Source of the DNA: Psammoneis japonica
Taxonomy: Eukaryota
NCBI GenBank assembly: GCA_008632985.1
Contig: QPGO01000080.1
Span: 1-64,000, forward strand
Direction: 5' to 3'
DNA length: 64,000 nt
In this document: in pieces, positions 1 to 64,000 of the stretch
How the letters are laid out: each line of letters starts with the position of its first letter
How positions within the stretch are numbered: position 1 is the stretch's first letter
Made by a program: the position numbers and the translations under genes
Notes under the pieces: model-generated
Told to the model about the DNA's origin: nothing
Database searches by the model: none
The model's input: the letters and a program-made list of their open reading frames with translations, nothing else

Positions 1-11
1 TCCAAACAGCA

Positions 12-3000
12 GTGTCCTCGTCTCTGCTCAATGTGGTTCATGATGTCGTTGCAGGCAAGGACCATCAATTGGTGGACATCCCCATTGTCACCACTGGTGC
101 CATCATTGAGACCCAGCGTGGTCCCGTCATCGCCATCCTCCATCAGTGCGCATGCACGGGCAAGGGCAAGACCATTCATTCCTGCGGCCAGCTTGAATGG
201 TGCAAACAGGATGTCAACGATGGCTCTGTCAAGGTGCCCAACGGCTTGCAACGCACTGCCACTCCTGATGGCTGTGTCATCCCCATTGACATCAAGGGCG
301 GCCTGCCTTGTGTTGCCATGCGACCTTGCACTGACGCCGAATGGGACACCCTGCCCCATGTCATCCTCACCGGTGATGACACATGGGATCCTTCCGTCCT
401 CGATCACTCTGTCACTGATGACGACCAGTGGCACGATGCGATCTCTGACCTGCAGGACGATCCCACTGCCAACCCATTTGACGAATGCGGCAACTGCCGT
501 CATCGTGTTGTTGTCAACGAGACCATCATGTCCGCTTCCTTGTCTGCCGATCACGCGTCCGCCCTCGATGATCACCTCATTCCGAACGACGACGTGTTCT
601 ACGAGTGTCATCTGCACGCGATTGACCCCAAGGACGACGACGTTCTGCCCCTGGAGCGCACTGTGCAGCCCAAGGACCCCCCCTTCGAGTCTCTTCGGCC
701 TCACTTTGGCTTCCTACCTGCCGACACGGTCCATCGTACTTTTGACTGCACCACGCAGTGCATCCGCATGCCCGCCGGCACACACCTTAGGAAGGCCTGC
801 AAATCACCCAACCCCGCCCTCAATGTGCACCGCCGCAACGAGCCTGTCGCCACTGATGCCATTTGTGCCGACACCCCGGCCGTCGACTCTGGTTGCACCA
901 GCGCCCAACTGTTTGTTGGCACTGAGTCCACCGTCACTGACGTCTGCAGCACCAAGACGGACAAAGAGTTTGTCAACACACTCGAGGATCAGATCCGTGA
1001 GCATGGTGCCCCATCCAAACTCATCAGCAACCGTGCTCAGGTTGAGATCAGCAACAAGGTGCTCGGGATTCTACGAGCCCTCTTCATCTCCAGCTGGCAA
1101 AGTGAGCCTCACCAGCAACACCAAAACTTTGCCAAGCGTCGACACCAGACCGTGAAGCGCACGGCAAACACTGTCATGGATCGTTTCGGTTCGCCTGCCC
1201 ACACATGGCTGCTGGCGCTCATGTGCGTGTGCTTCGTGCTCAACCATGCAGCGTCCCCACGTCTCCACTGGCGCACGCCCCTTGAGACTCTCACTGGCTC
1301 CACCCCGGACATCAGCCCATTGCTTCGCTTTCACTGGTGGGAACCCGTGCACTTCCACCTCGATGACTCCGATTGGCCGTCCGAATCCCGTGAGTTGCGT
1401 GGACGCTTTGTTGGCATTGCTGAGCACGTCGGCCACCAGATGACCTTCAAGATTCTCTCTGACGAGACTCAGAAGATCCTCCACTGGTCCAACGTACGAT
1501 CCGCTGCCACCGATCCTGCCGTTCGAAACCTGCATCTTGATCCTCCTGATGGGGAGCCACCTGAACCCATCATCAAATCTCGCCATGACGACACTGAACC
1601 CATCATCAAATCTCGCCATGACGACAACTCCGTCGACTCTCCTGATGGGGAGATCAGGACACCCAAGATGCCAGTTTTTGATCCGCAAGACATCATCGGA
1701 CGCACCTTCCTCATGCAGCCACAAGAGGACGGACAACGCCACAGAGCTCGCATCGTCAAGGCCGTCGAAGACCATGAATGGAAAGTGAACGGCAATCCCA
1801 AGCTCACTAAGTTCGTCTGCTCTGTCAACAACGACAAATGCGAGGAAGTCCTTGCCCACAATGACATCATGAATCACATTGAGCAAGAAGACGAAGACAC
1901 TGCTGTTTGGAAATTTCGACGCATCGTGTCACACAAAGGACCTCTGAAGCCTCATGACCCAACCTGGAAAGGCTCAAGCTACAACATCATGCTTGAATGG
2001 GAAAGTGGGGAGATCACGTCCGAGCCTCTTGCCATCATCGCCAAGGATGACCCCGTCACCTGCCCCATCTATGCACGAGAGAACGGACTTCTCGACACTG
2101 ATGGCTGGAAGCGATTCCGCACCATCGCGAGGCGCCAGAAGAAGCCACTTCGCATGGCCAACCAAGCCAAGCTTCGCTCCTTCCGCACTGCACCTCGCTG
2201 CAAGTACGGATGCGAAGTTCCCCAGAACTGCAAACACGCCATGTCACTAGACGAACGCAACGGCAACCGCAAATGGGGAGACGCAACTAATCTTGAGATG
2301 GACCAACTCGGGGAGTGCGAAGTCTTCCATGACTGCGGGCCCTTCAAGTCTTCCACTCCTCCTGCGGGACACAAGAAGATCTGAGTGCACCTGGTGCACG
2401 ACGTGAAACACGATGGTCGCCACAAGGCATGACTCGTAGCCGATGGGCACCTCATGGACGCACCCATCGACAGTGTCTGCTACAGAGCAGTCTCCCTCCG
2501 TGGCCTTCGGCTGATGATTTTCCTGGCCGAACTCAACGAGTTGGAGACATGGGCCACCGACATTGGCAATGCCCACCTTGAAGCCACCACCAAGGAGAAG
2601 CTCTACATTGCAGCCGGACCCGAATTTGGCAAACTTGAAGGACACATCCTTGTCATCCACAAGGCCCTGTGTGGACTGCGCAGCTCCGGTCTCCGCTGGC
2701 ATGAGCACTTCGCCGACTGCCCACGAGCTGAAGGCTTCTTCCCCTGCCACGCCGAACCCGACATTTGGATGCGCAGGAATGGCGACCACTGTGAACACAT
2801 TGCCGTTTGTGTGGATGACCTCGCCATTGCCATGAAGGACCCTCAATCTTTCGTCGACACTCTCACGGAAAAGCACAAGTTCAAGCTCAAGGGTGCGGGA
2901 CCCATTGAGTTCCATCTGGGTTGCGACTTTTCCCGGGATCCCGACGGCACCTTGTGCCTGTCTCTGCGCAAGTACATCGAGCGCATGGTCGACAGCTGCA

Positions 3001-3980
3001 CCCGACTGTTTGGGGAGAAACCTGCCACCAACGCCCTGTCACCTCTGGAGAAGGGTGACCACCCCGAACTGGACACTTCTGAACTGCTGGGGCCCGATGG
3101 CATTCACAAGTTCCAGTCTCTTGTTGGTTCACTCCAATGGGCAGTGTCCCTTGGTCGAGTTGACATTGCCGCGGCCATCATGTCACTCTCTAGCTTCCGA
3201 GCTGCGCCCCGTCAAGGCCACTTGGATCGTGCCAAACGCGTCTGTGGGTGCCTCTCCAAGATGCGACACGGCACTCTCCGCGTTCGCACGGAAGAGCCCG
3301 ACCACTCGGATCTCCCTGCTCTGGCCTGTGAATGGATGCATTCTGTGTGCGGCGAAGCAGAAGAGATGATCCCGAAGGACGCTCCACCGCCCCTTGGCAA
3401 GTTCGTCACTGCCACCCACTGCGTCGATGCAAACTTGTGCCATTGCATGCTCACCGGATGCTCTGTCATGGGAATGCTCCACTTCCTCAACAAATTCCCG
3501 GCTGATTGGTTCTCTAAGAAGCAAGCCACCATGGAGACTGTGACCTGCGGGTCTGAATTTGTTGCCGCAAGGACTTGTGTTGAGCAGATTGTCGACCTGC
3601 GCATCACCCTGCACTGCCTTGGCATCCCGATCCGCAATGTCAGTTGCATGTTCGGTGACAACAAGTTGGCTGTAGACAGTGCCACCATCCCGCACTCCAA
3701 GTTGCACAAGCAACACACCGCACTGTCGTTCCACCATGTGCATGAGGCAATTGCCTCTGGTTGCCTTGAGCTCCACTTCATCGAAGGCTCCCGCAACCCT
3801 GCTGACATTCTCAGCAAGCATTGGGGTTGCTCCCAAATCTGGGACCTTCTCCGCCCCCTCATGTTTTGGAACTTCATTCCATCCGAAGTCGAGTCTGTTT
3901 CTGTGGCTCCTCAAGCAAACTGGGGAGTGACAGGATTTGAACAGGATTTGGGTGCGCGCGAAATGTCGCGTGCTGTTTAG
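12..3980 (+). pseudogene. pol: copia pol polyprotein (IN-RT-RH) with nonsense codons and pervasive Tyr>Cys/His
   Basis: ORFs 12..2384 and 2454..3980 are in the same frame. About 7 Tyr in ~1320 codons by my count. Confidence 0.9.
1561..1626 (+). repeat. 33-bp in-frame tandem duplication (EPIIKSRHDD x2) in the integrase C-terminal region
   Basis: ctgaacccatcatcaaatctcgccatgacgaca at 1561-1593 and 1594-1626. Confidence 0.95.
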
Positions 3981-4100
3981 TTTGCCGCACAGTTTTGTGT
4001 GCTTTAGTTCTGCGCGTTCGTGCGCGATGTAGTTTGCTTTCGAGCCACAAGGCTCACAAGAATGACAACAGCAGCCCGATTGCACCGACTTGCACGTCTT
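3921..4100 (+). repeat. Polypurine tract (GGGGAG) followed by probable 3' LTR starting TGACAGG at 3928
   Basis: ggggag|tgaca directly after RNase H. LTR end not identified and no second LTR in the window. Confidence 0.55.
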
Positions 4101-5479
4101 TTGGCTCCTGTGATGGTCTCTGAGCAGAGACTCATCTGCCATTTAGACAGCAGCAAGGAGTTGTTGTTTGAATTCTTGCCATTTGCCTTCAATTTCTGTC
4201 AGTCACATTCTTGCCTTGGTGTTTCTTCAACTTGCTTCATTGGCAATGCAGTCTGATGGCCTTGTTGTCATTGGTGCAAACACTCTGTTTTTTTCTGAGG
4301 GGCAGTCTTGGTTGGCATGTTGCCACCAACTGCCTTCATTCCATTGGTCTGATCAAGTCTTTCAGCTGTCCACATTGTGAACAATGTGGTTTCAACTCAG
4401 AGAACCAGGTGCAGTGTCATCTTTCTCATCACTGCACCACTTCTGCTGCTCTCCCTTTGCCAGCAACACAGCCACATTCAAGAACTGAAATGTCCTCCCT
4501 GTCTCTGGTGGGACATTAGATTCTTCACTTCCTTGGGATGCTGCCTTTGTTGCCTCTCTTGGGTTCAATGCTGACAGACCCAAATGTCCCCATTGCTGGG
4601 CTCCCTTTTCCAACATTGCCCCACATCTCCAGAAGTGTGCAACCTGCCTTGAGAAGGAGGAAGCACCTCTTTGACACTCTGCCACTGTTTCAAATGCTGT
4701 CACTCATTTTCCTCTCCAGACAATGACACATTTGGCAACAATGACAACAACTGGAACAAACAAATGACAAGCAGTCACCAAACCAGCACAAGCACTGCTG
4801 GCATCAATGAAGTTCAATGGGCTGCAACACTGAGTGGCAAAGAAGGTGGGGGGGACAAATCACCTCAGCAAAAAAATTGAAACTTGCCATCCCTCCATGT
4901 GATTGCATGCCGCCACCAGCAACGCAACCAAATTGATGCTTGATCATCAGCATGCAACGGCAGCACAGGGAACGTGCATTCTGGCAATGCTGCCACCACA
5001 TCTGTGTGACAACAGCACAGCATTTAACCAGTGGATGACAATGGAGAAAGTGCTAATTTGTGGACAAGTGGATCATTGAATGTGTGCAGACATCCATTGT
5101 TAAAATATGGGTTTGTTCTGCATGGGCAACAGCTGGAGCAGTTGGAGAGAGGGAGGGCATCAGAACAGAAGAGGGGCCAGTCAACTCAGTTGTGAACAAA
5201 CAAAGAAGAGGGGGGTGGCCAGCTCAGTTGTGAGTGAATGATTGCAGGCTCAGGAGCAAATTTTAAAACCATGCAAATCTGTGGTTGCATCAAAAAAGAA
5301 GATTGAATGGTCAACACAGTTGTGAGCAACAAATTGTGGGGCAGGGAAAAATTTTAAAACCACACAAATCTGTGGTTGCATGCATGAATTGCTGGCAATG
5401 GAGCACAATTCAAAGCAGCAGAAGGTTTTGAAAAAATCAAATGTTGAGTTAGAAACATGCACTCAAAAATGATGCAAAC

Positions 5480-6747
5480 ACCTGTTTGAGTCAATCTGGG
5501 AGAAGCAAGCAATGGCAAAATGGAAGTGCACTCATTTTGTAACTTCTTGTGTCACAAACAGATGGATTGCAGCAAATGGTGTGACACAAGAGCTGCCTGT
5601 TGGAACGAGAAAGAAGATGGAGGAGACGGTTGTCACAGGAGTGACAATGCAAGATGGTGGGAGCACATCATCAAGTGGCAAGTTGGGTTGAGGAGAGCAG
5701 GACAAAGACTGTTTGACAGTTTGCACTGGCAAGTTAGAGTTTGCTGCTTTGGCATGCTTGGCAGTTTCCATGAGTCCTGAGGCAGTGGGATTGTTCAACA
5801 TGCAAACAAACAAGTGCAGGGAATTGAACCAACTCCAATTGGCAGTCAGGGACTCAATTTCTGTTGTGATTCCCGCTGAGGGATGTCATGCAATGGATCA
5901 AGCTCCAGCAGTTGGCAAGAAATTTACAGGGTCCATGTTGACAAAGGTGGCCAATGAAAGTGTGTGGCCACATTGCAAGTTCATGATCTTTAATGGAGAA
6001 CTTGCAGTGGGAGGAGAGTGCATGAAAATGGTTCTGCAAGAGTCAAGGAGCATGGCATCTGTGCCGGAGGCATTCTGGGATGCATGAAAAGAGGTGTTCA
6101 GGAAAAAAACTCAACCACAAAAGGAGTGGCATGCAGGACAATGTGAGGAGGAGGATGACAGGTGAGCAACACAGTGCATGTGTTTGACAGTTGTGGACAG
6201 GATTGTCCAATGGGTCAAGTGTGGATTGAGCATTTTTGTCAATGCAGCTTTTGCTGCTTTGGAGGGGTTGCTGGTTGAGTGCAAAGATTTGATCAAGAGC
6301 AGGGCTGACAAAGACACATGCACGTGGTTCTTGGAAATGGCTGGTGGGCCAAGCGCTGTTTGGCAGAAGCACAGCCAATTTGCTCCACCAAGAGCAGCTC
6401 ACCACATCATCCTCAAAGGCCTTTGCTCTGCTGGCATGCTCAAAACTGACATGACAAGGTGGTCAACATGGCAGAAAAATTGGAGAAGGACAACAACATT
6501 GCAAGGCACAGTCAGAAAGCTGATGGCAGAAGATGCTGCAGCTGCAAAGCACATGGTGACGTGGGGGAATCAGCTGAGAGGAACCAAGGATGGAGCAAGG
6601 AGGGGATCAACAAGTGCAATGAACTGGTGTGTGAGTGGGTGATGAAAAACTGAGAGGAGAACATGAGATTTGGTGCGAATGGAAGCAAGAGACGGCAAAC
6701 TTGTCCAAGGAGGCAGAGAAGAAATGCAAGAGAGTGGAGAAGAGGAA

Positions 6748-6786
<39 letters not shown>

Positions 6787-6900
6787 GGATGGGCCATGCC
6801 AATGGGAGAGGACCTGCCCCTGCAGCCAGTGGCTGCCAGCAATGGTGCAGAAGCAATGGAACAGAGCAATGACAAAGAGGCAAGCTGCAAGGCAATTGTC
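5480..6900 (+). pseudogene. Heavily decayed uncharacterised ORF, probably transposon-associated
   Basis: Protein-like fragments in shifting frames (e.g. QGWSKEGINKCNELV); TpA and CpG both nearly absent. Confidence 0.3.
6752..6783 (+). repeat. (GA)n microsatellite
   Basis: Direct run gagagaga of ~30 nt. Confidence 0.95.
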
Positions 6901-7042
6901 AGTCAAGCTCAAATGGCAGTCACAATGTTTGCTTTTAAAACAACAACAACACAAAGAGACAAAATGCAGAAGGACTTCACAGGCAAAGATGGTGGATTGC
7001 AAGTGGCAAGAGATGTGACGAAGGAACAAAGAACAGCAAAAA

Positions 7043-7812
7043 ATGTTAAAAAGGGTTGAGATTGAAATCATGGACAAGAACATTCACACTTTAAAGTTTA
7101 AAGTGGGGTGTGCCCCAGAACCAAGAAGCTTGCAAACTCAATTGGCTCTGAACCAACATTTGAAGGAAGACTTGGCTCACAAATTCACAACAATCTGGGG
7201 CTGCAGTCAAGAAACACCCAGATTGTTGGCATCCCAGATGACAATGTGGCTGGCATGTGGGGACTCTGCTGCAGAAACCATGAGAAAATTAAGTGAGGAG
7301 AACAAGCCAGAGGAGCTGCAACATCCACCGGGCACAGCCGCACGAGAGAAGGACAAGGCAATCTGCCAGGGGAAAGCCATCCATCACAAGGTTGAAGGAG
7401 TCAACAGAGTTTGTAAAAGGGTTGCAAAGGAGTGGGGCATGGTGGCACTGTTTGATGCAAATGAGAGAACCTGCTCACATTTTCAGGCTGTCAAGGCTTG
7501 GAAGCAACCAGCGCGCATTTGTCAGGATGAAGGAGAGGTGCTTCAAGATCATTGCAATTGGCTCATGAGTGTTGTTGAAATGCTGGTGGAAGGTTTTGTG
7601 GCAGAGTCATCCTGCGGAAGAAATCACCAAGAAAGAAAATGGGTTCAGCAAGGAGGTCCCAACTTGGCTGAGGAGTGGGGGCACTGCAGGTGTTGGGCAC
7701 ATGTGTGGCCAACAAGAAGCCTGAGGACAAAAGCTTTGTGCACAAAACAAAAAGAAGCAGATCAAGTGCTGGAAATGTGACAAGGTTGGGCATGTGAAGA
7801 AGGGCTGTCCTT
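7043..7812 (+). mobile_element. gag: Decayed LTR-retrotransposon gag remnant with CCHC zinc knuckle
   Basis: 7767-7808 translates CWKCDKVGHVKKGC (C-X2-C-X4-H-X4-C), preceded by a gag-like helical ORF (7043..7780). Confidence 0.7.
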
Positions 7813-8737
7813 TGCTCAACAATGATGATGATGATTTGTCACTGGAGTTGGATGAGGTGTGCATGGTTTTGTGCCAGAAATTGGCCCAAACCCTTTTTTT
7901 GGGACTCACAACCCCTGCACATGGCTTGTTGTCATCATCTGCCAGCAAGTGTGCACAAGGTCATGGACAGAGCAAAATTGCATCATCCTTAAAAGTGCAG
8001 CTCATGCGAGCTGGCATCACTCGACCATTTGTCTGTTGAGAAACCACCAGTTGCCAGTGGTCTCTCTTTGCTCATCACTTTTTCAGCTCACCACAGGAGA
8101 AGCAGCTCATGATTTTGAGAATCACTCACTTTTCACACTGTTCCACTTTCAATTGGTGCTTTGACTGTTCAATGAACACATCAGCATGCATCAAGACCTT
8201 CAACCATCACCATGGCAGGCAGTTCTCCCACCAAGCACGCCAAATCGATGAAAACTTGGCCAACCCTCCATCCAAGACTTTCATCTCAAAGAAGCACATC
8301 ACCCACCACACACACACAATCACATCGCACCATGAGTGTTTGCCCCCACATCACCACTGACATGGGTGATGCCGAGCATTGTCCAGCATTCAATGTCAAC
8401 AAGAACGCCATCACAAATGCATCAGGATTGTCCTGTGGCGACCGTCTCACCATCATGGGTGCTTTTGCCAATCAGACCAGCCTCATCGAAGTCAAGACTG
8501 CTGAATGGAAGAGCATGGGGCATCAATCACTCAAGGATCCATCAAATCTCACCATCATGTCTTGCCACAATGCCACTGGAGCCATCATTTCTAACTGTCT
8601 TGACAACAACAGCATCTTCAAACCTGTCCAGGATGGTGCTGTTGCTGACATCTGCGCCAATCATGTCATGCATGGGGCCAAAACAGCATGCCCTTGAAGT
8701 GCAGATGTTGTTGCATGATGCACATCATTGTCTCAAG

Positions 8738-11700
8738 ATGACACTGATGTCATTGTTGCTTCTTGCGTGGCATGTTCACATTTGTTTCTGCAATCAATCC
8801 GTTTTGCTGAAGTCACTTCTCAAAACAAGAAACAAAAAAAAGTGGACACAGACACACACGGGAAGCAAAGAAATCCTTTTCATTGTTGTGAATGAAAAAC
8901 ATGAAGCACCTCAGGTGCTGTCTGTGTTTGTAAAGCACAAGAATGGAAAAGGAAAACTTCTTGCCAAGAGATTGTCTCATCAGAAGTTTGGCACACCACC
9001 AAAACAGAGCATTGCTGCCACAGAAGGAATGAGCTGGGTGTCATTGAAGAAGCCACTGGATGATCCAAACATCCAATTGTTCAAGCCAACCATGAGATCA
9101 ATGCTCTGTGATCTCAACAATGTCACAGAAACCAAGAGGACTTCCATCAATTGCTGGAGGAACAAATGTCATGCAGGATGAAAATGATGCAAGCTGGTTG
9201 AATGTGGGATCTTCCTCCAAATGTTGAATGCGTGAACAACATGACAGTGTGCATCATTGACAGCAGAATGGCATTTGGTCATCCAGATCCACCAATTGAC
9301 AATGTGATGGGTGCCAACACCAGCATTGGTGACTGGACAAGTGATCCATGCTCCCATGGAACACATTGCTGTGGAACAATCACTGCTGTTGTTGGAAACA
9401 ACAACATTGGTGTAAAAGGGGTGCTGGGCAATGCTTCATGGTTCAACTTGCACATTGCAAAGTTTTTGGATCAACATGGAAATGGGTCTGAATTTCTGTT
9501 GCTGAAAGGTCTAGAAAGCTGCCTGGAAATGGGAGCAAAGGTCACAAGCATGAGCATCAGAGGGCCGGTTTTGATTGACATTGCTCAGCAAGCATTTGAG
9601 AAGGCCTGCAACAATGGAGCATTGTCATTGGCTGCATCTGGGAATGATGGGAATGATGATTGTGCCTGCCCGGCATCTGTGCCTTCTGCGGTGGTGGTGT
9701 TGGCGATTGACGATGAGGACAAAATGCTGTGGTCTCATCTCAGCACAATGACCAAGTTGAGCTTGCTGCACCAGGTGTTGACATCATCTCAACAGCATCA
9801 ACAGGTGCAGGCAGCGAGTGCGGTTATGATGAATGGAGTGGCGAGGTTTTTGTGCATGAACTTTTCTTCCCCAATGATGTTGTTGCGTTCTCAACCTGAT
9901 GTTTTCACCTGTTGCGCCCCATGGCCAGGTGCTTCCATGGCAACACTTTTTGTTGCCAGTGCAGCAGCTCTGGTGTGGTCACACTTTCCACAATGCATCA
10001 ATGACCAAACTTGAAATGTTCTCGCACAAATGGCCAACAACAGAAATCAAGGTGGGTGCAGCCAGGAGAAAGGATTTGCAGTCATGCAAGCCAAAGCAGC
10101 CTCAGACCTCCTTGTCAAGGAAGGATGCTCAGCAGCTGGAGGCAAATCACCCTGCAGCTTGTCAGATGGAGTGGTTGGAGGTTGCAAACAAGATCCTCTT
10201 TGCGCACCACCCCCAACACCTGCCCCAACTGGCTGAATTTCCTTGCAATGAGAAGGTCTTCATGCTGAATCTCATGATGGATGAGTTCGGCAAAGAAACT
10301 TTTTGGGACCTGGCAGACTCCAACAACAATGTCATTGATCAAGGCAGCGGGCATCGGAATGAGCATGGCTGCATTGTCTGGCTTTGCGTGCCGCTGGATG
10401 CATGCACATTTACAATCCAAGACTTGGAAAGTGATGGAATGTGTTGCACTCATGGGGCAGGCTCCTGCCAATTGCACTGTGATGGAAAGCTAAAAAAAAC
10501 GGTGGCACCTTTGCACATTCCAAAAGAACCATCTTTGGGCCTCCAATGCCCACGGATGACACTCCAGCCCAATGTCTGTTGCTCCATCTGGCTTGCCAAC
10601 AGGTCAAGACAAAACAATGACCCAACCTGACCTTCGTCTGAGCCTTGTGCTGATGACAAAGATTGGGTTTTTACAACAAAGAAGGGAACTGACAAGACCT
10701 GCCGACACCTCAAGGACAAAAAAAGCACAGAGGTGCAAGCTTGTGGGTTTTGACACAAGGGGACAGCCAACAAGAGGCTTTCAAGCCTGTCCAGTCACCT
10801 GCGGTTTGTGCAATCCAGATGCATTTTTCTTCCAGACACTCCTTTCCCCACAGTTGTGCCAGTGCTTGTGGCTCCAATGCCTCTTCCTGCCAAACTGCCA
10901 TCCATGTCACCCACGGCCTCTCCAACCCAAGTGCCCACAAGGCCCCCATCTAACTCCCCAACTCTCACTCCAACAAAACAACCAACGTCATCACCCACCT
11001 GACTGCCAACCATGTCACCAATGGCCTCCCCAACCTGCATGCCCACAAGGCCTCCATCCAACTCCCCAACTCTCTGTCCCGCACAAAACAACTGACATCA
11101 TCACCCACCAAACTGCCAACCATGTTGCAAACAACCTCTCTAACCCAAGTGCCCACAAGGCCTCCATCCAACTTCCCAACTCTCAGTCTGACAAAAGAAC
11201 CCACCAAAAACCCCACTCCATCACCAACAACATTTCCTCTCACACCACACCCCGCATTTGATTGAGCTGTTTCAGCATTTGATGTGCAAAATGGCTTGTT
11301 GTGTAGAGACAACTTGAGTTGGGCGTGTGTGTCATCCAAAGGGATGTGGATTGACTGCGACAATTTAAGGGAGTGGAATGTGGGTTTCTGCACCTCATTG
11401 TCAGAGGAAGGAAAATCCAGAAAGGTGGTTTCAGGGGAAGAAGCTTGCCCTTTGGCATGCAACAAATGCAAGGCTGAAAGGGGCACTGCAATTTCTGCAA
11501 ACGGCAACAATTCCCCTCCTGGATGTGGCTTGTGGGATGGAAACAAGTTTGACAAAGCAGACACCAACAGCATGAAGAACACCTTTGGAAGATGGGTTGT
11601 TGTTTGAGGCACTTCCTTGCCAACAAGAGATGAAGCAGTTGTGGTGGGTGTCAATGAAAATCTCCAAGTCGCTGCTCAAATGTGCTCAAAAGGCAGCTGG

Positions 11701-12690
11701 AATGACATTTCTTTTTCAACACTTAACTCCAATGCTGTGAATGCTTTTTGAAATGGATTTGACATTGCCTGCAAATCTCAAAGTTTGAGTGCAATGTTGG
11801 TGTGGAACAAGAGAGGTGATGATGCAGCTCACTGTTGCATTTGGAATGGAGACCATTGGAGTTTGGAAAAGCAACTTGAGTCACCTGTCAAGAGTGGAGC
11901 CAACAACCGATTGCATCCATCATCTCATCCAACCTCTAATTGGATGATTCTTGCAGGAGCTTCTTTTAAAAATTCAGACTTTAGCGTGGTGTGGGATGGC
12001 AACAAATGGGGTGATGGATTTGTTCTTGGAAACTGTCCAAGTGCAAGCATGAAAGCCATTCTGTTGTCTGTGAGCAACAAAGTGGCCCAGCCATGGTTGT
12101 TTGCAAGAAGAAGACACAAGACTTGCTGCGCCATCTTTTTGATGGGCACCAGTGGAGTGGAGAGCATTCCCTTGGGCCTCCAGGTGGTGTCTGCAGCATT
12201 GCAAAACAACCCTCACTTGGCTTGGATGCAACATCGACAACAGAACAGCCATTGGAGTCACCACAAGCAATTGACATGCTTTGTGGTTGGCTGTCTGGGA
12301 TGGAAGATTGTCACGGGATTCTAGAGAAATTGCACCTCCATCATTGTCAGTCAAGATTGACTTTGATGCCATGGCAGTGGACTTTTTTGGACTTCCGGGC
12401 AAAGCTCTCACAACCCTTCGAGCAGATGGTGGCACCAGGGTGTGACACAGAATTTGGTCAAATGGCCAGTGGTTGCAGAAATGCTGTGGTCCTGACCTTG
12501 GCGATTCTCCAAATTCCATGAGTCTGGCCATGTCTCCATCTAACCAAAGCATCATGCTTTCCATCCAGGACAAGCAACAGCAGGGGTGGTGTGGCTTTTG
12601 CATCTGGGATGGAACCGACTGGGGCAGTGTGAAACAAATGACATGTGACACTGGTGACATGAATTTGAAGGGAAGCATCATGTTTACATG
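8738..12690 (+). pseudogene. Secreted subtilisin-like S8 serine protease pseudogene with Cys-rich domains, Pro/Thr/Ser stalk and C-terminal W(D/N)G repeats
   Basis: Triad motifs VCIIDS, HGTHCCG, AASGNDG and GASMAT. Downstream FTIQDLESDGMCCTHGAGSC module, PTxxPT repeats at ~10850-11260, and WNGDHW/WDGNKW/WDGTDW repeats. Many frameshifts and stops; Tyr replaced by Cys/His. Boundaries approximate, and the C-terminal repeats may belong to a separate gene. Confidence 0.8.
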
Positions 12691-13137
12691 AGAACAGCAC
12701 CAGTTGACAACACGCAGCCCTCAGCAGTTGCAAGGGACAGTGCACATTTAGCTACATTGTGTGGTTTGTTGGCGAAAACAACACTGCAATGATGTCGGCT
12801 AGACACACTGATTTGACCAAGGACTCGACGATGAGTTCATTTGCCAGGTGCGGTTCCTTTGAGTTTATGAGATGCAGAAAATGTTGACATGCGACATTGC
12901 ACTTTTCTGCAGGCTCAATGAAGATGCTTTAGAAGACATTCTAGACGGAAATCCCAGAACCACAGTCCACGGTTATCCGCACCTTGCCAATCTAATGGCA
13001 GCAGTGCAAATCGACAAACAAGTTCAAGAGCATTTTGTAGAGCATCCCATGCAGAAATTGGGGTGGTGGGAAGGCCCTTTCAACTACACAGAGTGAGCAA
13101 CAGCGTTTCGTGTTCTCGTAAAGAGCAGTCTATGCTG

Positions 13138-14211
13138 TTACTTTTTCGATGATGCTTTCATTCTAGCCATTTTCGCTTGTTCATACCGCTGCTGCGCACT
13201 GTAGGCTTTTTCGAAATCCTCCTTGGTTTCCAATTTGAGAGGCGGAACAGCAATGGCTTTTCCATGGCTGTCGAGCGAAGCAAACACAAACTTTCCCTTC
13301 GCCACAATCACGTCATCTTCATTGTCAATGCTGTGCATAGAGACGGTCGACGCCACCACCTCTATCTCCAGCGTCTTGTTGGAACAAAAGACAACCCGTG
13401 ATTGAATGGTACAAATCTCACCGAGATGAACCCAGTGGACAAAATCCATGGCGGAAATCGCCACGGTGACAACATTGGTGCGGCAGTGACGAAAGGCCGA
13501 ACAACCCGCTGCATTGTCCATGAGTTTCATGACAAAGCCTCCAAAAGCGACACTGCTCGAATGACAATCACCAGGCAACACAACTTGGCTCAAGCTCTGT
13601 TGCGACTCGGCGGGAGTGCGTATAGCATTCTCGGGTGCCGTATAGGATGCTCTGCAGTTGGGACAGAGACAGCCTTCCTTTTCTAAACAAAAAGATCGGC
13701 ATGAATCATCTGAATCATCATCTCCAGCCGGTTCCTCTTGCAGCTTCTTACGCGATTCATATGCTTTCTTGGCCCTGTCATACTCGTCCATTGCAACCTT
13801 GTTGTTTGTATCCGGCTTGTATTCAGGAACTGCAATGGTTGTAGGCTTTTTCCATTTACTGTCTTCCTCGTCCGTGAGAGCCACATGCCATAATTCACCT
13901 GAATTGGTGATTTGTTTCTTGCCCTTGATTGCATCTTCTGCCGTTACAACCACCTTGACTAGTACAGAACGTTTTGAAGTAAATATAACACGAGCCGAAA
14001 CGGATGCGACTTGTCCGACAAGGACCGGTTTGTGAAAGGACATGTTTTCGAATCGCACCAGAGCTGTGACTGCACCTACATGACGCGTCGCTGTAATCAT
14101 GCCGGCTTCTTCCATCATTTTCAGTGTCGTTCCACCATGAACGTTACCCGCAGGATTGGCATCGTCAGGAAGCAAAAGGCGAGCCACGACGGCGGCAGCG
14201 TTATCCGTCAT
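13138..14211 (-). CDS. Acyl-CoA thioesterase with two hotdog domains (ACOT7/YciA-like)
   Basis: Intact intronless ORF with DANPAGNVHGG and DCHSSSVAFGGFVMKLMD motifs. Likely start MTDNA at 14211; alternative ATG at 14268. Confidence 0.9.
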   Translation of the reverse strand: MTDNAAAVVARLLLPDDANPAGNVHGGTTLKMMEEAGMITATRHVGAVTALVRFENMSFHKPVLVGQVASVSARVIFTSKRSVLVKVVVTAEDAIKGKKQITNSGELWHVALTDEEDSKWKKPTTIAVPEYKPDTNNKVAMDEYDRAKKAYESRKKLQEEPAGDDDSDDSCRSFCLEKEGCLCPNCRASYTAPENAIRTPAESQQSLSQVVLPGDCHSSSVAFGGFVMKLMDNAAGCSAFRHCRTNVVTVAISAMDFVHWVHLGEICTIQSRVVFCSNKTLEIEVVASTVSMHSIDNEDDVIVAKGKFVFASLDSHGKAIAVPPLKLETKEDFEKAYSAQQRYEQAKMARMKASSKK

Positions 14212-14493
14212 TGTCGTTATAATACAGTATGGTGTGCAACAACAACAACAAAAAAGGGCGGCCCGCATACTGTAGGTTTGGTGTACAAAAAAGTGAAGTC
14301 GTGCTCCCCCGGACCAAGACTTGCAACATAATTTTTATCCGTTAACACAATTTATGGGTACTGGCAGAAGCAGTGCTGGGAGCCCCCCACTCTTTGGTAG
14401 AGATTCAGAGAGTTGTTTTTGCGTTTGAACCAACAGCACGAAAGTCTGTAGCCCTGCATCCTGCGAGGCTCTCACAGTTCTCAGTTTGCCACC

Positions 14494-15618
14494 ATGTCGA
14501 CAGCTTCTTCTCCTGTCGATTTGTGCTCCTCACCCAAGAATGGTGATGATGGAGCCAACAACAATGAACTGTTGCGCTTGGCATTAAAAGCAAAAGCACC
14601 GCCTCAGAGCTTCTCTGCTCCAACGGAGAGGCTCGCCTGCTCGTCGTCTGAGTCTGATGACGATGAGCTGCGATGAGCTGTTTCGTTCATCTGGATTGAA
14701 CGTTGCTCGCCCTGGTGCTTCCAAAAAAGTCAAGAAGGAATCTTCTGGGAAGAAGCACAATGAAAACTGGGTGGAGAAGTGCAGCCAAGCACGGGTTCTG
14801 ATGGAAACTTCAATGCTTGCATTGCTTCACCCGACCAATCCTGTTCATGGCTGGATGCTGCGATGGCAGGAGGGAGTTGATGAATGTGGTGCAATGAGGG
14901 TCTGTGCCAAGGCCACTCCCCTGACCATTGGGAAAAGCATTTTGGCACCAGCCATGCCTTGACAAGTGGCAGGATTCAACTTGTCCGCCCCGCTGTTGCT
15001 GCCTTTGCAGACGCCAAGCACGACAACACCCAAGCATGACAACAAGATGAGGAAGAGAAACAATGTCATTGCTCCAGCGTCGGCAGTGTCCATGCGGCTG
15101 CTGCAGTTGCCAACCCTCCTGTCAAGCGTGGCAGAAGCAACAAAGGCAGATTCTCTTTTGAAACTAGCGGGCTTCCATTGAGCTCTAATTTTCAATGCAA
15201 AAACCGACTCAGCCAGGCACTGCACTGTTCATTCGTCGAGTTTGCCAATCGCAAGTTGGAGCATGGAGCATCAGCAAAGAACAGGGGCCACCACATGGTG
15301 GGCAAAGCATGGTTGAAAGCATGCAAGGAAATTTGTCAGGTGAGCATCTGCTTGCACCTCATTTCAGTGTTTTCCAACATTTTGTTTGCACCAATTTTTG
15401 TCCACTGTTTTCTGCAAGAGTGCAAACCATGTTGTGATTCCGTGGAAAGCGCCTCTCATCTACGTGGAGTTGGTCCTGAAATGATGGAGCATTTGGTTGT
15501 TTACTTTGGCACAGGTGGCTTCTCTGAACATGTCTTTTCCAACTGCAGACATTGTGCCGGTGGCTTCCCCAGAATGCTTGACACAGCCGGTGCCACATCT
15601 CCAGGACTTGGCCATTGA
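14494..15618 (+). pseudogene. Decayed gene with helix-hairpin-helix-like motif (LRGVGPEM)
   Basis: KAWLKACKEIC...SVESASHLRGVGPEMMEHL resembles HhH DNA-binding modules; probable intron at ~15340-15418; TpA-depleted. Confidence 0.35.
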
Positions 15619-15899
15619 AGTGAACTCAAAATGTCATTGTTGCACAAGCAACATGGTCACACTGTTTGGCCATGCCATCACAGTGAGACAATGTTCCTGC
15701 TCAACATTTTATGAGAAGCTTGCCATTTGCAGTTTGGCTTTCCGCAGCTACAACGTTGTGGTTTCATGCCCCACTCATGGCAACCGTGACTGAGTGAATT
15801 GTCCATTGTTGTGGTTTCTACAAGGGAATGGATGATGGCCAGGCATCACATTTGAAATGATGTTTTTCATGACAATGGTTTCAATTTTTCCACAAATGG

Positions 15900-18800
15900 T
15901 CATCACAAAAAAAGATTTGTACAAAAGCACTTTTGTGGCACAGCACAACATTTGATCACAAGTGTGATTTGGGTCCCAGCAACAAAAGCATCCACAGAAA
16001 TTGGTCCATCCACCAGGGGGTCGGGCATGTCAAGGGAGGGTCCAAAGCCAAAATTGCTTGGGTTTGCTGGCAACTTGGTGGAGGGGTTGTTCCTGAGGTG
16101 CGCTGGGGGCTCTGGCTGTTTGGTGCAGTGCTGCAATGTCTGCTTGGCATGGAACTGGAATGCTGGGGCATTGCTGCAGACACAAGTGTTGTTGGGAAAG
16201 TTGGGTGGCTCAGGCAACTCTGAGTTGGTGGATTCCATGAAGAAGCCCCTTCCTTTGGCAAGGTTTCTTTGGTTGCCAGGTGCTTGGTTTCAAATGACAC
16301 TGTTGATGGCACTTGAAACTTGGCATTGGAGCTTGTTGAGGGGTGTTTTGTTGATGTGTTCTACAACAAAAAATGACAGCTGCCAAGGCTCCTCTGCAGT
16401 CATGATGCACCCTCAAGTCAGCTTGTGCAAGATCACATTCATTTTTTTCATGGGTTCATTTCTCCAGTGTTGTCAATTCAACAAGCACTTCAAAATTCAA
16501 ATCATGTTGTTGACAGCATGCAGTGCCAAGTGCTCAGCATGAGCCAATCATTGCAACCACTGACTGCACCTTGCACAAACAACACCAATCATCATGAATT
16601 GCACAGCTCCAATCCCTGTCAAATTGTGCAAGCTCATCTTCATCTGGCAAAGGAACATGCACTTCCTGTTCAGGTTGCAAATCAGGTGGGATTCAGTGCA
16701 TTTTGCATGCATCCATCTCTTCCACCACTGCAAAACAGCTCTGCAAAATGGTGTTTTTTCATGACTGGTTTGTTGGGATGAGAGTCAAGCAAGAAAAAGC
16801 ACCATGAGGACATGCCTGATGTTGTGAAGCTCTTTGTTGTTGAATTTCTGGCAGTTGCAGAGTGCTTCTTTTTGGAGCTGTTTTGCTGCAGCTGTGTCTG
16901 TGACATGCTTTTGAGATGCCCTTGTTGTGGCCATTTGTCAAAAAGAGTGCTTTGAGCACATGCTGAGATGTGACAAAAATTCAACAGCATGGGAAGCAAA
17001 AAAAAGCCATCAAGGCCAGGAGAGAGTTGTTGAGCCAACAAATTTTGCACCAGAACAGTGCCAACACAGCCCAACAACAATGCTGGCAACACACACCAGG
17101 AATGGAGCTCCACTGCCAAGAGCATGCAAGGGGACCACATGTCCAGCCAAAATCAGAGCAAAAATTACAAGCACACAGTCAATGAAATGACCAAATTTGC
17201 ACGTGCTTGGGGTTTTCCATCACAGGGAATTCCTCAGTTGGTCCTGAATTTTCTCAGATGAGGAGGAAAGACAAGGAAGCCAGACTGGGAAAATTCATTT
17301 GTTGCAATTTGCTGCACAGTTGCAGCTGGTGTGGTCTTTTCATCCAGCAGTTGACTTGTCTGGAGCCTGCAGCTGCTGAAATGCTTCACAAGCACTGCAC
17401 ACAACAAGTGAGATAGATGCCATTGGGGACCACATTCTTGGTGAAATTGCCCCACCTTGTCTTGCTTTGCCACATTTTGTTTTGCTGCTCCTCTCATCAA
17501 GATGTCACACTGTGGTGTGTGCAAGCAGCTTCTTCAATGGCTTTAGTCTGTTTTCCTGACAGCACAAATTGTGTGTCTTTCACACCTTTTCCACGTCTCT
17601 CTTCAAGTGCACAATGACATTCTTCAACATTTGAATGGTGGTCTTCAAGTCTTTCACACTGAGCCAGGAACTTCCGGCAGCATGGCAAAAATCTGATGCC
17701 ACACTTTTTGAGCATTTGGTCAACTTTTCAGTTTCTTGTCTCTTCTTCAGGATCCTGAGGGTGGCCAACCATCACATCTCATCAGCACATGTCATGACCA
17801 CAACAAAAATGACTTCATTGGAAGAGCACAACAGAGAGTGTGTTTTTCATCATTGCCACTCCTCCAAATGTTGACTTGTGACATCCCGTGCACATTGTCA
17901 GTGTGGAGCTCCCTGAGCTCATTCTGATCACCTGCATTGTCCATTGTCAACAATGGCTGTGAATGTCAAGAAGAGTTACATTCATGTGATGGGTGGTGGT
18001 GTGGTGAGCAACAGCAGTGGTGAGTGGCATGCAAACAAGTGGCATCATTGCAAGATTGGCTGGCAATGTCACAATCAGCAATGCCACAATCTCTGCGGGA
18101 CCCACAAAGATTTTTCCTTGTCTTCTTGTTCCTCATCTTGTGCTGACTGCTTTCTCTCAGAAACATGACAGAAAACCCTGCATGTTCTGGCCAGCTGGCC
18201 ACAGGCTCAAGTTCAAGAAACAGGCTGGTGTGAAGGGCTGCTGCGTGAACCCCATTTTGCGAATGTGTGGGTTGGCCTGCATGTTTTTTGCTGTCTTTTC
18301 TGTGCACATTTTGGTGCTGAAATTACATGCATTCTGAGAGTTGCCATTTCTTTCTTCAATGCTGAAGTGCACAGCACTGTTCTTTGCCTTGACAACTGGT
18401 GGCAGCTGAGTCGTCTGAAGAGGTTGTTGAAGAAGAGGATGATTTTGAAGAATGTGATGACATTCTGCCCAACATTGAAAGTGAAGCTTCTGCCCAAGTG
18501 AGTCAGTGGGTGTCAAATGCCACAGACCTGGATGAGATTGTGGCACCTGAGGTGCTGCCTGGCTGACACTGCCCTCCCCCTCTTGTCACTTCAGAGGAGC
18601 CACCAAATCATGCAGACTGCAGGGAAAAGTTGGACAAGTTTTTTTAAGTGTGCCTTTGTGATCAATCAAACACCCAGATGTGGACATTGTGACAAAACTC
18701 ACCAAGGAAAGGTGATGACATGGAGTTTGATGTTCTTTTGCAATCTCTGAGCATTTTTCAGAATAAACTGCATTGTTCTCAGTGGTGGCTCAAGTGCAAA

Positions 18801-19350
18801 CAATCAAAGGGTGTTGTTCCTCCTCCTGTCTGCAAATGTGATGGATGCAAAATTTGTGAAATTGTAAAAGCAATTGATGCATCAAAATGTGTTGAGGATG
18901 CTGTGTTGAAAACAGCTTCAGCATCAACTGCCAACAGTGTGAGGCTCAATGCAATTGCTCAAAGTGAAGTTCTCAAACCTCTCTTTTGTGATCTGCGGTG
19001 CCAGCTCCATCGTGTCCTTCAAAATCTTTGTGTCCACAGGATTGTCAACCTCCTCTGTTGTCTCAGCCAATTCAATCTTGCTTTCAAGCTGCTTGATTTG
19101 AAGTTTGAGTTGATTCTTCTTTGCCTTCTTGGCATGAGCTCTCTGACAGTCTTCATTGCATCAGCTGTCTTGTCCACTCCTGGCACGTGTGCTGCCATGC
19201 TGTTCAGATGCATGTTGGGCTTGATGGGGTGGGGCTTGTTCATCTGACACTGAACAGATGCCATTGACTTGGACAATGCACTGCAGCTGCAACAGGAGAG
19301 TTTAGAAGCACTGCCACTGAGGTGCATCTCAAAGACCAAATCACAAGCTT
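15900..19350. other. Old, strongly decayed repeat or pseudogenic DNA of unassigned class
   Basis: Almost no TpA or CpG; no recognisable domain. Confidence 0.3.
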
Positions 19351-19611
19351 CTCTGGCAAAGAATCCTGTCAGGACATTTCAGCGAACACACCCTCACTAG
19401 AACTTCCCCCATGTTGATGCATGCTGTGATGTCATGGCCGCAATGTCAGACTCTGGCTCAACGTGGTGAAACACTGTGATGCAGCGTCACAACCCAAGGT
19501 CAGATTTCCCTCTGTGTGCTCATGCAGTGTGCTGCACATCATGATGTTTTTACACTGATGTCACCACCACAATGTCAGATTCTGGCATGCCACGGATGGA
19601 CCACATCATGC

Positions 19612-20484
19612 GACGTCATGGCGGTCAGGTCAGATTTCCCTCTCCCTGTGCCGTTTCTACACACACCCCCACCAACCACCAACCGGCACTAAAACCACCA
19701 TGATGGCATCATCAACCGTTGCCAGATTTTGCCACCAAACACTTTACCCACCAACAATGCCATTGCATGGCATGATTTGTTTTGCTCTGATGAACGCATC
19801 TGTGAAAAGAGAGGTGAGATAAAGTCCAAAAATGAACAAGAACTGCTTCTGTCATTGTGCTGTCACTTCATTCTCACATTCTCAGTTGGCAAATCACTCT
19901 GCGGCATTTGACAGATTGCATTGATTCAATGCATTTTTTTGTTTTCTCAACCTCTTGTTTTCCTTTAATCTTTGTCCATGTTTCTGCAGGAAAATGCCAT
20001 GTCATGCGGGGCGGCTCAAGTTGGCACCATGTCATTTGGGCAGCTCAAGTGACGTCATGACGGTCAGGTCAGATTTCCCTCTCCCCGCGCAGTTTCTACA
20101 CACACCGCCGCCAACCGGCACTAAAACCACCATGACGGCATCATCAACCGTTGCCAGATTTTGCCACCAAACACTTTACCCACCAACAATGCCATTGCAT
20201 GGCATGATTTTTTTTCCTCTGATGAGTGCATCTGTGAAAAGAGAGGTGAGACAAAGTCCAAAAATGAATGAGAGCTGCTTCTGTCATTGTGCTGTCACTT
20301 CATTCTCACATTCTCAGTTGGCAAATCACTCCGCGGCATTTGACGGATTGCATGATTGATTCAATGCATTTTTTTGTTTTCTCAACCTCTTGTTTTCCTT
20401 TGATCTTTGTCCATGTTTCTGCAGGAAAATGCCGTGTCATGCAGGGCAGCTCAAGTTGACACCATGTCATTCGGGCAGCTCAAG
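19612..20484 (+). repeat. ~440-bp tandem duplication (19612-20050, 20051-20484), followed by short ggcRgctcaag repeats to ~20610
   Basis: Both units begin gacgtcatgRcggtcaggtcagatttccctctccc and align throughout; many differences are CG vs TG/CA. Confidence 0.92.
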
Positions 20485-23400
20485 TGGATGCTGCAGCACA
20501 TGAGGTGGCTCAACAAGTGGATGTGCCAACACCTCACTGGGCGGCTCAAGCAGATGCCAGCACCTTGCTGGGCAGCTCAAGCAGATGCCAGCACCTCACC
20601 AGGTGGCTCAACTTGAATGCCACATGGAGTGGTCCAAGGGTGAAGAGTGTTCATTCAGTTTTTACATCCACTGTCTGCCACTTTTTGAAAAGTCCAGCCA
20701 CAAATGGCAGACAAGGTTGCTCTTGTCTCTGAACATTTTGAGCAACTGCCTGGGTTGATGGCTGCAGCTGTGCCCAGGTGACATCTTTCTGCAAAGTTGT
20801 TCACATGGCCTGGGATGCCTGTGGCTGTCCTTCCCACCTCCAAACATTGAGACAGCCTTAGAGAGAAATGGGTTTGCTCCCTGGCAAGACTGAGAGTGGC
20901 ACCTCCAAGGAAGGGGGTGCCACTCAATGTTGCAGACCCAAAATCTCTGTCGAAAGGGTTTGGCTGCCCCCAAAAGCTGGTGCATGTGGGTTGTTGGCGT
21001 TTTGCTGGTTGTGGCAACCCTGAAACTCTGTGGAGGATGTGACAACCAACAGTGATGGATGCACTTGTGAAAAAACAACAAAACAGCAAATTCAAAAATC
21101 ATGGAAAATGAACTCTGTGCAGACTGCAGAGCACGTTGCAAATCACAGAGTCAGGGGCTGCAGCAACGCACTGTCAACCCACATCAAGGCACGGGGAGGG
21201 GCTGCGGCAGTGGCAGCTGCAAAAGACACAAACTCTGCCATGGAGCAAGCCGGAGCTGCTTTGACAATGTCAGGCATGGGTTGGGGCCACGGCGGCACCG
21301 TCAATGGCAGCTGCTAGACTGCAAGTGGTGCGTCGTACCTAAAATCTGACGCCACATTTTTTGTGATGTGCCGCACAAAAAAGGGGTCCACATCACAAGG
21401 AAATCGGACGTTGCGAGAGGGATCTTCATCAACAAAGGAAAACGTTGGCATGAAATGAACTTTTTTTAAGGCTGGATGTCTGCGTTGTTCAAAATGACCA
21501 CATTGAACAAATTTGTGGCCACATGTCATCATTGTTTAAATTCAAAATTAAGAACTTCAGCAATGGACATTTCCAACACCTGCAAATGGCAACCATGAAA
21601 ACTTCAAAAACTGCAGAGGACACATCCGATGGAGCTGCAACCAACACAAATCTGCTTTTTGACTGAACATTGGACACGAAGCATGAACAACTGGAGTGCA
21701 ACCGGGGGTGCACTCGGTCTTCCTTCCCGCATGAATGGTGCCAACAACAGGAACCCCCAAACCATCACAGGCGGAATGAGATGGACAACAAATGGACAGG
21801 ATGCCACAGACAAGAGAAACAATCAAGATTGATGCTGCAAGGTTTGCTTTAAGATGCAGAGCAGGAAACCAAGCAGGTGGAGGAGGACAAAGACATCGAA
21901 GAGGCAAGTGCGTGCCACACGTGTGACTTGCAATGTTGTCTCCATTGACAACAAGAACAACACACGGTTCTCTTGCAGTTGCAAATGTCTTTCACAGGTG
22001 GGAGCTTGTCGGGTTCAAATGCAAACATTGCAAAACCGAGAGGACGGAGAACGACCGTAGAGCGGGTTGGATGTGCAAAAAACAATGGGTGCTGTGGGGC
22101 GGCACATTGCATTGCTTGCAGTGACCAACAGTTGCAGAGTGGGGGCGTCTCTGGAAGAAACAAAAGATGGAAGCACAAGATCATGGGAATGGCAGCTGGC
22201 GCGGCATCCAACGGTGACGAACTTGGCAAAAGCGGAAACAACAGGATGGTTTGACCAACAGTGAAACAGTGCAGTGCATGTTGCCAGTTGTTGCATGATG
22301 ATTTTGTCATGTGTCAAAATGTGCAGCATCAGATTGGGCGAAACGGCTGAGCCGAGATGGAAAATGCACAATGTGAGACAGCACAAACGCCCATTTCAGA
22401 GTTTAGCCCAGATGGGCCAGATCAAAAATTCTGACATTGCAATGGTGATGTCATCCCTTTGGGGTGGAATGGATCTGACGTTGTGAAATTGCATCACAGT
22501 GTGACACCAACAAGTCTCAGAACTGGAGTGAGTGACATTCTTGGGTGATGTCACGGGAGTGCAAGTCAGGTGACAGGTGATTTGCCTTGACATGACAACC
22601 CTTGACACGATGCAACACAGACGGGAAACCCCCAAGTTGCAGCAGGACCCCTCCACATGTGGCAGCAAAGGGATCCAGCAGCCAGACATGTCAAGGGAGG
22701 GAAAAGTCCCCCAAGTTGGGCTCCATCTCAGGAGAAATGGGTTTTCTGTGTGTGCCACAGGAATTGACAAGACAGTTGACATGGCATTGGGTGACATGGT
22801 TTCCAACTGTCATCCTTCTTTGATCAGTGTGCATGAGGCCAATCAATTGACAACTCATGCAAAGGAGTGTGTTGGAGCTTTGGGGGTTCGAGGCTGTTTT
22901 TTTGGAGGACAGACAGACAATGTTGCAGTCAATGGTGCACTGACAACTGCTGATGACATGTTGAACTTGTGCTCACAACCCATGATGGGTTGTGGGTCTT
23001 GGACACATTGTGTGATGTCATGCCACCATTTTCAACAAGTGAGCTTCAGTTGCCCATGACACTTGAGCTGTTGTCTGGCTGCTGTGCACATGGTGAGCTG
23101 GGGTCAGGGTTGGCCAGCAGCCATGCAAATCATTTGGTGATGCTCACCAAACAATTGATGGCATGCCACACAGTTTGAATTTTTGTGTGCAGCACTTGAG
23201 GTTGTTTTTGACGTGAGAGCTTGCACTCAACAATGATGTGCAGTGCAGCATGCAGTGACATTGGCAATGGCAAAAGAGAATGTTGATGCAAGCAGCAAGA
23301 TGCTGACAAATGAAGTCATGCTGCTGATGCGTTCATTGAATGCAGTGTGCTGACAAGTTTTGGCAGCTGCAGTCTCTAGAAAAAATGACTGCCAGATGAA

Positions 23401-23575
23401 CTCATCATGTTGGTTGCATCTGCTCCCACAATTCATGTGCAGCAGATCATGACACAAAAATTTTCCCAATTTAGTTTCCATTTCTTTGCTTGTTGTCTTT
23501 CCTCAATTCTGCAGAAATTCTGGGTGGGTCAAATGAGGAACCAGTCTGTCATGTGTTCACTCCAAACAATTTCTG

Positions 23576-26500
23576 TCACTGGTCTAAATGCAAAACCAAA
23601 ATTCTGTGTTTGTGGTGCTGCCATGCTTCCACCCTGCAACTCCGGCAACAAGCCAACCCACACCCCCAGCACACTAAAAGTGCGGCAGGAGTGAACAGTG
23701 GTTGGCCAAGATCGGCGTCACCCGAGGGTGACGCCGCGCCAAAACAACTTGCGATGGTTCTGGTGCCTCGTGCAGCCAAACGTTTGGCTTTGCGCATGCT
23801 TGATTTAAAGACTGGTTTGAACATGGCCAACCAGTTTCGAATCCGGTGAGTGGAGTGTGACAGGTGTTCTTCCACCGAATCAAGGAGGAGCGCCTTGTCT
23901 CTCGCAAGACAATCGTCTGTACGAGAACAAATGGCCTTAACCTCTGCTTCTGCGTCTCGTCTTTGAGACGACTTCCTCGTTTCCGAATCGTGCCCGTGTG
24001 CAGCGTCGTTGTGAGCGTCCCAGAGGTCCCACCACTGCTCCCATGTGAAATTCCCAATGGTTGCAGCCCAATCCAGCCGTTTCTGTTGATCTGAGAGAGT
24101 CCGACAAACGCCGCTCGACGAAAGGTAAGAGGTTTGCGTCGCATTCCACTGGACAGAAAAACGGCCATTGAACAACTGACGCCAACCTGTTTCCCCTTGG
24201 GAATGAAATGCGGGCACGACGCTGTGATGAAATTGTTCCGAGTGCAAAAGCTCGCCTCGAAACCATGCTTCAACAGCCGAAATTGTCAAGTCTCGCAAGG
24301 AAGGAGACGTGTGAACATCATCGCACTTCTTGCATGATCCTTGTAAAAATTTTCTGTGCCAGGCTTCATTGTGAGGGCAACGGAGAATGTGATCTCTATC
24401 TTCCATGGGGTCCTGACAGTGAACACAACAGTCCGGATGTGTCGGATTGCACCTGTGTGCAATCTTGTTGGTGGGCAGAAGATCTTGAACCAGCTTGACG
24501 GCACTGACTTTTTGACGAATGTTTCGTGACATCAATTTCGAATGAACGTCCCAATCAATCGATGCGCACACTTCGTCGGACCAACTGCATTTCTCTTTCA
24601 TGTGCTGAACCAGTGCGGGACTCAACGCCTGACATCTGACAACCGGCTTGCATTTGGAAGAAACAGTGGCTCCTTGAAGAAGCAGGTTTGCTCGGCAATG
24701 AGGCATGCGGGGAGCAGCAAGAGCATCGCCCGCAAATCGACCTTGGAATTGTCCAGCGAGTCTGTCGGCACGTGTGTTCAACTTCGCCGCTTGAGAGAGA
24801 GAGTCAATGGGAAGGACATCGTCTTGGTGTCCCTTCACCCAGTGAATCTCGACTGCAGGACACGACAGTTCATCAGTGCGTGCTTCTGACAGCTGTCTCA
24901 GGGAATGGAAGACCTCATTGACAATGTCCCAATCCGGAGAGAGAGTGTTGGCAACATGAAAACGCCAGTGGAAGTCTCCTTGGATCTCCTCCTCGTCGGT
25001 GGGATGAGGAATCACCTGGAAATTCGAGACAGTGCGAATGAGAGCGGAATTGTCGCAATGCAAATCGGCGCCGCTGACCTGTGTAGAACAACAGTCTGAC
25101 AATCGGATCAGAAAACGGAGAAAAGACAGTGGACCGCATGCCTCCGCACGATGAGACGATGGGCGAAAACCGAAAACTGGACCGGCACAATCCACAAGAG
25201 GAACCCCGTCGATCGCAATCGTCCACCCGAATGTGCCTTTGAAATGGAGGACCGAACCGTCGCTAGCTGCTGAAACCTTGTGGGTGACGAGGAGCTCAGC
25301 GATTTCAAACACAGACCGATGTAAATGCAATTCTTCGAACAGAGCAGATTCCCACCGAGGAAGAGACCGCAGCATGGCCAAGAAATCATTCGGGATGGGA
25401 GGGACTGTCGGCAAGGACACTGGAGAACCGAATGACTTGATCCGCCACAAACTGGTTGTAGTCGCATCTACCAGCACAGGGGAAGCAGCTGGGGAAAGAT
25501 CTGGAATGTTTTCCAGAGTGGTGAGAGTCTCCGCACAACCTTGGTGCACTGGGAAAATCTCGAAACCCGAATCTCCACGAATGTACAAGCAATCCTCGGA
25601 GGATTCGTAATGTGCGACATGTGTCATGCGCATTTCCGTAGCTGGTGCAACCCATTGACCTAAAGGGTGTCGTAGATCGAGCGAGTCTGCTTTGCAAAAC
25701 AAGGAACAGGCTCGACGCCACTGTTTCCATGCCCGAGCGGATGGACGTTGTTGTTCGACAGGATTCAGAGTGCTGCGACTGCTGAGAAGGAACGATCGGC
25801 CATTCACTTTAAAGGGATCGAGCGAAAAACCATCCGGAGAGGCAACATCCAATGGAGTCAAAACATTTAGATAAAGACGACAGCAGTTGACCCACCGCAT
25901 CTCACGATCACTGAACGCCTGGGATTGAAGTGCAACGTCCATGATGCATTGGTCATTGTCTCGCTGGAGTGGAAGCACTCCAGCACAATCACAATCAATG
26001 GTGGCATCGATCCGGGCCAAGAATGAACGTAAGGACATGAACCATTTCGATTCGGAATGAGGGAGCTTGGCATGGACGTCCTGAAGAAAACTCACACCTG
26101 TGCCAAGCTGCAACTGAATCCACGATGCAGCGATTCGCGATGACACCTGAGGTTGCCCAGAGCCCCGCCAGTGGGTGAGAAACTGCAGAACCTGCGCTGC
26201 ACCCTGTTCCACATCTAAAGACCTGAAACCACCGCCTCCCAGGGAACAAGGTCCGAAGAGGACGTCACGTTTCGAGTTCCGATTGTGTCCGCATTTGGCA
26301 AAAATGGCACGCGTGGCCTTCCTCTGTACTTCGAGCAACTCTTTCTCCTTGAAGTGAGTGTTCGGGAGAACATGCGTGGTTGCAGACAGATGACAAGCAA
26401 AACAGTGAGTCCATGACTCGTGTCGATCTAAAGGACAAGACCGAAGGAACAGGGCAATGCCGTCACTCTTTTGTTTCAGAGCCGAGTGCTGGGTCTTTTG

Positions 26501-29500
26501 AGTCCCCGCTGGAGCTTTGTAGTGTCCAAGTGTCTTGTGAGAAGAGCATGCGGACAATTGTTTGCTTGACCCAGTCGTGGTGCGGTCTGCAGAAGAGATT
26601 TCAATGTCAATGTCCTCGTTGCAGGGTCGAAGGTGAGGTTTGCCGTCCTCTGCAAACATCCATTCGACAGTGTGGAAGGAGCATTTGGGCAATTCTAACT
26701 CGTGGCCAGCCGCGTTCAAAAGGTCGCACCACAGTTGATTATCTTCCTGCATCTTGAAAGCCAAATCAAGGATGCAAGGTTGAGGACTCGAACAAAAATC
26801 GTTCACCTGCTTGGACGTGTCGTCGACATGTCCTCTGTTGAACATCTGCAGCGAGAGGGAGTGATCTGGGGACTCGAAAAATGCACCATGTGCCCGTTGA
26901 TCGAAGATCTGGAACAGACTGTTGCAAATTTGGTTCCAGCAAAACAGAGAGTTTCCGCTGCCCTGTCCTGTTCCGTAAATGGGGAAGTCATCAGAGTGAG
27001 AACAAGAAGTCAGTGACAGGCCTGGCACCGTTCGCAACCAGTGGCGAGCCTTGTGAACAGTGGCGTCAGCGACTTGAGTGACTTCTTTGGGCATGCCATT
27101 GCTGCGGCTCTCAATTGCAACCAGAGCGGGAATGTTCCGATCGCAGCACGATGTGCAATCATCATCGCTGTGAATGGCGGATTTTCAGGAGGCACGGCTG
27201 ATCTCGAGCATGAGTTCTTCAAGGCACACAGGAGTGTTGGCATTTAAGAAGGCGCGAGTGCCGCAGATCCCCGAGTTGCACAATCGGCGGTGTTCCATGT
27301 TTTGGGCCAGAGCGCGCCACTTGACGCTCGAGATTGATTGAAAGTCAGCTTCGTAGATGTGGATGACACGGAGACGATGCATCTTGTTGTTGCCTGGCTC
27401 TTTAAAGATCATCACGTTGACAATGTCTTGCCAGCGGTGAAAGGAGCATCCCCAACGAAGGGCACAGTTAAGCAGATTCAACCTGATTTGAACAAGGGAT
27501 TGTTGAACTTCATCGAGGGCCTCACGTTCAGGGGCAGGATTGCCTTCGGAATCAGTTGCATCTGAGAACCAATGAGGAGCATGCATTGCTTTCCAATGAC
27601 CCAGGTGGAGGCCGGAGCAAATGGACGTGGAGGTGGATTCTTTCCAACGTTTTATTTTTCCTTCGAGATCTGATGCAGATAGAAGATTCGGCACAGAGAC
27701 TGGGGAACGGCGACGTAAGTGGTTGATGAAAAGGGCAGTTGCTTCGTTCAAAGCCGACGTGTCACACTTGCCATCAAGAATGAGATCCGCCATGACAGTG
27801 TCACCTTCATGGCCCAGGTCCATGGACAACGGAGGTGCCGTTGGAGGGGTGCCTTGTGCCTGACCGAAGTGTTTTTGATTGCGTTGACAGAGAGCAGTGG
27901 CTGCCTCTTCCGGAGCGTCAACAGTGATCCAATCTTGACATTCTTTGGGAGGAACAGAAGGATTGCTGGGAACTTGGACGCTCTGAATGCCTGTGTCCCT
28001 CTGAGTGCGGCATGAGTCAATCTTCCTGAACAGCTTTTTCATCTCTTCTGCCTTGCAGACATTGCACAAGACAGTTGCCTGTTTACGTGACTCCTCAGTG
28101 CCTTCCAGATCGAGCGCGGCTGTCCTCTCGAAAACTTCCCTTTCGCGGTGTGCGACACTGTCAGCCGCCAATCGCTTGCAATCGTCTTGAGCAGCGTGCA
28201 GCGCCTCTTGACAACCTTGCAAGGTGTCGGGGATGGTGAAGGATCCACTCAGTTTGTCTCGCATTGCTCGAATCTGTGATGCGCAGTCCAATTTTGTCCT
28301 CATCATGGATGCGAGGCGGGAAAAGACACACACCCGGCACCTCAGGTCTGAAAGTTCAACCGACCAGTCGGGTTCGCGATGAATTCGGCATTTCTTGGCA
28401 GCGGAAAGAGAGAACTGCAGGAGATCACGGTCCAACCGTTCAGCCAGAGCATGATCTGGAGCGTCAAGTTCCAGCAGCTGGAAAGAGCGTTGCAATGCCG
28501 AACAACTCTGAATCATTGGGCCGATTGCCTGTAGATGAGAGGTGAGCTGTGGTCCAGACGTAGCCTGAATGTCCCTGAAGGATGCCTTGGGTAAATCGAC
28601 AGTCGGGTCACCGAAAAGAGCTGCGGTGTCAAAGTCCACGAAGTGAGCACGATGATCAGAAGTGACTCGACATCCAAAGGCTTCATGTCCACCAAAGCGA
28701 GCTGCAGCAAGAGCGCCAGGAGAGGCCAGCACGCAGTCAAGACGCCGGGAACCTCTGGCATGTGTGGAGAACTCAGTGTCGCCCATGATGTTAAACAGGA
28801 CGTCAGACAAATTGAAGCGCTGGGCAACGGTGGCCAAAGAGTCAGTGTCACAGGTGAAATCAGTGTTAAAGTCCCCAAAAACAATGACTTCTTGATTGGA
28901 ATCCGCCAGAAAATCCTGTGAGACTTGGGATGAGTCTGCACAAAACGCCTTCCTGGGATCGAGTGACCGGCGCCCTAATTGCCAGAGGAGGGCCAATTGT
29001 TGAGCGTGTGCCGTTGTCTTCCCTGGGTGTTGTTGGTTCTTAGCGCAAACTCGACAGCAAGAGACAAACACAACTTGGCGTCCATTCCCACCGTCGAAGA
29101 CTTGAATTGACCACCTGCCGAGCGGGTCGGATTCTTGAGTCCGGAAGCGAGCAGAAATCGAATTACATGACAACAAGGCCATTCCACCCGGTTTGCATTG
29201 CGTTGCAAAGGTGGTGGAACTGCTTGAAAAGGTAGACCGCCCATGATGTAAAGACTTGGAAACGGCAGATCTACACACGGATAAAATGTCGAATTGGGTG
29301 GTGTCGAGGCACACCTCCGAGATGCCAATGACATCGGCTTAAATTTCGGAGGCGAGTTGACAGCACTCATTCATGTCACCGCCACGCTTGTCGAATTTAC
29401 AACCGTTGGCATTGAAGGCGTAAAGGCGCGTATGGTGAGAAAGCTTGGGCCGGAGTTCGTCGCCCACAGGTGCGTTGGTCTTTAGTCGAGAAAAATCTGT

Positions 29501-29590
29501 CCGACGATCTGTGGGAGGGTGGCAACTGCGTCCGTCTAGGACATTCTGCCAAGCGAGAGCTGGATCTTCAGCAGAAGGCGAACGACTCAT
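23576..29590 (-). pseudogene. LINE ORF2 (endonuclease-RT-RNase H), disrupted
   Basis: Pieces 29339..29590, 27185..29314 and 23576..27094. In-frame stop at 29339-29341 and frame change at ~27100-27190. Tyr>Cys/His at conserved sites. The last piece reads through to a stop inside the TSD. Confidence 0.88.
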
Positions 29591-31628
29591 TGTTGGGCCA
29601 TGCTCCTCCGAAGAGAAGACTGAGGCTTAGAGCACTGCATCAACTTGGTGATGGTTTGGAAGGAAAAACTCCGGTGTCGTGAAGTCCGACGGAAAATTGA
29701 TGTTAGCGCAAGTGGTGAGTGGGGCGAGGAAACAATGTCAGGAGGTCGCCCAATTTCTTGAGGGGGTGGAGGCGGCGAAGTCCAACCCCTGCCTAAAAAT
29801 CCGTCTCCCGTTCTTTGTGGTCGCCAGGGCGTTCAGGAGTTTCCATGTTGTTGGGGCGTTTTCTGGCTGAACTCTGAACAGGTTGGTTTGCTTGAAGCAG
29901 TTGAACAATTTGGTTCATTTGTTCCTGCACTGCAGCCAACTGTTGGGAATGCTGAAACTGCATGGTGGCCATGTCCTGGGAGTGTTGTTTGGCAAAGGTG
30001 TTGTGCAAAGCTTCCATGTCCTGAGAATGCTGTCGGCGGAGATCTGCTAGAGCCGTGTCGTTCTTCTGTTGCATTTGTGATGGGGTCTGTTGTACTTCCG
30101 CCATCTGTGCTGATGCAAGGGAAGAACTTGTAGACGACTGAGTTGCTTGAGCGTGCGAATGCGGAGGGGACGAGATTCCTGGGCATCCAGAACATCCGCA
30201 AGGAGTTGCCTGGAAGGAGGGCCTGGGGGCGAAGATTTGCGGAGGGACTGACGGGCTTGGAGAGTGGCCTCGACCAGGGGTGCTGCCACGACCATGGCCT
30301 CTACCCGCGAACTGTGCCGGAGGAGGAGGACGGTTTGACCTCGAGGCCTGGGTGTCCGTCAATGGAGATACGTCTGAGAAGGTTGGGGACTCCAAACTGC
30401 GGATGCTCGCAGACACCATGGATTTACTGGTGTCGGACTGCTCGTCAAGCACACCAGACACGTGAGGTTGATCGGGAAACGGAGGAGACGGCCAAGATTC
30501 TTTGGGGACATTTGGAATTTGATCCATGATGCATGTAGAGACACCAGCACGGGAAGCTTTGAAATCCGTACGTTTGACCAATGTATTGTACCGACCAGGG
30601 GTGGCACTAGACTTGTAGATCTCTTTCACTCCGGAGATGGCCCTGATGTGGTTTTCCAAATAAAACATCATATCCGGGGAGGTGCACAACAGCGGAACCA
30701 CGTATCATGATTACGACGAGCTTGGAGTTTGACGGCGTTATAGAAGGCGAGTGGCGACATGTACCGTGTCTTCGCCATAACAATGTGTGTCGGTAGCTTG
30801 TTGGAGGTGTACAGCAAGGTTTTTCCTGCAGTGCGGTAATCGTCTTGTTGTGCTTCGATGGCACAAGTGACGGTGCGAAGGGGAGGAGCCAATTGATCGT
30901 TATCGGCACGAATGGAGGTAGGTGCGAGACGAAATTTCGGCATCTTGGACTTGAATTCGCCTAGATCTTTTGTAAACAACTTGGTAGCTTCGTCGATCGG
31001 AGCATGCTTGGATGGGGCAGCGACGTAACATGCCGGAGTCGCCGTGTCGATCACTGACTCATTCCAGCAGTGGCGCTTCAAACCCATGTTGTTTGAGTCT
31101 AAAATGCTCTGAATATGAGGATGAGAACGGATCTCTTGAAGGGGGACTTTGGTTAAAATACGGTGGCACAGGCGGTGGACGACAGGGCGTTTTTCTCCAC
31201 TGCGAGTCGTGGAAATCGTGAAGTGACGTTCGTGCTGAAGGGTTGCAATCCATTCTGCAATGTTGACATTGGTGATCTGGTTGTTGTGGTTGTCCAGGAT
31301 CTGAACATCGTTGTGATGCGTGAATGGGATTTGTTGCAAAACTTGAAGATGAGCGGTGGCAAGGGTCATCGGCTTGCACGTCGCCTCCGGGCCACGAATG
31401 TCAAAGCGCAGGGTGATCTCCACATGGGGAGGCTCTTTTGGTTTAGAAGAAGGTTTGTTGGATGCGTGATCAACAGTGATGTCGTCCGCCACATTGATGT
31501 CGTTGTCATCATTGGGGGTGTGGCTGCCGTCAGCGACGGAACGAGACGCCATGGTGTGTCGGCAGTTCTACGGAGAGCGTGGTGCTAAAAACACGTAGGT
31601 GCATTCAGCACAAGTAATCGCAGAATTA
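23591..31628 (-). mobile_element. Full-length non-LTR retrotransposon (Ambal-like LINE: ORF1 plus APE-RT-RNase H ORF2), ~8.0 kb
   Basis: Flanked by identical 17-bp tgtcactggtctaaatg at 23574-23590 and 31629-31645. APE (NANG, GDFN, LDCV, SDH), RT (GTGQGSGNS, GHVDD) and RNase H (ASDGS, SSHRAEACG, HCDN, HWVKGHQD) motifs. Confidence 0.93.
29793..31552 (-). pseudogene. LINE ORF1 (frameshift near 30670-30700)
   Basis: ATG at 31552, 76 nt inside the 5' end; overlapping ORFs 30668..31552 and 29793..30701; Gln-rich coiled-coil C-terminus. Confidence 0.8.
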
Positions 31629-32964
31629 TGTCACTGGTCTAAATGATTTGCATGGCTGCTCTCTGCTTCTTGGAGAGGCCCCCAGCAGCCAATTGGTTGC
31701 TTTTCAATGTCAGCCACCCACCCACAGCCTCCACATGTGTTTCTGTGCATGCTCTTGCACCAATGTTGCCCTTCTCAGATGGTGCTCTGCTGGGTCTGCC
31801 AAGACCATTCTGAGCATTTCAACCAATGGCACACCCTTGTTTCCGCGTGCTGAACAACATTTCCAAGTGGCAAACAACAGCCGCCGACTCCTTGTGGCTC
31901 ACTTGCTCATTGTTCTTTTTTGCAATTTTCTGCAGATCCAAGAAATTTTCTGCATGGGCTCAAGTGCAAATCCTGCATGCCTCAGCAACAAACTCCAATG
32001 AATGCCCTGTCAATCTTCCGAACTGCTTGCCCCGTGCCAACTGGCCCACAACAACACCCTTCCTTTTTCCTGTGTGCCAACCAAGCCCTTCCCTCCATGC
32101 AAAAGTGCCACTTCTGGCACATCGCTGATGAGTGTGAACATGAGTCTTCCTTTGGCATCAATTGATGATTGTCCATTTGCTGCATGCATCAGCATTTCCA
32201 CACAAGATCCGGCGCAGCTTCTGTGCGAGACAAACATTTTTTCTGATGGCCGACTGGCACCCCATCTTCAAGGCTTCCTGTTGCATGCCTGCAAGTCCTG
32301 TGCCACCTTTCTTCTCCACACTGGCCTGTCAAGCTCACTGCTTTGGGCAGTGATCTGTCTGCTCTCACTGCAGTTCTTCTTGGCACGCAAGTGAGCAGTT
32401 CTCAGATGTTGGTTGGTGCTTGTTTCTCAAGCAGGCGCGCTCCCAAGGTGTTTTTTTGGCTTCCTTTGTGGCTTCTGTGGAATCACTTTTCAAATGTGAC
32501 TTTTCTCTGCTGTTGTGTTGCAGCCAATGTTTTTAAGGGTGCCAGAGCAATTGCCAGCTGTTTTGGTGTGGAGTCATCTTCGGATGATGCCGCTTTTTGG
32601 GCCAGCCCCTGCGGGAAACTTCTGCCGCACTTTTTCATGGTGCACGGGGAGTGTGGGTGACCTCAGAGCCAGTGATGGGTGGAGATCTGGCAGCACATAA
32701 AATGTGGGGCCCTAGAATTTTGTCTTTCATTGGGGTCAGGGTTAGTTCTTGGGGTTGCCCCACTGGCCAAGAGCGAGCAGCGCTGCCAAATCGAAAGCAC
32801 ATCAACCTAATGACGATTCCACATTTCATGCATCATACGTACAGTGTCGGTAGGATGGAGTACGGTACATCATGCATCCAGCATCCAGCATGTCATCGTG
32901 TTGCGTGTTGCTGTTGCTGCTGTCGTTTCTAAGGACCTGCTTATGAGATTGCTTTCTATTCAAA

Positions 32965-35258
32965 ATGCCCCCAAAGAAGATTACAGTAGTAGATGCGAGT
33001 GGTGGTGAGAGTAAGGCAAAGCTAAGCAACGATGAAGGGTTCCGCACGTTGACTCACGGGCGTGGGGTTCGATTCTTGATCAACTGTGACGGATACAAAA
33101 TAAGGGGCTTCGAGTCGCTTGAGGATGGCGGCAAGTACACACTTGGTCCGAAACAGCTACAGCAGCAAGATGGTAAGTTGAAACGTTACTCTTGTATACA
33201 CAGTGTGCTGGGCCGGTCAAAAATCGATTTGATATATGTATTCTCATACATGTTCAATCTCACGCAAGGTATCAACTCCTAGATCCTAGATGACCTGGAC
33301 CTTTCAACGTTGATAAAAAATAAATTGGTTGAGGCTCGTTGGGAAAGCTTGGAGGCCGAAAGATCCACCAAGCTACCACAAGAAGTGGACGAGAACAATG
33401 CAGTAGATCTTGGCAAGTATTTGAAATTCGTCAATCGTGAGAAGAGCATCAACGAGCTGTTGAAGCACGCCGCAGGCCAATTCTTTATGTATCTGAGCGA
33501 CGAAGGAATCGGGGAGAAACGATCGCAGTTTGCAGCCTGTTCAGGAGGGCCTGGGTTGGGAAAAACAACATTTTGTTGCAAGGCGTTCACAAGAGCAGCA
33601 GATGTTGACAAGAACAACGAGCTATGGGTCAAGGTGCCTAACAAGGACAGGTTTTATCCCGTGGTCAAAGCGTGCGTCAATAAAGGTCGACAATACCGGA
33701 TCACTTTTGGTGGCGACACTCTAGCAACGGACGACGACTATCAAGCTCCTTCCATGAGTCTTGCTCATCGCCTCACGGCAATTATTACCAAAGAAAAACA
33801 CCGTTTCCCAGATGGGAAGGGAAGCAACCAACTCTACCGTGTCCTCTGCGAGATTACCGGAGGGAATCCCGATGCCATGGTTGTTATCAACTTTGATGAA
33901 ACCAACATGGTCATGGCGTTCAATCAAGGAAGAAATTACTTGAGGCAAGTATTAGCGGCTGTGCAGGAGTTCAATAGAAACCGCCAGGGTTTCATATTCT
34001 GCACACTGAGTGGGACGAATGTTAGGGCTCTGCACGATCTTCTAAAGGCCTCTTCTTGTGGAAAGCCCCCAACAGAGATACCGCTACCATTGTTACAAAA
34101 AAATCACGTGTACGAGGTGGTGAAGGATCTATTGGACCGGTCCAATCCCGACCAGAAGGTCGAAGTTTCTCAAGACTGCAAGGAGGAACTTGATTTTGTT
34201 GCGCAGGTGCTCGGTGGAGTGCCTCGCTACATTGAGATGCTGATCTACAGTTTAGGGGAGCAAAAAGCAGAGGGCCTTTGCAATGCATGTGTATTGTGAT
34301 GCTTTCCGTTCAAATACGGTTCACCCTCACACCGTGCTGGAGCGTGTCAAGGCGCTCATCAATTCACGTTATGGATGGGCGTTTGCCGGCTTGGTCCGAG
34401 CTGCACCATGCAAAATTCTCGCATCCTACTCTCTCTTTCAGTGGCCGATAGGCCGTGACAAGTCAGTTGGAGTTCATACTATTGGCAAGCTTGAAACCGA
34501 CGGAGTTGTCCTTGTTCAAGACGACAGAATTGTGTTTCCGTTGGTTTTGCTTCGTAATTTTGCTGAGGCCGGTCATGCGCAATACCTTCCTATGCTGTTA
34601 CAGAAGTTTGACGTGATGCTTAGCCCTGACGAGAATGAGCGAAACACTCTGGGTATATTCGCTATGAAGTGCAGCGCTCTCAGCGAGAATAGCGAGCTTG
34701 TCATTCTAAGGAAGCTATTCCCGTTGGAAGAGTTTCCCCAGATAACCGACAGAGTAAGAAATACAGAGATGAGCTTTGATCAATTCGAGCTTAAGAGAGC
34801 AAAGAGCAGAGTCGAGAAATCTTCGTGGAGTGAGTGGCTCGCAACTTTAGGCGAGAAAGGTTGCTTCCTTCTCAATTGCAGGGGGCAAAGTTTGCTGACA
34901 TGATCATAGTTAGTAAGGGGGCGCGTATGTGGTCTTCATTAAGGAAAAGCAGAGGGAAGTTGCCAAGGCTCAAGCACATAAGAGAAGAAAGGTTCCCACA
35001 CTCAGCTACGCAACGGTGAAATTGGAGCACGACAAATGCGATGTCATCACACCCCATTTGTTTGTCATAATCACTGATGAGGAGTTTGATGACTTTGGAA
35101 GTTTGAGGGAGAATGAGATTGTGCTATCATCTGAGATGCACAGCGCCGCAATTGGTCCACTGTTAGCTTTGTTACGAAAACACAATCATGCCCACCAACC
35201 TCCAATGATGTCTTGCAATATTTGGACGACTAGTGCTATCACTCAACATGACCTTTAG
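32965..35258 (+). CDS. Crinkler-like protein: small N-terminal header, P-loop NTPase, PD-(D/E)xK-like nuclease; frameshifted (pseudogene or assembly errors)
   Basis: Header ending FESLEDGGKYTLG; intron from 33173 (gtaag), with an acceptor at 33289 keeping the frame; Walker A GGPGLGKT; Walker B VVINFDE; C-terminal FADMIIV...FIKEKQ; frame changes at ~34280 and ~34880-34930. Confidence 0.65.
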
Positions 35259-35559
35259 GCGTTGGTTTGATACATTCTTTCAGTCTATCCGTATAGACAG
35301 GTTGCAGATCGCATCTTGCTGCCGAGATTTCTGTACCAATCATTACGACGGCCGAGCTAATTCGTGAGAAGCGCAAACTGAAGACTACGTGTCATCGATG
35401 GACCTCATTGATTGCCGACATCATAATGCTTGTTAAAAGAGTGGACGTCCATTGGTTATTAGTTGGTTTTTACATTTCGGGTAAAGAAGCTTCAGTCTAC
35501 AGCACACGAGGCAACAAAGCAGGGCCGCACAGCTCGACTGGGTAAGACAGGATCGTACC

Positions 35560-37146
35560 AGATGATTCTGCTGGAATCATACCAATCTGAACAATTTGGT
35601 ACTAATATCGGCAAATCCGGAGTAATGACAAAGAAAGACCTTTACGCTTCTCTTTGTGCCGCAAGGGAAAACAGTCACAATCAGAGGTGCCGTGCGATTG
35701 AACAGAATCTTGCGGAGGCCACTGAAATTGACAAAGATACACATGGATGCTTTGACGCTCGTTTGGCTCTTGACCAAACTCGAGCTTCGACTCTTTTCAC
35801 GAGCCTCTTCAATTCTTTTAAGAAGAAGCAGATGCCATCCGAAAGAATATTGACATAGCTTTCGCTGTGGATCAAACCGGGAGTATGGCACCCTACACTC
35901 AGTCAGCGATGGACACGTCATTGGCCATTAGCCTAGCTCTATTGCAACAAAACTACAGACGCAGTTTCCCGAGATCAATTATACGATCAGGGTTGGAGTC
36001 ATGGGCTTCCGTGCTCTCGATGACCAAAATCAGTTTCATTTCAATGCTTGGGGTAACCTCGAGCACTTCACAGAAGACATCAATGCTGCGGTCAAGGCGA
36101 TCAAAAGGACGCTTGCTGATCCGTCTGGAGGGGGCGACATAACCGAAGATTATCTGGGAGCTATCGATCGTTGTTGTAAGTGGCAGTCTTCCGGTGAATA
36201 GACTTCCCAGGTAAAGTTTTTGCTCTTTCTGACAGATGCGCCTGCTCATGGCATGGTGCCTACTGCTGCGGGAGGCACTATGAATGCCGACAGTCACTCG
36301 GCGGTGCATCCTAGGGGTTTGACGACCAAAGACGTTGCGACCAGCTTGATAGAGCGAGATACTCTTGTGCTCTTACAATCCCCGAGCGACAAACACTACC
36401 GAAGCAGAGCTCTCGAAGGATCTCCTTAGCCATCCGAAAAACAGCTCCGGCCTGGAAGTCTTCCCCATTGCCATGGTGAATCCCAACAAGCAGTCCACCG
36501 GCAACATTCTAACATCTGGCCCTGGAAAACACTTTGTATTTGTTCTTGACGAATCGCGCTCGATGACTGATGGTTGGTCGTGTGTTGTACAAGCCTACAA
36601 TCGGTTCAGCGAGAAAAGGAGAAACAACCAGTGCGGTTCGGATTTGGTGTCTGTTGTGCAATTTGAATCAAATGCCAGGACACTGTAGACATGGTAGGGC
36701 TTTCGCAGGCTCCAGCAGATTTGGACTTTCGCTCAGGTGGAACCAATTTCAACCCCGCGGCTACGTCAGCCTCCGACATGGTCAAGGCAAGCCCTCACTC
36801 CCACGCTCCAGTCGTTGTGTTTATGAGTGACGGCGCTGCCGATGATTCTGCCGACGCAGCTGCTACTCTCTCTGACACAAATTCAGCGGTGCGCAATACA
36901 TATGGCGACCACATGGAGCTTCACGTTATTGCATTTGGCATTGGAGCCAATACGTCGCAGCTTCAGGCTATCGCCGACGCTTCTCCCAGGGGCAAGCTGT
37001 ATTCAAGTAGTGATACGACTGAACTTTCCGATATTTTTGTCAACATTGCCGGTGGTCAGGACGTATCTCAAGCTCTTCAGGCCGAAGTTGGCAAAAGGAT
37101 CTCCGACGCAGTCTCTGACCGTCTATCTATTGAATATCTTGGGTAG
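35560..37146 (+). pseudogene. Protein with two von Willebrand factor A domains, interrupted by stops and frameshifts
   Basis: AVDQTGSM...GGGDITED...FLTDAPAHG (vWA1); FVLDESRSM...VVQF...GGTNF...FMSDG (vWA2); in-frame TAG at ~36199 and ~36686. Confidence 0.7.
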
Positions 37147-37490
37147 TACAGAGGTAGACTATCTGTTACGTTGCACAATACATATTCACGTTTCTGTCTA
37201 ATGGTCGGCAATTGGAGAAGATTGACAGATACCATTAGAATCAGTTGTTACACGTCTTCATTTCTCGTTGAGGTCTTGTGCACGTGGTCTTGTTTACATG
37301 CTACGTTGAGTGGAGCGATCTCGACTCCATTCGCATCTGGGTCAGCTCCAGTGTCCAGCAAGAGGAGCAAACGAGACGACAGAAAAAAGATTGGGAACAG
37401 ATCCAATGATTCTTTGAGCAAGGCTAGATAGGCTATTTCTTAGAGATGAACCAGCATCCAGAAATTCAGCAATGAGGCATCCTGCAATGA

Positions 37491-38793
37491 TCAAGAGATT
37501 GCGTCTTCACTTAACAGCGTGTCGTTCTTTTGATCCTTTTCTACAAGGTAGTCCGAAAGAGACTCAAGCGCATACGAGACTGCATCTCCAAAATCCGTAG
37601 AATTGACAGGACTACCCCAGCCATAAGTAAACGCCATTTGAACTCTTTTCATGGTGGAGCGCAGTTTTGCCTTTTCCGCAGAATCAATGGACTGAAAAAG
37701 ATCATCCAACGTTTTCCCTGGATCTTCTGTAAACAGGGCTTCATCGACTTCTGGAAACATGTTCCAATCAATCTGGTTCTCAAACGGCATTTGCAATCGG
37801 TTAGCCACAGTCCATCCAAACCCAGGATGACACGGAGGCTCGCACAACCCACGTAATCGAGAGCCAATCCGCACTGGTATGCAGCCATGTAGCATCGATG
37901 AAGCAAGTGACCTCGATCCGGGAGTGTCACCACAAAGAATCAAACAGTACTCGGAGGTAAACATGCGAGTATTGTACTCATCTTGGGTCAATCGGTTACC
38001 TTCAGAGACTATGCGTACATCCATGTCAGTTCGATTCTGCAATGGCTGAATCATTTTGGTTCGATTGCATCCGCTCCACCTAACTGCATGGCTCCGCCTA
38101 TCTCCAGCATAGAAAGCAAAGTCTTTTGTTCGCTCCGTGTCGACTTTTTTCTCGAGTTGGTCTCTGGAAAAAGTGGTCGTAACGACAAAAGGAACGGGGA
38201 TAATGTCATTAGGATCCACTTTTTTCGTCCAAAACTGGTTGCGTTCAAAACCAAAAGAAGCCCAAGTAACATTGTTGTCTTCAAGAGTTGCTTTCAGTTC
38301 TTTGAGACCAATGACGTCGTTTGCGAAAATTGTGGGAATTGCAACGACGTGTGTTTTGTTGGGAATGAGTCGTTGGCGCAACAGCTCGATCCATTCTTCA
38401 GTTTTGTACGGAACTCCACTGGGGAAGACCCCCTGAGGTGCCTGAGCATTTGATTGAAATGGAGATAGCCGGGAATAATAACAACGTCAGCTTGTGACGG
38501 GTCATCTGTACGAGCGGTGTGCCGTTCCAAAGCTCGATGCAACCAAACTTCGGCCTCCTTCTCATTGATTTCGTATTCATAAAACAGGTAGGCCTCTTCG
38601 GTGAAGTTCCCAAGAAGCCACGTAGTGATTTCAGGCATTGGGAGAATGTAGAATTTTGTATCTCGTTTCTGTTGGACGTTTCTCTTATAAGATATTGTAC
38701 GGTGCTCCAATTCCACACAAAGAAATGGATTACAATGAATGCCATCATGGCATGTGTAAGAAGATGCCGAATCCCACTAACGAAGTCCTTCAT
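37491..38793 (-). CDS. Exostosin-like glycosyltransferase (GT47), type II membrane protein; two homopolymer-associated frameshifts
   Basis: N-terminal hydrophobic segment, KFYIL, RTDDPSQADV and SEYCLILCGDTPGSRSLASSMLHGCIPV; frames join at the A4 run (~38655) and G5 run (~38430). The true start may lie further upstream. Confidence 0.8.
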
Positions 38794-39329
38794 CCCTGAA
38801 AATGTTGTCGTGCCCTAGACAATCAAATGATGCCGAAACAACTGGCTTTTCGAATCGCATGCAACGTGACGTTGATCGGACTGTGGTGGTTTCCCTCGAA
38901 TACGCCAACCGACTAAAAAAAATAAAAACTACTCAGTTCCCAGCATCACAAGACTTTGAATAAGAAAAGGAACAGCCATGCACCATGCCAAAGAAAAAAA
39001 CATGGAAACCCTCGTGACCTCTGAGACCTGCGACCTGCGGAGCATGGAGCATCGCATGCAGCCTCATCTGCATGGTTACGACATTTTCGAAAATTTGCTT
39101 GGCGCATTCAAAATGTCGCCTGCACCGAAAAAATTATCGTACTGAAACCTTACGCTCGCTACGACGTACGCCAAAAAATACATAATGACACAGACATTTC
39201 TGTACAGACATTTTCAACAAGGGCAATATGCAATAAAGTACTACTGGACAGTAAAGGCGCGTGGAGAGCGTGCGCGAACGAAGCTGGTGCTCATCTTTTT
39301 TTTCTTCTCTCGATTTTCGATTTTCAATT

Positions 39330-41254
39330 ACTTTTCACCTCGCTTCGAACCCCCCAACTCACGTCGTCTATTTTCTGTCAAGCAGGACGCGCCACTCTCC
39401 GAAACATGCATGCTGTAATAACTCTCCGTAACACTCGATTGTTGTTGCTTGCAACTCATGTTATCGAGCATTGGCTGAAATAACGTGAGAACGGGATCAA
39501 TGGTCGGTGCTCCGTTGTCCGTCGCTGCGACCCACATCTGAGAGCTGAGCAAATGGTCTCCCTCGCGAAGAACAAGTTTCATCGCGTTCTTGCAGTTGAT
39601 GCTCAGAGGAACCTTCCCAAGGCGGATGAGACAAGGAAATTATGTCGGTATATTCGCGACAAGTATAGATTGAGTCTCTTTAAAAGCCGAGCAGAATGGA
39701 CGATGGAGAAAGGTCCAATCTGTGATGTGTTACTTTTGATGTCATCAAAATCACCAAAAAGAATGGTATCCTGATAGTAGGAGCTCCATGTGAAGCTCGC
39801 CATCCCGGAGTGATGCATGGACCCACCATGAAAGTACGGCCTTGGACAAGCCATGTCGAAACGGCGTGCTTTTCTTAGTCAACAAGGAACAAGGCTAGAG
39901 CAGGCCAACCACGACGCGGGCGTACGCAGCGACAATCTTGCTCAATTCAATAAAAATTTTGCTTACGTCAGGTGTCGACGACTTGCCCAACTTGGGCAGC
40001 AAGTCTCACAGACGGCCGATCACGTTAAAAGCATGTCACATACAAAAATCAGCTCCTCTAGTATCATACACTGAATTCGTGGGAATACCGCAACAGCTTG
40101 TGTAAACAACAAAATTGAAAAGGGCATCCCATTCAACACAATGGTCGAACGGTACTGAACTTTATCAGGTCTCGTTCAAGTGCAAAGCGGTAGACCCGGC
40201 ATTGGTTATGATGAAACCCTCCTTGTTGTTTGAAAGTCGAACACAGTACAGTACTACCATACAAGAACGCGGTATGGCTTTCGATGACACCCTCCCAGGT
40301 ACCGGTATTGAACTACTATATTCTCCAGTGCTTCCAGCTATGACAAGCATCGTGGCATGTTGACTTCTATGCTGGATACGTTGGTGCGGCGGTGTAGCCT
40401 CGTACTTCTGGATCCTCCTGGTTAGCGAAACTTCATTCCACCACACAGCTCTTTATACAGTACCGGAATAAACGAACCCTTTCGTTTACTTTATTATTGC
40501 TATTATAGAGCCTTTTGTGTCTTGGTTCTTCTTGCGTGAGACTCACGGTACCTATACGAGTGAGAGTCGTCGTCTCTCACTAATTCTTGTCGCGTTCGGC
40601 AGTTTCTACCGACACTATACTAACTATGCTTCTCTTCCTACAACACATAGACTTGTCTACAAGTCGGACAATTGTTGCTTGACAAGCATTCTTGCTGTAT
40701 CTTGTAACAGAACCACGTCTTCATGCATTCCTTGTGAAACACGTGCGGGCAGTTGGGATTGGACGACCACACCACCGTGTCTTGTGGTTGCATTTTCTCG
40801 AGACAAACACCACAGTGCGTGTGTGCGCATCTCGTAGCATCGTGCTTGCTGCTGGTGCCTGGTAACGGTATTCTATAATACTGTTGACAGTCGCTTTGAT
40901 CGGCTCTCGTCAGAACCTGGGAAATTCAAAAAAAAAAATGACGGTTGAAGATGAATTCTTTAGCAAAGCAAAACTTGTCGATTCATAGTGCCTCTCAACA
41001 GACGTATTCGGCGCAGTGTTCACCACTCATTCACACTACAACCTCTCACTTGCCTTTGTATAATCTCGAACAAGCCAATCAAAGTGTCCCTTTGCGTAAT
41101 TTCGTTGAATGACCGCATCGTTTTCTTCTTGCCAATCATCATGACACAACGCCTTGACAAGACTGGGAACCACAATACCAAAGGCTAGCGATATACTCCA
41201 CGGAATGACAATGCTCCAATGCATATGATCCATCATGGCGTCCATCATAATCAT
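39330..41254 (-). CDS. Possible multi-exon hypothetical membrane protein; structure unresolved
   Basis: Normal TpA/CpG composition; ORF 41036..41254 has a TM-like segment and a donor-like site; further short ORFs downstream. Confidence 0.25.
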
Positions 41255-42193
41255 GGTGCTGGTTTGATCGGTCGGTGTTGTCGTGGTTCTGTCGTTTTTG
41301 TGTGTTGTTTCAAAAGTGATGGGTCGTCGTTGATGATGGATCGATTTTTTTCCGTTGGCACGTGTTGATATCGGTTCATGTCTACGTTAACTGCACGTAG
41401 AAATTGTACGGAGCGAGCCATCATGGTGTCTGCAGATGGCAAAATGAAAATGTTCAGTAACGAAGGAGATTGAATGTTCAATTTTGAATTGATTGAAGCA
41501 GTGACACCGTTGCATATTTATAAGTTTATTTATAAAATAAATGAATGACTATTTCCCCCAAGGCGCGACCAAGACACGACACCCGAGACCTCAGACCCCA
41601 GGCAGACGAAGACCCGATGCCGGTAGACCTCCAGACCGTACAGTGCCGAGACTGACTCCTCGCCGATCGAGCTGGCAACGCAATTTCAGATTGACCGTCA
41701 CGCAAGTAAGTTCAAAGTGACACAGAGATGCTGGTTGTGCAACATCGGTTAAGGCAGTTGCACAATGAGCTGATGGATGGCAAGACGATTGGACTTTCTG
41801 ATCTTTTTTGCACTGGAAACTGGAAACTTCGTGCGCGCTGCACGCGCCATCGCCAAAAATTGTGGCATGATGATGGTGCGTTGTGGACAGTGATGACAGC
41901 AATGTGTCTCAGAGTTTTTTGTCATTAAAGACATTTGGTTTCTTGTCAAGTTTGAGAACGCATTTGGTCATGAAAGTTCCCAAGAGCAACCTCTGTTCGA
42001 AAGCAAAACGTCGCGCCAATGCCGAGCTCTGTTTTCCGACCTGTCACTGTCATGCATTCATTGTTGAATGATCCAGACTTCATCAGGGAGACTTTCTTTA
42101 CATGTTCATGTTGCAAACAGTGCAGTCGATCATTGTGACAAGTGCCCGCTGCAAAGTCGTCCTGCAAGAGCTTGAGAACAATGTCATCGTCAG

Positions 42194-42588
42194 ACGCGTT
42201 CCAGCTCTGTGTGGGACCTCGCACTGCTGCACTGTGACATCAACAGTTTTTTGGATTGCGTTGCATGTCGCACACATGCATTTCTGCGTGTCACATTCTA
42301 CGAAATTGTTTCACACTCCCTGTTTTACGAAGCCAAATGCTTTCCATTTTCAACATTTGTGAGAATGAAAATGCGCTGGGTGTGTTCTCCAATGTCTGAA
42401 GAACACACCCGGGCAAACTGTCAATGATGTGCTCCAAGCATGAAGGAGGAGATGCATTCGTAAAATTGCCTCTTTTTCTGTTGGCAATCATTTGATTTTT
42501 CATTGCAGCACAAATTTTCTGCGGAGCTCACACGCAGAATTCTGCGGGCCCAATGTCACACGGAGTCCCACCTGGGACTGGAACCCAT
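42194..42588 (+). mobile_element. MITE family X, copy 1 (~395 bp)
   Basis: TIRs acgcgttccagctctgtgtgggac / gtcccacctgggactggaacccat; flanking direct repeat tgtcatcgtcag / tgtcatcgtcgg. Confidence 0.8.
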
Positions 42589-42760
42589 TGTCATCGTCGG
42601 CATCAACGGCAATTGCACAACTGTCATCTGTCTGACATTGTGCTGCTGTGCACCTGTTGTGTGCATGATGCCTTGACAGGAATGACCACCACTGACTGGG
42701 GAGCACACTTCCCCTTGATGTCTCGGGTCAACCGCACCAACCTGGGGGGGTCCTCAGAGG

Positions 42761-43162
42761 ACGGGTTCCAGCCCCAGGTGGGACTCCGTGTGACATTGGG
42801 CCCACAGAATTCTGCATGCGAGCTCCATGGTAAATGTGTGCTGCAATGAAAACACAAATGATTGCCAACAGAAAAAGAGGCAATTTTGCAAACGCATCTC
42901 CTCCTTCACACTTAAAGCACTTCATCAAAACAGTTTGCCCGGGTGCATTCTACAGACATTAAAGAATGTGCCAAGCACACCTCCTTCATTGTCGTGAATG
43001 TTGAAAATGGAAAGCCTTTGGCTTTGCAAAACAGGGAGTGTGAAACAATTTTGTAGAATGTCACATGCAGAAATGTGCTTGCGCGTGACATGCGACGCGA
43101 TCCAAAAAACTGTTGATGTCACAGTTCAGCAGTGTGAGGTCCCACCCAGAGCTGGAATGCAT
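42761..43162 (-). mobile_element. MITE family X, copy 2 (inverted relative to copy 1)
   Basis: Full-length reverse-complement match to 42194-42588; flanked by cagagg on both sides. Confidence 0.85.
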
Positions 43163-46056
43163 CAGAGGTTCCTGCCCGCCCGCAGGAGGCTGGCATTGGA
43201 ACCACCCCTGGAACCAGTTTCGGACCCCAGACAGGCCTGTGGTTGGTGAAGATGAGAACCTTCAGAACAGAACAAGACACAAAATCTGCTCATCAAAATG
43301 TTCTTTCTTCCCACTTGAGTGTCAACACAATTCCCCGCCATGAGCAAGCGATTGATTTCAAAAACCTCTTTTCTTTTGACAGCAAGGTGGGTGCGCCCCA
43401 AAAGACAATCCCTTGAGGCTGTCACAATGAGAAGAACAGACCCAAGATGGTGTCTCAGGTCTCCATGGGAGACTTGTTGGCCCAAACCATCACACCACCT
43501 GAGGTGGATGGAACTCATGTCACTGAGTGGAATGCATGCAAAAGGTGGGTGGACGAATCACTGGCTCTGTTGGGGCTGCCTCACTTGATGCAAGACCAGG
43601 TTGACTGGTGCTTTTTGGAGGCAGTGTTGAAACAAGATGCCACGCCAAAGTTGGCCAAGTGTGTCATTTGGTCACTGCAGCATTGTTCATGATCTTGGGA
43701 GGAGCACAAACCTCCCAATCCAAAATTCGTTGTGAGATCAGAGGCAGTTGACACCACTCTGGTGGCACACAAGGAGTGACACACCCAAAATTTGCTCACT
43801 GAGTTTGCATCAGCTCACAACAAGCTGCCTGTGGATGCTCTGTCTTACATTGCTGAGAACAAGACATTGAATTGTGTCATTCAATCCACTGCTTGGAAGA
43901 AGTTGGTGGTGTCATGGACCAGCTGCAGCCAGACCATGATGCAACGCGATCAGCTCCGACTTGCACGACATGCAGATGTTCACTGTGATGACACACACGG
44001 CCTTGGCAACCCAAACAAATTGGTCACACATCCAACAAGAGCTCTGATTGAGCAGAGCTTTGCTGGCAAATGAGGCTCCAACAAAGAACAGAGTTGCAGG
44101 CATGTGGCGGCACTGAAACTGGAAGCGATGCAGAGCCAGTGTGAATGCCGCTGTTGCTGCTTGCAGGTTTCACAGTGACACCAAAATCCACTTCATGCAT
44201 CAACATGACAGATTCTTGGACTGGCACAAGCATGAACTGGTGGGCTGGAAAACATTGGACATGCCCGCAAGGCATGCTGGCAGGTGCACAGGGCAACCAA
44301 GACATCGTGGGTGAAGTGCACTCACCTTTGCACCACTGGCATTGATTCCAGCAACATGGGTGGGGCGAGCATGCAAAACATTGAGCAGCAGACCAAACAT
44401 GGAAAAATTCACTTGACGTCTCATGCTTGCCTGAGATCCCTCCACAAGTGCAGTTGATTGCCGCTGGGTTCTCCAAGCTGCATGGCAAGAAAGTTTGCCA
44501 CATCCCTCACACCAACATGTCCTTCGGCCAACTGATTCACGGAAAACCAAATGTCGCTGATGCTGAGTTGGCAGAGATGATGTGGCTAAGACTGCCTGCA
44601 TGGAAACAGCAACACAATGTTGGTCGTAAGTGGCCATGTGGCACAAACTTTTTATGTGGGACCTCACCTTTTTTTTGCTCACGTCCTGTGCCAAAAGACT
44701 GCATCCTTTGGGTCATGGAGCATCCGCAGCACAAAGTGTCCCATCTGTTGGTTTGTGGTTTTGGCGGCAGATGCATTGAGTGGGCTGGGGACAGGCCTCA
44801 GGAGATGGCTGGTGTGGACACTGCAGATGAAGACGCGATTCAAAATCTGAGTGTTGCTGCCCAGTCAGCATTCTCTTCGGTTCATGCTGAATGCAGTTTC
44901 TTGGTGGAAGAATGGATTGCCTGTTGGCAGACTTTCAAAATTTCACCAACATTCTTCTTGGGCAAAATCAGCAGCAACAACAGCAGCAACATGAGCAAAA
45001 CAGGAACAGATGCGCAGCATCAGAATGGCTGTCAGCAATCGGAGTGCAATTCAGACACATGCCGCATTGGATTGGAGTCCTGCTTGCAATTGCATCATGC
45101 AGCATCTCCCCTCTGCTGACATCAGGTGCCACTCAACCACACTTTCCAAAAGAAATGCCAAAGACAATGACCAAATTGTTGGAGGAGCACCTGGAGTTTC
45201 AGCTGGAACAGTGCAAAGGAGGAGCAAGCAAAACAATTGGCTGGGTGCTGGGGTCACCATGCAGTTCAGTCATTGTTTGCGCATGCGGAGCTTGATTCTG
45301 AAACAGTCTGTGTGAGTTCGTGGTTTTTCAGACCGTGTCGCTGTGCTCCAGGAATCTGCAAGGCTGGTTGATGAGGAGAGAGGTGCCACCATGTCACTCA
45401 GACAATTGTGCGATGCTTCCAAGGCTCAATCCAGTGACACCAAGCACCACAAGGTCTGCTGCTCCCAAGGACCAAAGAAAAATCATGTTGCATCCAACCT
45501 CTCCCCATCGGAAGATGTGTGAGGTTGAAGGAGGTTGAGTGTTTTTTGCATTTTTGCAACTCTGTGGCCACTGCATTTTTTGCTTTCATTTTTTCCAATC
45601 CTCCCATGCAGACCCCCAGTGAAAAGTGCACCAGAAGAAAGGCCAAAAGCCAGTCAAGCTGCTGCTTTTGTTGTCTCACAACATTTGACATTGCATGATC
45701 ATTGGATCACTTGAGTGTCAGGGGTCACGTGAAACTGTCGGACATTTGTCGATCATGAATGAAAAATCCTCAACAAATGTTCTTTTGTCATCTTCAATTG
45801 AACGATGTCCTGATCCCAAGTGAAAACAGCCTGTGCAGGATTTGGTGCTGATGCACATGGCAACTGGCACTCACCAAGGCCCCAACCCCCAGGCTCCAGA
45901 GAGCCTGTTCAGCATGAATGCTGAGAAACTGCGGCGCATCGGGTTAAAGGCCGTCCTCAACAACTCTGTTAATTTTGAATTTAAGGCATGTGCAAAATGA
46001 GTGCACAGCAGTGCAGTGTTGCACAGATGACACTTGTGCTTTTGTTGCAATTTGCA

Positions 46057-46454
46057 ATGTGTTCCAGGTCTGGGTGGGGACCTCACACTGCTGAACTGTG
46101 ACATCGACAGTTTTTTAATCGCGTCGCATGTTGCGCACGCACATTTCTACGTGATTTGTGCAAGTGATTTGTGCAACATTTTGTGTCATTTGATGGCACA
46201 ATCATTGGGTGATCAATTCAACAACTTTTGATGTTTTTTCTTCTGTGCCATTCTCAATGTCTTGAGAATGGTGCAGGGCAGTCGGACTGTCCCAAACTTG
46301 GAGTGACAGGGACATGTGTGCAGCAAACTTGGTCGTTTGTTGTTTCATGTCAAAGACAAACATGTCCATTGACCAGAGCATGAACTGCAGAGCTCACACG
46401 CAGAATTCCATGGAGAAAATGTCACAAAAAGTCCCACCTGGGGCTGGAATGCAT
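46057..46454 (+). mobile_element. MITE family X, copy 3 (diverged interior)
   Basis: Same TIRs and subterminal sequence (gggacctcacactgctgaactgtgacatc ... gagctcacacgcagaattc ... gtcccacctggggctggaatgcat); similar length. Confidence 0.75.
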
Positions 46455-47215
46455 CTTGCGCAGCAAATTGCCATCGACGATGACATTTTTCTCAAGCTCT
46501 CACAGGACGACTTTGCAATGTGCGCTTTTGTCACAATGACTGACTGCACTGTTTAAAACATGAATGTGCAAAGAAAGTCCCCCTGACAAAGTCTCGGTCA
46601 TTCAACAATGAATGCATGACAGTGACAGGTCGGGGAAAGCAGAGCTCGGCACACTGGCATGATGATGTTTTGCTTTCGAACGGAGGTTTTGCTCTTGGGA
46701 CTTTCATGACTGAATGCGTTCTTGTGCTTTGTCAAACTAAATGTCTTTAATGACAAAAGACTCTGGGACACATCGCTGTCATCGCCATCGTTACAACAAC
46801 GCCCGTTCGTTCATGTCGCCGATTTTTAGCGATGATGCGTGTAGCGCGCACGACGTTTCCAGTTCCCAGTGCAAAAAACAACAAAATATGTTCCAAAAGT
46901 CCAATCGTCTTGCCATCCATCAGCCGGTTGTTTTGCACGTGGTGTGACGTGTGTTGACAAAAAGGTCGAACTTTTGTCGAATTTCCAAAATCGTTCCCAT
47001 CAATCCAATCTAAATCTACAATGGCAAATCGAATCGTCAATCGCAATAAAGCGTTTCCCTGCAAGCTAGAAGTCAACTGGGCTGTTACCAGCATTCTTTT
47101 GTGGGACCTCGTTTTGACTGTCGTCTCGGTTCTTGCTCTGAATGCTTGTGGCAATCTGATCTGAATAGCCTCTCTCCCATAGCAGCTCAGCACACAAGGC
47201 AACGTCAAAGTGGAA

Positions 47216-48522
47216 ATGCAAACAAATGGGCTGAATCAAACTGTACGGCTACCTGCATTTAGCCAGAAGACAACACACAACCAAGAAGTGCTCGTTTGTT
47301 GTTGTCGTCGTCGTTTCTTGATCCTGGCAGTGCTGTTTGTATATCTTGTTGCAAGCCTTTCTTGTTGGACACAACGCCGGCTGCTCAAATTGACTGATCG
47401 AGTTTCCGCATCAACCAAGTATCAGCTGAAAAGGAAGCATGCGATGGTCACGCCTCTGCTAGAGCTCTCCAGGCAGTTTCGGCCGCCACCGTCCAACATT
47501 ACTGCTGCATTGTGTCTCAGAACAGTCTATAGAGGAAGAAATGACGGAATCATGGAGTATGTTCTCCGTTGGGTGGCATACCATCGCTTGTTGGGATTTG
47601 ATGAGATTCTGGTCTGGTACGTGAAAGATTTGACGCCTCCCGGTATTGAGCTGCTAGAAACGTTGCCCTACGTGACATTGGTGGAGAACACACGGCATCC
47701 GTTTATGGATCCTAATACTACACGTCCGAAGAAGAATCATCCAGGCGGGCAAAAGGGTGACATTGCAGAGTGTTTGAAGCTGACTGAGAATCGGTTTGAT
47801 TGGGTGTTCTTGCCAGACGCCGACGAATACTTGTATTTTGCCGAGATGGTTCGTTTGAAAGACTTTCTCCTCATGCACAAGGACAAGAAATACCTCAGTT
47901 TTGGGAAATGGATGTATGACAACCGATTGCAATTCGCTGGTGCCAAAAACGACTTGATTGGTTTGGAAAAGGTAAGAACTACCTATTTGATATTTGACTG
48001 ATATTTTTGACATCGGTGCACCTCCTCACTTCTGTTCTGCAGTACCCTTATACGTATAAAAGTTACTGTTTTCCGGACGGACGTGACAAGCAATGTCCTG
48101 GCTGGCAAGGCAGATCTAAAGTGCTATTTCGTAGAGACTCATTTGATGATATGCCAGTTCATGGAATTGAGCGCTACATCAGCAAGGAGGACCCATGCGT
48201 TTCGGACCGCTGCCATTTCAATACAGATGTTGCTCATCTCAAAGAGTGGAAATCTGGGTTTGGACTTGGCAAGAAATCACCCTTTCATTTCCTGGGAAGC
48301 ATGAATCTGACGGTGAGGAGCAATGAATCAAGCATCGAAGGGTTCACCTTCCTGGGAGAAATGAACGAAACACTAAGCAATGAGACGAGGTTGGTTGGCA
48401 ATTTCCAAGGAATAGGTCGATTCGAGATGAACGCGGAGGGGAAAAACATATTGTATCGTGATGACAATTTGCAAGACTGGTTTGACTTTTTGGCTAGAGA
48501 ACCGAATAGTAAGAATTCATAG
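47216..48522 (+). CDS. GT-A fold glycosyltransferase (GT92/DUF23-like), 2 exons (47216-47971, 48043-48522)
   Basis: TM anchor, WVAYHRLLGFD and DWVFLPDADEY motifs; 71-bp GT-AG intron 47972-48042 restores the frame. Confidence 0.85.
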
Positions 48523-49430
48523 ACTTAGGTTTCTCATCAACCGTTTGGCAAAAACTTGTATGCACCGGTAGCTACAGTTAGAGTACTGTAGCGTATGATA
48601 GCTGTAGTGATCGATCACGCGTGCGTACGCGTGTGCGGAAGGCAAGTTTGAAGCACGACGACTTATTGGTGATCGAATAATATGACTGTCGCCAATTCAA
48701 CTTCCAACGCACAACGCTCGTTCTCCGAAGCTGCTCCTCGCACCCCAGTTTAGAATTGAGACGAACCGCACGCAGCAAGACCCACCTGCGAATCTCGTCG
48801 TCCTTTGACCCATGCCTTTTTTGGAGGAGGGTGCCTCCATGCCAAGATGACCGGTCACAGCATTTGCGCTTGTGACCAGTCAAACTTTCGGTTTTTTCAT
48901 CACTCTCACTTTTCCATCTTTGTTGAGACAGGAGCTCTGATCAACATGCCTGGACCACACCAAAACATTGGAAAAGCCATCTTTTTGCTTTCTCTCTCTC
49001 CCACCATCACCATGTCTGATTGCTTTGCCTCTGGCCTTGATGATGGGGCTTTTGTCAACCTTGCGAACGACGAATCTTTCTCGAGGCTGATGTGATTTTG
49101 CCGCTCTCATCATGCTCTCCTGTGTCACCCACTTCTCGGGCCCTGCTCTCTGGGATGGGTCATTGTGGGGGCAATGAGAGCTTAAATCCTTCCCTTCAGT
49201 CTTGGTGCAATGACCGGTGACAAAGGACAGTCTGACATTGAACGTGCGGAGTCAGGGGGGTCATTTCCCCAAACCCGGATTTTGCCTTTGATGAATTGGC
49301 AACGCTGGACACTCAAAAGATGTTGCCACCACTTTGAAAACACGCAATCAGCATCACTTCAGACAGGCTCAAGGAACCCCTCCCACAGTGCCACCCCTCT
49401 CAACAGATCCAGGTTGCGAAAGCAACACGG

Positions 49431-51400
49431 TCATGGCAGATCCAACCTTGGATGGCGAATGCGAAACACGCTGATTTCTGTCATCTTGCGTTTGTCAACT
49501 TCAGGCAAGGTGAGCTGGATTTTACACTGACTGTCAGTCATGAAGAGCCCTCCTTTGGTTCCCCAAATTTTGGTGGTGGATTGTTTCGTTCTGAGTTTCC
49601 ATGTGAATTTGTGCAAAATCATGGTTGACAATGTTCCGCTGTCAAGGAGAACACGTGGAGGCTTGTTTTTTGCCTTGCCCAAAGGTGCACTCATGCAGGC
49701 AATGACTGCTGGACCAGTGTGAATTGTCTCAGCTTTTTTCCAGGCTTTCCAATGTCCAGCTGTGTGCAAGACTCCTTGAGCAGAGTGAGTCATTCTTCAG
49801 AATCGCTGCTCATCAATTTTTCAAATTGATGGTTTTCCTCAGTGTTGGCCAGCTGCAAAGTTTTCTGCAGCAATCAGGCTGCAATCAGTCAATTGCACTG
49901 CTGCAGAGCAGTGGTTGGTTGGTTGCAATCATGCTTTTTTCATGGTCTGAGGAGCTGATTGCAATCGTGGTTGCACAAAATTGCCCTGCCGGCCAAGCTT
50001 GCCCCCCACTCAGGGGCGCCCTCTGCGCAAGAGCACACTCCATGCAGGAGAAGAGCGATTTCACTAATTTCAGCCAGAAAAAGAGCTCAAATTTAGGCTG
50101 CAATCAACTGCAACAGTCCATTGTGATTGCAGCCGTTGCACTTTCCCAACAATCCAGTCATTGCAATCAAGTTTGTGCAACAGCGATTGCAGTCAAAGTG
50201 AGGCTGATTGCAGTCAATCCCAGCAACCAGTTGACACTGGTGGTTTTCCTCACTGAGGGCATCTGAGTTGCAATCTTTGATCTTGTGCTTTGCACTGTTG
50301 TTGGAGTGACTTGACTTGAACATTTTTTGAACTGCCTTGTCAATCATGGCATTCAGTTGTTCTTTGCAAGCAACATTTCCATCATCGCGATTGCCATGAT
50401 TGAACAATGCAATTTTGGATCACGCTCATAATTTCCATTGTTTTCTTTGGCAAGGTTTTTAATGACCCAGCACTTGTGCATGTCATGAGTGTCCTTTTTG
50501 CAGCAGTTGCACCACTTTTCAGGCTCATCTTGTTTGGCACCAGAATGGTGCCATTTTTGGAACCAAGATTGGGTCCATCTTTGGCTTTTGATCCAGGCTT
50601 GCTGCTGGCATCAGCCTTGGTGTGAACAGAGTCAAAGATGTCCTCAGCAACCTCCAGATGCTCTGTGAACTCTGCCAACTCATCACAGGCATGCTTCAAA
50701 ATCTTGAAACCTCAAAGCATTGATTGGCGCTGCCATTTGCATGGTGCAAGATTGCAGAGAACATCCTTGAGCTCATTGACCTTGAGCTTCTGATCTTCTT
50801 CAAAGGGAGGACAGCACTTGAGGTCTTTGTTGACTTTTTGAACCCAAGCTGCAATTTCTTGGATCTTCATGGTCTCTGTTTTCTTGAGATTGTGATGCAA
50901 ACAATGCCTTTGAATCTGAAGAGGAGCATTCTTTGGAAAGATGTGCCTCTCGAGGCATTGCAGACATTTTTCAAAGGATGCTTTGCTCTCTTCTTCTTCT
51001 TCAACATTTGCAGCACCATTCTTGAATGCATGCAGCACATCTCCTTGCAACAACATGCACACAAGATGGAACTGATCAGCTCATTTCTCAATGTTCTGGC
51101 TCGCCAAAAGTTGTTTGCAGCTCTTTCAAAATTCGAGGCATGCCTTGCTTCTTGTGATGCTTGACATTGATGGTGCAGGTGCGGCTGTCTTTCTTTTCCA
51201 GGTAGAAGCACTGCTCTGTCTTGTGAGGCATTGTTTTGGTTTGAGCATCTTTGGCTGGAGATTGAGTCCAATGGTTGAGAAACAATTTTCTCCTGCCTGA
51301 AGGAAGACTTGGGGTCAGCAACATGAGGTGAAAGCTTCATTTTTGTCTTGTTTTGCCTTCTGTGGTGTGCGTGCACAATGCACCATGCTTGAAGAATGAG
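49431..51400 (-). mobile_element. Decayed Ty3/gypsy retrotransposon gag-protease remnant
   Basis: Gag-like MKIQEIAAWVQKVNKDLKCCPP...ELKDVLCNLAPCKWQ; aspartic protease RVLLDSGT...WGTKGGLF; boundaries approximate. Confidence 0.7.
49840..50239. mobile_element. 400-bp non-autonomous TIR element (hAT-like CAGTG ends) nested in the gypsy remnant
   Basis: Ends cagtgttggccagctgc / gcaaccagttgacactg; flanks atggttttcct (49829-49839) and gtggttttcct (50240-50250); many internal GATTGC/GCAATC motifs. Confidence 0.7.
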
Positions 51401-52295
51401 CACAAACAAAAGCAGAGTAAAGTGCAAAAAATGAAAATTGTGATGTCAAATTTTGCTTGATCATTTTGTTTTTTCTCCAAACGAGTTCTCAACGGTCAAT
51501 GGCCTGAAGCTTCTGCACTGCTTCTGCAGACAAAAGGCAATTCAGAGAATGCAGTCATGACAACAGATTGTCCAGATGCAATTGCTGTTAACGTGTGAGA
51601 TGTCGACATCATCATCAATCAATTGCACCTGCAATTTGTGACTTCCAATCAACTCTGTGTGATCATTCTGTCCTTTGTGCACATCCATGACCATGGTGGA
51701 TTGACGCACACATGATGTGCAATTGTGATTGTGCACATGACAGTCACACACTGCATTCACATCCCCAATTTTACATCAAGAGCCATTCATTGAGAGCGGT
51801 CACCCCCTCGTTTGTCCCAGAATTGCCGTGCCATTTGAGCAAGGCTTTTATTTTTGCATTTGTAAAATTTGACATCTGGTCAATTCTGTGTGACTGATCT
51901 GTCCTTTGTGCAAACCCACAATTGACGTGTGATTGAAAATGTGACAATGTCAAAATCTGTGCATGTGCATGTGAGTGCACACAACAATGCACAGAGCACA
52001 GTTGCCAGCTTGCCACAAGTGCGTTGCAACATTTCGATGTGACACCACATGGAATCCTGGGTTGTTTCCATGCAGTGGCACATTTTTGTGCATTTGGTGC
52101 AAAATGAGACTGCCCCAAAAACTCGAAAATGTGCGCTGCACATTTGGCCAGTCCCCAGCCCGTTCAGGCAAAAAATCAAACCACTCAGCAGTGGTTCACA
52201 AATTGTGCAGAGCGTGAAACTTGCAGCTGACACAATGAAGCAGCACCTGCACATGTGTGACTTTTGACAGAGTCAAACAGCCATTGCTGTCAATG

Positions 52296-53024
52296 CATTG
52301 TGTTGTCAGCAACCACTCATGTGTGGAGCACGGTCACCATCAAATTGCCATCATGGTTGTTGGCAGTGATTTTGTTGCCCAACAGAAACCACCACACAGC
52401 AGCACCACAAAACTGAACAAATGCTGCCATGACAGCCAAGAATTGGGTGCAAGACAAGAGAGAGTGTTGAACAGCAGCACATTGACAGGTTCTAGAGCTG
52501 TGAGAGATTTTGTGCTGCTGGGGCCACCAATTGAGTGACAGTGGACCAATTGCTGACAGCAAACAACTGCCCACATCCACAACATTGTGTTGTCAGCAAC
52601 CACTCATGTGTGAAGCACGGTCACCATCAAATTGCCGTCATGGTTGTTGACAGCAATTTTGTCACCCAGTGGAAACTGCCACACAGCAGCACCACAAAAC
52701 TTGACAATTGCTGCCATGACAGCCAAGAATTGGGTGCAAGACAAGACAGAGTGTTGGACAGCATCAACAGGTTCTAGAGCTGTGAGAGATTGTGCTGTTG
52801 GGGGGGCACCAATTGAGCAACAAAGTGGGCCAATCGCTGACAGCAAATGACTGCCCACATCTGTGACATTGTGTTGTCAGCAGCCACTTGTGTGTGGAGC
52901 ATGGTCACCATCAAATTGCTGCCCATGGTTGTCAGCTGTGATTTTGTCACCCAATGGAAACTGCCGCACAGCAGCACGCCACAAAACCACTGAACAAATG
53001 CTGCCATGACAGCCAAGAATTGGG
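52296..53024 (+). repeat. ~285-bp tandem repeat, about 2.5 copies
   Basis: Units start cattgtgttgtcagcaRccact at 52296, 52583 and 52867. Confidence 0.93.
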
Positions 53025-53249
53025 AACATTGTCCATCTTCCAGGTCAACCCACATGGTGGCAGCCATGCAAACAGGTGCATCTTGCAAGGGTTCATGCTT
53101 GTCAGAGTGTGGGTGTGTGACTGCAGTGCCCAATCAGCGCTGGAGAACACAACAAAAAATTGGAAGCCATCACAGCACAAGCATCAGCGTGCAAGTCCAA
53201 GTTGTGTGTCATGCGCGCTGCAGCATCGGACTTGCGACTTGCGAGCCGA

Positions 53250-54438
53250 TGCTAAAAAGTGATGGACATCTTTTGGGAATCACCTGGATGACAGGTGCAG
53301 AACAAGACGATTCTAGACCATTCAGTGCTGGCACAACTGTTCACTCCTCCAATCACAGTTTAGAATCACAGCAGGAGAATCAGCAGGAGAATCAGCAGTC
53401 AAGGATGGGTTTGCCCCTGCGAAGAGCCAGTCACCGACAAATGTCATCACCAGGACAAACTGACAAGGTGGCTCATGTGATTCGATCACGTTTCATGCAG
53501 TTTCAACCAAATCTGTCAACTCTGGGAGAGGCACGACTTCGGTTGTTTGAAACATTTTGCTTGCCGACCATTCAATCACAAACCAACCTCAACTTCATCT
53601 GGCCAATCTTCACAGACCCGTCCCTCCACGAGAATCTCAAGTGGTCACTCCTGAGACTCTTGAGAGCTTTGAGCCAAAACACATTTTTAATTGCAAGCAA
53701 CAAATTTCCCAACAACTTTTGAACAACAAAGCACCTCATTTCAACAGACACAGAAATTTGGCACGGAAACACCACGCTCCTGCAACAATGCCCCAAGCAC
53801 AATCCAGATTCTTGCACCTGCTGGAGACGTGTCTGGATGCCGACGATGGCTTGTTGATTGATTTTGCTGATGATCTAAGCATCAAGCGAGTGTCTTGTTG
53901 AAGAAAAGGGAAGGGGATTTTTCTTGGAAGGCTTGGTGTGTCCCACAGCATCTCAAATGGCATGTGGAAAACAATGGCCGCCTCACAGTGTCGAGTGATT
54001 CTTGCATGTCGACGGGTCTCACGTGGGGACATGGAACTGCCACAGCACCCAAACGTCGACCCACAAGCAATCATGCCAGAACAAAGTAGACATTTCAAGA
54101 TGCAAGGATGCCAACGACAACAATTGTTGGGATTTTGTCAAGGCCACCGCGATTCGTGCTCGCACCTTCACGTCGGCTGGCATGAATGGATTGGGGTGCA
54201 CAACAACCTTGATGCTCAACAAACTAATCAACAGAATGATCTGCTCGACAACTTTGGCATTGATCCATCAAAAGCATTGGCCACTGGAAAGTGTCTAAAG
54301 GCTCACAATCAAAAGGCAATTCTTGAGGATGCTCTGGTTGGTCAATGCACTCCCGCTGGCAGAACTTGCAAGAAAAGCAGTTTGGCAATGCTGAACAATT
54401 TGCCAGAGCAAACTGCCAATGCTTCAAAGCCATGTTGA
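53250..54438 (+). pseudogene. Putative rhamnosyltransferase-like glycosyltransferase pseudogene
   Basis: SRFMQFQPNL...ARLRLFETFCLPTIQSQT...WPIFTDP and ETCLDADDGL motifs; stops and frameshifts; TpA-depleted. Confidence 0.65.
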
Positions 54439-55387
54439 CGATGACTGCATGGCGAAACAACTTCTTTTGTCTGCTCAGTGTCTCAGGAAGTTTGATTTTG
54501 TCTGCACATGTTGCTTGGGTTTCCATGATGACGAAGAAGGAGAAGTGCGGCGGTTGCTTTCTCAAGGCTGTTTCTGACAAAATCGCCGATTGCAATCCGA
54601 AATGCCTTTTTTTTTGCTTTCATGTTGCAGTTCTCCATGAGCATTGATCTCAACTTGAATTGTTCGATGTCGAGTGCTTTGCCTCACGCTCTCATCACAA
54701 GCAGTGCAAGTGCCTTGTCGTGCATCAATGTCTGCATTGCGGTTCTCTAGAGTCATCTGTCAGAGTTGTTGCAGGTCTTGTGAACAAGGCAATTCAAGTC
54801 GGTGGCCTTGAAGATCATCAGCCCTTTTTCCCTGGTCACTCTGCTGCAAGTGCGGTTGGAGTTCCAGGTGGACTGTGTTCAGGCGCGGATTTCATCATGC
54901 TTCCCCGGATGCCCTACAACGGCATCTGCATGGTTTTGTGGTGGGCTTGAAGAAATCCTGTGCAAAGGATGTCCTCCAAGCAAGGCAGGCAGGAAATTGG
55001 CTCACATGGCACTGTGCAGATTGGGGGTGGCAAACATGACCAGCTTTCTGCAAGTTCTTGTGGCTGCACTGATGGCATCAAGTCCTCTTGTTTCCTCATT
55101 TGTGTTCGACAAAACAACTGTGCTGTGTTCCATTCATCTCCCATGCCAACTTTTTTCTTCCACTGGCATTTGTTCTCAGGTGGATGCAGACGACATTCCG
55201 TTGGTGGTGATCTCTGCCAGCAAGCTCTGTTGAGTTGCTGAGACTAAATTTGAAGCATTTTTTGAAGCTTTGAAGTCAGACAAGTCAAATGAAGGAAAGA
55301 GCCAGATCACAGAAACTCTGTGCTTCAACCACGCTCACTGGTTGATCCACCAGATGTGGAAGATGATCATCTGTTTGTCTCCAAGAT

Positions 55388-56113
55388 TTGATCCTGTGTC
55401 AGCTGTCAAAGGAAGTGTTTTCCCTCATGTCATTTGAGGTTGCCGAATCGATGGTCATTCCATTGGCCAAAAAGGCCAAAACAACGGAGATGATGCAGTT
55501 TGACACTCTGGCATGCAACTGCCTTGCCCATTTAGATGCCACCAAGAAGTTGGCACTTGGTGAAATGGTCCTTGCTGCTGAGAACCAAGGGCAGCATTGC
55601 ACTGTTGTGGATGAAATGACCTTGCCATTGGGTGTCACCGTAGAGGCAGAGGTCCTGGATGCCAGTCACCAGAAGGAAATGCTTGTTGCGACTGAAACAC
55701 ATGCAGATGGAGTTTGTGGATTGCCGACCGAACACGAAGCTTCTGTGTTCCACAGTTCGGTCCGGTCGGTGTCACTCTTGCTTGGCGATTTGGTTCCATT
55801 CAAAAATCTCATGGCTCTTGAAGGGGCAGGGCATTGCAATGCTGCGCTTCATCAGACCAACAAGGACTGGTCGTGTCGATTGGTTCAATGCAAAAAAAGG
55901 ATTTGGCATCATCAAGCCCGACGACCGATCCGAAACCATTTTTGTTTGTGGTGGCAATGTGATGGACGGGTCTTAGTTGAAAAAGGCAGACATGGTGTGA
56001 GGCAGGCTTCTGTCGTTCAGCTTGCTTCGTCACTCACAACCCAACCAAGCACGCAAAGTAGCCTTCAACTGGCGAACATGAGCAACCCTGAGTGTCTTCA
56101 TCTGGGAACCTGA
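55388..56113 (+). pseudogene. Decayed gene with C-terminal cold-shock domain
   Basis: ~55864-55960 translates TGRVDWFNAKKGFGIIKPDDRSETIFV (cold-shock RNP1/RNP2-like); frameshifted relative to the upstream ORF; TpA-depleted. Confidence 0.65.
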
Positions 56114-56459
56114 ATCGCCACAAAATCGAAAATCTTAGTCGGAGTTTAATGACAATGGATTTAGGGCCCTAGAGGTTGCCCATGCCATTCTGCACGTTTT
56201 GCTCGTGCCCTAACAAAGCGAGAAAGCAGGTTCGTAGTACAGTACAAAGAAAGTAAAATAATCATTATCGTCTGCGATGTTGCTCTACAATTTATCGTGT
56301 GGTTGGAGTCTATCTGTCATCGCATCTCTCACCATTGCAAAAAGGTTGTAGTGTGATATGTTCTATGGGAATATGCAATGGTGGATACAATATGCAGTTG
56401 TTGTTTGTTTGCTGGTCATGGACAGTGTGCCATAGGCCAAAAGCAAAATCGGCAAAAAG

Positions 56460-57920
56460 TTACAACATCATGCCATCCCCATCCGTGTCGCTGTCACTCG
56501 ACAGTCGCGGCCTTTTGTTGTCCGTTGAGTTGGTGGTATCTTGTTGTTGATCAGTCGTTTGTTCTTCCTTCTTTTGCTCTTCTGCTTCAAGGTCTTGTTT
56601 GCTTGCGCTCCGTGGTAAAGCACCACCAAGGACAGCCACGGCAATCAACTCTTGACTCGCCAATTCTCGAACCGGACTCGTTTGTGGCGGTGCGGACGAC
56701 GCAGGCGGACGCTGTCTCAAAGTAAGATCGGTAAAGGTTCGTTTTCGGCGTTCCATTTGAGACTGGCGGCGCATATCCTGCTGCTGTTGCCGTTGGAGAG
56801 ACAATTGTCGTGCTCGGTTGCGTTCTTCAAGTTGAATCTGTAATTCGCGATAACGGGCTTGCAAAGCACGAAGTGTGTCCTCCACTTCTTGCTGGACACC
56901 CGAGGGGTCGGCCATGATACGTTCCGCATTGCGTTGCGCCGAAGGAGGCAGCGCGTCCAGAGGAGACGCGGACGGTCCTTGAGCAGCAGGAGGGGCAGGC
57001 TCAAAAGCAGCTTGTTCCTGAAGTAACATGGACTCTTCACGTGCAATCTTGGCAAAGTACTTTTGAGCGTGGGAGCGAATCTGTGCCGACGTTCTCGTGG
57101 GAATTTGTTCAGCCACCTTTTTCCATTCTCTACCATAAACCTTTAGACCAGCTAAGAATGCTTGATGCTCTTCGTGTGTCCAACGCCCCTGGGATTGACC
57201 CGGTTTCGGGGGGAGCGTTCGTTTCTTGCGAGCAGGCGACTTCGCCTCGTTTTCACTATTTTCGCTCGCGGAGTCGTCGTCGTCATCTTGTTCTTGATCT
57301 TCATTACTAACATGCATCTCAGTTGAAGAATTTTCGTTGATGTCTTGTTCTGCGCTTGTCGCTGATGGGAGCTCTTTCGGTTGATCATTTGACGCTGCTT
57401 CTGAAGCAGATAAACTCGTGCTCGGTTTACACATTGTTGTTTCAATCTCAGTCGATTCAGGTTCAGTTTCAGTAGTTGTTGATTTCGCACTCGATGGCTC
57501 AGTCACTTCAATAGTCGTCTCTGATGTGTTGTTGACTTGTTGGTTGAATTGAGAGGCTTCGATGGCAGGAGCTGGTGAAGTGGAAGAATCATTCAGTGAT
57601 GCGGTGGTTTCAACGTGGTCGTTTGAAACGTGAGTAAGCGAATCTGATCGGACATTCTTGGAGGCAGTACTGATCGCCGTAGAAATTGTACGGGGCGTGG
57701 AGTCGTGCGTTGTCGCCACCACCGCGTTCTCGCTGGTATTGGTCCTACGTGGGGTGGCTTCGTGCAGCGACGACCCGTGGTGAGGGAGCACTGCCATCAT
57801 GGTGTCGTCGGAAAACGGAGAATGCGTTGCTTGCTTTGGTGAATCAAGCACGGATTCTTCAGCAGCGAGTGTAGATGTAGTGTTTCCGTCGTGCGGTGGA
57901 TCGGGAGAGTCTCTTGTCAT
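56460..57920 (-). CDS. Single-repeat MYB transcription factor, SHAQKYF class
   Basis: Intact 486-aa ORF; GRWTHEEH...WKKVAEQIPTRTSAQIRSHAQKYF. Confidence 0.93.
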   Translation of the reverse strand: MTRDSPDPPHDGNTTSTLAAEESVLDSPKQATHSPFSDDTMMAVLPHHGSSLHEATPRRTNTSENAVVATTHDSTPRTISTAISTASKNVRSDSLTHVSNDHVETTASLNDSSTSPAPAIEASQFNQQVNNTSETTIEVTEPSSAKSTTTETEPESTEIETTMCKPSTSLSASEAASNDQPKELPSATSAEQDINENSSTEMHVSNEDQEQDDDDDSASENSENEAKSPARKKRTLPPKPGQSQGRWTHEEHQAFLAGLKVYGREWKKVAEQIPTRTSAQIRSHAQKYFAKIAREESMLLQEQAAFEPAPPAAQGPSASPLDALPPSAQRNAERIMADPSGVQQEVEDTLRALQARYRELQIQLEERNRARQLSLQRQQQQDMRRQSQMERRKRTFTDLTLRQRPPASSAPPQTSPVRELASQELIAVAVLGGALPRSASKQDLEAEEQKKEEQTTDQQQDTTNSTDNKRPRLSSDSDTDGDGMML

Positions 57921-59281
57921 GTAATCCTTTCCGGTCGCGGTTCGACATCAACGAAAAGGATCGCAAGTCGAAGTTGAGAACAATGGGAGGATCGCGAAGT
58001 TGACACCAATGCTCGGTAGCGTGAGACGTGCTTACGTACATGAGAGGAGTAGAAATACCGTATGGAAAACAGCGTGACAAGAGGTCACACTGAGAACTCT
58101 GTGACCACCGATTCTCACCTCGCAGAATTTCCCGCCTTCCAAAGAAACGACGTGCATCCATTGTCTATACATACCCGAAGTTGTCTATATCAAATTCTGA
58201 CTCGGACAAATAACGACGGATGACGTGAAATGACCGCGCTGTCAGCTGTTCTGGTGAGCGTGTCGATTGATTGGTGGAGCGCTCCGCCCGTGCGTCACCG
58301 ATGTCGAAACTGTATTTAACGGTTGACATTGATGCGTCACGATGACACACTGAACACCCCCTCAATCAACGCCGCACAGACAACAAGTGAAACTTTGCAT
58401 ACATGGATCGATGACGACACGCACACTCAAAAGTCACGGACAAAAACTCCAAACAGACAAGACGTAATCCATTCAATGTTGCTCTAATGAATGGATATCA
58501 AAGAATCGAACTAGTGTTGAGTGATACGTCATCAACAGATATGAATTTCAACGGTGTTCGCAAGCTGTGACATCCGGCAAGTACGTGGCGACCAAAGATC
58601 GTTCGTGAAATTTGCACATCCTCTTCTTCTTGTCACTTGTTGCACCGCGTTTCCCACGTTGTGTTGTGGATTGATTACGGTTGTGATCACTGATCGTTTG
58701 CTCTAAGGCCAGATCGCGCCCCCATCAGAAAAAGGGGAAAAGCTGCGATTGCGTTGCCGCCACAAGCAAACATCTCTGGCCAGCGTCACATCATTGTCGT
58801 TGCAGCCACTGAAAAAACAAATTGATTTCGGTACGTCGTGCGTGCGTTGTAAAATGAGCGCGAGTTGGTGGATACTACTTCTGTGCGTAGAATTCTACGT
58901 GTATCTTGTTTGGTATTCACTCTACTGGCGTTGTACGTGGAAAAACCCGGATGTTTACTGGTACTTGAAGAAAGTTGCTTCACGTGTGCAGATTTGATTG
59001 GGTGACACGACGAACACGAATCCGATCACTTTTTCTCTCACAGATTCGCAGCTTGTTGAAACAAGAACAACGTTCTGCCCGAGGCTTTTTTTCGCTGTTG
59101 ACACTGGATGTCTTACTCACTATCACTCTTTGATGCCTTCTTCCTTGCAACAGACACATTCATACAAAGAGTTCGTCAATTCTTGCGACACAGAGAAGAT
59201 CATCACAAGTCTCTGCTATTGTAACCATTTTGTGAGGAGCATTTCAAATATTATCTGTGTTTGACTTGACGCAACACACTC

Positions 59282-59689
59282 ATGCATACGCTATATCCAC
59301 TTTTGCAAGAAAAAGAGGAACTGACTCCGGGTGGTGATATTGACGACAACAATGTCCTATCAAAGGAGCTAAAGGAGAATTTCGAAACTATGCGAGCCAT
59401 GTTAAAGGCGCAGCCAGAGGACGAGAAAAAGGACGACAACGACGTGTCTAGCGGACGGAAGCGAAAGAGGGAGGAACATGCTGCCAAGACAGCCTTGGCG
59501 GTGGAATCGGAAATTTCGCGCCTCAAGGGCGGAATTGCCGAACTCGAGGCGCTTCTAGCTGAAACGGAGAGTGGCGAGGTGCCCGTTGTGGCCTTTCCGT
59601 CGTTACCTCCCATTGTCGTGCCGGATGATGACGATTCGCAGCAGGATGAAGAGCCGGAAATTAAATCGGGGGGTCTGGTGGAGGGGTGA
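59282..59689 (+). CDS. Hypothetical acidic/coiled-coil protein, possibly the last exon of a longer gene
   Basis: Protein-like 135-aa ORF with basic RKRKR motif; upstream exon not resolved. Confidence 0.5.
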   Translation: MHTLYPLLQEKEELTPGGDIDDNNVLSKELKENFETMRAMLKAQPEDEKKDDNDVSSGRKRKREEHAAKTALAVESEISRLKGGIAELEALLAETESGEVPVVAFPSLPPIVVPDDDDSQQDEEPEIKSGGLVEG

Positions 59690-60800
59690 TGATTCTTGTG
59701 TACCACTCAAAATGATCGTACATGCACCTTACTACACATTTTCGTTATATTGGGGATAGATAGCTTCGGGCATTCATTTTTAATTCCATCAACTGTCTAG
59801 CGAATACATATACCACGGTCTCTTTCGACCTTCTCTTGTTCCCTTTGATGTTACTTGGTTTTCGTGCATGGCTTGTAAATCTTAGATCGCGGGCCGGACC
59901 AAGGATCAATGGGTTCGCTGACCCGAGAGGGTGACTGATTGTGATTGTAGGATACAGAGTTCTGTGAGCAACCACTGGCAACCACACTTCTCATCAATCC
60001 TAGAACGATACCTGGAAACATTTTCCCACTCGACACGACATCTTCTACCAGAGCAAGAGGACACTCTTGCTCTGGTAGTATCCAATTCGAATCAACATTC
60101 TGCAATCGGTTCAGATGGTTGCAAGATCCACGAAAAGCGGAAACGAGCCGCAACATGGGCCATCCCGTCAACCACGCAAGACTGAAACAAAAATCGCACC
60201 CGTTTAAAAGGGTCTCTTCTGGAGTGCACGACATGTCTTGGCAAAACCAGAATGGCATTGAACACCATGGTCGTTTCCGGTCCAGAGTGCGTCGGGCCTT
60301 TTACACACTCAAAGGTCCCTTCGACTTGACTATTCCTTTTCCTATTGCACCACAAAGACACGCGAGTACACCTTGATTGTTAGAAACGCAGAGACAGAGG
60401 GTGGAGCGTCCTCGGCGAATCTTCAGTTCTCTTGACACTTCTTGATTGCTTCCATTCCTCCTTGATGCATGAGTGAGCTGGAACGCGGTTCCCTCGGGAA
60501 AAAGCGTGTTTCTGATAGTTCTGTCAAAGTTTTAGAGCCCGATGAAGTGGCACGCAAGAAGTTGTCTTTGCAGCATTTATTTGTGTTTCTTGGCGACTCA
60601 CGTGGCAGTTATCTCACACGAGATAAGATACCAAGAAAGCTCGGGTTTGCTTGCTGTACCGTTCAAATCACGACTCTTCTGTTCAACGTGCTAGTAGAAC
60701 CATCACTCTGATCGCTACCTGGTACCTGGTAGCGATTACAAGAGATCATGTTTGCCGAAAGAAGGACAAGCTGCTTTGTGTCTCGCCCAATTCCCAGCTA

Positions 60801-61795
60801 TTACTTCGACACACCTGCAAACACCGAGCCCAACCGACACAGCATCCCGGTGAAGAGCCCAACCGAAAAAAGGTTAAAAATCACCCACGCTCCAAAAACA
60901 CACGTTACACGGTTCAAGAGGGGATACTTTTCTCGCAGCAGCGACGCTTGCTCCAACCTCGATACAAGACGTCGATACGGAAAGAAAACCTTGATGGTGA
61001 CAATGGCACGTGCCGGAAGAAACGGGACGCCAAACACCATGTTGAGTGTCTCTTGAATCTGTAAGAATCTTGCCCAGTGGAACCGTGGCGACTGGCCCGT
61101 CACCATTGCCGTTCTGGTCCACGATGCCGCAGTGACCATGCCGGCCTGCATGTTGGAAACAAAGTTATACGCCAACACTGCAACAGCTGCAAGATAGATA
61201 CCGACAATCCAGGTTTCTCGTCGTTGAGCTTCCGTAAGAGTTTCGGTCCAAAACACATGCGAAAGGGCGACAACTTCGTGAATGCTGGCCTCTTTGGTCA
61301 CCAAGGCTAGTGTACGTTCTGCTCCCGACAAGGCATTTTCGACCGGTTTGGAAATGGACGAAATAGCACCCTTGGTTATGTCCTAAGAACAAAATTGAAA
61401 CGATACATATATTTAGTATCGCAGTGACGAAGCTCATGTGACTTTTCTCGAGTTTTTGCTCTGGCAGGTATACGTACTCCGAATTGATAATCGTCATCCA
61501 CCAGATGGGTCTTCTTGGCCAAATCTTCCACTACAGTCGTTGTAGTCGACACGGCTCCTCGAGTCAAATCACCAAATTTATAATCCGACTTTCCAGTGAC
61601 GCTGCGTACCATGGACTCGAATGCATTGGCTTCGTCTGAAGGATTCTTCTCGCTTTGGAGGTGCAAAAGACGACTTGTTGTTGTGGCCGCTTGACGAGGA
61701 ATTATCATCACGAAACTCGAACAACAACATGGAAAAAGACATGCAACCACCAGGAGGAGCATCATTCCAGAGCATGCGCTTGGTATCAATTTCAT
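60801..61795 (-). CDS. Hypothetical membrane protein with signal peptide and transit-like leader (probably plastid), 2 exons (61795-61478, 61382-60801)
   Basis: Leader ...CCSS-FVM (ASAF-like) followed by a Thr/Ser/Arg-rich stretch; repeated YxFGDxT motif; 95-bp GT-AG intron joins the two ORFs in frame; TM segments in exon 2. Confidence 0.78.
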
Positions 61796-62265
61796 GGTTG
61801 AACGCCGACTGGGCTCAAATAACTTCGAAATCAGCCCATCGTCCCATCCACGGTCCCGAGCGCCGAGCGGCAAACCGGTGACATCAGTGCTGTTTGTGCA
61901 ATTTGTCCAGCGATATTTTCTCTCCGGTGATACGGTAATTAACTCGGTACAGTAAAGCATATTTCGAAAATGTCTTATATCTCTATGTTCTCATATTATC
62001 CTCAATGTTTTCTTCAAGTAATAGGAAATGGTGAAATTTTTATTTGTCCTCGGGTCTGAAAGACATTATTACTGTACTTTTATTTATTTTTTTAGAGACA
62101 AAATATATTTCGAAAGGCGAAGCTCACGATTTGTACCTCCGCATTAGCGCTTCGCTTTGCGCCTCCCACACAATGCAATGTATTTGCTCGTTGTTCTCGT
62201 TTTGGACAGCCGGTCTGCATACCGATTGACCACATCATCTCTCAAAAAGTAAGAATCATCCCATC

Positions 62266-64000
62266 ATGACTCCGTGGCATCCGAGTAGCGGCAACAAGAA
62301 GGAGACGAAGTTGTTCAAGTTTTCCCATCATCATGTTGTCTCCATCGTATCGCACGCCATTGTGGCAGTTTGTATTCCCTTGTGGATCATCACTTGCTTT
62401 TTATGCGTACTTCGTACACCATCCGTCGTTGACACAAGAATAAATGTTGACTTCGTCCACAGTCCATCAAGAACCTTGGTCAGACGGGAAGCGACGTCTA
62501 TCTTTCAACAAAAGGATTCTGGTAGAAAACTCGGTACGGATGTGATAGATTCAGACGCCGTAGTTATGGTTGTCCCATTTAAGGACGAGAATGAGGCAGA
62601 GAGCCTGATGAATCACTTGACGAAACTACCAAAAAGTGAAAAGAAGAATCTCCATGTCATGTTTGTTCGTGAGGTGAATTCCACAACTCCATACCTCCGA
62701 TTTGCCAGGCTCATGAACATGGGGATCTCCCATGCCTCAAAAGTGTACAACCACAACAACTCGACGTGCATTGTGGCCCACGACGTGAATCTGCTACCAA
62801 ATTTGGCTACGATTCAATACGGCGATAGCTGTGAGGCGCCTACGCAGCTGTGCTATGAGCAGTCATGTTATGAGGACGGCCTACCATATCCAGAGTATGC
62901 AGGAGGAGTCGTGAGCGCCTCGAGGAAGGACTGGCTTCGAGTAAATGGATACACTGGATCTGCGTACGATTGGGGAGGTGAAGGAGATGACCTCTACTGG
63001 CGTTTCCGCCAAAACAATCTTCTGGACCTCACACACATTGGGGCCTCGAGTGAGTGGATGCTGAGGCAAAACGAAACGGGAAAGGGAAAGTGTGAGTGCT
63101 CTGCGAGCGCTCGCCGACCTTTTGGATCGCACTTGGATCATCACAAGATTGGGGATAGGATAAGGCGGATGTCTGTAAAGAAATCGGCAGAGTGGAAATC
63201 TGATGGACTTAACAGCCTCTCTTACGAGATTCAAACAACGGTTTCGCAGCGTCAGAATGGGATTCTATCCACCGTTTTGAACGTCGTTGAACCAGCACCT
63301 GTCGTTGATGACGGATTACAAGATCACAGAAATAACCCTGATGAAAAGCGCCAGTCTGTGGTTCTTCTTTTTGCCTATCGTGACAGAAAGGCACACTATG
63401 AACGGATGATGGAGCACATTCATCGATTGCGACAGAAAGTCCATAAGGAATTGGACTTGCATGTGTATGTCGTGGAGCAGAAGAACAGCGATCTGTTTCG
63501 AAAAGGCTGGTAAGTCCATGTAGTCTTTGTGGGTGATTCTACATTCTGGCAAGGCAGTCCATACTGTACTATTCCTTGCACGTGATTATAAAGCTCACTG
63601 CAGTATTTTTTAACGCTCTCGTGTCTCCCTATCAGGCTCCTAAATGTCGGATTTCACGAGATAGCCAAACGCTTCGATCCGAACACTACCTGCGTCGTAC
63701 AGCACGATATTGACCTTCTCCCCAATCTCGACACGGTTGACTACAGCCAGTGTGAGATTCCGACACAGATTTGCACCGAAATCCCTTGTCTTGGACGCAA
63801 ATTTCCATACCAGGGTTCTTGTGCTGGTGGTGTCGTCGCAGCTCGACTGGCTGATTGGCAACGCATCAATGGATATACTATTCAGGCATACGGCTGGGGC
63901 GCCGAGGACGATGACATTTATTTCCGCTTTCGAGCAAACTCTTTGCTTCCTGTTCCATCGAAACCAAAGAAATTCCCTCCCATGAAAAGACCTGAGGAGG
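62266..64000 (+). CDS. Beta-1,4-galactosyltransferase-like protein (GT7) with two tandem GT7 domains; runs off the window
   Basis: Domain 1: VPFKD, LMNMG, HDVNLLP, WGGEGDD. Intron 63510-63635. Domain 2: AYRDR, VVEQ, FRKGWLLNVGF, HDIDLLP, GWGAEDDD. Confidence 0.88.

Follow-up and report, generated by a model that had tools for sequence, protein, structure and literature searches.

RIP is a genome defence of ascomycete fungi, and the diatom enzyme DNMT4 is, in the portion of PMC9998398 available, described as related to RID. A process directed at TpA has been described in a 2026 preprint on the rhizarian alga Bigelowiella natans. The accessible text of this preprint reports that integrated NCLDV and virophage DNA is hypermutated, and that 230 of the 231 de novo mutations found in two viral insertions in mutation-accumulation lines changed TpA to TpG or CpA (Mettrop et al., bioRxiv 10.64898/2026.01.13.699255). 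In the same text, TpA-depleted coding sequences are enriched for RT, endonuclease-RT and DDE domains.

Here we analysed a window of 64,000 nt from Psammoneis japonica, a diatom-like stramenopile, which carries the end states of a TpA to TpG/CpA hypermutation, and not de novo events. We are highly confident that the hypermutation process is real and acted in situ. The explanation as a whole, an enzymatic and context-specific A:T>G:C hypermutation of the DNA of repeat and transposon blocks, possibly by adenine deamination, is likely to be correct; adenine deamination taken by itself is a more tentative proposal. A first-pass annotation of this DNA had known of no description of the process in diatoms, and our literature search found no description of TpA-erasing hypermutation in diatoms either. 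However, the process is not new in kind, as the same signature is present in the preprint on B. natans, an unrelated alga.

Across the window the observed/expected ratio (O/E) was 0.25 for TA, 1.53 for both TG and CA, and 0.62 for CG. Two-state segmentation into low and normal stretches delimited seven TpA-depleted blocks (TA O/E 0.03–0.13), compared to 0.35–0.57 in normal stretches and 0.48–0.57 in four gene islands. The blocks, and the islands used as controls, include the following.

1–12700: depleted block; TA O/E 0.08, TG 1.78, CA 1.61, CG 0.41; 61 TA in 12.7 kb
4001–12700: older material of this block, low in both TA and CpG
12701–14400, minus strand: gene island with an acyl-CoA thioesterase gene (ORF 13138–14334; 4HBT, E 3e-25); TA O/E 0.48
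14401–25400: depleted block with old repeats that lack annotation, one tandem repeat and a LINE's 3' part; TA O/E 0.07, CG 0.39
25901–29200: depleted block covering two-thirds of the LINE ORF from its 5' end; TA O/E 0.13, CG 0.79
29801–30300: short depleted stretch (TA O/E 0.12) inside a partly depleted multi-copy region, 29339–31700, with surroundings at 0.39–0.45
31701–32700: depleted block adjoining a gene island; TA O/E 0.03, 2 TA in 1 kb
32701–41800: gene island; TA O/E 0.57, CG 0.93; unique depth of 47–95 in public run X1
41801–46700: depleted block containing short repeats, inverted and dispersed; TA O/E 0.06
48701–56100: depleted block with a tandem repeat and gene fragments; TA O/E 0.06, CG 0.38
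56101–64000: gene island with Myb and GT7 genes (Pfam); TA O/E 0.52, CG 1.07

In the six blocks tallied below, TA density was 4.7 per kb, compared to 37.5 per kb for gene islands; about 87% of TA has been lost from the blocks. The annotation had noted that TpA was absent from nt 1–599, scarce in repeat blocks and plentiful in gene islands; this is accurate, with 28.1 TA predicted from base composition in nt 1–599 and none found. The end it gave for the affected region, 56100, is exactly where segmentation ended the last depleted block. Block edges are steps no more than 100 bp wide: summed over 7 edges, there were 1–8 TA per 100-bp bin inside, compared to 25–41 in the first bins outside. Two stretches escape, 25401–25900 within the LINE (TA O/E 0.35) and 30301–31700, which has a TA O/E of 0.45 though it is multi-copy by summed depth. 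The ORFs of 14401–25400 gave no Pfam match. Older blocks are also CpG-poor (CG O/E 0.04–0.4).

Where the lost TA went was apparent from a per-kb tally over 40,300 bp, comprising six of the seven depleted blocks (29801–30300 was left out). Relative to islands, blocks had lost 32.8 TA and 28.5 CG per kb (sum 61.3) and gained 59.3 TG plus CA, while AA, AT and TT were unchanged.

Two retrotransposons allowed the direction of change to be read from protein homologues.

3–3980, plus strand: Ty1/copia-type fragment, cut by the window start; ORFs 3–2384 and 2433–3980; RVT_2, E 2e-16
23576–29338, minus strand: LINE-type ORF with endonuclease and RT, about 1920 codons; Exo_endo_phos, E 1.9e-10

For copia, the RT was compared with 120 homologues at 53–67% identity. 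Only 1 of 17 Tyr-consensus columns kept Tyr (12 were Cys, 3 His and 1 Phe), whereas 270 of 313 non-Tyr columns were kept. A>G-type changes affected 15 of the 17 Tyr columns but only 2 of 78 conserved Lys/Asn/Glu/Asp/Gln/His columns; A>G is strongly enriched at TpA. The fragment contains 0.6% Tyr, 4.5% Cys and 5.6% His, compared to homologue medians of 4.64%, 1.09% and 3.84%. The LINE, which has 6971 homologues at E ≤ 0.001 and is multi-copy by contig depth, behaved similarly: in a comparison with 45 homologues it kept Tyr in 3 of 33 Tyr columns (13 Cys, 10 His), while 443 of 594 others were kept. Over both elements, 75–86% of other columns were kept. These data confirm the claim that conserved Tyr was replaced by Cys or His, and the peptides on which it had been based (CVDD, KALCGL, IGNAHL, TCGSEF, GHVDD, SSHRAEACG, HCDN and ATDAIC) are all present. 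The codons of ATDAIC (GAT, GCC and, further on, TGT) are compatible with an origin from ATDTIY, in a part that the homologue sets do not reach. Together with the per-kb balance, the polarised Tyr changes in two unrelated transposon families agree with the reading of TpG and CpA as A>G on either strand.

Both elements are young and well preserved. The LINE ORF has one in-frame TGA, no frameshifts and few other substitutions. TA stands at 5.0 per kb in copia and 8.5 per kb in the LINE, 4–7-fold below gene islands, while CpG is normal (62 and 56.9 per kb; 57–62 compared to 54.7 per kb in genes). Thus, TA erasure is faster than CpG decay. In the island at 12701–14400, the thioesterase ORF kept 4 of 5 conserved Tyr, with one invariant Tyr changed to His.

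Could such elements natively avoid TpA, perhaps as an escape from UpA-directed RNA decay? TpA is mildly rare everywhere (O/E about 0.5 even in gene islands), as native avoidance would have it. However, conserved and catalytic Tyr residues were replaced, non-coding repeats are equally affected, and among 80 related copia loci from metagenomes TA O/E ranged from 0.31 to 0.99, with none lower, although the searches accepted only loci with AYLE or T[YCF]GSEF, a bias against mutated relatives. The copia family is not natively TA-poor, and we consider native avoidance extremely improbable. Other public records show the signature: the database copia homologue P0217 kept 0 of 16 Tyr (7 Cys, 6 His) but 250 of 296 other columns, the homologue P0181 kept 4 of 18 Tyr, and in metagenome contig L057 (TA O/E 0.29) 6 of 14 Tyr columns were His or Cys.

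The remaining repeats and gene fragments in the depleted blocks are of several classes.

9202–10011, plus strand: Peptidase_S8 (subtilase) pseudogene fragment in an old block; E 1.4e-20
10890–11204, plus strand: tandem repeat of units of about 108 bp (self-BLAST)
19606–20486, plus strand: tandem repeat, two units of about 440 bp at 92% identity (self-BLAST)
42190–42586 with 42763–43166, and 41769–42191 with 46476–46924: inverted or dispersed short repeat pairs, 80–84% identity
52296–53024: tandem repeat of about 287 bp, with 12 CA/TG double differences between units
52994–53719: Rhamno_transf gene fragment (Pfam)
55644–55973: CSD gene fragment (Pfam)

Among adjacent double mismatches between repeat copies in the window, 35 of 81 exchanged CA for TG, and the next classes had 6 each. 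Units of 10890–11204 differ by 5 such doubles and by 2 TA to TG/CA changes; the 25 mismatches of 19606–20486 include 12 of CG with TG/CA, 2 of TA with TG/CA and 1 CA/TG double. Repeat pairs in 41801–46700 also differ at TA versus TG/CA and CA versus TG sites, and all four paired-copy examples cited in the annotation were located. The S8 fragment, whose best matches are marine gammaproteobacterial S8 peptidases (33–46% identity) and whose neighbouring ORFs (8336–11258) lie in other frames, has 0.0% Tyr and 4.8% Cys. It kept 0 of 6 Tyr columns but only 1 was Cys, in a sequence highly diverged from its homologues.

These copies bear on whether the changes arose in RNA, by ADAR-like hyper-editing of transposon transcripts later fixed in DNA by reverse transcription. 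ADAR is not known to have the 3' preference T>C>G>A fitted below. ADAR does prefer a 5' U, a resemblance remarked on by the B. natans authors in the preprint text available (bioRxiv 10.64898/2026.01.13.699255). A>G with a similar 5' preference is what we see, and the two best-polarised cases are retrotransposons. In contrast, tandem units, inverted copies of about 400 bp, gene fragments and unannotated DNA are depleted equally, and neighbouring repeat copies differ at TA/TG/CA sites. Depletion is uniform across blocks of 5–13 kb that take in different elements; the block edges are steps, both strands are hit and AA is kept. An RNA origin is therefore highly improbable.

To address assembly artefact we used public runs of this organism, all belonging to a single sample and study that may also have supplied the window's own assembly. 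Over gene islands, run contigs had 1 other letter in 2983 nt. A 1015-nt contig of single-copy depth covers 31947–32837 with TA-poor sequence and 13 other letters, where a normal TA density would require about 30 further differences. Among 40 of the 1830 variant rows, the contig had TA where the window has TG/CA in 11 and the reverse in 6, with 6 CA/TG doubles and 9 CpG-type changes. Window-to-contig changes were two-sided overall (G>A 397 and C>T 245, compared to A>G 335 and T>C 262). Together with the CA/TG differences between copies in the window, these TA/TG/CA differences bear out the claim that chromosomal repeat DNA of several classes is affected. An error of assembly, basecalling or polishing, such as a modified heterochromatin base read as G or C by a long-read basecaller, would fit an effect limited to repeats, the sequence that short-read polishing corrects least well, and the runs have no library type on record and may be the assembly's own data. 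However, run contigs that match the islands hold TA-poor sequence at single-copy depth, genomic copies differ in both directions, including the 6 sites at which only the window keeps TA, and the signature recurs in the unrelated public records P0217, P0181 and L057. We conclude that artefact has very little probability.

What does the process recognise beyond TpA? The best-fit target per strand was 5'-T-A-N, with the 3' base in the order T > C > G >> A. Fitted survival per strand was about 0.04–0.05 for T, 0.24 for C, 0.4–0.5 for G and 0.6–0.9 for A; TTAA persists because TA with a 3' A survives well. This multiplicative per-strand model improved on uniform survival (likelihood-ratio chi2 216–256, 3 df, two independent baselines). 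In 38 polarised Tyr events, the 3'-neighbour reading was favoured over its mirror by 10–18 log-likelihood units, with an exception in that 3 of 9 Tyr codons after T became His. Cys/His outcomes taken alone were predicted no better than by a coin (log-likelihood −25.6 to −28.1, compared to −26.3), and the 3' effect did not recur in L057, which is mutated in part (TAT 0.29, TAC 0.31, TAG 0.40 and TAA 0.35 of expectation). A target context wider than the dinucleotide, as fitted by this model, would be new here.

The context also helps to separate candidate chemistries. The thymine of TpA could be the modified base, through TET/JBP-type oxidation to 5-hydroxymethyl- or 5-formyl-uracil, which would mispair with G and so lead to T>C. 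Since TA reads alike on both strands, the products are again TG and CA, and the data do not distinguish an A>G change from a T>C change on the opposite strand. This route would accord with the enrichment of dinoflagellate 5hmU at TpA and with the mutagenicity of 5-formyluracil towards T>C. However, the 38 Tyr events fit a changed purine with a 5' T and a 3' neighbour in the order T>C>G>A; the thymine reading needs a 3' A plus an effect of the base that follows this A, which is possible but less simple. We regard it as unlikely. A second candidate is Pol-eta-type error-prone repair synthesis (WA>WG) recruited to heterochromatin; the annotation had named such repair, recruited to methylated DNA. 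Pol eta does make A>G errors at TA, but its WA motif should erode AA, which is not depleted (O/E 1.20 in blocks, 1.14 in islands). Pol eta is not known to show a 3' neighbour effect that spares TAA. Near-saturation, few other substitutions and a 1920-codon ORF still in frame argue for a base-specific enzyme, and Pol eta is thus disfavoured and very unlikely. The other mechanisms listed in the annotation, a TadA/ADAT-like DNA adenine deaminase and adenine-methylation-linked mutagenesis, stay candidates.

Taken together, 5'-TA-3' in chromosomal DNA has become TG (A>G on the read strand) or CA (A>G on the opposite strand) after insertion, to near saturation in repeats, and the process halts at gene-island edges. 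Coding capacity is destroyed by missense rather than by stops, with TAY becoming Cys or His, including the tyrosine of RT YxDD, and TAA/TAG being removed, not created. We propose that the process is enzymatic, aimed at chromatin that is silenced, foreign or repeated, and probably of the same kind as the de novo events in B. natans mutation-accumulation lines. Repeat homology, small RNA or a chromatin mark might guide it, and it may serve as a genome defence. The most likely chemistry may be that of a TadA/ADAT2-like deaminase turning adenine in DNA into hypoxanthine; the natural tRNA substrate of that family is also a U-A step.

How does this compare with known systems? With ascomycete RIP it shares irreversibility, dinucleotide specificity, a restriction to transitions and an effect on repeats that spares genes, but the sense is opposite: RIP makes TpA from CpA, and stop codons with it, whereas here TpA and TAA/TAG are removed. 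Deamination of CpG 5-methylcytosine in methylated transposons also feeds TG and CA, and such decay is present in the older blocks, but it cannot remove TpA. The removal of TpA and the retention of CpG by young elements uphold the earlier view that neither process accounts for the pattern. ADAR and APOBEC in animals are likewise deaminase-driven hypermutation, as we infer here, against selfish nucleic acids. However, they act on RNA or on cDNA/ssDNA intermediates and produce C>T or, in dsRNA, A>G, whereas the changes here lie in chromosomal DNA of every repeat class, on both strands and at TA only.

The closest match is B. natans. As far as the available preprint text goes, both systems show exclusively A:T>G:C changes at TpA to TG and CA, in confined regions of an otherwise normal genome, with long-term TpA depletion and CpA/TpG gain. 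In B. natans de novo events were seen in integrated viruses, whereas here the end state is seen in LTR and LINE elements, tandem and inverted repeats and gene fragments, with no viral genes recognised in the window. Depletion is deeper here (O/E 0.03–0.13, compared to 0.45 in the B. natans NCLDV region), and a 3'-neighbour effect was fitted, where the preprint text available contains neither 'trinucleotide' nor 'flanking'. With this window, TpA hypermutation is thus extended from a rhizarian to a diatom-like stramenopile, and its targets come to include LTR and LINE elements as well as tandem and inverted repeats.

TpA was scarce across the window as a whole (observed/expected ratio, O/E, 0.25), as was CpG to a lesser degree (0.62), and TpG and CpA were both in excess (1.53 each). 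Two-state segmentation of TA counts set the block boundaries as follows:

Depleted blocks: 1-12700, 14401-25400, 25901-29200, 29801-30300, 31701-32700, 41801-46700 and 48701-56100; TA O/E 0.03-0.13
Gene islands: 12701-14400, 32701-41800, 46701-48700 and 56101-64000; TA O/E 0.48-0.57
Short intermediate stretches: 25401-25900, 29201-29800 and 30301-31700; TA O/E 0.35-0.45

Nucleotides 1-599 held no TA at all, as a first-pass annotation of this DNA had stated, against 28.1 predicted by base composition; the peptide motifs and paired-copy examples that it quoted were also all found in the window as described. With seven block edges summed, each 100-bp bin held 1-8 TA on the depleted side, and the two bins nearest the edge on the other side held 25-41. 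The transition is thus a step, with no gradient. In depleted blocks compared with normal sequence, O/E was 0.07 versus 0.54 for TA, 1.71 versus 1.22 for TG and 1.69 versus 1.24 for CA. TA density was 4.7/kb in the depleted blocks and 37.5/kb in the gene islands, and the difference between the two, per kb, was -32.8 for TA, -28.5 for CG and +59.3 for TG+CA, so that loss and gain balance. AA, AT, TT and the remaining dinucleotides were nearly equal in the two compartments. The depletion was even throughout the older blocks, which are heterogeneous and mostly unannotatable, and in which both TA and CG have been lost. Two transposable elements separate the two losses:

3-3980, + strand: Ty1/copia fragment
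23576-29338, - strand: LINE ORF with endonuclease and reverse transcriptase (RT)

CG stood at 62.0/kb in copia (1-4000) and 56.9/kb in the LINE, compared with 54.7/kb in genes, while TA stood at 5.0, 8.5 and 37.5/kb, respectively. CpG decay is thus a process distinct from TA loss, and a slower one. Within the depleted LINE ORF lies a 500-bp island of near-normal TA (25401-25900; 10 TA, O/E 0.35), which might be a chance effect or stem from conversion by a copy that carries fewer mutations.

The direction of change was read from conserved tyrosines, whose TAY codons become Cys (TGY) or His (CAY) when TpA becomes TpG or CpA. We aligned the copia RT-RNaseH ORF (2433-3980, RVT_2) with its 120 best database homologues (53-67% identity). 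The window matched the consensus (columns at ≥70%) in 271/330 columns and in 270/313 of those without Tyr, whereas only one of 17 Tyr columns was kept (12 Cys, 3 His, 1 Phe). At Lys, Asn, Glu, Asp, Gln and His columns, A>G-type changes were found in just 2/78 (Lys>Arg, Asp>Gly), and the next commonest class of change was CpG-type (Arg>His 4, Arg>Cys 1, Arg>Gln 1, Thr>Met 2). For the LINE ORF, which has an endonuclease domain, there were 6971 homologues at E ≤0.001; it was aligned with 45 of them, the first 45 of at least 900 aa among the 150 matches listed. At a 50% consensus, 3/33 Tyr columns were kept (13 Cys, 10 His, 4 Phe, 3 other), compared with 443/594 non-Tyr columns; at 70%, the values were 3/13 (5 Cys, 5 His) and 278/324. 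Tyr had therefore been replaced by Cys or His in 15/17 copia and 23/33 LINE columns, the RT YxDD tyrosine included.

In these ORFs, Tyr makes up 0.1-0.6% of residues, Cys 3.3-4.5% and His 3.3-5.6%. The copia homologues, one of which is labelled Cylindrotheca, have medians of 4.64% Tyr, 1.09% Cys and 3.84% His, and no LINE representative among the 150 matches listed is Tyr-poor (minimum 2.16%). Related copia loci from metagenomes (n=80) had TA O/E of 0.31-0.99, although a match had to contain AYLE or T[YCF]GSEF, a bias against mutated copies. Judged by these relatives, the copia family is not natively TA-poor. The core of the first-pass annotation, that TpA is converted to TpG and CpA by something other than repeat-induced point mutation (RIP) or CpG decay, is supported by this polarity, by the mass balance and by the normal CpG of copia and LINE. 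By the same protein comparisons, the Tyr>Cys/His signature also occurs outside the window, to varying degrees. In P0217, a copia homologue whose ENA record belongs to a six-member cluster, 0/16 Tyr columns were kept (7 Cys, 6 His) along with 250/296 other columns. Homologues in other public assemblies kept 4/18 (P0181), 10/17 (P0183) and 12/21 (P0127), and a copia locus on a metagenome contig (L057:1599-2759; TA O/E 0.29) had His or Cys in 6/14.

The TAs left in depleted blocks were far from randomly placed by context. We compared tetranucleotide counts between 40.3 kb of depleted blocks and 20.7 kb of gene islands, and estimated the survival of T-A-N on each strand with a multiplicative model in which survival is set by the 3' base, with two baselines, gene-island sequence and the metagenomic copia set (n=80).

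Tetranucleotide counts (depleted blocks; gene islands) and per-strand T-A-N survival
ATAC: 0; 75
GTAT: 0; 59
ATAT: 1; 51
CTAT: 2; 58
TTAA: 41; 22
Survival with 3' T: 0.04-0.05
Survival with 3' C: 0.24
Survival with 3' G: 0.39-0.48
Survival with 3' A: 0.63-0.90

TTAA was as dense in depleted blocks as in islands (1.02/kb versus 1.06/kb), and its 41 sites were spread through every depleted block examined (for example 5025, 7047, 21537, 27403, 45970 and 53688). The model fitted all ten symmetric classes and did better than uniform survival (LR chi2 216-256, 3 df). Composition by itself does not distinguish the 3'-neighbour rule from its mirror (the base 5' of T), but the 38 polarised Tyr>Cys/His events favoured the former by 10-18 log-likelihood units, and 25 of them were Cys, with 23.8-25.8 predicted. 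On Cys/His outcomes alone the model was no better than a coin, three of nine Tyr codons preceded by T became His, contrary to the rule, and the partly mutated contig L057 had no TAT/TAC/TAG/TAA gradient, so that the rule failed to replicate there. A preference of TAT > TAC > TAG >> TAA is likely for Psammoneis japonica, though unreplicated.

Comparison of the window with itself gave only seven repeat pairs (tandem units, inverted copies of ~400 bp and short dispersed copies), which differed by 230 events: 16 TA~TG/CA, 58 CG~TG/CA, 35 adjacent CA~TG doubles, 53 other transitions and 68 transversions. The doubles made up 35/81 adjacent double mismatches, the next commonest classes having six each. 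We read them, from the paired copies, as traces of a single YR dinucleotide (TA or CG) in the ancestor, which each copy resolved in its own way after duplication. Tandem repeats, inverted repeats and gene fragments were depleted too, which together with the doubles bears out the earlier proposal of action on chromosomal DNA. These data also weigh on two alternatives. RNA hyper-editing of the ADAR type, fixed by retrotransposition, would affect only elements with an RNA intermediate; the 5' neighbour for ADAR is U or A. Pol-eta-type WA>WG mutagenesis, a candidate of the first-pass annotation, would turn A into G in the AA context as well as at TA. Both are disfavoured because AA is undepleted (O/E 1.20 in depleted blocks versus 1.14 in normal sequence), non-retroelement repeats are affected, and the 3' preference seen here is different.

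Was the TA-poor state introduced by assembly or basecalling? We compared window 22001-42000 with Logan contigs from three public runs (X1-X3; one sample and study, library type unrecorded, possibly the assembly's own source) at ≥80% likeness; such contigs drop rare variants. In all, 1525 contigs matched, 209 of them at ≥99%; X2 contigs covered 12/30 bins and X3 contigs none. X1 depth was ~47-95 on the gene island, as for single-copy DNA, and 168-2813 on the repeat part. The gene island was matched by a 2983-nt contig with one other letter, and 31947-32837, in a block with 2 TA/kb, by a 1015-nt contig (depth 49.5) with only 13 other letters. Window-to-contig transitions ran in both directions (G>A 397, C>T 245, A>G 335, T>C 262), with 45-108 transversions per class. 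In the 40 variant rows listed of 1830, the contigs had TA where the window had TG/CA in 11 and the reverse in six; the rest were CA~TG doubles (six rows, three pairs), CpG-type (nine), other transitions (six) and transversions (two). Judging by these contigs, the mutated TA sites of other copies in the genome differ from those of the window copy. Since read-derived contigs, albeit all from one sample and perhaps the assembly's own, carry the TA-poor sequence and copies differ in the sites mutated, an artefact is unlikely.

The same depths bear on how targets are chosen. Targeting might work via sequence duplication, as in RIP: summed contig depth shows several copies for the depleted stretches within 22-33 kb, but it does so too for 30301-31700, which keeps near-normal TA (O/E 0.45). 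Targeting via silencing or foreignness only is suggested by analogy with Bigelowiella natans, in which, as the preprint describes, single-copy integrated NCLDV DNA is mutated (10.64898/2026.01.13.699255). The DNA upstream of the LINE ORF (29339-31700, - strand) has a summed depth of ~320-650, versus ~50 for unique DNA, and partial TA depletion (O/E 0.39-0.45, with one 500-bp stretch at 0.12). Its ORFs 29796-30704 and 30671-31567 (- strand) had no family match, and the latter had no usable match in the ESM Atlas.

Depletion changes the stop codons as well. TAA occurred at 4.3/kb (both strands) in depleted blocks versus 15.2/kb in normal sequence, and TAG at 2.7/kb versus 15.7/kb. With TAA and TAG removed and Tyr replaced, dead elements retain long open frames; the LINE, of about 1920 codons, has one TGA and no frameshift. 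As TAA and TAG are rare, TGA is nearly the sole stop in these blocks. Stop-to-stop ORFs of at least 90 aa numbered 4.0/kb there versus 3.19/kb in gene islands, and gene finders may over-call ORFs in depleted DNA. The following genes and fragments lie in or beside the blocks:

13138-14334, - strand: thioesterase gene, between two depleted blocks
8336-11258, + strand: degraded subtilase-like gene in several frames (S8 domain 9202-10011), inside a TA- and CpG-depleted block
52994-53719, + strand: rhamnosyltransferase-like fragment (E 3.5e-7), inside the last depleted block
55644-55973, + strand: cold-shock domain fragment (E 1.4e-7), inside the last depleted block

The thioesterase had best matches of 59-60% identity (diatom matches: Thalassiosira 51-54%, Mayamaea 41%). 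The source is accordingly a diatom or something closely related, distinct from Bigelowiella, and none of the window's own proteins was present in the database. Its codon 150 is His (CAT) at a Tyr invariant in 65 homologues, and the other four conserved Tyr are kept; one change in five is no evidence of leakage of mutation into this flanked gene. The subtilase-like gene was closest to marine gammaproteobacterial S8 peptidases (33-46% identity), with no diatom proteins among its best matches, and may represent cargo or an ancient horizontal acquisition. As a Tyr test outside transposable elements it is too diverged (99/185 consensus columns kept), with 0/6 Tyr kept and one Cys. The last two fragments are probably pseudogene pieces. 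Pfam on 140 ORFs of the older blocks found only these S8, rhamnosyltransferase-like and cold-shock fragments and weak zinc-finger matches. There was no viral hallmark gene among them, and a viral origin of the blocks, by analogy with B. natans, has no support here.

What the analysis shows is the class of substitution, with its specificity for one dinucleotide, its symmetry between the strands, its step-edged confinement to repeat blocks and a pace faster than that of CpG decay. These features would fit an enzymatic, directed process, with adenine deamination in DNA as its most likely chemistry: the product, hypoxanthine, base-pairs like G, and a U-A step is also what adenosine deaminases of tRNA act on. 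Because TA is self-complementary, thymine-directed modification stays a live alternative to adenine deamination. A broader reading, which we put forward tentatively and at rather less than even chances, joins the two algae. Diatoms and Bigelowiella, in at least two SAR branches, would have an enzyme system, guided by chromatin or RNA, that is devoted to editing the adenine (or paired thymine) of double-stranded chromosomal DNA at 5'-TA(B)-3'. Soon after their insertion, this system would rid transposons, repeats and invading DNA of TpA irreversibly. It would amount to an ancient eukaryotic analogue of RIP, opposite in its chemistry, a natural A-to-G DNA base editor, and its lasting footprint would be TA-free heterochromatin, lost TATA-type signals and lost Tyr codons.

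To our knowledge, the established mutational genome defences are cytosine-based only (RIP, APOBEC, 5mC decay). Saturation in a diatom-like genome suggests that SAR algae have the process widely, and it brings the question to diatoms, in which transformation and CRISPR make enzyme and targeting findable. The context rule predicts a natural DNA adenine-editing activity that prefers TAT > TAC > TAG >> TAA. For diatom transposon annotation, 'intact' ORFs without Tyr and rich in Cys and His would be dead copies, in TA-poor DNA without TAA or TAG stops, and TA sites would inflate divergence-based ages.

The observation is real but not categorically new. Literature searches found no description in diatoms, and the first-pass annotation had known of none. 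Full-text search found the signature described once, in a 2026 preprint on the rhizarian B. natans, which is the sole precedent for hypermutation of the A:T>G:C type at chromosomal TpA (10.64898/2026.01.13.699255). According to the text available, in which the words 'diatom', 'stramenopile', 'trinucleotide' and 'flanking' are absent, 231/302 nuclear point mutations in B. natans mutation-accumulation lines lay within integrated NCLDV and virophage DNA, and 230 of those 231 were TpA changes, each of them A>G or T>C. The mutations arose de novo in vegetative growth, in only some lines, at ~1e-7 to 1e-6 per site per generation. The preprint also describes 324 TpA-depleted coding sequences, enriched in RT, endonuclease-RT and DDE domains, and proposes an ADAT2 homologue as candidate enzyme.

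The window has the same features: A>G/T>C change at TpA only, giving TpG and CpA; confinement to regions, here seven depleted blocks against four gene islands with steps of at most 100 bp; the long-term signature of TpA down and CpA+TpG up; and transposon targets, here the RVT_2 copia and the endonuclease-RT LINE, most old blocks being unannotatable. Fungal RIP, which turns CpA into TpA and raises TpA, is the opposite of the loss seen here (4.7 versus 37.5/kb), and as to its dependence on duplication, multi-copy depth goes with depletion in the stretches of 22-33 kb and with TA O/E 0.45 at 30301-31700. A diatom methyltransferase, DNMT4, is described as related to the fungal RIP enzyme RID (PMC9998398). 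CpG decay by 5mC deamination is seen in old blocks and fails to account for copia and LINE, with CG at 57-62/kb (genes 54.7) and TA at 5.0-8.5/kb. The window is thus a second, independent and more extreme case of the B. natans type of hypermutation, on transposons and repeats in another major algal lineage, with the extended target motif as a candidate addition to what is known of that type.
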